From assembly GCF_023055435.1 (NCBI RefSeq), contig NW_025964223.1, forward strand, positions 44,144,001-44,208,000: a stretch of 64,000 bases of DNA, in the 5' to 3' direction. Positions 1 through 64,000 of this stretch are shown here, in pieces. Below the pieces are notes generated by a model. That model searched no databases, was not told the origin of the DNA, and saw only the letters and a program-made list of their open reading frames with translations. This DNA is from Haliotis rufescens. Its lineage: Eukaryota. Each line of letters begins with the position of its first letter. Within the stretch, counting starts at the first letter, position 1. Both the position numbers and the translations under genes were made by a program.

Positions 1-793
1 AAATAACCATCGACCACTTTGCGAGCATTTACAGTTATAGACTCCAGAATTCGATATAGCGATTACCTGAGCGGCTTACATAAGTATGCATTTGCATTTA
101 AAATAGTTATGTGAACGGAACTTAGCATTTAGTACCGAAGAGTTTGTGCTAGTTGAAATGTATCTGAAACACACTGAACAATGTGTTACATGAATTCGTG
201 TTGCCATGTAGACAAACGTAGCCTTTGGTATGTGATACCGAGTTGTGTTAGCCTGAGACACATATCAGTAAAGCCATAGAAGAGTGCACATCTAATATAA
301 CTATGAGATCGTCGAGATGCATCATGTAATCAAGTTCATCTGTTGATCGAATTGAAGATAAAGCATGTACTACTTATGCTGGGTGATAAAAAAACAATAA
401 ACATTCTACGTGAAGAAAGGTCCAAGTAAAAGAAATCAATAAAGCAGGAAAAGGACAACAGTAACCCCACAAAAAAATGCACACAAGTTTTAGACCCAGG
501 TTTGAATATTTTCTATCTGCAGCGTCACATTACATCGTAGACTTTACAGTTGTCTTAGTTTCTATATACCTTGCCCTAATAAAATAAACACGAACATTTC
601 TATATACGTATTATACATGTAAATGCATATATATTCATATTCCAATAATTATTTGGACAACATTTATGCTAAATGAGAGTGAGTTCTCATACATCGAAAG
701 TTTCATTACTGTTGGTGATTACAGAGTCAAATCTAATGGAGCGACCTATCCGTGGCTGTCTATACAAAAGAACTATGTCACTCCTACAACAAT

Positions 794-1310
794 GCCACAA
801 AGTGTTTGGTATAATTACCTACAGCAATGAAACAATGTTGATTGAATGTTAATAATATACCATAAAGCCACTAAGTGTTTGGTATAATTACCTACAGCAA
901 TGAAACAATGTTGATTGAATGTTAATAATATACCATAAAGCCACTAAGTGTTTAGTATATTTACCTACAGCAATGAAACATTGTTGATTGAATGTTAATA
1001 ATATACCATAAAGCCACTAAGTGTTTAGTATATTTACCTGCAGCAATGAAACATTGTTGATTGAATGTTAATAATATACCATAAAGCCACTAAGTGTTTA
1101 GTATATTTACCTGCAGCAATGAAACATTGTTGATTGAATGTTAATAATATACCATAAAGCCACTAAGTGTTTAGTATATTTACCTACGGCAAAGAAACAA
1201 TCTTGATTGAATGTTAATAATATACCATAAAGCCACGAAGTGTTTAGTATATTTACCTACGGCAAAGAAACGAAGCTGATGTGAATGTAAAAATATCTAA
1301 TAATGCCACA
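794..1310. repeat. 73-bp minisatellite, about 7 units
   Basis: GTGTTT anchor at 802, 875, 948, 1021, 1094, 1167, 1240. Confidence 0.95.
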
Positions 1311-1585
1311 ATGTATTTATTTACCTAAGGCATAGAGATAATGCTGAATTTATATGAATTGGTGCCTTAAAGCATAAACGTAAAAACGAACATGCCAGGT
1401 TATATTAGTACGGATGTGGAAACCATAATATATTTTGCACAATTTACTAAAATATGTAATGGCTTGTATCAAGAGACCTGTATTATTATTAGAAACTATG
1501 TGCTTACTACATACATGTATGTCTCAGGAAAAATAATTTTTCATCCTACCTCACTACTGAAATAAACTAATCTGTTTGGTTGTTA

Positions 1586-1928
1586 CGAAGGGCGTTCAAT
1601 AAGTTTTGCAACTTCAATATATGACCAAGTCGACGAATATGTTTTGCACTTTTATTTTTCAATATAATCTCCACTCATCTCAATATACGTATTCCATTTG
1701 TCCTTGAAGCTTTTAATACCACTTTTATAGAAATCCGCAGATTGGCCCTCTAACCACGCCTCCGTGGCAGCCTTTATATCCTCGTCTTCGTGATGTAACT
1801 GTATAGCACCGACTTAGCCCTTAGTGACTAGTAAGGTGAATGGAGATTATATTGAAAAATAAAAGTGCAAAAGATATTCTGCCATTTGGTCTTATATTGA
1901 AGTTGCAAAACTTTTTGAACGCCCCTCG
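1586..1928. mobile_element. Mariner-derived non-autonomous element (MITE)
   Basis: TA-flanked TIRs CGA(A/G)GGGCGTTCAA.AAGTTTTGCAACTTCAATA; minus strand retains a mariner C-terminus (EAWLEGQSADFYKSGI...GDYIEK*). Confidence 0.85.
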
Positions 1929-4900
1929 TAGTATTGTGGCCTAGATGGATGTGGTTTTAGACGAATAATTGTGTGATACCAAATCCTGAAATTACACATA
2001 ATACACCCATTCACATGAACTATGGACAAAGTTGAGTCTGGAGATAACGTTTTAATGTTATTAATTATATTCCCATTTGTAATTTGCCATATCGACATTG
2101 TTTACCTGTGTCATGTGTCAATTGTATATCTGTAACATGCATATTGAAGTAACTATGAAATAAATATGAATATGCTTGTCCCATCACACTTTGTGTTCGA
2201 TCACATACATTAGGACACATGTTATGTTGTCATTTGTGACAACCAGTTAGCTTGAGTATGCCGAAATAAGAAAAACGGTTATCACAATAATTCTATTTTA
2301 TATTTCTGATACATATGTTTTGGTCGGTCGCTTTAGTGAGGAAAACATGTCATTATCTTTAAGTGCAGGATGCATGTTATTCCCATACTTAAAATTTATA
2401 TGAAAAGGCCAGATATACTTTAATTATAAAATGCATTTGATCAAACATTATTTAAAAGGGTCAAAAGTTACCCATATCCTGATTTTTTAGCTTAATATTT
2501 TTCTTAAGGAAAGAGAGCCCGGAAAAATGAAAATAAAAAAGAAATCAATAGAAATAAAAAATGAACCCAAATATATTTTGTCTTGTGGTTGGTTTTTTTT
2601 GTGCTGGTCGCTCGATTCGAAGGCCCAACGATAAAGACATACGTGTCCTTCCCTTACTGCTTCGTCCACAGAATCAGTGAGTGTTGTTGTAATTGGCTTC
2701 GGGCCCGGGGTTACCAAGGGACCTTTCAGCAGCTACTTATGCGTGTTGTCGTTCCGTGTCGCCATGGGAAGTCAAAGACATCAATCTGCAACTAGCACTG
2801 CCGTCAGATGCTACTTTCTCAAGGTCCTGGAGCGATGGGTCCACGGGCCGTAGCTTCTAATTACCTACATTGGCATTAATGTATCGTCGTACAACCATAC
2901 AGACATTAACGCAACACACGGTTTGAAACTGACATAAACATTTTTTAAACTTCAAACCAACTGTAAATGAAGGGCTCGTCACGGAATGGGCGAGGTTCGA
3001 CTCGACCTCGAGACCACAAAGCCCGCACTGCTTGAATCACCACGCGAAGCTCTTTTTAAGGTGTTACAGTCCGACGTGCCTGTCACGTGCCCTGTGGTTT
3101 CGTTTGGATTGGTTAAAACATATCAGACCATGGTTACATGTTGTTTTCGTCGTGATCGGAAAATTCCGACCGGTGAGTCACGATCAATTGATATCTTAAG
3201 CCTTATCTCTGGTAGTACGTTAGTGAGACAAATCGGTTCGATTCTCTGCATACTTATTTATACGTCAGAGCTTTAAATGTATTCGTACTCTTATCTCACG
3301 TGCAAGAACGGAAAGAGTACACAACGAAGAACATTGGACATGGAAATGAATCCTAAATAATTAACAGTTTGCACATTTAGTGAGTGAGTGAGTTACAGCT
3401 TTACGTCACATCGGCAATATTTCAGCCATATCGTGACGGCACATTTAGTAAAACACAAAGGAAACGTGTACTTTGAAATAATGTGATAGAGTTACATCGC
3501 GTCTCTGAAATGAAAATATTTTACAGAAAGAAACAGTTGTTAAACTACAGTAATAAAACATAATCAAAAGGAGCCAAGAAACGTTTTCATTTTCAGATGC
3601 TGCTGCAGTAATCTTAACCAAATATTATAGACTTGCATGGGCTTTATTGGATTTTTTTCGTTCAGGGTCTGTGTGACAGACAAATAATGCCAGTGCGTAT
3701 CAATTATACGTTATGCCTGCCTGTTATACAAACGTGTGCGATTTATAACCCAAACGTATTAAGCACAAACACAAGCAGCAATAGCTATGTTTACAAATGA
3801 TATAATTGTAGATTTGAATAAGTTGAAATGAAGGCGATATCCTCGCACAAGTGTTAATACGAAATAAATGTCAGAAACGATTATGGACACAGAGTATTAA
3901 CAATATTGTCAAAACATACATACAAAATTGTTATACAGCTATTATGAAGCTTTGAATTTCATTGATTAACCAATGGCCGTCGGTCAAAACAATTATGCGA
4001 AAATGAGGACCTATGACATAATGCTTGGATTTTACCTTATTTGGAAACACAGACTAAATTACTTTGAACGTATTGAACATTTAAAGCCATCATCGATGGT
4101 TGCCTGCTTTGGCATTTTTCACATTATAACAGTAGTTTTATTCGTAACTTCATCATATTTTTCTTACGTAACCAAAAACACTGAAACCGATCTTTGAATA
4201 TCATTGAAAATAGGTGATGCAAGTATTTTGACCCATCGCACGTGTAATATTAAGGTTTGGTTTGGTTTGGTTTGTTGTTTTACGCCGTACTCGGCAATAT
4301 TCCAGCTATATGACGGCGGTCTGTAAATAATCGAGTCTGGGCCAGATAATCCAGTGATTTACATCATGAACATCAATCCACGCAATTGGGATCGATGACA
4401 TGCATCAACCAAGTCAGCGAGCCTGACCACCCGATCCCGTTAGTCGCCTTTTACGACAAGCATAGTCGCCTTTTACGGCAAGCATGGGTTGCTGAAGACC
4501 TATTCTACCCCGGATCTTCACGGGTCTAATGATATTAAGGGCAATTCCATTCATGACATCATATTAGCACGTAAGTTCCATGTAAAATGCATGTATATAA
4601 CGTTTCTTGGTGTGTATGTATCTATGTATGTGTGTATGTTTGCGTGTCTGATTCTATCGAAAACCATTGTCATAGATTTTAGCAATAATTATGTTTGTTT
4701 CTTTTTACATCCATTCTTTTTGTTATTGTCTATTCAATTGTTTAATATATTACTATTTGATGTTTTGAGATCAAAATATTCGTTTTGGTCCGTTTTTTAT
4801 GCCACATGCGACTATGCAAACATATGGTATTCTTGAAATAGTACAGTATTACTTCATAACGCTGCGCACTGAATGATCCATCCATCTGGCACCTGATTAG

Positions 4901-5123
4901 TGAACTGACGTCAAGGTATGATTAAGCGAGGCTAGATGTCAAGCCTGTCTACGTAAACAGGCAACAAGCTGATGCCACCTGTTGTCGGATGGGATGGTGT
5001 TGTGGTGGCACATTGGTCAAAGGTGTCCTCCATTGCACTAGTACTCAACCAAGTCACAACCCCCGATCCATTTTGTCACATCTTACAAAAAGCACAAGTT
5101 GGTGGGGGCCTATCCTAACAGGA

Positions 5124-5398
5124 GTGAGTGAGTTGGGTTTAACGCCGCTTTTATCAGTATTCCAGTTATATCACGGCGTGTCAGCTTAATGTGGAAGGAA
5201 AGCCCGAAGTGAAGCAGGTCTTGGACGTTTACCACTTCGGTGAAACCCACGAGCAAGAGTACGGTGATGACAAACCTAGAAACATTATCGGGGCGAACTG
5301 GGATTCGAACAATCATAGGTTTCTGGCGTGCACAAGGGACGCAAATCAGCACAGCGAATCGCGGCGCCTTACACGGCGACTAGGCCACCCGTGCCCCC
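5124..5398 (-). mobile_element. tRNA-derived SINE, family A
   Basis: Head GGGGGCACGGGTGGCCTAGTCG, B-box GTTCGAATCCC, (ACTC)n tail, TSD TATCCTAACAGGA. Confidence 0.88.
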
Positions 5399-7182
5399 TA
5401 TCCTAACAGGATTCTCCACGAGATGCACAATAATTATGATAAATTTAATATGTAACCCTTTGTACAATGTGACGATGATTGTGATCTGCCATTGGCTTGG
5501 TAATCTCGGTCCATCCGATATTAACATATGTGAAATGTCCACAAGCATAATTATATTGTCAATTAAGTACATAATTTTCATAGACGCAATACATTGTGAT
5601 GTGACTATTTGTTTGTGGATTATAAAACAATATGGTCTTTATATAACGTAACGGGAAAAAACCGCAACGAATCTTGATTGATAACTCTCCGATTTCTCTC
5701 ACAGTGGTAATACGTTTATAATTTACATTGGCCGATACTATTACGTCAAGTGTGGTGTTGTATAAAGTTTCAATCATTGACATAGCCCGCGCCGGGATGG
5801 GATATGTCCTGCTGACAATCTTTAAACCTCACCTTAAGCGTCCAGAATCTGCAGAGAAATCCGAGGCGAGTGAGTGAAAAAATCTGCCACTTCTGTCTCG
5901 GATGTCATCTTGCATTGTTAACAGTCTGTAACTTCACTTTACACGGTTCTGAATCCGCAGCTAAATACGATGCAGGGCCAACAGAATGTATAATGTATAA
6001 TGAAAATATCTGAAAAAAACTGTCACATCTGTTTCAGATTTGGCTACAGATTGAGGACTGCTTTAGGTGAAGTTACACATTGCCAGTTGAAAACTATCGA
6101 CGCCAAAATCACATTTTACCACAGTCATGAAATCTATTACCCGTTAACAGTTTTTGACCCATTACAGTATAACTGATAGAATTTAACTTGTTCAAATATA
6201 TCAGTTGAGGGATTGTTAGTTTAACGCCGCATTCAACAATATTCCAGATATATGACGTCGTTTTGTAAATAATGGAATGTGTGTTTATAGACCGGACAAT
6301 GCAGTGACTACATCATGAGCATCGATCAAAGCAATTGGGATACGATGACACCCAGCCTGACAACCCGATTCATTCAGTCGCCTCTCACGACAAGCATAAG
6401 AGGCTGGGGACTTATACACAGGGGAACCTACACGGGTTTGTAATATATCATAACCACTCAAGGAACAAACGTTCATATGTAAGAAAACATCATAACTTAT
6501 ATGCGTTAGTGTGTGAGTAAATATATAAACGTACGCTTCTAGGCATTTCCCTCTAACGTGCAGCGATATGCCATCAGGTTACAACGCACAGTCATAAAGT
6601 AACGAATGTTGCAAAGGAAGTTTCATTCACAGTGAGTGAGTATGGTTTTACGCCGCTTTTAGCAATATTCCAGCAATATCAGGGCGGGGGACACCAGAAA
6701 TGGGCTTTACACATTGTACCCATGTCGGGAATCGAACCCGGGTCTTTGGCGTGACGAGCGAACGCTTTAACTACTAGGCTGTTGCTAAAAGCGGCGTAAA
6801 ACCATATTCACTCACTTACTCACTCATGCTGAATAAACAATATTACTCCCCACAACATGATTTGTTGACACTGAAGCATGAGACACGTTTAAATGCCTTT
6901 TTGTTGTTTATGCAACTATGCTATCAATTTTTTACTCATCAATTACAAATAAGGACTAAGTGTTAATACGGATTTAGCACTCCCATCAGACAATCGATCA
7001 CCTCGTCCCTTAATGTATCCCTTACTCCTTTTGATCGTATAATTAATTACCAGAGGCAATGCGACAGATGTGACCTAAACCAACAATTTCGAGACAATGT
7101 GTTTGTGATACCACATGTGCAGTGCTGTCAGTGATTCATGGTATGATGCTATCTACTGACACATAGAAATATATCACGGTTA

Positions 7183-7456
7183 GTGAGTGAGTGAGTGAGT
7201 GAGTTGGGTTTAACGCCGCTTTTAACAGTATTCCAGTTATATCAAGGCGTGTCAGCTTAATGTGGGAGGAAAGCCCGAAGTGGTGCAGGTCTCAGACGTT
7301 TACCACTTCGGAGAAACCCACGAGCACGGGTATGGTGCTGACAAACCTAGAAACATAATCGGGAAGAACCGGGATTCGAACCCAAAATCATAGGTTTCTG
7401 GCGTGCCCAAGGGACGCAACTCTGCACAACGAATCGCGGCGCCACCCGTGCGCACC
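7183..7456 (-). mobile_element. SINE family A
   Basis: Same body and tail; imperfect TSD TATC(A/G)CGGT. Confidence 0.85.
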
Positions 7457-10051
7457 TATCGCGGTAAGTAAACACACAGATTCTTCATGCATCAGTTATG
7501 ACATCATTACGTTCTACAGATGGAAATGAAAGCGACAGAACCCCTTCCATAATAATATCAAATCCCTATTAAAAGCAAAATCCTTTGTACGATTTCGTCT
7601 TTATGTATATCATCAGTATGTGTTTATGAATCATAATTATATTGACAATGTGATTCTGCTAGGTGTTGGCCAAAAGGTGAGCTCATCCTGTCCCATCGTT
7701 TTCTGACGTCACAAACACATGCACAAGTTCATCTAAAAAAAAACATTGAAACATCAGGATGCACTTATGTGTAACTTGTATGTCTTGCTGTGACAAATCT
7801 CAAACTCACATAAGTTTACGGTGCATCATTGTAGGGATTTTAGTCTTATACAGATCATACAGACACTTTTGTGAAAGATTACAGAACCAAAACACGTTGT
7901 TTCGTCACACCGACATGGTAAATTAACCTTTGTAACTAACTACAGGCTATAATAAGTACTCTTAAATAAATCTTTCACCATCTAACGTAATTTAAAACAT
8001 CTTTTTCATAATCTGTGTTTGGTATATTACATGATAGATATTTGTCTAATTATGACCTTTCAAAATATAAATACCAACTTGTGCTTTCGACTTTCTAAAC
8101 TTGTCCCATTAAAGAACACTTATTTTTTTAAGATACCATATGGCGACACATGCAGTCAGTAGAGGACAAAGCCCGAGTTTATGTCCATTCTAAAAAGTAA
8201 CGGCGACGAAGAACGAGGGCTCGAGAACTCCGTCAGTTAAAAAGATATATATTCCAGGTGCCAAATCGTCAAAATCGGCAAAGTTAAAAGGTATTTCAGT
8301 CCTAAAAGTACCACAAAAAACACAAAAAAAACCCACAAAAAAACAAAACGACAACCACCAAAGAATAAAGTCTCAGGGCCGGATAAAATAATATATTATT
8401 TATTCCATTAGTAAGCATATACGTTATCTTTCAATATATTATTACGTCAAATTAGCAGAGATGTTCAATATATGTGCTCTAACCTTGTTTTTAATCTATA
8501 ATATACAATATCAATAATAATATGTATTCATCAATAAATTGAGAAAGCTTAAATATTATTATCACATGTTTATATACAAATAGCCAGTTGGCTTCACAGT
8601 CAAAGCTGATCCCTCCACATTTCATCCAGAAGTAGCCTGTGAAGATCCGGGTTTGAGTTGGTCTTCAGCAACGCATGGTTGCCCTCAGAAACGACTATGC
8701 TTGTCGCAAGAGGCGACGAACGGGATCGGTGGCGGTCTGGCTCGTTGACTGGGTTGATGCATGTCATCGTATCCCCATTGCGTAGATCAATGCTCATGAG
8801 GTGAATCACTGGATTGTCTAGTCCAAGGTCCCTTCTTTACAGTCCAGCGTTATAAATCTGGATTATTGCTGTGTGCGGCGTTAAACAAACAAACACAACA
8901 AAAAATGAATGCATGTGTGTATCCCTGTTTTTGCATGGATATCTGCTTTCTCAGCCCTGATACATATCCCCCATCAACAATAACAATGCAGAGAGTTAAT
9001 GAGTGTAACTTGTTCTGAAGTCTTGACGTCCATTTATGGACGTTTTTGTCCAGAGCTAAAAAATCCACAAAACTATTACCAATTGTATGTTCAACAATAC
9101 ACTTATGTTTCTTCTGTTATTCTTGTTTCGCCTGGATTGTCTGGTCCAGACTTGATTATTTACAGACCGCCGTCACATACATGGAATACTACTGAGTGCG
9201 GCGTTAAACAACAAACAAACGAACAACATGAAGAAGGAATCAGAAAATAATGAAAATGGCAGCAGCTGTAGCGTATAGTGGCATAACAAAGGCTTTCTGT
9301 TAGGAAAAGAATGGTGTACAAGTGTTCTTGATTAATACTTCAACTGAAACACAGTTTGTCATTGTCCCCCTAGCCCCTGAATCCTCGGAGATGTCATAGA
9401 CGCCGCTAATGTCAATACTATAAAAGGCGATTCATCCAGCATTTCCATCGAGCAATTACCTACTTCTGTTCCACATTTAATGTGAGCATCCATCCTGAAT
9501 ACTCTAAAATAAAATTAGCAGACAGTCTTGTTCATCATGTAAAACTTAGCAAGCTCGACTATACAATAGATCGGTATTATATCAATACGAACTAACTTTC
9601 AAAGAAGTGCGTCCGATGCCATTCATTCATTTTCGCCGTCAGCAGCTGGCATCAGATGCACCTCTAACAGCCTGTGGTGGGTTTACTTATCGGTACATGA
9701 TTGATGAACTGACGAGAAAAGATGGGTTTGGCTCGGTATAGGTCGCTGTATGTGACACACAGGTTAAGCCTGTCTCATTTGAGTGACTAATGCCATTAGC
9801 ATGTGACATGTCAGTGCTGCAACACACGGTTGATTAATTTCACAGAAGCCATATGTTGTCCAATTTGATGAAGGAATAATGTCATATGCGACAATTTGAT
9901 TTGTAAAAAACGCACTCAGTAAATCATCCAATTATATTGCAACCACCTGTAAATGATCCAGTCTGGACGAGAGATTGATAGCAGACTTTAATCTCATTTG
10001 CAAAGGTCTGAAAATAATCGATTCTGATTTATATCATGTGCAACGCCGCCT

Positions 10052-10084
10052 CCCCCCCCCCCCCCCCCCCCCCCCCCCCCACAC

Positions 10085-10122
<38 letters not shown>
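10052..10122. repeat. poly-C and (CT)n microsatellite
   Basis: Direct inspection. Confidence 0.95.
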
Positions 10123-10126
<4 letters not shown>

Positions 10127-10260
10127 ACGCCGAAGACCCGGGTTCGATTCCCGACATGGGTACAATGTGTGAAGCCCATTTCTGGTGTCCCCCGCCCTGA
10201 TATTGCTGGAATATTGCTAAAAGCGGCGTAAAACTATACTCACTCACTCACTCACTCACT
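10123..10260 (+). mobile_element. Short tRNA-derived SINE family C (others about 6631-6780 -, 24005-24140 +, 40182-40320 -, 48313-48451 -)
   Basis: CCCGGGTTCGATTCCCGAC B-box, GAAGCCCATTTCTGGTGTCCCC body, GCTAAAAGCGGCGTAAAAC(ACTC)n tail. Confidence 0.82.
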
Positions 10261-10625
10261 CTCTCTCTCTCTCCAAACGTCAGTATTTTGGTGATGTAAA
10301 CCAAAGCACACATTCCGTTTTTAAATCAGATCCTCAGAAACCTGTCCTAGCATGATCTGTTAAGTCAACTGGTATTATTTCCCCTATATACACGCATATA
10401 TGTTCCAATGCTAGGAATGTTCTTTAGGAAATGAAACAATCACACAACACCATGTGTGTATACATAAATATATATCACAACCCTGACATATAGCTACGTG
10501 TATATGATGCCATCAATTACACAGTGCTAATTAGACATCTACATGACTTGTGGTGTCTAATGTGGTGTTGATTACATTATTCACCGTGTATAACACCTCA
10601 TCTGTGATAGTGATTATACACCTTC

Positions 10626-10679
10626 TATATAACCCAGTCCACTTTGAGTCCTTGGCATCCGAACCGAGAGACTATTAAG
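10626..10679 (+). promoter_or_regulatory. TATA box and short non-coding exon 1, copy 1
   Basis: TATATAA 10626-10632, CATC initiator-like motif ~30 nt downstream (10657), donor AAG|GTAAGT at 10679/10680; same spacing in five copies. Confidence 0.75.
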
Positions 10680-12046
10680 GTAAGTCAATCTGTGCAGGTT
10701 CTATTGAAATTCAAATAGATTTCATTGTTCGCCGCCGATTCTGTTCTGAAGATACTTTGATTAAGATTGTATTTGTTTGTGTCGCTGATCTTATCTCCGT
10801 GTACCCGACGGCTCAACAGTAGATGAAATACGTTGAATATGAACCCAAGCACTCGTCTGAATACGTGTATTACCCTTGAATATCCAGGTTAAATGGGTCT
10901 TCAGCAACCCATGTTTGTCGTAAAAGGCGACTATGCTTGTCTTAAGAGGTGACAAACGGGATCGGGTGGTCAGGCTCACTGACTTGGTTGATGCATGTCA
11001 TCGTATGCCAGTTGCGTAGTTTGATGCTCATGGTGTCAATAACTGGATTGTCTGGTTCAGGCTCCATTATTTACAGACAGCCGTTAGCTGGAATAGTGTT
11101 CGGCGTTAAACAACAACAACAACAACAAAAGAATACATGTGTGTATCCTCCCATGTTGAAAGATATTTGCTTTCTAATCTCTCAGCACCGATACACAAAC
11201 CTCATCAACAATAGCGATGCGAGTTTATGAGCACATGCATTATTGAAAAAAAGTGTAACTCGTTCTGAAGTCTTGACGTTTTGTTCATATCTAATTAAAG
11301 TCACCTGAACGGTTACCAATTGTCTTCTCCTTCAAACAGAAGAAATTTAACACTGTTTTTAATTTGACATCCGGCGTATGAGAATCCTCAGTCCCCCGTG
11401 GAGTATAGTTTTAGTCAGTCTGTACATTTGTCGTGTTTTTCATTTTCCACAGTCCAAAATTACTGCTTAGCCGTATCCTACAACAATCAAAGCTGTATTT
11501 TCTTGCAACCAGAAGTTCATTGGGGATAACATTGTGAATCATGTTTGTACATATCTAAACATACAGCAGACACCTTAAATACTTTTATGTTAAAGAAATT
11601 GTTTTCTACATTGTCTGAGAATGGACTCAGACACTAGAGAGTGATTAGTACACGTAGCCAAATGCTTCTCCAACTGGGCCATACGAGACAAGTCATGTTG
11701 GTGTTCCTCTGGTTATTTAGGAAGCTCACCTGTAATTTCAAGGAAGAAGTTTCAACGAAGAATCGGTATCTGTCAGAATGAGCTTTCGAGTTGGTCAAAG
11801 TAGCTGTCAGACACCAAAATACGTTAATAGAAGGTACTTGTTGTTACCCTGCCTGAATCATCTCGGATTAAGGGGCAAAAGCAAGGACTGGTCGGCTCGG
11901 AGTCTGTACACACAATGTACGTCGCTATTTAAGTGCAATAAGCTTGAACGCGACGTTAAACACCATTTCACCTAACCTCACCTCAATCAATGTGATAACT
12001 AATGTATGCACAGCTGATTGCTTTATGTGCCCATATCTGTTTCCAG

Positions 12047-13800
12047 ATGAGACTGCTCGTGGTGTTCCTCCTGATGGCTTTGATTGTTCTCCCCACGGAG
12101 GGACTGTTCCGTCGTCGTCGTCGTCGCAGATGGCTCCGTGTCAGAGGCAGTAGGGTTCTCACTGGCCTTGCTGTTGCTAGCAGACTCGGTCTGATAGGAA
12201 AGAGAGGTAAGACGATGAAAATGTTGACCACCATCCGACCTGTAACCGTTTTTATATGAATGTTGTATTGCCAAATTAACGATGTGACATATTCACATAG
12301 GTATTAACTGTCGTTAAGGCCGATGTGGCGATTTCAAGAAGCGTCATACGACTCTTGCTCAAAATTCGTTTCATCAGGGTTACAGCATTCAATGCCTTAG
12401 TAAAGCTTTCATAAAGTTTTACGATAGACATGTGGAGCACAATTCCACATTTGACCCCTCCGTGACTATAATGATATCCGATACTCTTCTCTACGTTGAC
12501 TTGTATCATCTTTGCCCTGAACTATTGACGCGCCTTTGCAAAAATTTAATAGCAATGGACACGCTATAAACGACCATATCATATTACTTAATCTTTTGAA
12601 ATGTTGAGAATTATAAGATTGAAACATATCCTATTTACATATCATAACGTCACATCTTTATTGCTTCTAGGGACATAGGTTAGGCACAGGTTCACATTGC
12701 TCTACATTTTGCTTGTAAGAGGCAAACAAATTGGATCGGTGGTAAAGCTCGGTGTCATGGTTAATTGCCGCTGGCGTTCCCCGTCGGCATGGGACGCTGC
12801 ATATACTGCCAACCACTGGTTTTTCAGGCCTAGACCAGTATATTTACTGGCTGCCATTACAATTACAATATTGATGAATGCAGCATAACACAACAACCAA
12901 ACAAAGAAACACGCAAAATTCATACCATTCCAATTTGATTTACAAAATAGTAGAATAAAATCATGCATATGTTTTGTTTGTCAATTATAGATATTTTGGT
13001 ATATACACGTAACTAGGTATTATCATTTCCTGTTGTCGGGGAACTGCATTGTTCGATTATTAATGACATTCACGACCAATCACGTATTTTTGTCAGAGGC
13101 ACAAGATGACCTTTTCTCTGCTGATCTGAATGAGGATGGGAACATTGACCAATCGGAGGCTGAGAATCTCTTCGACAAACGCGATGCGGAAGAAATCATG
13201 CAATCGGCTGACATTGACGGTAAGTAACAAAATAGCAGATGCATAGTTTTAAAACTGTCATATGTATTTATCATGAGAGTCCATTGTGATTCACTTCTGA
13301 AAATAAACTTTGTTTGAGTAGTGTAGGGTGTCCTTAAACGCAGATTTTGCCTTGGCCACATGCTCAGTAGGACTGTTGAGGGTTCCTTGCATTTGAACTA
13401 CATTTATGGCTTGTCAACGTATCCCAAATACGTGGATCGATGCGCAAGATGTCAGTCACTGGATTTTCTGGTCCAGACTCGATTATTTGCAGACCTCTGT
13501 CATATAGCTGGAATATTTCTGACTGTGGCGTTAAACAAAAAAACAAAACAACATTTATGGCTGTGATTGTATCCCTCTCTATTTAGCATTCATTGGTTCG
13601 TCTTTGTGTGTTTCAGGTGACTCTGTTGTAAGTCATGAAGAGTTCATCCGAGGAGCGGAAGACTTTTTCTCTCAACGTGTGTACTATTCTATTTTATCGA
13701 ATATAATTATAAAATATCACTGCATTTTTCTAATGATGATATGCGTACCACTCCTCTCTTTTTCATGGCTTTATTTGCTTTTGTTTTAGATGCTGAGTAG
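12047..13800 (+). CDS. Secreted cationic peptide / EF-hand precursor, copy 1 (spliced, 117 aa)
   Basis: Coding exons 12047-12206, 13097-13219, 13617-13676, 13790-13800, all GT-AG and phase 1; 354 nt joined, open to TAG. Protein MRLLVVFLLMALIVLPTEG|LFRRRRRRRWLRVRGSRVLTGLAVASRLGLI|GKR|EAQDDLFSADLNEDGNIDQSEAENLFDKRDAEEIMQSADIDGDSVVSHEEFIRGAEDFFSQHAE. AATAAA at 13865-13870. Exon sizes are shared with the three paralogs. Confidence 0.9.
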
Positions 13801-14845
13801 ACATTTTCGACAAAAGTACAGCAAGATGAAATAATCTGTCAGATTTTCGACACCGGTGCTTGAAAATAAATCAGTGCAGAACAAACTGTTTTTATCATTG
13901 TTATTTGTCACTAAATCTGAAAGGACCCGTGAAGATCCCGGGTAGAATAGGTCTTCAGCAACCCATTCTTGTCGTAAAAGGCTACTATGCTTGTTGTAAA
14001 AGGCGACTAACGGGATCGGGTGGTCAGGCTCGCTGACGTGGTTGAAGCATGTCATCGATCCCGATTGCGTGGATCGATGCTCATGATATCAATCACTGGA
14101 TTGTCTGGTCCAGACTCGATTATTTACAGACCGCCGTCATAAAGCTGGAATATTGCTGAGTGCGGCCTAACCAACCAACCAACCAACTTAACCTGGAAGT
14201 CGCATACGGTTCACTTAACCTTCAGCAAATGACCAATTACACGGATCTACATTAGATGACATTCGCATACTTTGATTCCATCCATTGTGTTACATTTTTT
14301 ATGACTCGGGCTTTGATATTTACGTTGTTATTTTAAAGTAAAATAAATAGCACTGCAGTATATAACGGAAGAGAAGTGTGTGTTGTGTTTTACATTTAGT
14401 CACTGAGGGAGGAAGTGAATAGTTTTTTTTTCAAGAGGCCACAGTATGTGACCTGTGAACAACACAATGCAAATTATAACCCACACTCAATAACACATCC
14501 AACCGGCCTAGTTGTTTAAGGTGGAAATGACTTATGTCGTTCATAAATTTTTAAGTGAAAGAAAAGTTTATGAAGACTAGATTTTGTGTGTTAAGGTTAC
14601 AAAAAAAACCCCCAAAATCAACGTTCGACGTACGTGAATGAGGCTGTCAGAATGCTGCTATTCAGAACATGCTGGACAGAGGGTTACTTACGTCATATTA
14701 ATTTGGTTCTACTGCATATTGACAGCGAGGTTTACGTCTTCATGAATGACATGACCTGTAAGACATCACTGTAATACAAACGAGGGGCAAAGATGGATAT
14801 ATATATATATATATATATACTACTTCATGTCCGTTATTCAGTTAT

Positions 14846-14889
14846 GGCCTGATGAGACTCGTACGTGGTACGAGTTGAAAGCGCTAGCC
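14846..14889 (+). ncRNA. Minimal type I hammerhead ribozyme motif (Penelope-like LTR remnant within (TA)n)
   Basis: GGC-CTGATGA-GACTCGTAC gtg GTACGAGTT-GAAA-GCGC-TA-GCC: complete core, 9-bp stem II, palindromic stem III, stem I GGC/GCC. Confidence 0.72.
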
Positions 14890-14930
14890 TATTAAAACTG
14901 TGTTCAATCTTACTCCACTTATTTAATTAT

Positions 14931-14988
<58 letters not shown>

Positions 14989-15354
14989 ATATCATTGTGA
15001 GGGGTGTATAAATCTGTAAAGGTACATTAATATTGCATAAGCTGTATATGTACATAAGCCAATTGAAATTAATATGCCATAAGCTGATTCATACTGTAAT
15101 AATCATGTCTGAACCAGACAATCCAGTGACTGACATCATGAACATCGATCCACGTCATCGTGTCGCAATTGCGTGGATTGATGTTCATTATGTCAATCGC
15201 TGGATTGTCTGGTTCAGACTCCATTTAGCTGGAATATTGCTGAGTGCGGCGTTAAACAACAAACAAACAATCAAATCATACTATTTGAAAGATGGGCATA
15301 CGTGGAGTTACCCGACCTTTGATGTGTACACAACACTCAACACACCTACATATT

Positions 15355-16796
15355 TGTAGGCCGATGACACAACGCTCTTGTCTACAACCCCACGGGGCTT
15401 ACAGTCTTCCCTTGATTCAGTTCGTTTATATGCCAACAAATGGCGACTCACCTATAATGCCTCCAAGAGTAAATCACTTGTATTCTGCAAAACACGCCAG
15501 CGTCATAATAAAGTAACCTACAAATTTGGCGATGCAATAATTGACACTTCCGACTCCGTCAAATATGGCGGAATAATCATAAACAATAATTTATCCTGTA
15601 AAGAAAGAATCATGACATGTTGCTCAAAAGCAAGAAAAAGTGTTAATTCACTACGATCACTCGGCCTCAACGACTCAGACCTCCACCCAGTTGCATGTGT
15701 CAATATATGGAAAAGAATGATTTTATCTACAAGCTTTTATGGATGTGAATTGTTACCAGCCTTTTACGGTAAAGAACTTGAAATGATTGAATGTACACAA
15801 CGTTACTTTGCTCGTCATATACAAGGATTTGGTAAAAGACATCCAACCGATTCGTCTATTTCTAACTTGGGTATGTGGTCAATGAATGGCTACATTGATA
15901 AATGTAGACTACAATTATTAGGAAGGCTCTGCAATAACGATTGTAACTCAATAACAAAAGACCTATTTTGTGCTCACATTGCTACCAAAGCTTTTGTCAA
16001 TATTAGCCGTCCAGTAAGCATATGCAACATCCTTCTATATACTGCTAAAAAATACCATTTGGATAACTATATAAAGGGATATACTGATAGCGGTTCGTTC
16101 CCAACAAAATCGGCTTGGCGAGCTCTTGTAATCAGACGTCTATCAGAGAATGAACAGTACATCTGGAGAGAGAGACTAGCACAGAGACCGGATCTTTCAC
16201 GATACCATAAAATTCATAAACGGTTACAAATGCATGTTCTTTATAATGTAATGTATCTCTATCCACATCTAAGACAACCCCTGCAACTTTGTATTAAAAT
16301 CGGATCAAGAGCAAAAGTGTCGAAAGAATGTAACCATTGCAATAGACATTGCTATGACTATGATTGCCATATTATTTTGCACTGTGAAATGTTTATGCCT
16401 GACAGAAATAATTTCTTCTCATGCCTAATTGATAAACTTGATGTAGATGTATACGTGAAAATAGATATGCTTGACGATGATGATATGCTTTCTTTCTTTC
16501 TCGGTGCAGATGTCCATGACTTGACAAACGAACTTGATTACGATACTTGGCAAAGCATCATACTGTCTTTCTGCCACTTCGTATGGAATTTAAAGAAATA
16601 CCTTATGTATATCTACTAGATACCTTACTGCTCTCAAAATGTACATTGTAAATTGTTTATTCATAGCAGTGTATAACATGATTTCTTTGTATATAGTCAA
16701 GTAATTTCATTGATGTATTTTAAATAATGTACTTGCCCATGTAAAATCTTCGGATTCAACTCTGGAGGAAATAAAGAAATTCATTCATTCATTCAT
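15355..16796 (+). mobile_element. 5'-truncated LINE (RT C-terminus and Cys/His domain; ORF 15378-16619)
   Basis: (Y>*)ADDTTLLS...LQSSLD...WRLTYNASKS, VKYGG, CNHC...HIILHC; AATAAA 16770 followed by (ATTC)n tail. Confidence 0.88.
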
Positions 16797-16949
16797 ATCC
16801 GTCAGTTCGTTATAAGCGAGTTCGTTATAACCGTAGTTGACTGTATAGAGCCAGAATTGGATGTTTCTCTCTTGAATATTCTGATATTGTTGAATTAAAC
16901 TCCGGTTTATGAATGAAATACCTGGTCATAAATGAGGTTAAATCAGCAA

Positions 16950-19090
16950 CAGTTGATGAGTTGCGCGCTTTTCAAACGGGATCCCTGAAGACATAAATTG
17001 CAGGAAAGAACGACCAACCACAGAGGAAATGTTCATCTTTTGAGATGACAATCGACTTCATCAAGAAAGAAATAGAGAACTTTAGACACGATCAAGAAAT
17101 GATGTGCATTGATATTGATGCATTACAGGGTCAGATGAATAAACTCGAACATTTTTTAGAGAACAATCGGCTAAAGGAGAGAGTCTAGAAGCATTTTGTT
17201 TTGTTTGTTTTACGCCGCACTCAACAATATCCAATCTACTCGTTTATGACGGCGATCTGTAAATAATCGGGTCTTAAAAAAACAGACAACCCAGTGATTG
17301 AAATCTTGAGCATCGATCTAAGCAATTGGGATACGATGACATGTATCAACCAAGTCAGCGAGCCTGACCACCCAATCCCATGAGTTGCTGAAGACCTATT
17401 CTAACCCGGATCTTCACAGGTCTAGCAGCATTTAGTCAGAGGGACAACGGAAGGTTCCACGGTGTTCCAGAACCAGAGAGGGAAACTCATGACGATTATG
17501 CGAATACCGTAATTACTCTTCTCAACGTGTCGAATATAGTATGCCAAATTCAGGAATTATATTGAGAGCACGCCGACTAAAATCAAAGTGAACTGGGATT
17601 GAAAGTAAGCCCCGCCCCCTTATTGTCAAGTTTTCATATTCTGATGACAAAATTTAGGCAGTCGGTAAACACCAATCCTTTCTCGTCAGATAACATGGGC
17701 ATCTCAAACCATGTGATAAATAGTGTAAGACAGATCTAGTTTATTGCAGAAATGCGATGTCGTGGTTGATTGTCACTTTTCAAGATCGGCCGCCTCCAGA
17801 CGAAAACAACTGAAGACAGATGACAAAAGGCAAACACAGACTTCAGCGAGAAGATCGAGATCAAAGGGTCATTAATGACGGTAGACAGCCGACCCCAAAT
17901 GCCAACCTGGAGGAGTGAGTGATTGAGTTGGGTTTAACGTCGCTTTAAACAGTATTCCGGTTATATCAAGGCGTGTCAGCTTAATGTGGGAGGAAAGCCC
18001 GAAGTGGTGCAGGTCTCAGACGTTTACCACTTCGTTGAAACCGACGAGCACGGGTATGGTGCTGACAAACCTAGAAACATAATCGGAACGAACCGATATT
18101 CGAACCCACAATCATAGGTTTCTGGCGTGCCCAAGGGACGCAACTCTGCACAGCGAATCGCGACGCCTTAGACGACTGGGCCACCCGTGCCCTTCAACCT
18201 GGAGGAGAAGTCACAACCTTCACTTAGCAATACCAGTGATGCTCCTGAATACGGGCGAGGCCATGGACCAGAGAACCGTCACGCACCAATCCTTACCACT
18301 TCCTTATCAGATGAATATTTACTTATTCATTATCATAACGTTTTAACATGGAATATTAACGGTATATCATATAACTCGATGATTTTGATTTTCTGAAATA
18401 TTTATCTGAGTTTGACTTTCTGTATTTACTAGAAACAGTCAGTGATAAGTTACTATTCAATTCCATATTTATTAGTGTTTACACCTTATATAGCGAAATT
18501 CACATGGACGACGGTCGGACGGTTTGTATATTTTGACAAAAATACATCAGAACCATTGCGCACACTTGTACATGTAATGCTTAGTATTGATAATTCTGTT
18601 GCTCTGAGAATACTTAAACGGGTACAGCAAAGTAAAAATGATATTTCTTGATAGGTATGTACGTACCAGAGGGGCCCCTATACTATACATCAAGTTGGAA
18701 AAACGTTGGTATTGAACTCCTTGAGCAGTGGTTGGATGACAACCCAGATATCCTAGCTCACCGATGGACGCTGTGACAACCCCTCCCGAGAGTTTATCTG
18801 ACTTAGCCGGGAACGTTTTTTCCAGAAGAAGAAGCGGTGCCACTTAATAGTCGCAATATTATCGCAAGTGACAATATTACCAATAGATTTGAAAGAATAT
18901 TATTAAAGCTGTGTAATACTTTAAATTTTCATATTCTCAACGGACCCCGAATGAGAATGTACCTTCATATCTGAGCAGGGTTCAAGTGTACACGATTATT
19001 TTATCGCTGGAGTTGACGCTTTTCAGCTAGTTGAGCCACTGCATGTAAAGGACACGGTTGAACCGGATCATATGCAATTTAAGCCATTAT
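16950..19090 (+). mobile_element. Decayed LINE 5' half (ORF1 remnant plus AP endonuclease), interrupted by two SINEs
   Basis: Fragments LEAFSQRDN.RFHGVPE and PRPLIVKF (ORF1-like), VLTWNINGI, FLYLLET, ILNG, GSSVHDYFI, PDH (APE-like). Boundaries approximate. Confidence 0.65.
17916..18194 (-). mobile_element. SINE family A
   Basis: Same body; TSD CAACCTGGAGGAG. Confidence 0.88.
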
Positions 19091-21705
19091 TGAAAATGCG
19101 TAGTCAGCAACATTCAGACTGTAGCTAATGTATATATTTGAAATATCCACCGTGCCTCCCAATCACCTTTGTTATAAGCAACTAAGCTAGCGGATACAAG
19201 CATTGATCACGTTTCGAATCATTTGTCCAAGGTTTCTTTACGAAAGCCTAACGGTACGACGGCCTAATGGTGCCTCTTTGGTAGCATATATATAATTATA
19301 TATTTATTTTTAAATCGAAATTTCGCGATATTACAATTATTGGTTTATTTTCACTAATTTGTTATTTTGGTCGTCATTTCGGGTATATTTTCGTAAATTT
19401 CAATTATTTTGCCGTTACTTCCATTATTTACTCGTGGTTTCAATTTGTTCTGCTTTTCAGTTGATGAAAGAGGCAGGGACAAACAAACAATGTGCCTTCA
19501 CAATATATACTATCAGCATCACCGTTGTGTGTTACTAGGAATGTGACACCACTGTCTCTTCAAAGCTTGTTTGCTCGTTTGTTGATCGCTTACCTCCTAT
19601 CATCAAAACATATATTGTCTCAAAAGGGATGCGACAGTTCGCTTTGGTGAGACTTGCTGTGTTGTTTTACAATTTGAAGGGTCACTCACCTGTGACGCTC
19701 CCATGGATTTGTTTGTTTGTTGTTTAACGTTCGGTATCATTCTGCAATATTCCAATTTGGACAAGACAATCAAGTGATTGACATAATGCGCATCGATCTA
19801 CGCAATTAGGATACATGCATTAACCAAGTCAGCGAACCTGACCACCCGATCCCGCTAGCCGTATCTTACGAGGCATAGTCGCCTTTTACGGCAAACATGT
19901 ATTGGGTTGCTGAAGACCTATTCTTACTCTGATCTTAAAAGGGGTACGCCCACACTGAAGAATTATATATCCGTGGCATCAAATATGAAACCCCCCAGAA
20001 AATTTGAAAATCCAAAAGTACCATAATAAACACTGAACGAAAGTCAGCAAAGAAGAAGTCTTCAGGGCCGGTTAAAATAATATATTGTTTATTCCGTTAG
20101 TAGGTTAGGTCAGGTAAAATATGGTTTAACGTCGTGTCTTCTTCTACTTGTCCCGGACACGTGCCGATTTTATAGTGCAAGCCCACAAAATATTGGCAGC
20201 AGTTTAACATGAATACTCCATGGCCACCCCGACACTCCGACACTCCGACACTGTATTCTGACATCGTTTTAGCCCCTTAATGCCTGTAACATGGACCACC
20301 GTGTAACGTCTTTTGGTATGACGCTGCCGCGGATCGGACCCCATATCTTTGCTCTCCAGGCAGACACACTACCACTAGACCACGTAGGCATTCGTAGGCA
20401 TATACATTTTCATTCAATATATTAAAGTAACTATAAGTTCAATAGTTCCGTTTAAACGGTATTGTGATCCATAATTGTGTGCCTCCAAGACAAAATATGC
20501 AAACGAAATGTTATGAGGAAGCTTAAATATTCACTGTCACAGGAATTATGTACAAACAGCAAGCAGGTTTCAAAGCGACACTTCATTACACACCGTTAAT
20601 ATAAATGATACCAATTACGATTTTTGTGTGACTATCCAGCATGAGTATAGAACTATTATTTGTTTGTGTTACACCTGAGGCGAAATTATTTTTTCCACCG
20701 TTTTCTGGAACAAATTATTTTGTGACAAAAGTACCAGCCTCCTTCCTGTATAACTTAAGATGTGAAATAAGGAGACTGTTGTTTATGTAGAAGATAACAT
20801 ATTTCGTAATTTTACTTAGATTAATTAACACTGGGACTGCAAAACCTCACCGGCTCGCATCAGACACACTCTTACAGGTGGTGGTGAGTCAGCTATTATT
20901 AGCAGAATAATATACCTGTATAAGCACCGACGTGAACTTACAGGTTTGGCTTGGGATAGGTTGCTGTATGGGGCACACAGATTAAGTCTGCCACATCATA
21001 GTGACAGATGTCATCAACATGGGGCATGTCAATGTTACAATTAATGGTTGATTCTATTTATCAGAAACCATATGTTGTCAATAATTTTTAGAAAGGTCAT
21101 ATGCGATGTTTGATTTGTTTGATGCTTTAGGCCACACTCAGCAATCTTTAATCTACATGTATATTGCAACGGCTTGTAAATGATCGTTTGGATTAGACAA
21201 AGGTTTGGCAAAAAGTCACATCGTATGCCATTTTTACTATCAAACACCTCTCAACCCTTTCTCTCACAGAACTCAATGAAAGTCACAAAATCATAATCAT
21301 AAGAACATCCAACATAAAGATGTGTTTATGCATCACTGTCAAATATTGGCGATACTAGGTCTTCGCGAAAAATAGTATGAAGGGAATTCCAAAGTTGACC
21401 ATCGTTGAACGATATCAGATTATCAAGAAAGCATTATCAGAATCTCATATTCCTGTCATGGCAACGGGATCCTTTCAGTAGCCTCGCATAAGTTGCATGC
21501 ATAATCTGTGCCTAGTTTAGCAATGTTCATTGTGAATGAAATAAAACAACCCCAAAACATAATTTATAATCACACGAACACATGGTGATGATGCAAGGCT
21601 GCTATCGATTATACAGTGCTGATTGGAACTGACGTCGTGTTGAAATACATTATTCATCGCTTGTCATGCCAAACACCTCATCTGTGAAAGTGATCGTACA
21701 CCTTC

Positions 21706-21761
21706 TATATAAACCAGCCAACAATGAGTCCATATCATCCGAATTCGAGAGACTACTCAAG
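21706..21761 (+). promoter_or_regulatory. TATA box and non-coding exon 1, copy 2
   Basis: TATATAAA 21706-21713, exon about 21737-21761, donor AAG|GTAAGT. Confidence 0.75.
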
Positions 21762-22395
21762 GTAAGTTGCGTTGTGTTGATTTGATTGAAATGCTAATAG
21801 TTTTTCATAACGCGAGTGTTCACCACCGATTGTTTAGGAAGATACTTTGATGATGTTCAGAATTGTGCGTATATTTTCGTCACGTAGGGTAACAGGAGTT
21901 TCAAGCAAACATCCTTTAAGACATTTGTATTTGTTTGCGTTTCTGAGCTCATCTCACATCTTTCCATCCTGCTCAATGATCGAAAAAGTGTTTTATATCA
22001 ATCCAATTCCTCGTTTGAACACATATGTGTACCATCCCGCTTTGTAAAGAACTCCGCTTTTTAAGCGCCCAGGACTGATGCACCAACCTCATCAACAATA
22101 ACGATGCTGAGAGTTTATGTGAACGTACATGTGCCATTGTCAGAAACTATTTAAATCTATTTAATGTGTTGAAGACCAATTGTGGATGATTCTGTCCATT
22201 TCCAAATATTCGACAAAACAGTTACCAAATGCCAAACAATACAGTTGTGCTTCTTGTTTTTCATTGTTTTCGCCCGGCCACTCCCGCTGAAGCTGAAGCT
22301 GAACCTAATAGTATGACCTACAAACATAACACAGCGATTACAATACGTAGCCATATTCGTCCTCACCACACAAAATAATCCCACAAAATAATAGT

Positions 22396-22657
22396 CCCGT
22401 GAAGATTCCGGGTTAGAATAGGTCTTCAGCAACCCATGCTTGTCGTAAAAGGTGACTATGCTTGTCGTAAAAGGCGACTAACGGGATCGGGTGGTCAGGC
22501 TCGCTGACTTGGTTGATGCATCTTATCGATCCCAATAGCGTGGATCGATGCTCATGATATTAATCACTGGATTGTCTGGTCCAGACTCGATTATTTACAG
22601 ACCGCCGTCATATAGCTGGAATATTGCTGAGTGCGGTGTTAAACAACAAACCAACAA
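22396..22657 (+). mobile_element. SINE-like family B (representative; other copies about 4256-4524 -, 6215-6435 -, 8637-8895 +, 10872-11128 +, 13926-14187 +, 17194-17421 -, 19708-19940 -, 34925-35090 -, 59370-59615 +)
   Basis: CCCGTGAAGAT...AGGCGACTAACGGGATCGGGTGGTCAGGCTCGCTGAC...GCTGGAATATTGCTGAGTGCGGCGTTAAAC(AAAC)n; TSD CACAAAATAATA at this copy. Confidence 0.85.
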
Positions 22658-23649
22658 CACAAAATAATATATGTTTGTATTTCATGTATTTGTTCAGATG
22701 AAACTTAAAGAAAAATAAGAATGCCCATGAAGAGCTAAGTTCAAAGTGTTCGCCAATGATTCTGTTAAAGAAATAGATGATATCCATAGTTTTGTGGTTA
22801 TTTTCTCCCTGTGTGTTTGGTTAGTGTTTCATGCAGTTATATTGGCGTACGAAAATCCTCAGTCTCCCACTGAGCCTATGTTTTATGATCTTCCGCAGTT
22901 CCAACCGACTCTTCCGCTGAAAATGAAAATGTTTTCTCGTTTATAACGACCCATTCGATTAGATAATAGATATCATCCCACTTTTGAAAGTTGTTTTTTA
23001 TTTATATTTTTTTATGAACCAGATTTAAACTACGGAGTTAATAAACTGTGAACCACGTTTGTCCATATTCTCAAACAAAGATAATTAAATATACATTTTT
23101 GTCTCACAGCTGTTCTCTATGAAGATGAGCAGGGATGAGAAAAACACACACAATGATATGAATTGACTCAAATATTGATTACTGTGCGTAGCCAGATTCT
23201 TCCTAATACTGGTCGGTATTCATGTTGATGTTGGTTATTTTGGAAACAGACCTGTACTTTAAAATAAGCGGGTGTCAGGGTAGATTCGGTACACGTGATG
23301 TTCCTTCAAAATGGATTTCGCGAGAGTGAGCTTTTGTATTGGATTCTGATTCAGAAACCTCAAGTTAAAAAAACCCGAAACACGGTTGGTTTGAATCTAC
23401 CATGACAAAATGACCGCAGATAACCGAAGTCCTTGGTGATAATAATTATAATTAGTTTTTATTCTCACTTTGGAATTTGTTTGAACATCCATCTAAACCC
23501 AATATGTATAACTGAATTACTTTTAAGAGTGGCATTAAAACAAAATACACTAACACACACACACACACTTGCTTTTAGTTGTCCGCCATTGGTTTTCCTG
23601 TAATTATAATGCATAACTGATTCTTTTATGTGCCATTCTCTGTTTCAAG

Positions 23650-25531
23650 ATGAGACTGCTCGTGGTGTTCCTCCTGATGGCTTTGATTGTTTTCCCCACC
23701 GAGGGTCGTCGTCGTCGTCGCAGATGGCTCCGTATCAGAGGCAGAAAGATTCTTACTGGCCTTGCTGTTGCTAGCAAACTGGGACTGATAGGAAAGAGAG
23801 GCAAGACAATGCTGACAACCATCCGATCTTCAAGTTTTGTAGTGCCAAATTAACGATGATAACTATTAACATACATATAGTAACAGTCATTATATATGGT
23901 AGATTTGGCGTTTAATCCTAAAACACATACTCACTCATTCAGTTATCTACATCTAAAACAATGACGGAGAGTAATTATTCATTTCATTTCTTTTTAAATC
24001 AGGGCGCTCGTCATGACCTCGATGACCCGGGTTCGATTCCCGACATGGGTACAATGCGTTAAGCACATTTCTGGTGTTCCCTGCCATGCTATTGCTGGAA
24101 TATTGCTGAAAGCGGCGTAAAACCAAACTCACTCGCTCACTTTTTAAAAATCGTTTCAACAAGTTATATCACGCGAGTGTTGCTTCAAAGTTATGCCCAG
24201 TGGAGTACCCTTTTTTGACTTGTCCAACTTGTTACAGTGTTTGGTCAGGTTCACTTTGCACTCTAGTATAATTGCGACGGAAACGCTATAAACAACCATG
24301 TTGATCTTGTTCTATAATGTAGAGAACAATATCATATTGTAGAAAATAATAATGTCCCAAGACCTCAGGGACACAGATTAAAAGAGGTCAATAGCACGCA
24401 TTATATTTTGCTTATAATAAGAGGCGATTAAATGGGATCGGCCGTGAATTTCGATGTCTTGGTTGATTGCAAATATTGTAACCTGACGTTGAACATAATG
24501 CTAACCAGTGGTTAATCTTGCCTAGAGATTTATATTTACAGGCTGGCATTGAAAAATTGATATACAGTCAACTACGATTTTAACGAACACGCTTATAACG
24601 ATTTGACGGATAAAACGTACTGTTGTTTTTGTCCCGGGCATTTGCTGTATATATCATGTATATATGCTTATAACGAACTAAAATTAATGGTTCCTTTGCA
24701 TTCGTTATAACCGTAGTTTACTGTTTGGCTGACTGCAGCATAACACAACAAACAAACATACCATTGAATAACATACGTGTCTTGTTTGTCAATTAAAACA
24801 TCGTTTTTACAGCTAGGTATAATAATGAATTATTCTGTTGTGGAAGAACTGCCTTGTTTCTGTACTGATGAAGACATTAACGAACTCACGATTCATGTAA
24901 TCTTTCACGTATTTTCTAGATGTGCAAAATGAACTTACCTCTGCTGATCTGAATAAGGATGGGAACATTGACCAAACAGAAGCTGAGAATCTCTTCGATA
25001 AACGCGATGCGGAACAAATCCTTGAAATGCTTGACATAGATGGCAAGTACCGAAATAGCAGATGCATGCCTTGGGAATGTCTTTTTTATCTTTGTGCTTC
25101 ACGTCTGAACATAACATGTGAAAGAGTACAATGTACTTACCGTGACATAATGGGTGCTTCTTGTAACGCAGTTTATAAAAAAATCCCTGATCACCAGTGT
25201 ACCATGACTGTAAACGTTGCAGAGTCCTTGCAACTGAACTGTGTTGCTTCAATTCTCGTACATTATATATCTTGCAGTGTCTTGACTTTTTTTTATTGTA
25301 TACCTGCCAATTTGATTAAGCATTCCTTATTTCCTTTTTCTGTGTACAGGTGACTCAGTTGTAAATCATGATGAGTTCATCCGAGCAGTGGAAGACCTTT
25401 TCTCTCAGGGTGGGTGTTCTATTTTATCGAATATAATCATCATATGTCATGAATTTCTCAAATGATGATATGCGAACTACTTCTCTCTTTATCAAGGAAT
25501 GTTTTCGTTTTTTGTTTTAGATGCTGCATAG
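23650..25531 (+). CDS. Secreted cationic peptide / EF-hand precursor, copy 2 (spliced, 114 aa)
   Basis: Coding exons 23650-23800, 24920-25042, 25350-25409, 25521-25531; donors after the first two are GC (GCAAGA, GCAAGT). MRLLVVFLLMALIVFPTEG|RRRRRRWLRIRGRKILTGLAVASKLGLI|GKR|DVQNELTSADLNKDGNIDQTEAENLFDKRDAEQILEMLDIDGDSVVNHDEFIRAVEDLFSQDAA. AATAAA at 25593-25598. Confidence 0.82.
24565..24723. mobile_element. pogo/Tigger-like MITE in an intron of copy 2
   Basis: TA-CAGTCAACTACG...AACGAA and TTCGTTATAACCGTAGTTTACTG inverted ends; a right-end fragment also at 16805-16845. Confidence 0.6.
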
Positions 25532-26871
25532 ATACATTCGACACAAATCCAAGATGAAATAACATGTCAGTTTTTCTACACTGATGTTTGAAAATAAATC
25601 ATTGCTGAACAAACTCTTCAACAACTGTTATTTGTCATCTAACCTGACAGTCACAGTGCAATTAACCTTTTTGAAAAGACCAATATCATATTCAACTACC
25701 AGAATCTGTGTAAGATTCGTATATTTTGATTCCATGTGTTTCACGTAAATAAATACTACAAAACCCTTCCAATATCAAATGTTCATAGAAATAAAAGCGA
25801 CAAAACAATGTAGGCAAGGGCCAGGTCTCACTTGTAAATCAAGTGATCACAATAGGTGTTGGACTTGCGTTTGGAAAGAAAATCTTCTGTAAGGAGAAAC
25901 CCATTCGCAAACACCTGACAAGGAGGGTGCACCGTAAGAACATGAATTGTTGGTTTGAGATGACATACCTAGAAGCTCCCTTGTTAACCACAGAACACCA
26001 ACAGAAGGATTGTCGTTTTGTATCGCCCAGCACGGTCATCAGAGAGTTGGCTGAATCCGGTGAACTTGGAATCTTATTACATGCTGATGTCAGAACATGC
26101 ATGCAGAACATTTGATACTGGACATGTTCCTATGAGCATCTAGGAAAATGTTCGGGAGCCAAGGTGGCATTTTGATGTGTCAGAAATCTGTTATCGTAGG
26201 TTCGAGTCCCGGTTCATCCTGTTGGTTCATCAGCATGAGTTTGTCAGCATCATACGCATGCTCCTTGGCCATACATCACTTCGGGCCTTGCTCCCTCGTC
26301 AAGATGACTGATGCCGACATTCCTTGACATGACTGAGATACTGTTCAAAGCGGCGTTTAACCCACCTTATGAACTCGCAAACACTGGGCAAATGTTCCAT
26401 GTCATCGGTGGTCTGTAACCTCGATACTGATATGCACCTTAGAGGTACTCTGGAAATGTTCTAAGCCCATGCATTCTATATTCGCCGCTTATTTAAAACC
26501 ACATGGCATGTGTTACGAGGGAGCATAAGTCTGCAGAGAAACATATAAATATACCTTATTTTGTTCAATGTGTTTGCAAGATGGGCATCTATCGTGATAA
26601 AATAACATCGTATTTTTTATATTACATTTTACTAAAATGTCTGCAATCAGTGACTTTTATCACGAATAGCAATGTTTAAGGCGGTAGCAAATTACAATGT
26701 ATGTGAAAAGTACCATGAGTATACAGGAGGTGCATTTAAAAAGTATTTAGTGGATGGACAAATAAAAAGTGAACAGAAAAAGAAACGTCAAGTTTTAAAC
26801 AGTGATGGGGTCTGGTATATACTTTTGTTGGAAGTAAACAATGTAACGTCTTACTGAATCGTATCATTACA

Positions 26872-27606
26872 ATGAAACGCAAGTTGCAAATGGGATACGA
26901 CCAACATCATTCGCGCAAACGCAACGTCCGAAACGCTGGTGTGGGCTCGTTGCGAAAGGTTCTTGTAAACATGTTTAACACATGGTAGCTATGGTAATAA
27001 CGCCACAAAAAGTATCGACGGCCATAAAGTGGTCGGCCCACAGTCACCACACCTGGACAAGATGGTCATATCCGCAAGAACCTGCAGAATCGATTCACCA
27101 GTGCCACTGAAACAGCTTGGCAAACAATGGACATTCAGTCAGTGCCGACACAGTCCGACGTCGTCGAAGGACCAACGACGTCTTATGCCATCGTCCAGCT
27201 CAGGTCCGCATTCTTACAAACCTTAACCGACAGGAACGACTTTGATTGGCAACACAGCATAAACATTGGCGTCATCCGCAATGGAGGACCATCATCTACA
27301 ATGATGAGAGAGTCGATATTGCATCTCAACCTCGGATGGTAGAATCAGGGCAGGCGAAAGGGGGACGAACGGTACGCGAACGATTGTATAAGGGACAGTC
27401 CATGCAACATGTTTTAGGGAGGAATAGGATGAAACCAGCGAGTTGGACCTGTACGTGTGGTCTTTCAGAACGTTGGACAAGGCAGGGGTAATGGTGTCAT
27501 TGCTATCTGACAACTCCGGCCACGTTCTTGGGCCGTAGGTCCTGCCGTGTTACGTCCGTCACTAGAAATACGTATTCCAGCTGGACAACGCCCGTCCATA
27601 TACAGT
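26872..27606 (+). mobile_element. Decayed Tc1-like transposase relic
   Basis: Across frames: GRPTVTTPGQD, VSADTVRRR, WRTIIYNDE(SR), FQLDNARP. Confidence 0.7.
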
Positions 27607-27888
27607 GACTTCCAACAGTAGCACAACAGTAGCACAACATCTTCATCATTCGCTGTTTCCACACACGTATTCTAATATTTTAAACAAGATGTGTTGTTAC
27701 ATCACATAGGACTGACGTTTCGTTTGCTGTATGCATAGAGTATGTATAATATTAAATGTTGCAACGATACACCTTGAGAACATGAAGCTCCACTCCACTA
27801 TAACGATGTTATAATCCTCAACATCGATCCAATGGCTCGGGCATTGTAAACTTTTCAGTCCAATGTGCATGACGGGTTTTTTACGGAA

Positions 27889-28022
27889 CGTAGTAGGGCC
27901 ACGGTGAATTTTTGTGTGTCTAAGTATCTCCTACGTAGGAGATAGTAAGTCCTACGTAGAAGATACTAAGTCCTACGCAGGTGATACTTAGACAAAACAA
28001 TTTTCACCGTGGCCCCACTACG
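27889..28022. mobile_element. Palindromic MITE just left of the DIRS element
   Basis: CGTAGT.GGGCCACGGTGAA / TTCACCGTGGCCCCACTACG ends with internal CCTACGTAG repeats. Confidence 0.7.
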
Positions 28023-28410
28023 TAGTTTTGCAAACAAATTACAAGTTTTAGTCTGTTTTCAGTCGTACAAATGGGTATCTCTCATACCCTCACGTCTAGT
28101 CGCACGTTTAAGAGGAAGCCAGAAGCTGGAATGTAAACATTAAACTTGTTTCCGTCCGGTTGCGCACGCACCTCCCTATGACATGTAACAAATCTCTCAG
28201 CGCGCCTCTGTGCTGGACGCTCGAGAAAGTCTTTCGCGGTAGACTGCTAGTTTGTATTCTACTAGTGCTTATCGCTTATCTACAGTTGTTCTAATAAAGT
28301 AATAATAATAATATGTCTTACCTGTAGACTCCTGGAATGTAATCCTTGGTAATCCATTGTTGTGTTCAACGCGTGTTTCGCTGGTTGACAGTGATTCTAC
28401 ACGTGGCAAT

Positions 28411-30264
28411 ATGTCGGGCATTTGTGCCTCGTGTCAACGAAAACTGTCTAAAGTGGACCCTCACAAGTATTGTCCTTCCTGCATCATTAAGGACGGGTTT
28501 TCAACGTTTAAACGTTGTAAAGAATGTGAGAACTTGTCTTCAATAAACTTTAACTTGTATCTTCGTGCGTTGGCGAAGCGGGCCGCTGACAAGCGCTACA
28601 AGCAGAGAAGGACATCGGTTGGATCCTTGGACTCTGCACCCTCCACATCAGGCCCTGGGGGTGGCGGGTCGGCCACACCTAAGAAATCAGTTGATAAAGA
28701 CCCGCCTCAGTCAACTTCTGTTTTCGACAAGTCACGTGACCGTTCGCCTGCTGATGATACCACCCGCACGACCGATCTTCGTCAATCGGTTGATCGAGAG
28801 CGTCACTCAACCTCCCCTGTTACGACGGGACCGGGTGGTGACGAAGACCATGTGGGGACTACGGTCCCCAGTCGGTCCGTATCTCGTTCTTCCAACGACG
28901 ATAGGGACGTCGTGCGGGACGACAGTGGACACAGAAGTCGTTCCCGATTAAGTCGGTACGACAGGTCGAGTGCCTCGTCGAGAGACAGTACACGACACTA
29001 GGGCGTTCATCGCCATCGTGGTCGTCGTAGGTACGAGACGGACGATAACTACGATGGGGATCGTAGTACTTCTACTGTTAGAGATCGTAGCCCTCGTCCC
29101 CACGGGGACGTGCGACGTTCTCGCAGGGAGAGTTTGGGAGTTCAGCGTCGTAGTGAAGATAGTGACAGAACGACGACCTCGTCTCACTTTCATATCGACC
29201 CGGCTTTGATAGCCCAGATCACGGCGGCGGTCCTCGCCTCGACGGCGTCGACCAAGAAGGATACGACTACGTCGGGGGTCCATGGCCCGTCAACTAGTAC
29301 ACCAGCTCCTTCATCTACGCCTCCACAATCGACGTCGACGATGGATTGTAACGACAGCCCTCCTAGGCCTCCCAAAGACATTGAGTTGTTTGCTTGGCTA
29401 TCTAACTTTCTACCTGAGTTATCACAAGACGATGACAAACCGACGCGTGCGGGCTTTAAGGTCGGAGATACACCACAGACTCTTCAGTTTTCTCCTCCCG
29501 ATGTCTTCAGGGCCATGGCTCACGATATGGACCAGAACTTTGCCTCTGCTCTGCCTGGACAGAGCTTCTGCAAGCCGCCTGGTCGATCTCGTTACCCGAT
29601 CTATGGCATGCCGTTTTCGTCACCCATGACTAGGGATTTGGGTTGGGGGCTACTCTTCAAGAAACCAGCGCCCTCCAAAATTCTTGTAGAAGACAGGCAT
29701 TTGGAATCCATGGACTCTGCTGTTCGTCACCAGCTACAACCGCTTGCTATGACGTCGACAGCGATCGAGGCCCTCTCAGTGTACTTTGAGGAGAAAGAAC
29801 CCCAGGACGAGGACGGCAGGACGGTGCCATCGGTTCTCACCTGTATGCAAGGGTGGATCTCGGACGTCCTCGCCCAGTCCCGATATGTATCGGGCCAGAT
29901 TACTACGGCACGTCGCCATGGTTACATCGACTGCACTGACCTACCTGATCGTCATGGCAGGTCACTCCTACGGGCCCCGTGGTCATCGCAACAGTTGTTT
30001 GACGGTCGTACCAACGACGTTCTGGACAAGTACTCCAGGGAAGCCGAGCGTGACATCATCACTTCGGCTTCACACAACCTGTCCAGACGGCCACCGGTTT
30101 CGAACGCCCCACGACGACGTTACCGAAACGAGAATGTGCAACGGGCCTTCCGCAGGGACGTTCCTCGACAGCCGTCCCGCAAGAGAGATTCTGACAGGAA
30201 AGGTCGCCAGGTCTCCTTTTCCAAGTATCCCAGAGGTGGAAAGGGCCAGCGGGGGAGGAAGTGA
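28411..30264 (+). pseudogene. DIRS gag-like ORF1 with one in-frame stop
   Basis: N-terminal Cys/His cluster (CASC...DPHKYCPSC...CKEC), Ser/Arg-rich linker; track ORFs 28357-29001 and 29110-30264 are in the same frame, separated by TAG at 28999-29001. Confidence 0.85.
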
Positions 30265-32164
30265 GGTCCCTTCCCCCGCCGTCGCCGTGGTTGGAGTCCC
30301 CCCGGTGACTCTACCTTTAGACGAGCTACCGGTAGGGGGGAGACTTCATCACTATGCCCACAAGTGGGTTTTCCTCAACGACCCTTACGTTCAGAACATT
30401 TTGACAACAGGCTACGCCCCTCGCCTGAGATCGACGCCACCACTGACGTCATCCCCGACATTCCACATTCCACCAACGGATCGGCTGACGGAGGCCATCG
30501 ATTTGTTGGTGGAAAAGGCGGCCGTACTTCGCCACCATCGCCGGGGTACTACTCGCCCATCTTTCTAGTACCCAAGAAAAAACTCCACAAAGATGCGGCT
30601 TATTTTCAATCTCAAAAAGTTCAACGCAACATACCTCCAACAACCCGACACATTCACCATGATATCCCTCAGCTCTCTGCGTCGGATGATATTACCGAAC
30701 GACTTCCTCGTCTCGATAGACCTTCAGGACGCGTATCTACATGTACCAATAGCTTCCGAGTTCCAGAAGTACCTCCGATTCGAATACCAAGGTATTCATT
30801 ACCAGTGGGCGGCCCTCCCGTTTGGAATTTCTACGGCCCCGTGCATTTTCACACGGATCATGAAGACGGTCGTAGAATGGCTCCATCGGCAGGCGATCAG
30901 GGTCGCCTTCTACCTTGACGACGGGCTCCAAGCTCACCAATTCACAGAAGCCCTTCAAGAAGAGTTGGCGACCACCCTGAGTCTACTACGGTACCTCGGG
31001 TGGATCGTCAACTTTCAAAAGTCGGACTTGGTACCAACTCGGGATCTACAGTACATTGGGATACGCTTCCAGACGGGAGTCAATCTGGTCATGGTACCTC
31101 AAGACCGTTGGGACACGATTGTCAGCAGCGTTCGGAGACTTCTACATGCCCCGGCGTCGGTGCACACGTGGCAGGAAGTCCTCGGTCTGTTGACATCGGC
31201 CCAAGACCTGACTCGCCGAGGTCGTCTTCAACTTCGTCCGCTGGAGTTTCCCAATCTCCTGGTTCCACTTCCGGCGCAGCTACGTTGTCATCTGGAGTGG
31301 TGGCTCCAGCCGTCGAACGTTTGCGAAGGCGTCTTTATGAGCGAGCCTCCGTTCATACTACACCTATTCGTAGACGCGTCATTGGAAGGCTGGGGAGCGC
31401 ACTTCGGGGACGACCAAGCGGCCGGGCTGTGGTCGCCAGTAGAAAAGGTCCTCCACATCAACTGCCTCGAGATGGAAGCAGTGATTCGGGCGGTCGAGTT
31501 CTGGAAACTTCGACTCCGTCGGAAACGGCTGATGATACAGTCGGACAACTCCACAGTCGTCCACTGCGTCAACAAACAGGGAACGACTCGGTCGGCGGCC
31601 CTTCTGGACCGGACATTCAGGTTCTTCGCCCTCGTCGACGACTTGGACATGGGCGTACGCGCCTATCACATTCCGGGGGCCAAGAATGTGATAGCCGACG
31701 CCCTGTCGAGACCATCGAGGCCGTCTCCCACGGAGTGGATAACCATCCGACAGTCTTTCATCTGCTGACAGATCGACTCTGGTTGCCCCAAGTAGATCTC
31801 TTTGCAACCCGGTACAACAACCGCCTCCCTCGATTCGTGTCGCCGGTTCCAGACCCACGGGCATGGGACCACGACGCTCTAGCGATATCGTGGGAGGGTC
31901 TAGACGCTTACGCGTTTCCGCCAACGGTGCTGTTACCATCGATACTGGTGAAAGTTCGTCAAACGGCCAACCTACGTCTGCTTTTGGTCGCGCCTTATTG
32001 GCCGGCCCAGAAGGTGGTTCCCGGAACTTCTTCAGATAATCGATCAACCACCGTTCCCGTTGCCAGATCGAGACGACCTCCTTCTTCATCCTCACACCGA
32101 CGACTTGCATCCGGGGATAAAGAACTTCCAGCTTCACGCCTGGGTTTGCTTAAGACCTCGTTAA
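30265..32164 (+). pseudogene. DIRS reverse transcriptase / RNase H / Dam-like methyltransferase ORF, frameshifted
   Basis: Motifs VGGRL, YYSPIFLVPKK, IDLQDAYLHVP, LPFGISTAP, YLDD, FVDASLEGWGA, SDNSTVV, NVIADALSR, then DLFA...YAFPP...APYWP. Frame changes near 30525, 30580, 31740 and 32014. Start approximate. Confidence 0.9.
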
Positions 32165-33213
32165 TGAAGAAAGGCTATTCGGCTAAAGCGGCAGCGCTTG
32201 TCTCGTCGGCACATCGAGTTACGACTCGTAAGCTGTACGATGACAAGTGGACCACTTTCTCCATTTTCGCCAGGTCTCATGGCTTCAACCCGGCGGTAGC
32301 GACCCCACCACAGGTGGCGGAGTTCCTAGTCTCTCTCCGGTCATCTCGGCGTCTGAAAGGGTCGACGATCTCGACATATCTGGCAGCTTTGGCTTCGGTG
32401 GTGCTGTCTCCTACGGGCGACAAGCTCACTAAAGTACCGGAGTTGCAGAAGATCCTACGTGCCTTCATGGTTGAAGATCAGTCACGTAAATTCAGACCGC
32501 CGGCCTGGGACCTCGATGTCGTTCTGCGCAACCTGTCTAATCAGGCTTACGAGCCTCTCGATCAGGTCGCGTTCGACTTATTGTCTCAGAAAACGGCTTT
32601 CCTTCTCTCGCTGGCTACGGCTGCGAGAATTTCGGATATACATGCCATTGACGTCGGTCGGATTACGTTCGATCAGCGTAACCATGGCAACGTCCATCTT
32701 GGTCTCAGATGGGATTTTTTAGCGAAAAATCAACTTCCTGGCCAAGATCCGAGAATGTTCCACATTCCTTCCTTGTCTGCCATTATGGGCCCTCATGATC
32801 ACGCTGATCTCACCTTGTGCCCAGTTCGTGCGCTTCGTATTTACCTGCAGCGTTCTGAACAGCGACGACAACATTTTCGACGGCTGTTCATACCGCTCAC
32901 AACCAATGCAAAGAAAGTGATTACACGTAATACTCTCTCATTTTGGTTGAGAGCGGTAATTCTCAGAGCTTACGAGGCGCAAGGACTCGCACCTCCCACC
33001 TCCTCTCATCCGCACGAAGTTCGAGCCATCGCTTCAACCCTAGCACTCCACAGTAATTGTTCGCTACAAGCTATTATGGAGGGCAGCTTTTGGAGATCTA
33101 CTTCAGTGTTTGCTTCGCATTATCTTAGAGATATCTCCACAGAAGATGTTGAAGGACTCAAACAGTTTGGTCCACTCGTGGTGGCACAACAGATCTCTCA
33201 GAAAAGACAGTGA
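31000..33213 (+). CDS. DIRS tyrosine recombinase ORF (catalytic part about 32150-33213), overlapping the RT frame
   Basis: AARISDI (catalytic R), HPHEVRA (HxxR), FWRS..VFASHY (W, catalytic Y), LCPVRALRIYL, PPAWDL. True start uncertain. Confidence 0.88.
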   Translation: MDRQLSKVGLGTNSGSTVHWDTLPDGSQSGHGTSRPLGHDCQQRSETSTCPGVGAHVAGSPRSVDIGPRPDSPRSSSTSSAGVSQSPGSTSGAATLSSGVVAPAVERLRRRLYERASVHTTPIRRRVIGRLGSALRGRPSGRAVVASRKGPPHQLPRDGSSDSGGRVLETSTPSETADDTVGQLHSRPLRQQTGNDSVGGPSGPDIQVLRPRRRLGHGRTRLSHSGGQECDSRRPVETIEAVSHGVDNHPTVFHLLTDRLWLPQVDLFATRYNNRLPRFVSPVPDPRAWDHDALAISWEGLDAYAFPPTVLLPSILVKVRQTANLRLLLVAPYWPAQKVVPGTSSDNRSTTVPVARSRRPPSSSSHRRLASGDKELPASRLGLLKTSLMKKGYSAKAAALVSSAHRVTTRKLYDDKWTTFSIFARSHGFNPAVATPPQVAEFLVSLRSSRRLKGSTISTYLAALASVVLSPTGDKLTKVPELQKILRAFMVEDQSRKFRPPAWDLDVVLRNLSNQAYEPLDQVAFDLLSQKTAFLLSLATAARISDIHAIDVGRITFDQRNHGNVHLGLRWDFLAKNQLPGQDPRMFHIPSLSAIMGPHDHADLTLCPVRALRIYLQRSEQRRQHFRRLFIPLTTNAKKVITRNTLSFWLRAVILRAYEAQGLAPPTSSHPHEVRAIASTLALHSNCSLQAIMEGSFWRSTSVFASHYLRDISTEDVEGLKQFGPLVVAQQISQKRQ

Positions 33214-33397
33214 ATTTGTGTTTTATTCACTTTGGAGTTTTTGCTCGACACTTCGTGACATATAACAGGTTACAATAAAAGCTGTTGGTGAATGTACGCA
33301 TTCTTATGGTTTTATGTTGCGTGCAGTACTTCTGCTTTTTATTATGGTTATTCGGTGTATGCATCGTCTTCCCATACATTATAGTACTGCTCGTATT

Positions 33398-33817
33398 TTT
33401 TAGTTACTTTGTATACTGCGAGTTGCTCTGTAACTAAATTATGCGCCGACCACACTTCGATCCGGGTTCAACTGACGTGTGCAGTTGTACTGTCGCATCG
33501 ATAATTAGTTGTGTGTCGAAGAGCATTAACCATGCTATTTTAGTTACCTTGTCTACGGCGAGTTGTTCTGTAACTAAATTATACGCCGACCACACTTCGA
33601 TCGCAATTGAATTGACGTGTGCAGTTGTCCTGTCGCTTCGATACTTAGTTGTGAGTCGAAGAGCATTAAACATGCTGTTTTAGTTACCTTGTATACTGCG
33701 AGTTGCTCTGTAACTAAACTATTCGTCGACCACACTTCGATCGCAGTTCAACTGACGCGTGCAGTTGGCCTGTCGCATCGATAATTAGTTGTGTGTCGAA
33801 GAGCATTAACCATGCTG
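33398..33817. repeat. 3 x 140-bp tandem repeat in the DIRS 3' non-coding region
   Basis: TAGTTAC anchors at 33401, 33541, 33681; units similar throughout. Confidence 0.9.
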
Positions 33818-36139
33818 TGCGTTCGTGATAAAAAACTTGTCTCGTCCGTGCATCTGGTTGAATGTTCTATTGTCACTACAGGGGTGAGGAACTTGGTACA
33901 TTCGACGTGAAAGTGGTCACTGCCTGATTGCTTTCCCGACCCTCCTTCCAGTGTTCCGTCGAATTCTACCCATTTGTACGACTGAAAACAGACTAAAACA
34001 TGTTTTTTTCAGATTAAAAACGATGTTTTATTGGTCTGTTTTCAGTCGTACGTTCCCACCCAGCCATCCCCACAGGGAAGTAATCCAGTCCAGTCCTGCT
34101 TGATGGCTTATTCTTCGAGATTTGTGACATGTCATAGGGAGGTGCGTGCGCAACCGGACGGAAACAAGTTTAATGTTTACATTCCAGCTTCTGGCTTCCT
34201 CTTAAACGTGCGATTAGACGTGAGGGTATGAGAGATACCCATTTGTACGACTGAAAACAGACCAATAAAACATCGTTTTTAATCTGAAAAACCCATTTTT
34301 ATTCCCAGGCTACCGCGGGATAAAATATGGAGTCAGTATGTATATACATTTGAAAAAAAATGTCCACAACTCTCAAAAAAACGATGTGTTTAGTTACATT
34401 CCTCAAGACCAGGGTCATTCATATAGTCTTCGTAAGAGTGCCCTGAAATGCCTTCTCAATGTACGTCCTTTTATCTGACCTGGTCCGATCCTCCGTGTCA
34501 CAACCCTTTCCTAATTGAATGTAACTGGCATGTCCTAAGGTGGACTACGACTCTGTTTAGGACTACATATTTTGGGAAGCGACTCTGATGTACCATAATG
34601 TATCAACACAACAGTATACAAGTCAGAATAAGCAAGAGTAAGGCTTACAGATCGCTCACTCCAAACATGCTTTTAAATGGCACACTGGTTAGTTTGACAA
34701 TTCGGAATTAACCATGAAGCACTTCTTGATTTAATACAGTTGCTGAACCAACCTTTGCAATATTTTGTTTGGCGCAAATCAAGTCAATTTTATTTCCTTT
34801 TTGACATATGACGACCTCAATACTAGTTTTTATTGTCTTCGTGTTTCCACATTTTTGATAATCTTCATTAACAATACCATTCGGTTCTTGTTGGATTTGT
34901 CTGCTGACTGACATTAAGTTGATTGGTCAGCTGGTATGTTGTTTTACGCGACTTAGCAATATTCCAGCTATATGACGGGGGGTCTGTAAATAATCGAGTC
35001 TGGACCAGAAAATCCAGTGATTGATATCATGAGCATCGATCCACGCAATTGGGATACGATGACATGCATCAACCAAGTCAGCGAGCCTGCTCAATGAAAT
35101 GTCTAATGGTGGTCAGTAGAGGATATCTGCGCCATATTCACTTTTTATCATAGCGGTATATCAGGAAATCACACACCGCGTTAACAGTTTTGCATAACAT
35201 TATAAATGATGGCATTTAACTTTTTAACTTTTTAATTCCCTCATACGTCTAATATGCGGAGATATTCTTTTTATGGCGTCATGCAGTGCAACGAGGTTGC
35301 AATGCAAGGACGTCATAGTATAAAAAATATCACAGCGCAAATTATATTCACCATTTTATTCACCTATGACCAAAGCCATACATGTACGTATACACGACCT
35401 GTCGTGGTATGTGAATAAATTTCCTTAATTTTGATATTTTACGCTGGATCTTTGATGTTTTGTGTAATAGCCTCCTGACCTGACGCCGCCTTAAACACCA
35501 TTTCACTTACATGTACATGTGTAAGCTTAAATACTCAACGAAGTTCACAAAGAATAAGCTTCAGGGCTGGATAAAATAATATATTGTTTATTCACATAGT
35601 AAGTACATAATATCTTTCAATATATCCTTACGTAGCTAAAAGTTGGCATCAATGCCATTTGTTCAATATTTCTGATTAAACGTTTTTTGTCTATAATCCC
35701 GTAGCACTAAGCAATGTTTTTAAAGATGATATGAGAAAGGTATATATTATTATCACAGGATTATGCATAGATATCAAGCAAGGTTCCAAGCTCATCACTC
35801 CACCTTTTGTGTAGTGTATGGTGACGTGACAGAGGCTTTCGGCTCAGATTAGAACGCTGAACGAGTGTTCTCGAATAATATTTATCCGAGACATATAGTG
35901 TGCCATTGTGTCTCGTAGAGTCTCAATCCTTGGATATTTTATAGACGCCGTTAATATATATGACACTAAGGACGATTTGTGTCTGGATATCCAGCATGTT
36001 CATCGAACAAAAATAAACATTTGCCAGTATTTGCTGAAACAAATTAATTTCCGAACCTCCCTCCTGAATACCTGTAGAGGTGACATTAGGAGACGGTGTT
36101 GTTTAAGTAAGACTTATATAACTTAAGTAGCGCTTTGGC

Positions 36140-36578
36140 TAAAGCTAGATGTTGATAATGTTTCTATCCAAATTGAACTAGGACGGTATATTAACATGCC
36201 TTCTGAGGACAGGGAGTGTTTTCAGTGTTTAAACATGATGGAAGACGAATGCCATGTTTTTTTAACAAATGCCACACTTCTCAAATTGTATCAACTCGTG
36301 AGATATACAGAAAATACAAGCCTATATGTTTACAGATAATATTTTATGTCCTCTTACCACCAAAACCTGCAATGACATTTTACAAAAAAATTAAAGTGAT
36401 TTACACAGCTACTGATCAGCTTCTGTTTTCTTTTGATATGCTAAAAAGGTAAATACATTTTAGAAGAGTCTCTCCGAACTCCGTTCGGAGTGGTCATACA
36501 TGTTTTGTACTTGTTACAATTTTGTGACGACTTGGAGTAAAAGTGTAATACAAGTCTGTCTCTCTGTCTGTTTGTCTC
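36140..36578 (+). mobile_element. Short LINE 3'-end remnant (more truncated counterpart at about 44230-44642)
   Basis: IELGRYINMPSEDRECFQCLNMMEDECH motif and GTCT-like tail. Confidence 0.6.
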
Positions 36579-36630
36579 GTCAATAGGGAAGATCGGTATG
36601 ATTATACAAAGATTGATCTCTGGGACTGCA

Positions 36631-36910
36631 GGGGGCACGGGTGGCCCAGTCGTCTAAGGCGCTGCGATTCGCTGTGCAGAGTTGCGTCCCGTGGACACGC
36701 CAGAAACCTATGACTGTGGGTTCGAATCCCGGTTCGCCCCGATTATGTTTCAAGCTTTGTCAGCACCATACCCGTGCTCGTGGGTTTCACCGAAGTGGTA
36801 AAAGTCTGAGACCTGCATCACTTCGGGCTTTCCTCCCACATTAAGCTGACACGCCGTGATATAACTGGAATACTGTTAAAAGCGGCGTTAAACACAACTC
36901 TCTCACTCAC
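36631..36910 (+). mobile_element. SINE family A
   Basis: Same body; TSD TCTGGGACTGCA. Confidence 0.88.
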
Positions 36911-37719
36911 TCTGGGACTGCAAACTTGTAAATCCTAAATGTGAACCCCGTTCACCCATTCTCACTCTCATTGGCTGGCATCAGACACACCTCGAACAGG
37001 ATGTGGTGGCCATAATAAACAGAATATGATTTATGCACTGACGTGAAAAGATGGGTTTAGCTGGGTATGGGTTGCTGCATGTGAACCACAGGTTAAACCT
37101 GCCTCGTTAGATGAGTGACTAATGTCATTAGCATGTGACATGTCAGTGCGACAATATATTGTTGATTAATTTCACAAAAACCATATGTGAAACCATATAT
37201 GAAAGAACATCTAGAAATGTCATATTTCATTTGTTGGATGTTCTAAGCTGAACAGTCTTCCACCTGTATTGCAGCGATCTGTATATAATCGAGCGCTGAC
37301 CAGACAAACCAGTGATTGATATCATATGGCACGCACTCCCCCAATCGCCACCACCCCTCTTTCTCTCTCCCCCCTCTCGTTGCTATATGGCTGTAATAAT
37401 GCCAATGCGACGTTTAATTTTAACTCACTCCCCTCTCTCCTAACTCAAGACAGTGGTGTAATGACACAAAGCATACATTTCATTATATTAATCAGAACCC
37501 AAGATTTCTGTCATATCCACCCAATCGGTTACGTCGCCTCGTATTTGTCATATTGACACGAAAATGTAACTTACCCTAATTGACAGTTATATCTTGCTAT
37601 CAATTACTCAGCGCTGATTGGACAGCTACACATATTGTGGTGTCTGTTTTGCTGTGGAATACATTAATCAACGTTGATCCCGTCAAACACCTCAGCTGTG
37701 GCAATGATCACATACATTC

Positions 37720-37773
37720 TATATAAAGTCAACAAGCATGTCCCTGGCATCTGACTTCGAGAGGCTACTCAAG
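37720..37773 (+). promoter_or_regulatory. TATA box and non-coding exon 1, copy 3
   Basis: TATATAAA 37720-37727, exon about 37749-37773, donor AAG|GTAAGT. Confidence 0.75.
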
Positions 37774-38220
37774 GTAAGTTACTGTGTGTAGATACTATTA
37801 AAAGTACGTTGATGATATTGTGTTAATTCTACTCATATAGGTTAACAATGTAGAACCTGTCCTAAAAATGTCTGTATTTGTTTGTCACTCTGGTCCATAT
37901 GGCAGATGTAGTGTTCCTCTTGTTGCAGATTTAAAAAAAATACAACTTTATTTTCAATGAAAAGCTTATCAGCGCAAATTCAGTAAATGAAAATTTCACT
38001 CAAAACGGAAAGCGTATGAGTGTGATTTCGATGTTTAAACATAACTCCAATCTTCCATGTCAAAATACAGGCGGACGCTTTGGTTACAGTCACTGACATT
38101 AGTTGTCAGCTCTCGAAACATGCATTATTTCGGGCGTTCTTCCAACGGCAAGTTAGCACCATTGTATAACTGAAATACTGTTACTGTTCCTTTTCTTTAT
38201 TTGACGTTCTTTGCTTCTAG

Positions 38221-39712
38221 ATGAGACTGCTCGTGGTGTTCCTCCTGATGGCTTTGATTGTTCTCCCCACGGAAGGACTATTCCGTCGTCGTCGTCGTCG
38301 CAGATGGCTCCGTATCAGAGGCAGCAAGGTTCTGAAAGGAATTGGCATTGCTGCCAAACTGGGACTGTTAGGAAAGAGAGGTAAGAGGATAGTTATGTTG
38401 ACAACCATCCGATCTGCAACTGCTGTCTATACGACTTTTTTTCTGCCAAATTAACGATGAAAACTATTCGCAAACATATTAACAGTCGTCATATGACCAA
38501 TATGGCATTAAATCGTGATGCACACACTTACTCATTCAATCATGTAAAACTATGACAATAATGAATGTTATTGGTGTCATGTGACGACTGTTGCTTGAAA
38601 CTTGTGTGATCACATATATTTTTAGCATTCAAGGCCTCAGCAAAGCTTTTATAATCTTTTATATAGACACGTGGAGGATAATTTGAACGAACCACTGACC
38701 AAAGTGTTATCCTATGCACCATATTGATTTGTTCCATATGGTCCCGTGATTATTCACGTGAACACATGACTTACCCTTGCAATTTAATTGTCATGAAACG
38801 ACCAATTTCATTAATTATTTGAAATTAGGTGTAAACTGGATCAGTTGCTTGACTGCATTTATCGTACCACGTCGGCATGAGCCGCTGCACATAACGTCAA
38901 CCACTTATTTGTCCGGCCTAGGACGGCTTATGTACATCGTTAAATAGGAATATTGCTGACTATATAGCACAACAAACAAACAAACCAACAAATCATACTA
39001 TTTGAATCTGTTTTACAGAACCATACAATTTAATCACGTATGTTTTGTATGTTTTCAAAACAGGAAACGATAATATATAGCTGTATAACTACAGTATTCT
39101 ATAGCAATTTATTAAATCACGATTCTTTGAATCTTCCAAGATGTGCAAGATGACCTTGCCTCTGCTGATCTGAATGAGGATGGCAACATTGACCAATCAG
39201 AAGCTGAGAATCTATTCGACAAACGAGATGCGGAACAAATCCTAAACTTGGTTGACATAGATGGCAAGTAACGAAATAGCAGATGTATAGATTTCAACCT
39301 GTCATGTGTATGTTTTTATCACAATGAAATATGCTATTGAGATTGCTGTCTGAAATTAACCTGTGTATGAGTGGTCATCCCGTCATCGTGACAGTCTCAG
39401 GGGTCCTTGCTATTAAATTGCTTTATAACTTCAATTCTAATACATATGTTTCAGAGTCATGCATTGATTTGATTATATTCCTGTCGCTTTTATCTGGCAT
39501 TCATTGTTTGTGATGGTGTTTTCAGGTGACTCAGTTGTCAGTCATGATGAGTTCATCCGAGGAATGGAAGACCTTTTCTCACAGGGTGGGTGTTGTTCTT
39601 TTTGGATACGGGTAATTTCTTATAATATAGCACGTGATTTCTCTAATTATTCGTGTAATTTCTGTCTTTCTCATATGCAATGTGTTTTTGTTTTGTTGTA
39701 GGTGACGAGTAG
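38221..39712 (+). CDS. Secreted cationic peptide / EF-hand precursor, copy 3 (spliced, 117 aa)
   Basis: Coding exons 38221-38380, 39141-39263 (GC donor), 39526-39585, 39702-39712. MRLLVVFLLMALIVLPTEG|LFRRRRRRRWLRIRGSKVLKGIGIAAKLGLL|GKR|DVQDDLASADLNEDGNIDQSEAENLFDKRDAEQILNLVDIDGDSVVSHDEFIRGMEDLFSQGDE. AATAAA at 39775-39780. Confidence 0.88.
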
Positions 39713-41363
39713 ATGCTTTCAACACTAGTGCTACAAGTGATATAATATTTCAGTGTTTCTATCCGATGCCTGAAAATAAATTATTGCAGAACAAACTGTT
39801 GTGTAATTGTTATTTGTCAGTTTTCGGAGCCTTCAGCAAATGGCTAAAACTTAAAACAAGAAATCTGAAACCGATGCTGTACAACTATTTTGAATCCATT
39901 TCTGACTCTGTTACATGTGTATGAGACAGTAATTCGGATTTAAATATTGACCAACAGAAATGACACAAGACACACAGGACTCCCTTTTTGAATGGCAAAA
40001 CACACCAGAAGCATGCATTTCATAGTAGTTATGGAGGGGCTGCATGAGCCGACACTATGTAAACTATAAACAATACAATGCAAATTGTAATCCAGACTGA
40101 AGAAGACAAACAACTGACTAGTTCCTCATTGTCAGCCTGGACATGACTACGTGTTGTTTAAAGTGGTCATCATGCATGACTGAGTTAGTATGGTTTTACG
40201 CCGCTTTTAGCAATATTCCAGCAATATCACGGCGGGGGACACCAGAAATGGGCTTCACACATTGTACCCACGTCGGGAATCGAACCCGGGTCTTCGGCGT
40301 GACCATTTGACCATTAGGCTGGTAATCATGACATGACAATACATATACATGTATTTCATTAAGGGAGAGCATTGGTCCGAAACGACCTAGGACCGTCCAA
40401 ATATTGTTTCATCCACAAAAGACTTAAAGGTTTTATAATTACAAAGGACTATTTGTCTTTACGTCTGGGTCGACATTCAATTCCCCTGACAAGGCATGGC
40501 CTGTTTCACGATTGTAATCATGTTAAAACAACACCAGCGAGTTGAAAGGCGTAGTTCATGATCAGTAATAAATAGGAAATCATGTCCGCCAAGAAGAGAA
40601 AGTTAAATTGTACAGCACATGTAACCATGTCGTGTAAGGTGTTCCTCCTACGTCAAGTTGAAATTGTATTCATAGCTTGCGATAAACCCACCTCACGCAC
40701 TCACGCTTTGTGATCGTTAGTCTACCGATATGCACTTTGAAATCACTCTGGACATTAGTCGAGGCTTTATTCAAAACTGCATGACTTGTGTTGCGAGGGT
40801 TAATAAATGTGCAATTTTGCAGATCTAGATGTGGAACGAATGGTCCATATGCACATTCAATAAATGAATATTCCCCAAATTCCTCTACGTTTTAAGGAGG
40901 GCAACTATAATGAAAACAATATAGGCATGAACCAACCGTGCTTAATGAGGAATGTGGTAGAGCATGGTTTCACTGCAATGTATACGATCGATATACTCTT
41001 GTCATGAAGAGTATTGTTTTACGCTGTTGTGATTACAACACGGGTTTAACGAAAACTACCATGAACAAGAGGTGCAATAATTTGTACTGTCTCTATTAAC
41101 ATTGCATTTAAATTTATAGAAACAGATAACAATTGAATTTTCCAAACGTCATAGCTTGAGAAAATGATCTACGCTTCACTATGATGATGTAAAACTGTTG
41201 TACATGCAGAATGTCGGACATTGTGACCTAAGGGGTAATGCCAATTCTCAAACTCACTCCGTTTTAAAAAAGAGAATTATTTCTGTGGTTTTCAATCTTG
41301 AATATGTTGCCAAAAGTGAAAGTCGTTTGTTTATAAGTTGAACATGATAGGGGTTCCACATAA

Positions 41364-41972
41364 ATGGAAAAGAACGAGTACCAAACAGTCATCAAGTTTT
41401 GACTTTTGAGTAAAGTACACCCCAAGTAATTCCTGACCGCATGTCACAAGTGTGTGCGGGGAAGTGTCCTAGCTATTCCACTGTTAAACGTTGGGCAGCT
41501 ATGTTTAAGGCTGTGAGAACAAGCCTTGAAGGTGAGCCTAGGTTTGGACGTCCCTCAACTTCCATCAATGAAGATTCAATCAAGGAGGCAGAAAAACTTA
41601 TACTTTCAGATAGACACCATTGCTTAACTTGAGGAAGACTCAGGTCTAAACCATGGATCCATTGAAAATATTATTTATGAAATGTACAGATGAATAACAC
41701 ATCTACTCGTTAGGTGCCAAAGTTTCTAAATTCTGATCTTAAGGAAAAAAAAACTGACATTGCCAGATGAAATGAGCAATTTGATGATGATTTCGTCAAA
41801 TTCAAAAAAGAGATTAGTATAGGGTGATGAAACATGGGTCTACCACTATGATCCCGTGTTGAAACGTCAATCCATGGAATGGCACCATAACACTTCTCCG
41901 GCACCAAAGAAATTCAAATCTTCAAGACCAGTGAAGAAAGTTATGGGCACTGTATTCTTGGATGCAAAGGAT
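41364..41972 (+). mobile_element. Mariner transposase relic (N-terminal half)
   Basis: MEKNEY..VIKF, PSYSTVKRW..F, PRFGRPST, (W)VPKFL, GDETWVYHYDP..KRQSMEW, KVMGTVF.D; frameshifted. Confidence 0.85.
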
Positions 41973-42981
41973 GATTACTTAAAAAGTCTTAGAAATGCCT
42001 CTTCTCAACATTCAAATGTCTCGATTTGTCAACCATGTCAATTGGTTCCTTTGTTACAATTCACATGTTTTGGAGTTATTTATGACTGTACCCGCTGCAA
42101 TAAAATTTAGTTTTAACAACTATTGACCAGGAAATCCACACTTCTGAATGCAAAACAATGTCAGTAAATGACAAAACCTTCTTTCATCGTCTGATAAGAA
42201 ATACGATACATGTTCATTTTAATAAACGGAACTGGGTGAACTAATTAATTTAAGGGAGTGAACATTGTTTTGCCACGACAGGACACAACATTGTTATTTG
42301 TATATACAGCCGAATCTCATTATCTCAAACTCCGTTATCTCCAATGTACCGACATCTCACAATCAGAATTTGGAATATATTTCAAATTTGAAATAAAAAC
42401 TGGCAATTATATATTACACATGTATACATACATACGATGTACACACATTAGAGATCTCATATCCTGCTTGACAGCAAACTTGATATCAAATGACTCGAAG
42501 TGAATCATGCAGTCCCCTATCAACACCTGACACACCTCTTACAGGATGCAGTTGAACGTGATCTATGTGCGTTGACGACAAAACGTGGCTAAGGCTGAAG
42601 TTGTCACTGGTCAGAGTGACTGTAGCTATTATTATTTGTCATTTCCTTATACCACATTTAGATGATTCATTGTTGATATTTGATCCCTGTCAGATTAAGC
42701 GTTTTGTACAAATTTGGTTTGATAATATATACTGAGTCAAATTAAAACTTCTCAAATTGTATCAACTCGTGATCATGAGATACATTTTTAAAAGTAATCC
42801 CATATATGATATACAACGGACAAATGTATCAGAGAAGGTAATTTTTAATCATGAATGTCCAAAGAAGGATTTTAATTAACGATGGTAACCATAATTTGTT
42901 CCAAGCACCTACGGTATTCGGTAATAACATCAACAGTTTAAATGATAAGTCCCAAGCACGAGAATCTGATGGCACACAAGT

Positions 42982-43465
42982 TCAGTAGCGTGTATGGCCA
43001 CCATGTGCGTTTACAACTGCCATACAACGCCTCCGCATTGACCTTGTGATGCTTGTGAACACATGATTTGGAAGACGACGCCATTGTTGCTGCAAAATGG
43101 TGCCAAGATCTTGCAAATTCTGTGGTTGGTTCTGGAGAGTGCGCAGACTACTGCCAAGAGCATCCCAGACGAGTTCGATGGGATTGAGGTCGGGAGACTT
43201 TGACGGCCAGTCCATGACGTTGACTCCCGCATTCTGAAGGAAATTCCTTGTCAAAATTGCTGTGTGGGGTCTGGCATTGTCGTGGTGGAAGATCAAACCG
43301 GGTCCAAGTGCTGCCATAAAAGGCAGAAGTTCTGGTGCCAGTACCTGGTCGCCGTAAGCAGCAGCGTTGAGGTTGCCACGGATGACAAGAAGCCTGGAAC
43401 GTGCATTGCCACAGAAAGCACCCCACACCATGACACTTCCGCCTCGAAATTTGTCAACTTCCTGT
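42982..43465 (-). mobile_element. Tc1-like transposase C-terminal fragment at the duplication junction
   Basis: GGSVMVWGAF, FHHDNARPH, WPSKSPDLNPIELVWD, GGHTRY*; the ORF N-terminus is read-in from unit B sequence. Confidence 0.9.
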
Positions 43466-44696
43466 ACACAACATAGTATAAAAAATATCACAGCGAAAAT
43501 TCTATTCACCATTTTATTCACCTATGACCATAGCAATACATGTACGTATACACGACCTGTCGTAGTATGTGAATAAATTCCTTTTATTTGATATTTTAAG
43601 CTGGATCTTTGACGTTTTGTGTAATAGCCTCCTGACCTGACGCCGCCTTAAACACCATTTCACTCATATGTGTAAGCTTAAATACTCAACGAAATTCACA
43701 AAGAATAGGCTTCAGGCCTGGATAAAATAATATATTGTTTATTCACATAGTAAGTACACAATATCTTTCAATATAACTTTACGTAGCTAAACGTTGGCAC
43801 AAATGCCATTTGTTCAATATATCCGATTAAACGGGTTTTGTCTATAACCCCGTAGCACTAATACAATGTTTTCAAAGATAATATGAGACAGGTATAAATT
43901 ATTATCACTGGATTATGTATAAATATCAAGCAAGGTTCCAAGCTGATCACTCCTCCTTTTGTGTAGTGTATAGTGACGTGACAGAGGCTTTCGGCTCAGA
44001 TTAGAATGCTGAACGAGTGTTCTCGAATAATATTTATCTGAGACATATAGTGTGCCATTATCCCTCGTAGAGTCTCAATCCTTGGATATTTCATAGATGC
44101 CGTTAATATATATAGCAATAAGGACGATTTTGTGTCCATCAAACAAATACTTGTTTTTGTAAAACCTGAAGCAAAAATAAATATTTGCCAGTATTTGCTG
44201 AAACAAATTAATTTCCCAACCCCTCTCCTGAGTGTTTTCAGTGTTTGAACATTATGGAAGACGAATGCCATGCTATAATTTAAAATTGTCCTGTGTATAA
44301 TGTTGAGCGATGTAGTTTCCTTAACAAATGCCACACTTCTCAAATTGTATCAACTCGTGATCATGAGATATACAGGAAATACATGCCTATATGTTTACAG
44401 ATAAAATTTTATGTCCTCTTACCACCAAAACCTGCAATAACATTTTACCAAAAAAATAAAATGATTTACACAGCTGCTGATCAGCTTCTGTTTTCTTTTG
44501 ATATGTGCAATAGGTAAATACATTTCAGAAGAGTCTCTCCGAACTCCGTTCGGAGTGGTCATACATGTATTGTACTTGTTACAATTTTGTGACGACTTGG
44601 AGTAAAAGTGTAATACAAGTCTGTCTCTCTGTCTGTTTGTTTCGTCAATAGGGAAGATCGGTATGATTATACAAAGATTGATCTCTGGGACTGCAA

Positions 44697-44979
44697 GGGG
44701 CACGGGTGGCCCAGTCGTCTAAGGCGCTGCGATTCGCTGTGCAGAGTTGCTTCCCGTGGACACGCCAGAAACCTATGATTGTGGGTTCGAATCCCGGTTC
44801 GCCCAGATTATGTTTCAAGCTTTGTCAGCACCAAACCCGTGCTCGTGGGATTAACCGAAGTGGTAAACGTCTGAGACCTGCATCACTTCGGGCTTTCCTC
44901 CCACATTAAGCTGACACGCCGTGATATAACTGGAATACTGTTAAAAGCGGCGTTAAACACAACTCACTCACTCACCCAC
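44697..44979 (+). mobile_element. SINE family A (duplicate of 36631 insertion)
   Basis: Same site and TSD in duplication unit B. Confidence 0.88.
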
Positions 44980-45808
44980 TCTGGGACTGCAAACTTGTAA
45001 ATCCTAAATGTGACCCCCGTTCACCCATTCTCACTCTCACTGGCTGGCATCAGACACACCTCTAACAGGATGTGATGGCCATAATAAACAGAATATGATT
45101 TATGCACTGACGTGAAAAGATGGGTTTAGCTTGGTATGGGTTGCTGCATGTGAACCACAGGTTAAACCTGCCTCTTTGGATGAGTGGCTTATGTCATTAG
45201 CATGTGACATGTTAGTGCGACAATATATTGTTGACTAATTTCACAGAAACCATATGTGATTTTGTGAAAGAACATCTAGGAATGTTATATTTCATTTTTT
45301 GGATGTTCTAAGCGGAACAGTCTTCCACCTGTATTGCAGCGATCCGTATATAATCGAGCGCTGACCAGACAAACCAGTAATTGATATCATATGCCATGCA
45401 CTCACCCAATCCCTCAATCGCCACCACCTCTCTCTCTCTCTTCCCCCCTGTCGTCGCTATATGGCTGGAATAATGCCGATCCAAAGTTAAATTTTAACTC
45501 ACTCACTCCCCTCTCTCCTAACTCAAGACAGTGGTGTAATAACACAAAGCATACCTTTAATTATTTTAATCAGAACCCCATGCCAGATGTATGTCATATC
45601 CACCCAATCGGTTACGTCGCCTCCTATTTGTCATATTGACACGGAAATGTAACTTATAATTACCCTAATTGATAGTTATATCTTGCTTTCAATTACTCAG
45701 CGCTGATTGGACAGCTACACATATTGTGGTGTCTGATGTGCTGTGGAATACATTATTCAACCTTGATCCCATCAAACACCTCAGCTGTGGCAATGATCAC
45801 ATACATTC

Positions 45809-45862
45809 TATATAAAGTCAACAAGCATGTCCCTGGCATCTGACTTCGAGAGGCTACTCAAG
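45809..45862 (+). promoter_or_regulatory. TATA box and non-coding exon 1, copy 4
   Basis: TATATAAA 45809-45816, exon about 45838-45862, donor AAG|GTAAGT. Confidence 0.75.
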
Positions 45863-46367
45863 GTAAGTTACTGTGTGTAGATACTATTAAAAGTACGTTG
45901 ATGATATTGCGTTAATTCTACTCATATAGGTTAACAGATGTAGAACCAGTCCTAAAAATGTCTGTATTTGTTTGTCACTCTGGTCCATATGGCAGATGTG
46001 ATGTTCCTCTTGTTGCAGATTAAAAAAAATACAACTTTATTTTCAATGAAAAGCTTATCAGCGCAAATTCAGTAAATGAAAATTTCACTCAAAACGGAAA
46101 GCATATGAGTGTGATTTCGATTTTGACAAAGTAACTGTCAGATTCTGAGTCTCGAAGTTTAAACATAACTCCAATCTTCCATGTCAAAATATAGGCGGAA
46201 GCTTTGGTTACAGTCACTGACATTAGTTGTCAGCTCTCGAAACATGCATCATTTCGGGCGTTCTTCCAACGGCAAGTTAGCACCATTGTATAACTGAAAT
46301 ACTGTTACTGTTCCTTTTCTGTTACTATGCGTATCTGATTGCTTTATTTGACGTTCTTTGCTTCTAG

Positions 46368-47844
46368 ATGAGACTGCTCGTGGTGTTCCTCCTGATGGCG
46401 TTGATTGTTCTCCCCACGGAAGGACTGTTTCGTCGTCGTCGTCGTCGCAGATGGCTCCGAATCAGAGGCAGAAAGGTTCTGAAAGGAATTGGCATTGCTG
46501 CCAAACTGGGACTGTTAGGAAAGAGAGGTAAGAGGATAGTTATGTTGACAACCATCCGATCTGCAACTGCTGTCTATTCGACTTTTTTTCTGCCAAATTA
46601 ACGATGAAAACTATTCGCAAACATATCAATAGTCGTCATATCACCAATATGACATTAAATCGTGATGCACACACTTACTCATTCAATCATGTACAACCAT
46701 GGCAATAATAAATGTTATTTGTGTCATGTGACGACTGTTGCTTGAAACGTGTGTGATCACATATATTTTTAGCATTCAAGGCCTCAGCAAAGCTTTTATA
46801 ATCTTTTATATAGACACGTGGAGGATAATTTGAACGAACCACTGACCAAAGTGTTATCCGATGCACCATATTGACTTGTTCACGTGAACACATGACTTAC
46901 CCTTGCAATATAAGTGTCATGAAACGACCAATTTCGTTAATCATTTGAAATTAAGCGTAAACCGGATAACTTGCTTGACTGCATTTATCGTACCACGTCG
47001 GCATGAGCCGCTGCACATAACGTCAACCACTTATTTGTCCGGCCTAGGACGGCTTATGTACATCGTTAAATAGGAATATTGCTGACTATATAGCACAACA
47101 AACAACGAACCAACAAATCATACTATTTGAATCTGTTTTACAGAACCACACAATTTAATCACGTAAGTTTTGTATGTTTTCAAAACAGGAAACGATAATA
47201 TATAGCTGTATAACTACAGTATTCTATAGCAATTTATTAAATCACGATTCTTTGAATCTTCCAAGATGTGCAAGATGACCTTGCCTCTGCTGATCTGAAT
47301 GAGGATGGCAACATTGACCAATCAGAAGCTGAGAATCTATTCGACAAACGAGATGCGGAACAAATCCTAAACTTGGTTGACATAGATGGCAAGTAACGAA
47401 ATAGCAGATGTATAGATTTCAACCTGTCATGTGTATGTTTTTATCACAATAAAAATATGCTTTTGAGATTGCTGTCTGAAATTAACCTGTGTATGAGTGG
47501 TCACCCCGTCATCGTGACGTCGACAGTCTCATGGGTCCTTGCTATTAAACTGCTTTATAACTTCAACTCTAATACATATGTTTCAGAGTCATGCATTGAT
47601 TTGATTATATTCCTGTCGTTTGTATCTGGCATTCATTGTTTGTGATGGTGTTTTCAGGTGACTCAGTTGTCAGTCATGATGAGTTCATCCGAGGAATGGA
47701 AGACCTTTTCTCACAGGGTGGGTGTTGTTCTTTTTGGATACGGGTAATTTCTTATAATATAGCACGTGATTTCTCTAATTATTCGTGTAATTTCTGTCTT
47801 TCTCATATGCAATGTGTTTTTGTTTTGTTGTAGGTGACGAGTAG
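46368..47844 (+). CDS. Secreted cationic peptide / EF-hand precursor, copy 4 (spliced, 117 aa)
   Basis: Coding exons 46368-46527, 47266-47388 (GC donor), 47658-47717, 47834-47844. Same protein as copy 3 except S35R (GRKVLKG). AATAAA at 47907-47912. Confidence 0.88.
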
Positions 47845-49493
47845 ATGCTTTCAACACTAGTGCTACAAGTGATATAATATTTCAGTGTTTCTATCCGATG
47901 CCTGAAAATAAATTATTGCAGAACAAACTGTTGTGTAATTGTTATTTGTCAGTTTTCGAAGCCTTCAGCAAATGGCTAAAACTTAAAACAAGAAATCTGA
48001 AACAGGTGCTGTACAACTATTTTGAATCCATTTCTGACTCTGTTACATGTGTATGAGACAGTAATTCGGGTTTAAATATTGACCAACAGAAATGACACAA
48101 GACACACAGGACTCCCGTTTTGAATGGCAAAACACACCAGCAGCATGCATTTCATAGTAGTTATGGAGGGGCTGCATGAGCCGACACTATGTAAACTATA
48201 AACAATACAATGCAAATTGTAATCCAGACTGAAGAAGACAAACAATTGACTAGTTCCTCATTGTCAGCCTGGACATGACTACGTGTTGTTTAAAGTGGTC
48301 ATCATGCATGACTGAGTTAGTATGGTTTTACGCCGCTTTTAGCAATATTCCAGCAATATCACGGCGGGGGACACCAGAAATGGGCTTCACAAATTGTACC
48401 CACGTCGGGAATCGAACCCGGGTCTTCGGCGTGACCATTTGACCATTAGGCTGGCAATCATGACATGACAATACATATACATGTATTTCATTAAGGAGAG
48501 CATTGGTCCGAAACGACCTAGGACCGTCCAAATATTGTTTCATCCACAAAAGACTTAAAGGTTTTATAATTACAAAGGACTATTTGTCTTTACGTCTGGG
48601 TCGACATTCAATTCCCCTGATCATGACAAGGCATGGCCTGTTTCACGATTGTAATCATGTTAAAACAACACCAGCGAGTTGAAAGGCGTAGTTCATGATC
48701 AGTAATAAATAGGAAATCATGTCCGCCAAGAAGAGAAAGTTAAATTGTACAGCACATGTAACCATGTCGTGTAAGGTGTTCCTCCTACGTCAAGTTGAAA
48801 TTGTATTCATAGCTTGCGATAAACCCACCTCACGCACTCACGCTTTGTGATCGTTAGTCTACCGATATGCACTTTGAAATCACTCTGGACATTAGTCGGA
48901 GCTTTATTCAAAACTGCATGACTTGTGTTGCGAGGGTTAATAAATGTGCAATTTTGCAGATCTAGATGTGGAACGAATGGTCCATATGCACATTCAATAA
49001 ATGAATATTCCCCAAATTCCTCTACGTTTTAAGGAGGGCAACTATAATGAAAACAATATAGGCATTAACCAACCGTGCTTAATGAGGAATGTGGTAGAGC
49101 ATGGTTTCACTGCAATGTATACGATCGATATACTCTTGTCATGAAGAGTATTGTTTTACGCTGTTGTGATTACAACACGGGTTTAACGAAAACTACCATG
49201 AACAAGAGGTGCAATTATTTGTACTGTCTCTATTAACATTGCATTTAAATTTATAGAAACAGATAATAATTGAATTTTCCAAACGTCATAGCTTGAGAAA
49301 ATGATCTACGCTTCACTATAATGATGTAAAACTGTTGTACATGCAGAATGTCGGACATTGTGACCTAATGCCAATTCTCAAACTCACTCCGTTTTAAAAA
49401 AGAGAATTATTTCTGTGGTTTTCAATCTTGAATATGTTGCCAAAAGTGAAAGTCGTTTGTATATAAGTTGAACGTGATAGGGGTTCCACATAA

Positions 49494-50102
49494 ATGGAAA
49501 AGAACGAGTACCAAACAGTCATCAAGTTTTGACTTTTGAGTAAAGTACACCCCAAGTAATTCCTGACCGCATGTCACAAGTGTGTGCGGGGAAGTGTCCT
49601 AGCTATTCCACTGTTAAACGTTGGGCAGCTATGTTTAAGGCTGTGAGAACAAGCCTTGAAGGTGAGCCTAGGTTTGGACGTCCCTCAACTTCCATCAATG
49701 AAGATTCAATCAAGGAGGCAGAAAAACTTATACTTTCAGATAGACACCATTGCTTAACTTGAGAAGGACTCAGGTCTAAACCATGGATCCATTGAAAATA
49801 TTATTTATGAAATGTACAGATGAATAACACATCTACTCGTTAGGTGCCAAAGTTTCTAAATTCTGATCTTAAGGAAAACATAACTGACATTGCCAGATGA
49901 AATGAGTTAATTGATGATGATTTCGTCAAATTCAAAAAAGAGATTAGTATAGGGTGATGAAACATGGGTCTACCACCATGATCCCGTGTTGAAACGTCAA
50001 TCCATGGAATGGCACCATTACACTTCTCCGACACCAAAGAAATTCAAATCTTCAAGACCAGTGAAGAAAGTTATGGGCACTGCATTCTTGGATGCAAAGG
50101 AT
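49494..50102 (+). mobile_element. Mariner transposase relic, duplicate of 41364-41972
   Basis: Same motifs; part of duplication unit B. Confidence 0.85.
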
Positions 50103-51085
50103 GATTACTTAAAAAGTCTTAGAAATGCCTCTTCTCAACATTCAAATGTCTCGATTTGTCAACCATGTCAATTGGTTCCTTTGTTACAATTCACATGTTT
50201 TGGAGTTATTCATGACTGTACCCGCTGCGATATAATTTAGTTTTAACAACTATTGACCAGGAAATCCACACTTCTGAATGCAAAACAATGTCAGTAAATG
50301 ACAAAACCTTCTTTCATCGTCTGATAAGAATACGAAACATGTTCATTTTAATAAACGGAACTGGGTGAACTAATTAATTTAAGGGAGTGAACATTGTTTT
50401 GCCACGACAGGACACAACATTGTTATTTGTACATACAGCCGAATCTCATTATCTCAAACTCCGTTATCTCCAATGTACCGATATCTCACAATCAGAATTT
50501 GGAATATATTTGAAATTTCAAATAAAAACTGGCATTTATATATTACACATGTATACATACATACAATGTACACACATTAGAGATCTCATACCCTGCTTGA
50601 CAGCAAACTTGATATCAAATGACTCAAAATGAATCATACAGTCCCCTATCGACACCTGACACAACTCTGACAGGATGCAGTTGAACGTGATCTATGTGCG
50701 TTGACGACAAAACGTGGCTAAGGCTGAAGTTGTCACTGGTTAGAGTGACTGTAGCCATTATTATTTGTCATTTCCTTATAACACATTTAGATAATTTATT
50801 GTTGATATTTGATCCCTGTCAGCTTAAGCGTTTTGTACGAATTTTGGTTTGATAATATATCTGTTATCTACAGACCATAATCGTGGAATTTATGGAAATG
50901 AAAAATACAATAATGATAAAAACTGGAGTAACAGGTACTACATTATGAATACCAATTAGTACGCTATGTTGGTCTGTGTAAAGTAGAATCCGAAGACCAG
51001 AACAAATGATATAATCCAAGCTAAACTGTCAGTAGCTTGTTTTCTTCAGAGACGGCAATTATAAACAAAGGTTGCATATTCAATT

Positions 51086-51254
51086 ATAAGGAAGAGAATT
51101 TATGGATGTCAACTTCTCCATTATGAGAACATAACGTTTCGGAGTATATGCTTAATCCTTCATCAGTACTTTCACATGATGAAGGAGTAGGCATATACTC
51201 CGAAACGTGTTCCTCATGATAAAGAAGTTGACATCCATAAATTCTCTTCCTTAT
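51086..51254. repeat. Foldback element with hammerhead-like cores (shorter relative at about 52926-53023)
   Basis: ATAAGGAAGAGAATTTATGGATGTCAACTTCT is a perfect inverted repeat of the right end; the interior is also self-complementary. Confidence 0.75.
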
Positions 51255-51537
51255 GTGTATCACTTCTAAATGCCTTTCAAAGACTTTATTCAAAATAATT
51301 CAGAAAAAAACTATTAATCTGTTATAATATAGTTCATTGTGAAAAAGCAAACACAAACATATGTGTTGACATGAACACAAATGACTTTCCTAATTCACAC
51401 CTATATCATGCTATTAACGTCAGCTTCACCGTTATCAATTCCTAGTCACATATTGCGGTGTCTGATGTGGTGTTGAGACTAATATTCGTCGTTTATCACA
51501 CAAAACACCTCAGCTCTGATTGCGGCCATAAACCTCC

Positions 51538-52755
51538 TATATAACCCAGACAGCAATGCGTCCCTGGCTTCCGAATTCGACGTTCGTCTGAAGGTAAGTA
51601 AATAGGTACATTCTATTGACGATCAAACAGTGTTTGAAGACAATTATTCCTTAACGTCTCCGTTCATGATATTTATACGTTTGCGTTTGTTTACCATTTG
51701 TAGGTTTAAAGTGTTTACTGTCAACAGACATGTTATTGATCATGACTCGATCGTCTTCCGCTCAGTGCCCATATGTTTGTTAGTGTTTCTCATTTTCTCC
51801 TATGTCTATTTATATAGTTAAAGAAGTGAACGAATTAATGGTTTCATAAAAACAATGCACACGGTTATTTATGTTTGAGATTCATAGTCAACTTTAAAAT
51901 GAAAAGAGCTTCTTTTCTGTCCATACGTTCGTCCGCCTTAAGAAAGTACTCACATAATTTTCCCACATCCGCAATGTGTATGATTTCCATTGTGCCTGAT
52001 GTGACGAAAAATACAGATACTCCCTCTCATTCTGACCAGTATGTTTCTAGATTTTCTTTGACTTTGTAAAGTCTCTGACTTTATTTATTAATATTATTAT
52101 TAAGCTTTGCAATTCTGATGTTTCAAAGGTATGAGTTGAACTGCATGGCTAACTTTCATTTGTGATATGATAATTCGATGTTTTGTCATTGCGTGTTTCC
52201 GGTGACTCCATCTCTAGTCACATCCAGAGTTCATCCCAGAGTTGTTGATTTTTTTTTCAATGTTTAATCGAATATATGACAGATTAAATATCATGGTTAT
52301 TCCTCTCATGATGATGAGTAGCAAATAACCACGGTGACCTCTTTATCGCGTGGGAGGCACGGGTTGCCAACTCGTCTATGGCGCCACAAGTCGCTATGCA
52401 GAGTTGCATCCCTTGGGCACAGCAGAAACCTATGATCGAGGGTTGAAATCCCAGTTCGTCCAGATTATGTTTCCAGGTTTGTCAACACCATACCCGTGCT
52501 CGTGCGTTTTACCAAAGTTGTAAAATTCTGAGACCTGTATTACTTCGGGCTTTTCTCCCACACTAAGCTGACACGCCGTGATATAACCGGAATAATGTCC
52601 AAAGGGGCATACAAATCCTACTCACTCACTCACTTTTTATCATTTTTGCGTTTTTTGTTTCAGATGCTGAGTAGATAGTTTCACAACCAGGGCAGTACCA
52701 TGAAGATGATATGATATGATATGATAATGCTTTCTACTTAATGCTTGAAAATAAA
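51538..52755 (+). pseudogene. Decayed family copy 5 lacking the peptide exon and first EF-hand exon
   Basis: TATATAA 51538-51544 and non-coding exon 1 with AAG|GTAAGT (51593/51594) are present. Degenerate exon 4 at about 52202-52260 (GTGACTCC...GAGTTCATCC, acceptor CAG>CCG). Last exon CAG|ATGCTGAGTAG 52664-52674, AATAAA 52750-52755. No exon 2/3 similarity seen in the ~600 bp between. Confidence 0.75.
52352..52633 (+). mobile_element. SINE family A, diverged, in last intron of pseudogene copy 5
   Basis: GGAGGCACGGGTTGCC head, GCTGACACGCCGTGATATAAC, (ACTC)n tail. Confidence 0.8.
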
Positions 52756-53141
52756 TAATTGCAGGACAAAGTCGTGTGTTATGTGTATGTCCATACATAA
52801 AACTTCAGCAAACAGCCGTAGGTTCCACTCCACTCTCAATAATCTTCCAATACAAATATGTCCCTCTCATTTGTTTTTCCTGATCTGTACAGATCAAGTC
52901 TTTGAAGACATCTCGAAGTGACACACATAAGGGATAGAATTTATTGATGTCAACTTCTTTATTATGACGTTGTGTTCCTTATCATGATAAATAAGTTGAC
53001 CTCCATAAATTATCTTTCTTATGTTTAGATAAAGTTTTCAGGCACGATTATCGAAATTGATAATTAACACTGCTGTTTAGAATGACATAACACCAATGAC
53101 ACAGTGAGATATTATGAGTTGTATGGGTGTGGTAATGAATG

Positions 53142-56100
53142 TCATCTTTTTTGTTTACATTTCTCCAGAGAGTTCTCCTATCTATCACACAATGAATATG
53201 GGTGGTATAGATCGCCTTATACACTATGTTGAAACTACTTGGACTACTCATGATAATCATCATTTAGTTCTGTCTAGTGATTTTAATGCAAGGATGAGAG
53301 ATTTTCTTGATTACATCCCATCAGATTCACTTGAATTTATCCATGATGATAGTCAAGACTATCCATCAGACAATCTTGATATGCCTAGGAAGTCTAAAGA
53401 CAACATGCGACATTAAAACTATGGGCTAAAGCTTGCTGAAATGTGTGCTGCCTATGGTATTCATGCCCTAAATGGGCGTTTATTTGGAGATAAAGTTGGT
53501 AACTTCACCTGTATTACCCATAATGGAGCAAGTGTAGTAGACTATGTGCTAGCAGCGTCTGACCTCTTTCCACATTTTAGTGATTTGAAAGTACTTGACA
53601 GAGATTAATCCTGTCACTTTCCTCTTTCATGTGAGATTAACCTTAACCAAACAAACCCTCAATATATGGAAGCAAATGTGTATGATGACTGTCAGCACAA
53701 TATCAATAGCCAAAATGATCTTACAAATGATGACTCACAAGAGTGGATGAAATACACATGGAATGAAGATAGACATTTCGACTTTTAACAAAGTTTCAGA
53801 GTATTTTTCTTGAAAATTATGATGAATGTTCAGCATTGATCAATGTCAGAGTTAATCAAGGCATTCATGCAATTGTGAATATGTACCATAAGGCAGGAGA
53901 AGGTTTTGGAAAAGTTTACAAAAAAACATTTCACAGTATTAAGAATAAACAACCGCCATGGTGGGATGATGAACTGGAATGTGTGAAACAAAATAAATAC
54001 CGTGCACTTAGAAATCATAGGGACTTTAACCAAGATTTAAATGTGTATCGAAAGGAAAGAAGGTATTTTAAGAAGTTATTTTCACATAAAAAGAGCATAT
54101 ATCTGAGTAAGCAAAGAGATTTATTATCTTCTTCCTGTTCAGACTCTAAGCAATTTTGGAAGCTATTAAAGAATCAGAGACAAAAAGGTAGCTCATCTAA
54201 CAACATCACCACTGGCACATGGTAGAACTATTTTAAGAACTTACTTAATTCTACAGTTTATAATTTTTCATCTTACCCTAATCAAGAGCTGCAATTAGAA
54301 TGTGACACTGGAGAAGATATACTATGTTTGGACTTAAACAAACCTATTCCAGAAGAAGAAGTTTATCACCGCATTAGAAGTCTGAAAAATAATATAACTC
54401 CTGGACCAGATGGGATTGCAAATGAATTTGTGAAGTCAACCAGAGACTATATCACTACACTACTTGCAAACTTCTTTAATCAGATGCTTTTTACTAACAC
54501 ATTCCCAGATCTTTGGGATCAGAGCATTATATGTCCGCTTCATAAAATTAGACCGGTGCAGGAGCCTGGAACCTAAAGAGGCATATCTCTCATTGACTCC
54601 TTTTGTAAGGTTTTAATAGCAGTGTTAAACAATAGACTCAAAGACTGGTGTGGCTGTCACAACATACTATCAGAAACGCAAGCCGGCTTTAGATCTACAT
54701 ATTCAACAGCGGACCATATTTTCACTTTGAAGCAATGATAACAAAATATCTTTTGAAGAAAGGGGGGAGATTTTACTGCATCTTCATAGATTTTAGAAAA
54801 GCGTTTGACTTTATAAATCATGATGTTCTTTTTCAAAGTCTTCATGATGTAGGGCTCAGAGGAAACTTCTTAAATTTTATTACATCTATGTACACCAAAT
54901 CTTTCTGCTTGTGTGAGGACAGATTCTGGTTTGTCGGATTATTTCAAATGCAGCACTGGTACCCGTCAGGGGCGTATAATGAGTCCTCTAATCATTTTGA
55001 TTTTCATTAACAAACTTGTGATAAAATTGGAGGAAAAGAGTTGAAGAGGAATTTTTATGACTTGTGATATTCAAGATATATTTGCATTGATGTATGCAGA
55101 TGATGTGTCAGCTGTTTCAGACTCAACAAATCAACTTTAACAGAAAATTAATGTACTAGAAGAATTTTGCAATTCAACAGGAATGAAGATAAATCTCAAT
55201 AAGACGAAAATCATGGTGTTTAGGAATGGTGGCCCACTGAGAAAATTTGAGAAATGGTATTTTAAAGGTGAACAAATAGAAACAGTGAGTTGTTATAAAT
55301 ATCTGGGAACTCCCTTCACAACGAAACTTTCATGGGCTAAAACACAGATATGTCTAGCCGCTCAAGCCATTAAAGCTTTATTCTCACTTCAACAATTTCA
55401 ACAAAAGTTTGGATATATTCCTGTTGGAGAAGTTTTTAATTTTTTTGACTCAATGATAACTCCCATTTTATGCTATGGAGCTGAAGTATGGGGAATTAAC
55501 TACTGTAACACTATTGAGCAAGCGCATCACAGATTTTGCAAAAGATATTTGAAACTTAATAAATATACTAATAACAACATGGCTCAAGGAGAATGTGGGA
55601 GAGTGCCGCTTCAATATCATTATATGTCCAGAGCAGTGAGTTACTGGTGCAGAGGGATCCATATGGAGCCTCAAAGATTACTATATCGGTCCTATTGTAT
55701 GCTCAAGTCACTTGATGACTCTGGTAAAACCACATGGGTATCACACAACAGGAATATCCTGTTTCAGTAAGGATTTGTTTTTATTTGGATAAATCAGGAA
55801 TGCGGTGATAGCAAATTATTGATGATGAAATTTTAACAGAGGCTGTATGACTGTCTTTCTCAAAACGGGCATCTCTCCATAGAGCTCTCATCTAAATGCA
55901 AAGATTACTCACAGTACAAATCTCTCCTTAATGTAGAAATATACTTATTATCATGTGAAATCTCTGCTTATTATAAAAAGATTAATATGTATGTTCAGGT
56001 GTAACAACTTTAAACTTGCAGTTGAAACCGGAAGACATTCTAAAATCCCATATGAAGAACGTGTGTGCGTGTATTGCCACTCCAAAGATTTAACTCAAAT

Positions 56101-56403
56101 TGAGGATGAGTATCATGTATTGTCAATCTGTGACAGATACCGAGCTGCAAGAAGAGAATGCTTTGCTGAAAGTGAAGCAGTTTTTAAACCTTATGTCAAC
56201 AAACTCCACAAGAACTTTAAAACACATTGGACTATTTCTATCTAAAGTTATGAATATACGTAACTCTGTTCTAACGTATTCTCAAACTATTTGTCTTAAC
56301 ATAACGCCATAGTATATAAGCATGTATGATCTACATTATGTTAACATGTATTATGGGCTGGAGGCCTGATTACTGAATAAATCGGTCTGTCTGTCTGTCT
56401 GTC
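53142..56403 (+). mobile_element. 5'-truncated LINE (APE-RT; RTE-X or CR1/L2-like), multiple stops and frameshifts
   Basis: SDFNAR, SVVDY, PWWD, PGPDGI, QAGFR, FIDFRKAFD, YADD, YKYLG, ETGRH...CVYC...EDEYH; AATAAA plus (GTCT)n tail; 12-bp TSD TGGTAATGAATG at 53130-53141 and 56404-56415. Confidence 0.93.
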
Positions 56404-57793
56404 TGGTAATGAATGGGTCTTATTCCGGGGTTCGATTTTGTGACCCATGAACAACACAATGCTAATGATAATTGAGGCTGAAAAAGGAAATTAGCTCGCT
56501 GATATGAACTTCATAAGCCTGGTCATGACAAATAAAGGTCAGAGGCACTACACTTTACATAAATCAGTGACACGTCACAGTACGCTTTTCACCCGTGAAA
56601 AGATGTGGCTGCTATTTGGTGTAATCTCGAGAAGGAACTATGCCTAGCGAGGGTTCAAACCCAAAACGCCATGTTGCTCGCTTGATGGCGTATGCAACTT
56701 ATGTCATAGCTGTAGGGATGTCAGCTCTACACAATATCAAGCATTGGTGGTGTTCGCACAAAGGTCACACACGGATAAGGCTCGTCGTACTTTCATGAGT
56801 TATAAACAGACACATTTCAATACTTGCAACAACTCACTCTGTTACCAATGAATACCTGAAGCCGAAACTTACATTTCAACTAGAATGTGTTATACACCTA
56901 CAAACATTTGTCTCCCCGTCCTGTTTTATACATTAGTTCAAATTGCCATTATAAATGCGTTTGCAAATCCGAAAAGCAATAATAGGAAATTATAGCCTGG
57001 AAAATTTTCATGGTTTCATGCACAATATTCATCAGCTGTAGAGTTTTGGAGGGAAACAAATGCTACTTGTTTGAGATTTAGTCCTAATTGTTTTTATGGA
57101 AACAAAAGATTTTTTTTGTTAGAAAAATAGTCAAGTCAACAGTGGAGCATGTGGTCATTGCACATGTACTTGTAGTGTCATGCAATACATATTCATTAGT
57201 TTGGTTGTCATGGTGCGGAAATGAAACCCAGAGTTGTTTGAGACTCGGTCCAATTTGTTTCCATAGAATGGAAAGGTAAATTCAAAAATCAAATTTAGAA
57301 AGAAACAAAATTATAATAGCAAAAAACACTTGTTAAGATGATGGACAAGATTTGTTTTCAAGTTATTGCCCGGAAACAAACCTTCCCTCGCGTGAGACTA
57401 AATCGAAAGTGTTTCCATGGAAACATAAGAAAATAAAATTTAGACAAATTTAAGAAAAGCACTAAGCACCAGGTGATAAGTTTCGTTGAACGGTTTTCAA
57501 GTTATAACCCTGAAACGAAACCTACTGTCGTTTGAGTCCATGTCGATTTTTGTTTCCATGGAAACATAAAAGAGTATAATTTGGATCGTAGGCACGTAAT
57601 ATATTGGGAATTTGATGAAATTGTGTTGTCATATATAAACCCAGAAGCCTTACTGGGTTAAAGTCACTGCTAATTAACTGCTAATTCCCAGATTACAATT
57701 AGTTAGATTTGTGTAAGAGGAGATAATATCCTTTCTCGACAGTGGTATACTGTGTAATCACTGATTATAATACATATCACTTAATATAATACT

Positions 57794-58077
57794 GGGGGCA
57801 CGGGTGGCCCAGTCGTCTAAGGCGCCTCGATTCGCTGTGCAGAGTTGCGTCCCTTGGACACGCCAGAAACCTATGATTATGGGTTCGAATCCCGGTTCGC
57901 CCCGGTTATGTTTCTAGGTTTGTCAGCACCATACCCGTGCTCGTGGGTTTCACCAAAGTGGTAAACGTCTCAGATCTGCATCACTTTGGTCTTTCCTGCC
58001 ACAATAAGCTGACACGCCGCGATATAACTGGAATACTGTTATAAGCGGCGTTAAACCCAACTCACTCACTCACTCAC
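57794..58077 (+). mobile_element. SINE family A
   Basis: Same body; TSD TAATATAAT.CT. Confidence 0.88.
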
Positions 58078-58282
58078 TAATATAATTCTGTGTTTTAAGA
58101 TCCTAATCTATTTGTGACCAAAGTTAAATATAACTACGTGTATATATTAAACATACACGTTCATATCAACAAACGGGACTGGAAGAGTGTATTAATGGAA
58201 GTGAGTGAACAGTGTTTGCCAGTATTATCCAATTACAAGGGGTAGAAATTTACATTTTTAATACACTAATCAGCTGACAAAC

Positions 58283-58480
58283 TACGTTGTCACAACATTG
58301 TAGTAAGGTTGTGAATTGGTAACGTCGTGATACAACGTTGTCACAACGTTATTATTACGTCACCGTGCAACGTTATTTCACAACGTAATAACAAGTTTGC
58401 ACATTAACCTTATGAAAACGTTTTGCATCGGAAATCACACGTTTTGTAACGACGTTTCTGAAACGTCGGTGAAACGTTAT
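58283..58480. repeat. ACAACGTT-rich short-period repeat
   Basis: Repeated CACAACGTTGT / AAACGTT motifs. Confidence 0.55.
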
Positions 58481-60334
58481 ACAGTTTCTTGATAGTCTTT
58501 TAGGAATAGAACTGCTTCATGAAAATCAAGTTAATTTCGTCAGAATACCAAGGCTGTAAAGCATTCCTTTCCTATTTATTCGGCATTTTGATTTTCATCT
58601 TGAGATACTAAAATCTTACAGTTTTCCCTACATTTTAGGCAATTATAAAGAATGTGTTTTCTTTTTGGATAAACTTCAAATGTATGTTTACGCGTCCATT
58701 ATAATTACTGGACGGCTGTGTCCTGCTTTCTGGATAATAGAATGAGAGGGTCTTGTGTTGCAATAGTGCTGAACTATATTTGTTTGTTTGTTTCTCGTTT
58801 AACGCCGCACTCAGCAATAATCCAGCTATATAACGGCGGTTTTAACTATATGTCACTGATTTCGTATTGCTGTCTCTAGATTTCTGTGTGTAATAAACAA
58901 GCAGAATGTTAAGTTAATTGTTGACGTATTTATTTATAAGAATTAACTTAAATATGCTATTTGCGTAAAAACCGGTGTGGACACTTTGCGTAAATTTAAA
59001 CAGTGTATACAGTTTATATCCCCATTTACACAAAAGCCTATTGAAGTCAATTCTTATATATTCATTATACTAGTGAAATACTGTTTCACGTGCTGTACAA
59101 GTTTTGAAACTTTCTATGCTAATGAATGAATGCATATATATATATATATATGTAATGTTATACTTGTTGTACAAGTAGACGTTATTTTATATTGCAGAGA
59201 TCAACTACGGGAACAAATGAAGACTCCACAGGAATTTAATACTCAGTGAATTAAATTGATAAATTTAAATTCCTGTTTTGTTTTCATTTGAAATAGAAAA
59301 CCCTATGTCAAACCTTATTTGTTTCGGCAGATGCAGGAATATCAAGTTATCCATTTATTGCAATTTGGTCAGAATAGGTCCTCGGCAACCCATGTTTGCC
59401 ATAAAAGGCACCTATGCTTGTCGTAAGAGGCGACTAACGGGATCGGGTTGTCAGGCTAAGTGACTTGGTTGATGCATGTCATCGTATCTCAATTGCGTTG
59501 ATCGATATTCATGATGTCAGCCACTGGATTGTTTTGTCCAGACTCAATTATTTACAGACCGTTGTCAAATAGCTGCAATAATGCTGAGTGCGGCGTTAAA
59601 CAAGAAAACAAGAAAAAGCAATTGGGGGAATCGGCGTGGTGTAAAAGTTACTCATATACATGATCTACACATTCTTTAGGCAAACTGTCAACGCATATTC
59701 GACCAGACGAGTATTACCGGAACGCCTCAAATCGATCCAAACCGCTTTGGTATCAAAGTCACTCAAAGGAAATATGGTATGGGTGACGATAAAATTCTAC
59801 TTTCCAGAGCAGTATAATTAAGTGTGCAGTGAAACTGTTGATCATATACATATGTAAACAATATATATATACTCTACTTTCTAAAAGAAATGACTAAGCT
59901 CCACACTGTTTTGTACTGCATCAGGGAATCCAACCGCGCCGCCTCAAGTGGTAATCCCCGTCATCTAGCCTTAGTATGACTCAAACACACACCCGATGTT
60001 CAACGTTCATATTGATCCATTTTCAACATCAACCGGGGTCTGGATTTCAATCTAATTCCAACGTTACCTCGTTAATATAGTTCGATTTAAAAAAATAGTT
60101 TGGTGTTTAAATGTATTGCTTTGTAATGAGTTATGTATATCTAGATTTATGCTGTCTGTCAAAATATGGATCGAAGTTGTATTTGTTGACGTTCATCAGC
60201 TGATGAAGACAATGCCTCCATAAGAATATTTATCCTGAAGCCCTTCGCGCATCATGGAATTTGCTCACGTGAGGCACTGTCGTCATAACCTGATGACCGT
60301 CAATAAATACAACTTCAATTCTGAATTATGTGCC

Positions 60335-60482
60335 ATATGTTATTCCGCCCATGATGATTAGTAAGACTTAGGCATCTCTTTATCACGTGTGCATTTTCTG
60401 TTTCAGATGCAGAGTAGATACTTTCCAACCCAGCGCATTAAGATGATATGATAACGTTATCTTCTTAATGCTTGAAAATAAA
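60335..60482 (+). pseudogene. Family remnant 6: last intron end, terminal exon and 3' UTR only
   Basis: TTTCAG|ATGCAGAGTAG 60407-60417 then GCTTGAAAATAAATAATTGCAG as in copy 5; downstream flank to about 62940 resembles the copy 5 flank. Confidence 0.7.
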
Positions 60483-61499
60483 TAATTGCAGAAAAAGTCG
60501 CTTTTATGTTTTGTATGTCGGTACATTTAAACTATATAATTATACGTTCCACTCCTATCTCTATGATTTTCCAAATCCAATATGTACTTTCAATTGTTTG
60601 TCGTGTTAGACCAGTACAGGACATGTTTTCAGGCCTGATGATCGACATTTCTCTCAAGAACACTGCTATTTAGAATAAAATAAACATCAATAAAACATTG
60701 ACATATTAACTAGTTGCATGAGTGAGGAAGTGAATTGGTTGATTCCGGAGTCCTATTATGTAAGCCTATGAACAACAGAGTGCAAATTGTAATTCAGGCA
60801 TAAAAGGAAAATCAACTTGCCGATGTGAACTTTATGAGCTTGGTCACGACAAATAAATGTCAGAGGCATGCATTTACCAACAAGCAATGATACTTCACGG
60901 GTTTGTTGCATTGTGTTGCTTAATCGCCCGTGAGTACATGTACATTTGGCTCCGGCGAGAGGGAAACATTTCCTGGTGAGGGACATAATCGCCATGTTTC
61001 TCGTTCGACGGCGTATGCAACATATTTCATAGCTTCGTGGATGTCTGCTCTAAATATTATCAAGCAATGATAGCAATCGCACAAAATACACCCACGGAGC
61101 ACGGCTCATCGGACTTTCATGAGTCATAAACGGACTCATCCCAATACTTGCAGCTTGCTACTAGTGCGTCACTACTACATGACATAGAGACCGTACGTTG
61201 TCACAGGTGATTGATGATTGTAGTGTCCTTTTCAATACATTTGTTCATTTATGGAAATTCAATACATTTAAAGAAGTTACTATAAATGTGTTTGCAAATC
61301 CGAAAAACAATTATCGTCTGGAAAGATCTCATAGTTTCATGCAAATTATAGACTGTACACATTTCATGGTTTTATGCAGAATATTCATTTGCTGTGGAGC
61401 TTTGGTGGGAAACAAACGCTACTTGCTTGAAACTGATTCGAGATTTTGTCTATGGGAACACAAGAAAAACAAAAAATGACGTCGCGTTCAAGATAGTTG

Positions 61500-61723
61500 C
61501 ACTTATATATCGAGGTGCATTCACGCGTGTGTGAGGCTGCTTTTACCAGTCTTGACAAATGCCGATTTTATAGTGCTTGTTATAGCCCTTTGATGCCGAG
61601 CACCAGACAGGTTAACAAGTACCATATTTTAACGTATTTTGGCATGACACTGCCGGGTTCGAACCCCCGACCTCCGGCAGTCAGGGCAGACGCACTACAA
61701 ATTAAATAGACCACGGAGGCGGT
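61500..61723 (-). mobile_element. tRNA-derived SINE family D (related diverged copies about 20100-20385 - and 11775-11990 +)
   Basis: tRNA-like head with GGTTCGAACCC, GTCATGCCAAAATACGTTAAAATATGGTAC body, GCACTATAAAATCGG. Confidence 0.55.
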
Positions 61724-63179
61724 CTGAAAAATATGAAAACGCAATAGTTGAGCATGTGGCCACTGCTCATGTCTAGCTCCACGCAAAAACATTTAATTAG
61801 TTTGAATGTTATGGCTCGGAAACGAAGCCTAGAGTTGTTTGAGACAAGATCCAAATTGTTTTAATGGTGACGTAACATAGTAAAATAATACAAAAATGAA
61901 AAGCAACAGACACCAGTTAAGCTGATGGCAAATGCATATGCCAAATTTCGTTGACAAATGCGAAAAGGTTTTAAAGTTCTGACCTGGAAAAAAGCCTTGT
62001 GTTGTTTGCGACTGTTCTATCAAATGCAGTGAATACTCATGACGGGATCGTGGACACGTAAAAAGATGGGAATTGTGTTGCCCTAAAATAAACCTAGAAG
62101 TCTTACCATAAAGTTGGTTAATGTGAATCATGATCATGAAATTCACTGCGAATTCGCAGATTACAAAATAGTTAGATTTGTGTAAGGGCGACGTGATAAC
62201 CTTCAACTGTAGTGTCAAAATCAAGTTGACCCCCTACTAGTGCACGGATGAACTGCTTGGTCTAATTGCAATGTCTCTGCTGTACACGATTGTGTTGGTT
62301 TTGGTTTTGGCAGTCCCTTTTTAAAGCTGAGCTTTCTTTGAGACCGACTATACCATTTATATTTCATGATCGCATAGTTTTGTGGTAGTGTTTATTTCCT
62401 GACACGTCTACGGCAAATAGAAAGAGGAAAGACGCTACCAGGTTTTGTGTTCTTTCTTGGTTTAAACATACCATCACAGAGTAGCCTGATTCTATTCCTA
62501 ACACGCTAAATTACACATTTGAATATTGTGGTAAGGGCATTTTGTGGCCCATCATTGTTTACATATTATCATTTAAATATGTCTACCGACAATGACAAGA
62601 AGTACTTTTCTGAAAACATTAGCTTCCGCGGTGTTCTTGCTATTTCTATAAGAGGGGATTTATTGTGATTTAATACATCTGATTGACCAATCAAACTCGA
62701 TTATTTTCCCAATACTTGGAAGAATTTTGTTTTAACAACATAAAACTAGAGGAACAAATGTTTAAATAAGAGGAATGTCAAGCAAAGAAATCCTACCGTA
62801 AAGTTGGTTAAAGTGAATCATGATCATGAAATTCACTGTGAATTTCGAGATTACAAATAGTTAGAAATGTGTAAGACGAGATAAATTCCATTCCAGACAG
62901 AGGTATACTGTGTAATAACTGATAATAATAAATATATAATTAATATAATACTTGGTTTTAAGTGCTATAAATCACATTGCACCCTTTATATCTTAAACTG
63001 GTTTCGGTACCACTTCTTAATTATATTTTTTATAGTAAAATAAAGACGTTGTTCTCCACAAATTCTGTCTACTTTGTCATCCGTCAACTTCTAAGAAATG
63101 CCTATCAAACAATTCATTCGTTTATACGGCGTAGTATGGGCCGAATTAATCTCACATTGACAATTTCGGGGTGTCTTGC

Positions 63180-64000
63180 CTACTCGAAGCGCCTGACCTA
63201 ATTCGGCTAACGTGGCGATAGACCTTTAACGTGGGCGTACTCGTCTCCAGATCATGTCCAAGATGTGTTCTGTATGGGGGAAAGGTCATGTCTCATGGCT
63301 GGTCATTGCATGGTGATGTTTTGCGGCTGGAGGTAGCCAGTTACGATACGTGCCCGTTGGGCAAGAGCGTTATCGTCTTGTAAGACAAAATGTGGACCAG
63401 TATAGAGGGCAAACGGCACAACTTTTGGTGCACGTATGTTGTCTCGGTTGTACTGTCCAGGGACCCGTCCTGGGACAATATGTAATGGCGTCCTGACATA
63501 TCATGGAAGACAAAGAAACAAAAAAACAAATCTTTTACGTTCGCATGATGTTCGTTCGTCCACGTCTATCCTGAAGGTCCGGAGTGAATCTGGACTTATC
63601 TGAAAGCATTACACGAGACATTACATTGATTGAACTCTAAATTCATTGGCGTATGGTTGGACTGTGTCGATTTGTTAATGCAGGTACAAGCGGTCGCGGA
63701 ATAAGCAATTAAGCAGACGATTTCTAACTCTTGTGGTCTGGTGCAAGTAAATTTGATTGAGTGTTTCGGGTCAATTGTTTAACGATCATGGACTTGTGTT
63801 GTTGACCAAGGGCCCATGTGCAGGGCCGAGCATTGACATTTTGTCTGCCAAAACCTGTTCCAAAGTCATCAAATCACAGACTAAGACACATTGAAAACAT
63901 GTGGCTTCCTCTCGCTGAGTTCTACCAGTTTCAGTAGCACCCAGGCGTCCATCACGTTGTAGACGACGCATGTGCATTCCCAATCTGATCACAAATACTG
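63180..64000 (-). mobile_element. Decayed Tc1-like transposase relic running off the window end
   Basis: Minus-strand fragments VMLSDKSRF, FVLQDDNA..RARIV, PAM..DLSPI. Confidence 0.6.

Follow-up and report, generated by a model that had tools for sequence, protein, structure and literature searches.

The myticalins of Mytilus, grouped here with the modiocalins of Modiolus, are tested antimicrobial peptides (AMPs) expressed in the gill (PMC5577615, PMC12294457). In the Mytilida, mytimycin precursors contain a mature 54-residue antifungal peptide with 12 cysteines, expressed in hemocytes (PMC8004829). In the pearl oyster Pinctada fucata, EFCBP (ABF48089) was described by Huang et al. in 2007 (BBA 1770:1037, pmid 17451885). 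Later reports describe it as an extracellular protein of shell formation and repair with two EF-hands that is rapidly up-regulated upon shell damage (PMC7810044, PMC3120837), and the citing papers examined mention neither a cationic peptide nor a processing site. Here we analyzed a 64,000-nucleotide stretch of the Haliotis rufescens genome (the window), which contains genes of what is, by appearance, an unstudied antimicrobial peptide family related to this pearl oyster protein, so far read as a shell formation factor. A preliminary description of the window had not linked an EF-hand pro-domain to any named family. That statement does not hold: mytimycin precursors have one (PMC8004829), myticalins match the overall layout (PMC5577615), and EFCBP was published in 2007.

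In both the myticalin and the abalone precursors, a conserved signal is followed by a Cys-free, Arg-rich peptide of hypervariable sequence, a Gly plus dibasic amidation/cleavage site, and an anionic C-terminal extension. In both kinds of gene, exon 1 is UTR only, the ATG lies at the 5′ end of exon 2, which encodes signal, peptide, and site together, and a phase 1 intron comes after or near the site (PMC5577615). Both families are multigene and include pseudogenes, and a further likeness is seen in myticalin subfamily C, which carries Arg runs at the N terminus and lacks Pro. By order of parts and gene layout, the abalone genes would qualify as myticalin-type precursors. However, the myticalin extension is described as low in complexity and unstructured, with an EF-hand not reported, and is encoded by one exon, whereas the abalone extension is spread over three exons. 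Antimicrobial activity has been measured for myticalins; the likeness of the abalone genes to them is one of layout, judged by description. By eye, the myticalin signal consensus resembles the Pinctada signals (MKG or MKA start, Leu run, central Cys), which we note as a lead only.

The likeness to mytimycin precursors is also one of layout: signal, mature peptide, dibasic site, an EF-hand-bearing anionic extension of ∼75 residues, and a non-coding exon 1 (PMC8004829). Membership in the mytimycins was considered and rejected, as the 12 cysteines that characterize them have no counterpart in the peptides of the 25 family members examined, all of which lack Cys.

Gene models and the tandem cluster

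Four intact genes (g1 to g4) were found on the + strand at ∼10.6 to 13.9, 21.7 to 25.6, 37.7 to 39.8, and 45.8 to 47.9 kb of the window. Their exon sizes and phases, as well as their TATA boxes and poly(A) signals, agree with the preliminary description. The coding exons measure 160 (151 in g2), 123, 60, and 11 nt, and all coding introns are in phase 1. In g1 to g4, the TATA box CTATATAA lies 55 to 57 nt upstream of a short non-coding exon 1; it was invariant across all five regions of the exon 1 alignment. An AATAAA signal follows ∼65 nt 3′ of each stop codon. GC replaces GT as the splice donor of exon 2 in g2 and of exon 3 in g2, g3, and g4. The features are as follows.

10625 to 10679, + strand: g1 TATA box (10625–10632) and non-coding exon 1, donor after 10679 (exon 1 alignment)
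12047–12206, + strand: g1 exon 2, with ATG, 19-aa signal, 31-aa Arg-rich peptide, and G-K-R, ending in phase 1; product equals RefSeq P0005
13097–13219, 13617–13676, 13790–13800, + strand: g1 exons 3 to 5, acidic EF-hand pair and stop; AATAAA at 13865–13870 (splice model)
21705 to 21761, + strand: g2 TATA box and non-coding exon 1 (exon 1 alignment)
23650–23800, + strand: g2 exon 2, 151 nt, 28-aa peptide, Arg run 9 nt shorter, GC donor; product lies within RefSeq P0151
24920–25042, 25350–25409, 25521–25531, + strand: g2 exons 3 to 5, GC donor after exon 3; AATAAA at 25593–25598 (splice model)
37719 to 37773, + strand: g3 TATA box and non-coding exon 1, containing an ATG at 37738 (exon 1 alignment)
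38221–38380, + strand: g3 exon 2, signal, 31-aa peptide, and G-K-R (splice model)
39141–39263, 39526–39585, 39702–39712, + strand: g3 exons 3 to 5, GC donor after exon 3; AATAAA at 39775–39780 (splice model)
45808 to 45862, + strand: g4 TATA box and non-coding exon 1 (exon 1 alignment)
46368–46527, + strand: g4 exon 2; product equals RefSeq P0002
47266–47388, 47658–47717, 47834–47844, + strand: g4 exons 3 to 5, GC donor after exon 3; AATAAA at 47907–47912 (splice model)
35500 to 51800, + strand: young 8.1-kb tandem duplication with g3 and g4, units 93–99% identical (repeat families D8–D20, spacing 8065–8152)
51340 to 52782, + strand: remnant 1, with promoter and exon 1 (51340–51630; TATA 51537–51544), broken exon 4 (52173–52315), and exon 5 (52623–52782; AATAAA 52750–52755)
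60342 to 60531, + strand: remnant 2, exon 5 with AATAAA at 60477–60482 and nothing else

These gene models are not a product of chance, because dN/dS between paralogs is 0.07 to 0.56 and identical proteins are present in the database. The two remnants reported beside the intact genes are both real but only partial, with remnant 1 lacking exons 2 and 3 and remnant 2 reduced to exon 5; tblastn of the remnant 1 region detected no coding remnant. The interval delimited in the preliminary description, 10626 to 60482, starts at the g1 TATA box and ends with the poly(A) signal of remnant 2.

At least seven copies of the family are present in the cluster and at least 24 loci in the Haliotis rufescens genome, in line with the earlier proposal that the family is expanding. 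Relatives were detected in further Haliotis species and also outside the genus, in Gigantopelta, a vent snail, and in Pinctada (EFCBP), and the family shows expansion, retained orthologs, and pseudogenes. It is large and old in molluscs, growing by tandem duplication and decaying by pseudogenization. The genes had been presented as hidden; RefSeq, however, already models g1 to g4 with the same junctions as our splice models, naming them "uncharacterized" or "calcium-binding protein 5-like" (the latter for g1, P0005). The accompanying prediction, that automatic annotation would recognize only an EF-hand protein, was borne out by the names "calcium-binding protein 5-like" and "oncomodulin-like."

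Precursor architecture and the EF-hand tail

The spliced proteins are 117 aa long (114 aa in g2). Each begins with a hydrophobic leader of 19 aa, continues with a Cys-free peptide of 28 to 31 aa and G-K-R, and ends in a 64-aa tail. The peptides of g1 to g4 contain 11 to 13 Arg/Lys and no acidic residue, and the tails contain 19 to 21 Asp/Glu. This tripartite organization (signal, cationic peptide with its Gly plus dibasic site, acidic EF-hand pair) had been proposed from the window and was strengthened by a family-wide alignment of 41 members from Haliotis, Gigantopelta, and Pinctada. Signal peptides were called by rules based on core length and the residues at positions −3 and −1. The uncharged core has a median length of 14 residues (range, 11 to 19), and the −3/−1 rule is satisfied in 40 of the 41 members, with G, A, or S at −1 in 40 and a small residue at −3 in all 41. 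Because this core is too short, the leader is unlikely to be a membrane anchor.

Conservation differed strongly by part across the 41 members: pairwise identity was 79% for the G-K/R-R site, the most conserved element, 36% for the EF pair, 34% for the signal, and 18% for the cationic peptide, the most variable. Family peptides are 17 to 44 residues long and Trp-rich, carry 3 to 16 Lys/Arg, and almost never include acidic residues. G-K-R, G-R-K-R, or G-R was present in nearly all 41 members, and the four monobasic sites have Arg or Lys at −4, −6, or −8. Gly before a dibasic or monobasic site, with upstream basic residues in the monobasic cases, is the pattern expected of a prohormone-type substrate. 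In subfamily B, a phase 1 intron lies 5 codons before G-K-R. Between paralogs, dN/dS was ∼0 to 0.16 for the signal, 0.06 to 0.57 for the EF pair, and highest for the peptide (0.12 to 1.06); within the Haliotis subfamily studied here, the peptide is 70 to 98% identical across four species. Judged from these alignments, a conserved signal, Gly-Lys-Arg, and EF ligands combined with a hypervariable peptide are the signature of processed effector peptide precursors.

Pinctada fucata EFCBP is a probable homolog of the abalone family, as is a P. imbricata paralog. In a search of 1.8 billion proteins, positions 3 to 112 of the abalone profile aligned over the full length of EFCBP (P0121) with an E value of 6.5e-4; P0168 is a second Pinctada member. 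The order of parts in EFCBP is that of the abalone proteins: after a signal with a small-x-small end come Trp and an Arg run, then ∼30 aa of basic, Cys-free sequence, then G-K-R, and lastly the acidic EF-hand pair. Unlike them, it has longer EF linkers and two Cys in the EF pair, and its peptide is unrelated beyond the Arg/Trp start.

In the tail, oxygen ligands at positions 1, 3, 5, and 12 were found in two 12-residue loops. All 41 members have D1, N/D3, D5, G6, I/L/V8, and E12 in loop 1. In loop 2, D1 is present in 37, D/N3 in 34, D/N/S5 in 38, and E12 in 38 of the 41, with a hydrophobic residue at position 8 in 39 and usually Ser rather than Gly at position 6. Searched against the PDB, the family profile matched calmodulin, calcineurin B, and CaBP/EhCaBP with E values of 1e-11 to 2.6e-16. 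Single sequences matched Pfam EF-hand_1 at 1.8e-5 and 24.4 bits, just below the 25.4-bit gathering cutoff. The AF2 model (pLDDT ∼75 over residues 60 to 110) places helices at 54–60, 72–78, 81–91, and 101–115 and strands at 69–70 and 99–100, a predicted helix-loop-strand-helix unit occurring twice, the two loops being linked by a short beta bridge. Foldseek returned weak E values (0.02), yet every top match was an EF-hand protein, and VIA alignments to calmodulin-type lobes gave Z scores of 6 to 8 and rmsd values of 2.4 to 4 Å over 60 to 67 residues. Because these structural alignments span model residues 51 to 117, the 64-residue acidic tail is, as modeled, a complete two-site EF-hand pair starting exactly at the cleavage site.

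Alternative functions and proposed processing

The reading that we favor as probable is a set of peptides that are secreted, amidated, and active on membranes (probably antimicrobial), each made with an EF-hand pro-domain. A possible though unlikely alternative is a calcium-binding protein that acts outside the cell in forming or repairing the shell, with the EF pair handling calcium in the extrapallial space, the cationic segment serving as its tether on acidic matrix, on chitin, or on cell surfaces, and G-K-R cleavage absent or incidental. EFCBP, with its full-length alignment to the abalone profile and its shared layout, favors this role, being extracellular, equipped with two EF-hands, and induced by shell damage according to the reports (PMC7810044, PMC3120837), as does the very strong conservation of the EF-hand calcium ligands. 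However, such a role would leave unexplained a best-conserved Gly plus dibasic site next to a cationic segment hypervariable in sequence and length, as well as at least 24 loci with pseudogenes, and induction by shell damage would suit a wound or immune effector equally. Calcium in seawater and hemolymph is ∼10 mM, which would saturate the EF sites permanently. A signal peptide plus G-K-R is also the classical signature of neuropeptide processing and amidation, and the good conservation of the peptide among the four Haliotis species within the subfamily would fit precursors of neuropeptides, hormones, or pheromones acting on receptors rather than membranes. We nevertheless regard this as improbable: between subfamilies the peptides are hypervariable, keeping only charge and Trp, large tandem families with pseudogenes are unusual among neuropeptides, and each precursor holds a single peptide beside a structured calcium-binding pro-domain. 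Moreover, 11 to 13 positive charges with a hydrophobic helix are a membrane-active design.

EF-hand pairs mostly work in the cytosol, and the strong positive charge C-terminal to the hydrophobic segment would be compatible with an uncleaved reverse signal anchor, keeping the poly-Arg cytosolic (positive-inside rule) and the EF pair sensing cytosolic calcium at the membrane. The RefSeq models of g2 and g3, which add 12 to 32 residues N-terminal to the hydrophobic segment, point the same way. These extensions are not conserved, however: g1 has no upstream ATG, and in g2 the upstream extension is in another frame and crosses the TATA box. Because the upstream ATG and its frame are not conserved among paralogs, the RefSeq start codon of g3 (ATG 37738, inside exon 1) is probably wrong; in most family members, the start Met directly precedes the hydrophobic core. 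A core of ∼14 residues (11 to 19) followed by a small-x-small cleavage motif in 40 of 41 members, together with a conserved Gly-Lys-Arg to which an anchored sensor gives no role, makes this possibility very improbable. The gamete proteins of abalone are well known for their high charge and rapid evolution, and tandem families with variable cationic parts would suit reproductive or other fast-evolving secreted proteins (for example, in gamete recognition or acrosomal packing) whose function lies in charge complementarity with the tail or another protein. The same scaffold nevertheless occurs in a vent snail and in pearl oysters, EFCBP is reported from mantle and shell-related tissue rather than gonad, and dN/dS is below 1 within this subfamily; we give this explanation very little weight.

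If the genes do encode processed membrane-active peptides, the 19-residue leader, with its ∼14-residue uncharged core and small −3/−1 residues, would be a cleavable signal peptide. A convertase of the furin/PC type may then cut after the conserved Lys-Arg in the secretory pathway, a carboxypeptidase would trim both basic residues, and peptidylglycine alpha-amidating monooxygenase would turn the exposed Gly into a C-terminal amide, steps suggested by the motif and its conservation. The predicted product is a Cys-free peptide of 28 to 31 residues, with 6 or 7 Arg and Trp N-terminally and then a hydrophobic helix rich in Gly, Ala, and Leu. Several points count against this reading. Seven consecutive Arg immediately behind a signal peptide can impede translocation, the high peptide identity across four Haliotis species would suit a peptide aimed at a constant target better than an AMP caught in an arms race, and the shell formation interpretation of the sole studied homolog, Pinctada EFCBP, suggests by analogy another function. 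In the AF2 model, the peptide has a pLDDT of 50 to 56 and is not confidently packed on the EF pair, and the Pfam EF-hand score of single sequences lies just below its cutoff. By analogy with the myticalins, the peptide would most probably target anionic membranes, as a host defense effector with antimicrobial or cytolytic activity; poly-Arg plus a helix is a potent AMP design (PMC12371492).

The EF-hand tail would serve as a pro-domain, binding calcium within the secretory pathway, which is rich in this ion, and until release it may neutralize the cationic peptide, fold it, sort it, or condense it; such a role has been proposed for anionic extensions in the precursors of other mollusc AMPs. 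Melittin and calmodulin target peptides resemble the abalone product in being short, amphipathic or segregated cationic-hydrophobic, amidated peptides with an anionic pro-region, although in melittin the charged and hydrophobic blocks are in reverse order and no homology is implied. Peptides of this kind are classical ligands that calcium-loaded EF-hand pairs bind with high affinity, and by analogy we hypothesize that the abalone peptide may bind its own EF pair. Calmodulin-melittin structures (8aht and 8ahs) were among the fold matches.

Gene models, annotation and remnants

A six-frame scan for arginine runs picked out four open frames, nearly identical to one another, on the + strand at ~12.1, 23.7, 38.3 and 46.4 kb, each beginning with a hydrophobic leader and ending in G-K-R. 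Gene models were built with gene 3 as the template, with splice sites set by eye and then checked by script. In blastn searches with this template, five conserved pieces (promoter plus exon 1, and exons 2 to 5) were found in unchanged order at four places, and the script check returned uninterrupted coding sequences for all four genes after splicing.

Genes and remnants in the window
~10.6-13.9 k, + strand: g1, intact gene
21.7-25.6 k, + strand: g2, intact gene
37.7-39.8 k, + strand: g3, intact gene
45.8-47.9 k, + strand: g4, intact gene
51340-52782: remnant 1, reduced to promoter plus exon 1, a disrupted exon 4, and exon 5 plus poly(A) signal
60342-60531: remnant 2, exon 5 with its poly(A) signal only

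The coding exons of g1 to g4 measure 160 (151 in g2), 123, 60 and 11 nt; all introns are in phase 1 and all acceptors are AG. Donors are GT apart from several of the GC type, which lie in the GCAAG context typical of that type. GT stands at the matching positions in g1 and in the copies downstream of the window, and the RefSeq proteins use the GC-donor junctions.

Predicted GC donors, all in GCAAG context
23801: g2, exon 2
25043: g2, exon 3
39264: g3, exon 3
47389: g4, exon 3

Each of the four genes carries an invariant CTATATAA box 55-57 nt 5' of the exon-1 donor and an AATAAA signal ~65 nt 3' of the stop codon; the limits placed on the cluster by the preliminary description correspond to the first TATA box at one end and the last poly(A) signal at the other. 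The spliced models encode 117 aa (114 in g2), made up of a 19-aa leader, a Cys-free peptide of 28-31 aa with 11-13 Arg/Lys and zero acidic residues, G-K-R, and a 64-aa tail with 19-21 Asp/Glu. Genes g3 and g4 lie on a young 8.1-kb tandem duplication, the units of which are 93-99% identical. All four genes also share a conserved block, AACACCTCA(G/T)CTGTG, placed 26 nt before the TATA box (at 10599, 21679, 37693 and 45782). It holds an E-box-like CAGCTG or CATCTG and is a candidate regulatory site.

Database searches were queried with exon references (the exon-2 open frame and the exon-3 peptide) or with the identical database proteins that these returned. The exon-2 open frame found RefSeq H. 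rufescens proteins that match the spliced translations letter for letter: P0005 is identical to g1 (and named "calcium-binding protein 5-like"), P0002 is identical to g4, P0001 is g3 with 12 additional N-terminal residues, and P0151 is g2 with 32. The genes, which had been described as hidden, are therefore already annotated (RefSeq has all four), though uncharacterised. The RefSeq starts lie 12 codons upstream in g3 and 32 codons upstream in g2, both in exon 1 (37738-37773 and 21666-21761, respectively). We rejected these extensions as real coding sequence because the upstream ATG and its frame are not conserved among the genes. In g1 this ATG is absent; in g3 and g4 it would follow the TATA box by only ~18 nt; in g2 it belongs to a different frame, and the coding sequence modelled there crosses the TATA box. 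The extensions are probably artefacts of choosing the longest frame.

The initial observation of four genes with remnants is borne out. Both remnants are genuine, though vestigial; in 50-62 kb, tblastn queries with 15 proteins of the family recovered no coding traces of exons 2 or 3.

Regional conservation and the EF-hand tail

Regional identities were calculated from an alignment of 41 family members (A5), and dN/dS was estimated for the window genes together with two of the downstream copies.

Conservation by region: mean pairwise identity (alignment A5, pairs <50% identical overall) and dN/dS (Nei-Gojobori, window genes plus two downstream copies)
Signal: identity 34%; dN/dS about 0-0.16
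Peptide: identity 18%; dN/dS 0.12-1.06
Gly plus basic site: identity 79%
EF pair: identity 36%; dN/dS (EF region) 0.06-0.57

Overall dN/dS ranged from 0.07 to 0.56, and the regional values indicate purifying selection on all parts, weakest on the peptide. A conserved signal, processing site and pro-region combined with a hypervariable mature part is a pattern familiar from secreted effectors such as antimicrobial peptides (AMPs) and toxins. Across the 41 aligned members, the uncharged core of the signal is short (median, 14 residues), a small residue stands at -3 in 41/41 and at -1 in 40/41, and the residue after the signal is usually Trp. As read from the sequence, these features describe a cleavable signal peptide rather than a membrane anchor. 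A glycine preceding a basic site is an established amidation signal, and the near-invariant glycine of this family is, on its sequence context, predicted to be one; the same argument has been made for the glycine before the basic site of the mussel myticalins (PMC5577615, PMC12294457).

The peptides range from 17 to 44 residues and are alike only in composition, being Cys-free and Arg/Lys-rich, with 1-5 Trp and almost no acidic residues. With a hydrophobic moment z of -0.3 to -1.5, the window-subfamily peptide does not qualify as a uniform amphipathic helix; it has a block design, in which an Arg run with Trp is followed by a hydrophobic stretch rich in Gly, Ala and Leu.

Single sequences matched Pfam EF-hand_1 at an E value of 1.8e-5, slightly below the gathering score. 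The family profile matched calmodulin, calcineurin B and CaBPs in the PDB at E values of 1e-11 to 2.6e-16, with an inter-hand linker ~7 residues shorter than that of calmodulin. Canonical calcium ligands are present in loop 1 of 41/41 members and in loop 2 of 34-38/41. AF2 run with the 41-sequence alignment predicted helix-loop-strand-helix twice (pLDDT about 75); a shallow 14-sequence alignment gave a poor model (pLDDT 55.7). Structural alignment to calmodulin-type lobes spans model residues 51-117 (Z, 6-8), so the predicted EF domain starts exactly at the cleavage site and would be self-contained once processed. Taken with the calcium ligands, which are read from the primary structure, these matches argue that the acidic tail is a genuine EF-hand pair. 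The peptide was predicted to be helical at low confidence, and AF2 gave no confident docking of it onto the EF pair. ESM Atlas returned only generic EF-hand clusters (scores, <=0.80) and nothing for residues 1-53.

A gastropod and bivalve family and its mussel counterparts

The cluster holds at least seven copies, four in the window and three within 20 kb downstream, as found by an assembly search with the exon-2 peptide. None of the three downstream copies shows the 11-nt last exon at the expected distance 3' of exon 4 (e.g., L017 5199-5500 in g5 and L018 2859-3160 in g7); their 3' end must differ or lie further off. The same search found a divergent subfamily on two other contigs of the assembly; C379 carries four copies in tandem and C585 two. 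These copies share the signal and also have G-K-R and an EF pair, with a different, Arg/Tyr-rich peptide; their introns are also in phase 1, with the first intron five codons earlier. The exon-3 peptide query detected 20 loci in the assembly; with the four copies on C379 added, the genome total is at least 24 loci.

A profile search of 1.84 billion representatives added ~20 further small proteins that align over their full length. Among them are other loci of H. rufescens and loci of H. cracherodii, H. rubra and H. asinina, as well as numerous Gigantopelta aegis (vent snail) genes, some of them named "oncomodulin-like." The window genes group in a maximum-likelihood tree as a clade of Haliotis sequences only (support, 100/99), in which H. 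cracherodii has one-to-one partners of them, indicating that g1, g2 and g3/g4 were separate before the two species split; the mutual order of about ten deeper clades is unresolved. [quoted passage not shown] Used as a query, it found just one more Pinctada protein, the second member in that genus. Two papers cite EFCBP as an extracellular EF-hand protein with a quick response to shell damage (PMC7810044, PMC3120837). Other small EF-hand hits of the profile search (P0035, P0052, P0105 and others) proved to be ordinary EF-hand proteins of the cytosolic type rather than mytimycins.

Two groups of mussel peptides were compared with the abalone genes by published description. Myticalins are tested, gill-expressed AMPs (PMC5577615) that have the same tripartite precursor and gene layout as the abalone genes, but their extension is described as low-complexity, whereas the abalone tail is an EF-hand pair. 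Mytimycins are Cys-rich antifungal peptides; their precursors, like those encoded by the abalone genes, continue after a dibasic site into an anionic extension that contains an EF-hand (PMC8004829). Molluscs thus already have a precedent for an AMP precursor with an EF-hand pro-domain, and the preliminary description, which recognised no named family of this kind, was mistaken on that point. Its reading of the abalone genes as secreted, processed precursors stands, well supported by the comparative evidence. Antimicrobial action of the abalone peptides is suggested by reasoned analogy; joining poly-Arg to a helix is documented as a potent AMP design (PMC12371492).

No paper on the family in Gigantopelta or Haliotis turned up in literature searches. 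For abalone, a 2025 review of AMPs from aquatic invertebrates names molluscidin, macins, and fragments derived from hemocyanin or LGBP and nothing else; a secreted linear amidated peptide family is absent from it (PMC11767717). What appears to be new is a large conserved gastropod-plus-bivalve family that pairs linear Arg-rich, putatively amidated peptides with a complete EF-hand pair, the membership of EFCBP in it, and its sharing of protein and gene layout with myticalins and of the EF-hand tail with mytimycins. If the genes are as they look, red abalone alone would have at least 24 genes for secreted linear amidated peptides; abalone AMP genes, if real, would matter for a farmed and endangered animal group that suffers bacterial disease. 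EFCBP, a pearl-oyster "shell-formation" protein, would be re-read as belonging to a family of processed cationic peptides, and the unexplained EF-hand of mytimycin precursors would gain a broader evolutionary context.

A bolder proposal, which we think improbable, is that signal, variable effector, Gly-Lys-Arg and EF-hand pair form an ancient mollusc-wide host-defence cassette. Abalone, Gigantopelta and Pinctada EFCBP-type genes would retain its ancestral form. The mussel myticalins would be descendants in which the EF-hand decayed into a low-complexity acidic tail, and the mytimycins, with a Cys-rich peptide occupying the variable slot, would be either descendants or cousins that arose by exon shuffling. 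The calcium-loaded EF-hand pair would act as a calmodulin-like clamp on its own melittin-like peptide, which would stay harmless and condensed in secretory granules until freed by dilution or cleavage. A structured calcium-binding pro-domain joined to a calmodulin-target-like peptide would offer a testable model for the safe cellular storage of a membrane-lytic peptide.

Repeats and other features of the window

Between g2 and g3 lies a GC-rich insert (52-56% GC, against about 38% in its surroundings). Its long open reading frames match RVT_1 reverse transcriptase (E value, 5.7e-20) and, weakly, Phage_integrase tyrosine recombinase (E value, 5e-4); the insert resembles a DIRS-like retroelement belonging to the host genome. 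Two long open reading frames in spacers had no Pfam match. ARAGORN called no tRNA genes in the window; a tRNA-derived SINE-like element with a GGGAATCGAACCCGGG motif was recognized by eye downstream of g3. Introns and spacers of the cluster also hold short dispersed repeats of two families (282 nt and about 170-250 nt), probably SINE-like elements, which blur apparent gene remnants.

Other features of the window
712-1392: tandem array (family D1), 73-nt unit, about 9 copies, 67-97% identical
15378-16619, + strand: spacer open reading frame, 413 aa
28300-33300, + strand: GC-rich insert
40185-40320: tRNA-derived SINE-like element
55183-55770, + strand: spacer open reading frame, 195 aa
36631-36912, 44696-44977, 52353-52634 and 57794-58075; also 8735, 10892-11136, 13385-14189, 22407-22660 and 59367-59617: dispersed short repeats

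Follow-up and report, generated by a model that had tools for sequence, protein, structure and literature searches.

A conserved, probably folded EF-hand pair as the acidic tail of a secreted arginine-rich peptide precursor in abalone

We analysed a 64,000-nucleotide stretch of Haliotis rufescens contig NW_025964223.1 (positions 44,144,001 to 44,208,000, referred to here as the window), which carries four copies of an EF-hand exon pair, all on the forward strand, at 13097-13676, 24920-25409, 39141-39585 and 47266-47717. They belong to an array of seven genes, three of which lie just past the window. Searching the H. rufescens genome with a profile of exon 3 returned at least 53 matches, arranged in tandem arrays. 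The first gene of the window (copy 1) has five exons, and its product is identical in sequence to the H. rufescens RefSeq protein P0001, a 117-residue protein named "calcium-binding protein 5-like". At its front stands a conserved forward-strand block (10626-10679) comprising a TATATAA promoter element (10626-10632) and a short non-coding exon 1 that ends AAG/GTAAGT at 10679; because exon 1 of copy 1 is without contig cover, we infer the 5' end from this block, which occurs at five conserved places in the window. A further promoter- and exon-1-like block at 51453-51630 was considered as the start of a fifth gene and rejected, since the window has no coding exons behind it and the next EF-hand exon lies past the window end.

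The coding part of copy 1 begins with exon 2 (12047-12206, forward), which supplies P0001 residues 1-53: the ATG and a 19-residue signal peptide, the Arg-rich stretch LFRRRRRRRW...LGLI and G-K-R, plus the base that opens the following codon. The coding parts of exons 3 to 5 fall within 13097-13800, again on the forward strand. Exon 3 (13097-13219), delimited by contigs and divided here according to AlphaFold secondary structure, encodes helix E1, loop 1 (13123-13158), helix F1, then K81-R82 at 13177-13182, helix E2 and, at 13210-13219, the opening four residues of loop 2. Intron 3 (13220-13616) is a phase-1, GT..AG intron that splits loop 2; it also holds one copy of an abundant short repeat at about 13409-13552. 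Exon 4 (13617-13676, from sequence and contigs) completes loop 2, which ends at 13642, and adds helix F2. Exon 5 (13790-13885), placed by the joint 13676>13790 and the end of P0001, adds the final residues H-A-E, a TAG stop (13798-13800), an AATAAA signal (13865-13870) and a poly(A) addition point near 13885.

The coding parts of the other three forward-strand copies are laid out in the same exons. Copy 2 (23650-25531) has exon 2 at 23650-23800, exon 3 at 24920-25042, exon 4 at 25350-25409 and exon 5 from 25521, with the stop ending at 25531; its product is identical to the last 115 residues of RefSeq model P0093, and GC donors occur at introns 2 and 3. Copy 3 (38221-39712; exons 2 to 4 at 38221-38380, 39141-39263 and 39526-39585, exon 5 from 39702) matches P0005, and copy 4 (46368-47844; exons 2 to 4 at 46368-46527, 47266-47388 and 47658-47717, exon 5 from 47834) matches P0003; intron 3 has a GC donor in both. 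The copy 3 exon homologous to exon 1 of copy 1 is the source of the N-terminal extension in the RefSeq model P0005.

Copy 1 is transcribed and spliced. Contigs of three runs (X1, X5 and X6) contain GT..AG joints for all three of its coding introns, among them 12206>13097 for intron 2 and 13219>13617 for intron 3. The depth at the intron 3 joint was 812-1758 in these runs, whereas the interior of the long intron 2 had depths in single figures. In one contig a run of A stands as a loose end behind 13885, marking the poly(A) end. A further run, X8, showed very high contig depth over the copy 1 exons, a depth that cannot rank genes.

The precursor specified by P0001 runs from the signal peptide through a linear peptide (31 residues, charge +11) that contains a seven-Arg run and a single Trp, to GKR and a 64-residue acidic tail. 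The original prediction had counted 21 Asp/Glu against 3 Lys/Arg in this tail, opposite a +11 peptide, and our own count gave exactly these figures, for a tail charge of -18. The comparison was extended to 55 public family proteins from four Haliotis species and the deep-sea vent snail Gigantopelta aegis. Their cationic peptides are hypervariable, amphipathic and charged +6 to +18, with a near-invariant Trp, and G-KR, GG-KR or G-R follows the peptide in 54 of the 55. In all seven array genes the peptide lacks Cys. We looked for a mytimycin-like, Cys-rich peptide and discarded the idea: no Cys-rich open stretch adjoins the EF-hand exons, and the peptide is linear.

Tail and peptide charges vary together across the family (rho -0.65, n=47; rho -0.75 over nine cluster means), and tail plus peptide is net negative in 9/9 clusters, meaning that the tail over-compensates. 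The proposal that the acidic domain neutralises the peptide thus agrees with charges that match across subfamilies, but any acidic spacer would be expected to show the same, so the fold is not needed for it. Summed over 21 non-independent pairs among the seven copies, pN/pS was 0.35 for exon 3, 0.14 for exon 4 and 0.43 for the peptide. By these ratios, the tail is under purifying selection.

Two 12-residue loops with their ligands kept in four copies had been reported for this tail, and closer comparison upheld them. Loop 1 reads DLNEDGNIDQSE in copies 1, 3 and 4 and DLNKDGNIDQTE in copy 2, while loop 2 reads DIDGDSVVSHEE in copy 1, DIDGDSVVNHDE in copy 2 and DIDGDSVVSHDE in copies 3 and 4. 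All four copies agree at positions 1, 3, 5 and 12. At position 9 of loop 2, copy 2 has Asn and the other three have Ser, either of which can serve as a ligand. The predicted interruption of loop 2 was also confirmed, the phase-1 intron entering after residue 4 with its joint present in the contigs. Across the family, loop 1 has D1, D5, D9 and E12 in 55/55 proteins, N3 and G6 in 54/55, and I or V at position 8 in 54/55. Loop 2 has canonical ligands in 44/55, with S, A or N instead of G at position 6, and in all 44 proteins with a canonical loop 2 the inter-loop spacing is exactly 17 residues; in the P0001 tail the loop starts are 29 residues apart.

Profile searches placed these sequences near the recognised EF-hand families. 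Against Pfam EF-hand_1 (PF00036, cut-off 25.4 bits), single exons scored 13.9-15.7 bits and full-length public proteins 24.3-26.9, with P0001 at 24.3; one of six complete proteins lay above the gathering cut-off (eight proteins scanned). EF-hand_7 (PF13499) gave 17-21.5 bits against a cut-off of 30. At E<=0.001, 47/55 proteins matched EF-hand_1 and 29/55 matched EF-hand_7. A family profile compared with solved structures found calmodulin at E 4.6e-9, with the second hand aligned to calmodulin's fourth. The strict 13-position PROSITE EF-hand pattern PS00018, in the form applied here, had no match in 12 of the 13 proteins scanned, including P0001, and two matches in the Gigantopelta protein P0082; copy 1 departs from it through the Ala at position 13 of loop 1 and the Ser at position 6 of loop 2. 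Dockerin type I (PF00404) was set aside as an assignment: it scored 13.7-18.7 bits against a cut-off of 22.9, covered loop 1 and the exiting helix only, and the context here is eukaryotic and secreted.

Structure prediction points the same way. The AlphaFold models of P0001 and of a distant paralogue, P0054, show helix-loop-strand-helix twice at pLDDT 66-75, within whole models that are moderate (mean pLDDT 60 and 59, pTM 0.41 and 0.39). Since the pLDDT of the peptide is below 60 in both, the models are mute on contact between peptide and domain. All matches listed by Foldseek and VIA were EF-hand pairs, over model residues 49-117. Foldseek gave no match at E<=0.001; its top match, 2kn2, in which a calmodulin lobe carries a target peptide as a fusion, covered 87 columns at rmsd 4.9 and E 7.5e-3. 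This match is too weak to use for docking the peptide onto the domain. The best VIA match reached Z 6.7, in the "middling" range below 8, and the matches included the calmodulin-melittin complex 8ahs (Z 5.9), MCFD2 (Z 5.9) and S100 proteins. Protein Atlas returned EF-hand clusters only, with scores of 0.81-0.86, below the 0.9 line. Of the checks originally suggested, structure prediction thus returned the topology of a pair, the Pfam scan came close to its cut-off, and the PROSITE pattern was unmatched in copy 1. Together, these lines of evidence give real but moderate support for an EF-hand pair: the tail is probably a conserved pair of this kind, and probably folded rather than a loose acidic spacer.

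A second dibasic site, within LFDKRDAE, lies between the two hands and had been described as invariant. The motif is indeed identical in the four window copies and in the three further copies just past the window, that is, in 7/7 array genes, but across the family the site is dibasic in only 27/55 proteins. P0002, the H. cracherodii orthologue of the copy 1 gene and its partner in the tree (support 99/100), has NR there; ER stands in five further proteins, from H. asinina and H. rubra, while other subfamilies have AR, TR or RQ. In both AlphaFold models the internal KR sits in a short linker between the hands, just ahead of a helix (81-91 in P0001). Judged from these aligned proteins, the internal KR is invariant only within the local array. 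Cleavage at this point as a conserved release site did not withstand the comparison, given that count and the NR of the closest orthologue.

EF-hands have a precedent in antimicrobial peptide precursors. Mytimycin precursors of the Mytilida have a signal peptide and a cationic mature peptide, and behind a dibasic site comes an anionic C-terminal extension with an EF-hand (PMC8004829, PMC3210125). The same papers give a mature peptide of 54 residues with 12 cysteines and antifungal activity, and one EF-hand motif in a 75-residue extension (PMC8004829, PMC3210125); that motif is highly conserved among variants, its function is stated as unknown, and exon 1 is non-coding (PMC8004829). The abalone precursors share the order of GKR followed by an EF-hand in an anionic extension. 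They differ in having a linear, poly-Arg peptide without Cys, where the 12-cysteine array is absent, and in carrying two loops in 64 residues rather than one motif in 75. The hosts also differ, mytimycins being found in bivalves and the present family in vetigastropod and neomphaline gastropods. Among the matches listed (50 and 68), none was named or recognisable as a mytimycin.

At its front end the abalone gene has the layout of the myticalins, in which exon 1 carries 5'UTR alone, the ATG opens exon 2 and the dibasic site is immediately followed by a phase-1 intron (PMC5577615); all three features recur in the abalone gene. Further features shared with the myticalins and modiocalins are the signal peptide, the hypervariable Arg-rich linear peptide, the Gly plus dibasic site for amidation, the anionic extension and the multigene family. 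The myticalin extension is described as acidic, moderately conserved and without a domain (PMC5577615), whereas the abalone extension is probably a conserved EF-hand pair over three exons.

The resemblance to calmodulin lobes lies in the profile match and in structural matches that include calmodulin-peptide complexes, and the abalone peptide is like calmodulin targets in being basic, in its near-invariant Trp and in being able to form an amphipathic helix. Unlike calmodulin, the tail is secreted, consists of a single pair and has loops 29 rather than about 36 residues apart. Cathelicidins and BRICHOS-type antimicrobial precursors likewise join a conserved, folded pro-domain to a hypervariable cationic peptide and remove it by proteolysis; their pro-domain has a cystatin-like or BRICHOS fold, stands ahead of the peptide and is not known to involve calcium. 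The abalone precursors share that union of conserved pro-domain and hypervariable peptide and differ in fold and domain order. Hdh-SMP5 is also a small secreted abalone EF-hand protein, described as 134 residues long and Asp-rich, with a 16-residue signal peptide and loops at 36-48, 56-68 and 112-124 (PMC10741955). By that description its loops follow the signal peptide directly and are spaced differently, it has no cationic peptide, and no dibasic site is reported.

Family members in Gigantopelta aegis extend this architecture beyond abalone. In a tree of 48 of the 55 proteins over 62 columns, from which seven truncated models were omitted (P0009, P0010, P0063, P0094, P0117, P0119 and P0120), Gigantopelta forms one clade (support 100/99), the placement of which is weak (83/59). 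None of the 55 public proteins is named as an antimicrobial peptide. Literature searches on antimicrobial precursors with an EF-hand extension and on cationic peptides of abalone or gastropods found no paper on the family, supplements aside, and a search on abalone "calcium-binding protein 5" found none with the same proviso. The idea that a folded EF-hand pro-piece is the unusual part of this system stands in one half only: the tail is probably a folded pair, but such a pro-piece is already described for mussel mytimycins (PMC8004829, PMC3210125).

We lean, by a modest degree, towards the view that the copy 1 tail is the C-terminal pro-piece of an expressed secreted precursor, a compact EF-hand pair that keeps a cationic peptide harmless until cleavage. 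In outline, the tail would bind two Ca2+ ions as it folds in the calcium-rich secretory pathway; as long as tail and peptide are one chain, the fold of the tail and its charge of -18 would hold the membrane-active peptide in a soluble, harmless state. A proprotein convertase would then cut after GKR, a carboxypeptidase and an amidating enzyme would finish the peptide with the Gly as amidation donor, and tail and peptide would part on release. We infer calcium binding, processing, antimicrobial activity and an inhibitory contact between domain and peptide alike. Canonical loops would be saturated by the free Ca2+ of the ER, Golgi and granules, as well as by the roughly 10 mM present in the sea-water-like blood of marine molluscs, so calcium probably serves as a standing structural cofactor rather than as a trigger; the internal KR, for its part, may simply begin the entering helix of the second hand and be no conserved second cleavage site. 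A tentative and rather doubtful elaboration has the precursor as a self-contained pair of the calmodulin-melittin type, in which the Ca2+-loaded tail would open a hydrophobic cleft and grip there its own amphipathic poly-Arg peptide, anchored by the Trp. The toxic peptide would then travel with a built-in calcium-dependent protein inhibitor. Release would come only after cleavage, through a competing anionic microbial membrane or granule acidity, and gastropods and mussels would each have recruited EF-hands, perhaps independently.

Other readings account for parts of the evidence. The calcium-controlled safety catch of the original prediction, in which Ca2+ binding or cleavage at DKR/D actively frees the peptide from the acidic domain, would fit the retention of two canonical-looking loops and a KR that is kept in 7/7 array genes and placed in the short inter-hand linker of both models. 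We nonetheless find it improbable: the site is dibasic in only 27/55 family members and NR in the tree partner P0002, and with Ca2+ saturating throughout there is no obvious low-to-high step to work as a switch. An unlikely, though slightly better, candidate is a packaging device, in which the Ca2+-loaded acidic domain drives calcium- and pH-dependent condensation into dense granules, as chromogranins do, and neutralising the peptide is secondary. Its strongly acidic tail over-compensates the peptide in all nine clusters, lumenal EF-hand pairs are known, with MCFD2 among our structural matches, and the X8 depth over the exons is very high, within the limit that depth cannot rank genes. We see no aggregation-specific sequence feature, however, and chromogranin-type binding is of low affinity and unstructured, in contrast to the canonical, invariant loops found here.

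The precursor could also yield two products, with the EF-hand domain a working secreted protein in its own right, for example an S100-like immune factor or a calcium-binding constituent of shell, mucus or blood, and with the peptide as a co-product. The tail is constrained at least as much as the peptide (0.14-0.35 against 0.43 in pN/pS), S100 proteins appear among the structural matches, and Hdh-SMP5, a secreted EF-hand protein of abalone mantle, is reported to rise during shell repair (PMC10741955). The layout of SMP5 as described there is different, without a cationic peptide (PMC10741955), and the pairing of a hypervariable cationic peptide and GKR site with the tail in 52/55 proteins points to a pro-piece; we find this reading improbable. 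Least probable is that the peptide is an amidated signalling peptide or a toxin instead of a host-defence molecule, with the EF-hand tail still its pro-piece. G-K-R followed by an acidic spacer is indeed a hallmark of neuropeptide precursors. Against it, at least 53 exon-3 matches stand in tandem arrays of the genome, and the peptides are hypervariable, amphipathic and charged +6 to +18; such a pattern fits effector families better than conserved hormones.

On the favoured reading, that of a folded pro-piece holding a cationic peptide in check, the abalone family bears on how antimicrobial precursors are built. Their pro-pieces are usually regarded as loose acidic spacers, with mytimycins as the one published EF-hand case (PMC8004829); the abalone family would be a second, much larger one, attached to a different, linear poly-Arg peptide. 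It offers a simple test system, with a 64-residue domain, a 31-residue peptide, a single Trp as built-in probe, and natural variants in charge and at the KR. Were the calmodulin-melittin-type clamp to prove true, EF-hand recruitment in both gastropods and mussels would point to a general solution for handling very cationic peptides. The family also opens up a reserve of Arg-rich peptides, so far unexplored, in an animal that is farmed and prone to bacterial disease.

Searching the window by tblastn with the translations of both EF-hand exons recovered four copies of this exon pair, all on the + strand (13097-13676, 24920-25409, 39141-39585 and 47266-47717). Upstream of each lies a conserved exon 2, whose ATG stands directly behind the acceptor AG and whose product is MRLLVVFLLMALIVLPTEG, then LFRRRRRRRWLRVRGSRVLTGLAVASRLGLI, then G-K-R. 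Further 5' stand a TATATAA box and a short exon without coding sequence, which ends in AAG followed by GTAAGT. Copy 1 comprises, on the + strand, a non-coding exon 1 ending at 10679, exon 2 (12047-12206), exon 3 (13097-13219), exon 4 (13617-13676) and exon 5 from 13790, with the stop codon at 13798-13800 and AATAAA at 13865. Using this model as query one exon at a time, we found through exon 3 the RefSeq Haliotis rufescens protein P0001, a "calcium-binding protein 5-like" of 117 aa, to which the spliced product of copy 1 is identical at every residue. Copies 2, 3 and 4 correspond to P0093, P0005 and P0003, respectively. The genes are therefore already annotated publicly, but only as "calcium-binding" or "uncharacterized".

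Contigs from four public sequencing runs (X1, X5, X6 and X8), mapped to positions 10400-14000, bear on the splicing of copy 1. X1, X5 and X6 each contain the three coding joints, bounded by GT..AG, at depths of 522-1518 (12206 to 13097) and 812-1758 (both 13219 to 13617 and 13676 to 13790); depth across intron 2 falls to single figures outside repeats. The intron that splits the second EF-hand loop is thus real. One X1 contig ends in an A run behind 13885, 15 bases past the end of AATAAA. The RNA nature of the runs is a guess by the tool, and the removal of three introns together with a poly(A) end is as expected of mRNA. Exon 1 lies outside contig coverage. X8, which carries a different organism label, has very high summed exon depth, a quantity that by the tool's warning cannot rank genes; over the exons its contigs show just loose ends, which stem from related copies. 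Within the Arg run of copy 1 (12107-12112), contigs differ by one CGT codon, X5 having one Arg more and X1 one Arg less; the length of this run is variable among individuals or close copies, as it is among species.

The four copies belong to an array of seven genes, and every count in the original prediction was borne out. The acidic 64-residue tail behind GKR has 21 D/E versus 3 K/R, the 31-residue peptide ahead of it carries a charge of +11, and loop positions 1, 3, 5 and 12 are the same in all four copies, with S at position 9 of loop 2 (N in copy 2). LFDKRDAE, between the hands, is likewise the same in these copies and in three further ones just downstream. The observation as a whole is confirmed. 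The copies vary elsewhere. Copy 1 has GT donors at introns 2 and 3; GC donors occur at 23801-23802 (copy 2, intron 2) and, for intron 3 of copies 2, 3 and 4, at 25043-25044, 39264-39265 and 47389-47390. RefSeq splices P0093, P0005 and P0003 across these GC donors, which are predicted, the contig evidence covering copy 1. Copy 3 exon 1 (37735-37773) and its homologue in copy 2, otherwise non-coding, contain an in-frame ATG, which gives RefSeq P0005 and P0093 12-31 extra residues ahead of the signal peptide; copy 1 lacks it. A fifth promoter and exon-1-like block occupies 51453-51630 (TATATAA at 51538, AAG followed by GTAAGT at 51593). No family coding exons follow it within the window, the next EF exon lying about 4.5 kb past the window end, and the block is either an orphan first exon or the mark of a very long first intron.

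The window is mollusc-like in composition, with a GC of about 0.38 and numerous short repeats. The interval between copies 2 and 3 contains a GC-rich insert (about 28300-33300, GC 0.48-0.56). Its open frames resemble reverse transcriptase (RVT_1, E 5.7e-20) and, at a weak score under the cut-off, a tyrosine recombinase (Phage_integrase, E 5.4e-4); by these matches the insert looks like a DIRS/Ngaro-type retroelement. A 413-aa open frame between copies 1 and 2 (15378-16619), for which Pfam returned no match at E≤0.001, is probably a mobile element remnant. One short interspersed repeat recurs at 10872-11146, 13409-13552 (inside copy 1 intron 3), 13924-14187 and many other sites in the window, and its contig depth sums to 10^5 in each of the four runs. 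Also recurrent is a repeat with a tRNA-like end (10123-10252).

Whether the tail is an EF-hand pair was assessed by profiles and by structure. Pfam EF-hand_1 scores 13.9-15.7 bits on single exons, below its threshold of 25.4, and 24.3-26.9 bits on public full-length proteins, on which EF-hand_7 reaches 17-21.5 against a cut-off of 30. At E≤0.001, these models match 47 and 29 of 55 family proteins, respectively. Against solved structures, a profile of 20 family proteins matches calmodulin at E 4.6e-9 summed over four hands (best single stretch, E 0.04-0.06), and aligns the second hand, including residues around the internal KR (K81-R82), to the fourth calmodulin hand and the beginning of its entering helix. 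AlphaFold2 models of P0001 (20-row alignment) and the distant paralogue P0054 (15 rows) both contain a helix, a loop with a short strand and a helix, twice, at pLDDT 66-75 over this part (mean pLDDT 60 and 59; pTM 0.41 and 0.39). Foldseek against the PDB returned mostly EF-hand proteins, over about 60 columns at rmsd 2.2-2.9, with none at E≤0.001 (best 7.5e-3). VIA-align gave Z up to 6.7 for model residues 49-117, where the tool rates Z under 8 as middling; its matches include calmodulin lobes, ALG-2, EH domains, S100 proteins and the secretory-pathway protein MCFD2. The strict PROSITE EF-hand pattern fails at one position per loop. The spacing between loop starts is 29 residues, which is seven shorter than in calmodulin and is shared by the 44 relatives, out of 55, whose second loop is canonical. 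Support is consistent but moderate that the tail is a real, compact EF-hand pair, for which calcium binding is predicted.

How such a tail might act on the peptide is a separate matter. The original prediction had it neutralise the peptide until calcium binding, or cleavage at the internal KR, set the peptide free. The pair at this site is KR in 15 of 55 proteins, RR in 10, AR in 10, TR in 7, ER in 5, RQ in 5, KK in 2 and NR in 1, hence dibasic in 27; NR is the reading in P0002, the H. cracherodii partner of copy 1 in the tree (support 99/100). Conservation at this site is confined to R-D/A-A-E, aligned with the capping residues of the calmodulin helix, and a second cleavage site kept across the family is therefore unsupported. 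Neutralisation fares better. Peptide and tail charge are inversely correlated (rho -0.65 over 47 proteins, with 8 truncated or unparsed ones dropped; rho -0.75 over 9 cluster means, p 0.02), and their sum is negative in 9/9 clusters. Such charge matching supports neutralisation and needs no fold; the structure models, with peptide pLDDT under 60 in both, are silent on contact between peptide and domain. The tail is constrained at least as strongly as the peptide: in 21 non-independent pairs among the seven array genes, EF exons 3 and 4 have pN/pS values of 0.35 and 0.14, compared with 0.43 in the peptide and 0.04 in the signal peptide. The lumen of the secretory pathway and the sea-water-like blood are both calcium-rich, so calcium is unlikely to serve as a switch or trigger and likely has a structural role. 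A biomineralisation function, offered originally as an alternative, is kept alive only weakly, by analogy with Hdh-SMP5, a secreted abalone mantle protein with EF-hands that has been linked to shell repair and whose layout differs from that of the precursor described here (PMC10741955).

Word-based searches returned 10, 20 and 50 matches; in the largest, 47 of 50 are family members (E≤5.6e-10) and the other three generic EF-hand proteins (E≥3.4e-5). HMMER with an exon-3 profile against 1.84 billion representatives gave 68 matches at E≤0.001, about ten with the same single-domain layout and the remainder multi-loop proteins. Named members belong to four abalone species (H. rufescens, H. cracherodii, H. 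rubra and H. asinina) and to the vent snail Gigantopelta aegis, and by sequence the family thus has members outside abalones. The H. rufescens genome itself contains 53 exon-3 profile matches at E≤0.01, which form tandem arrays spread over several contigs. Members share a signal peptide, a start of W, F or L plus an Arg run, a hypervariable cationic peptide (+6 to +18), then G-KR, GG-KR or G-R and the conserved tail. A literature search, with supplementary files outside its scope, found no publication on the abalone family.

A folded calcium-binding pro-piece, thought at first to be the unusual part, has a precedent in mytimycins. In their precursors, a signal peptide and a 12-Cys peptide of 54 residues precede a dibasic site and an anionic extension of 75 residues that carries an EF-hand (PMC8004829, PMC3210125). 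According to the authors, this is unlike other mussel AMPs and of unknown role; the peptide is of another type and the hosts are bivalves. Myticalins resemble the abalone family in their linear Arg-rich peptide, Gly plus dibasic amidation signal and front-end gene layout (PMC5577615). Our analysis extends the original observation by evidence that copy 1 is transcribed and spliced, by family members from a snail other than abalone, by the parallels with mytimycins and myticalins, and by a test of the internal KR. The original interpretation is supported in part: the results favour an acidic, probably folded EF-hand pro-piece that would neutralise the peptide, and support neither release at the internal KR nor a calcium trigger.
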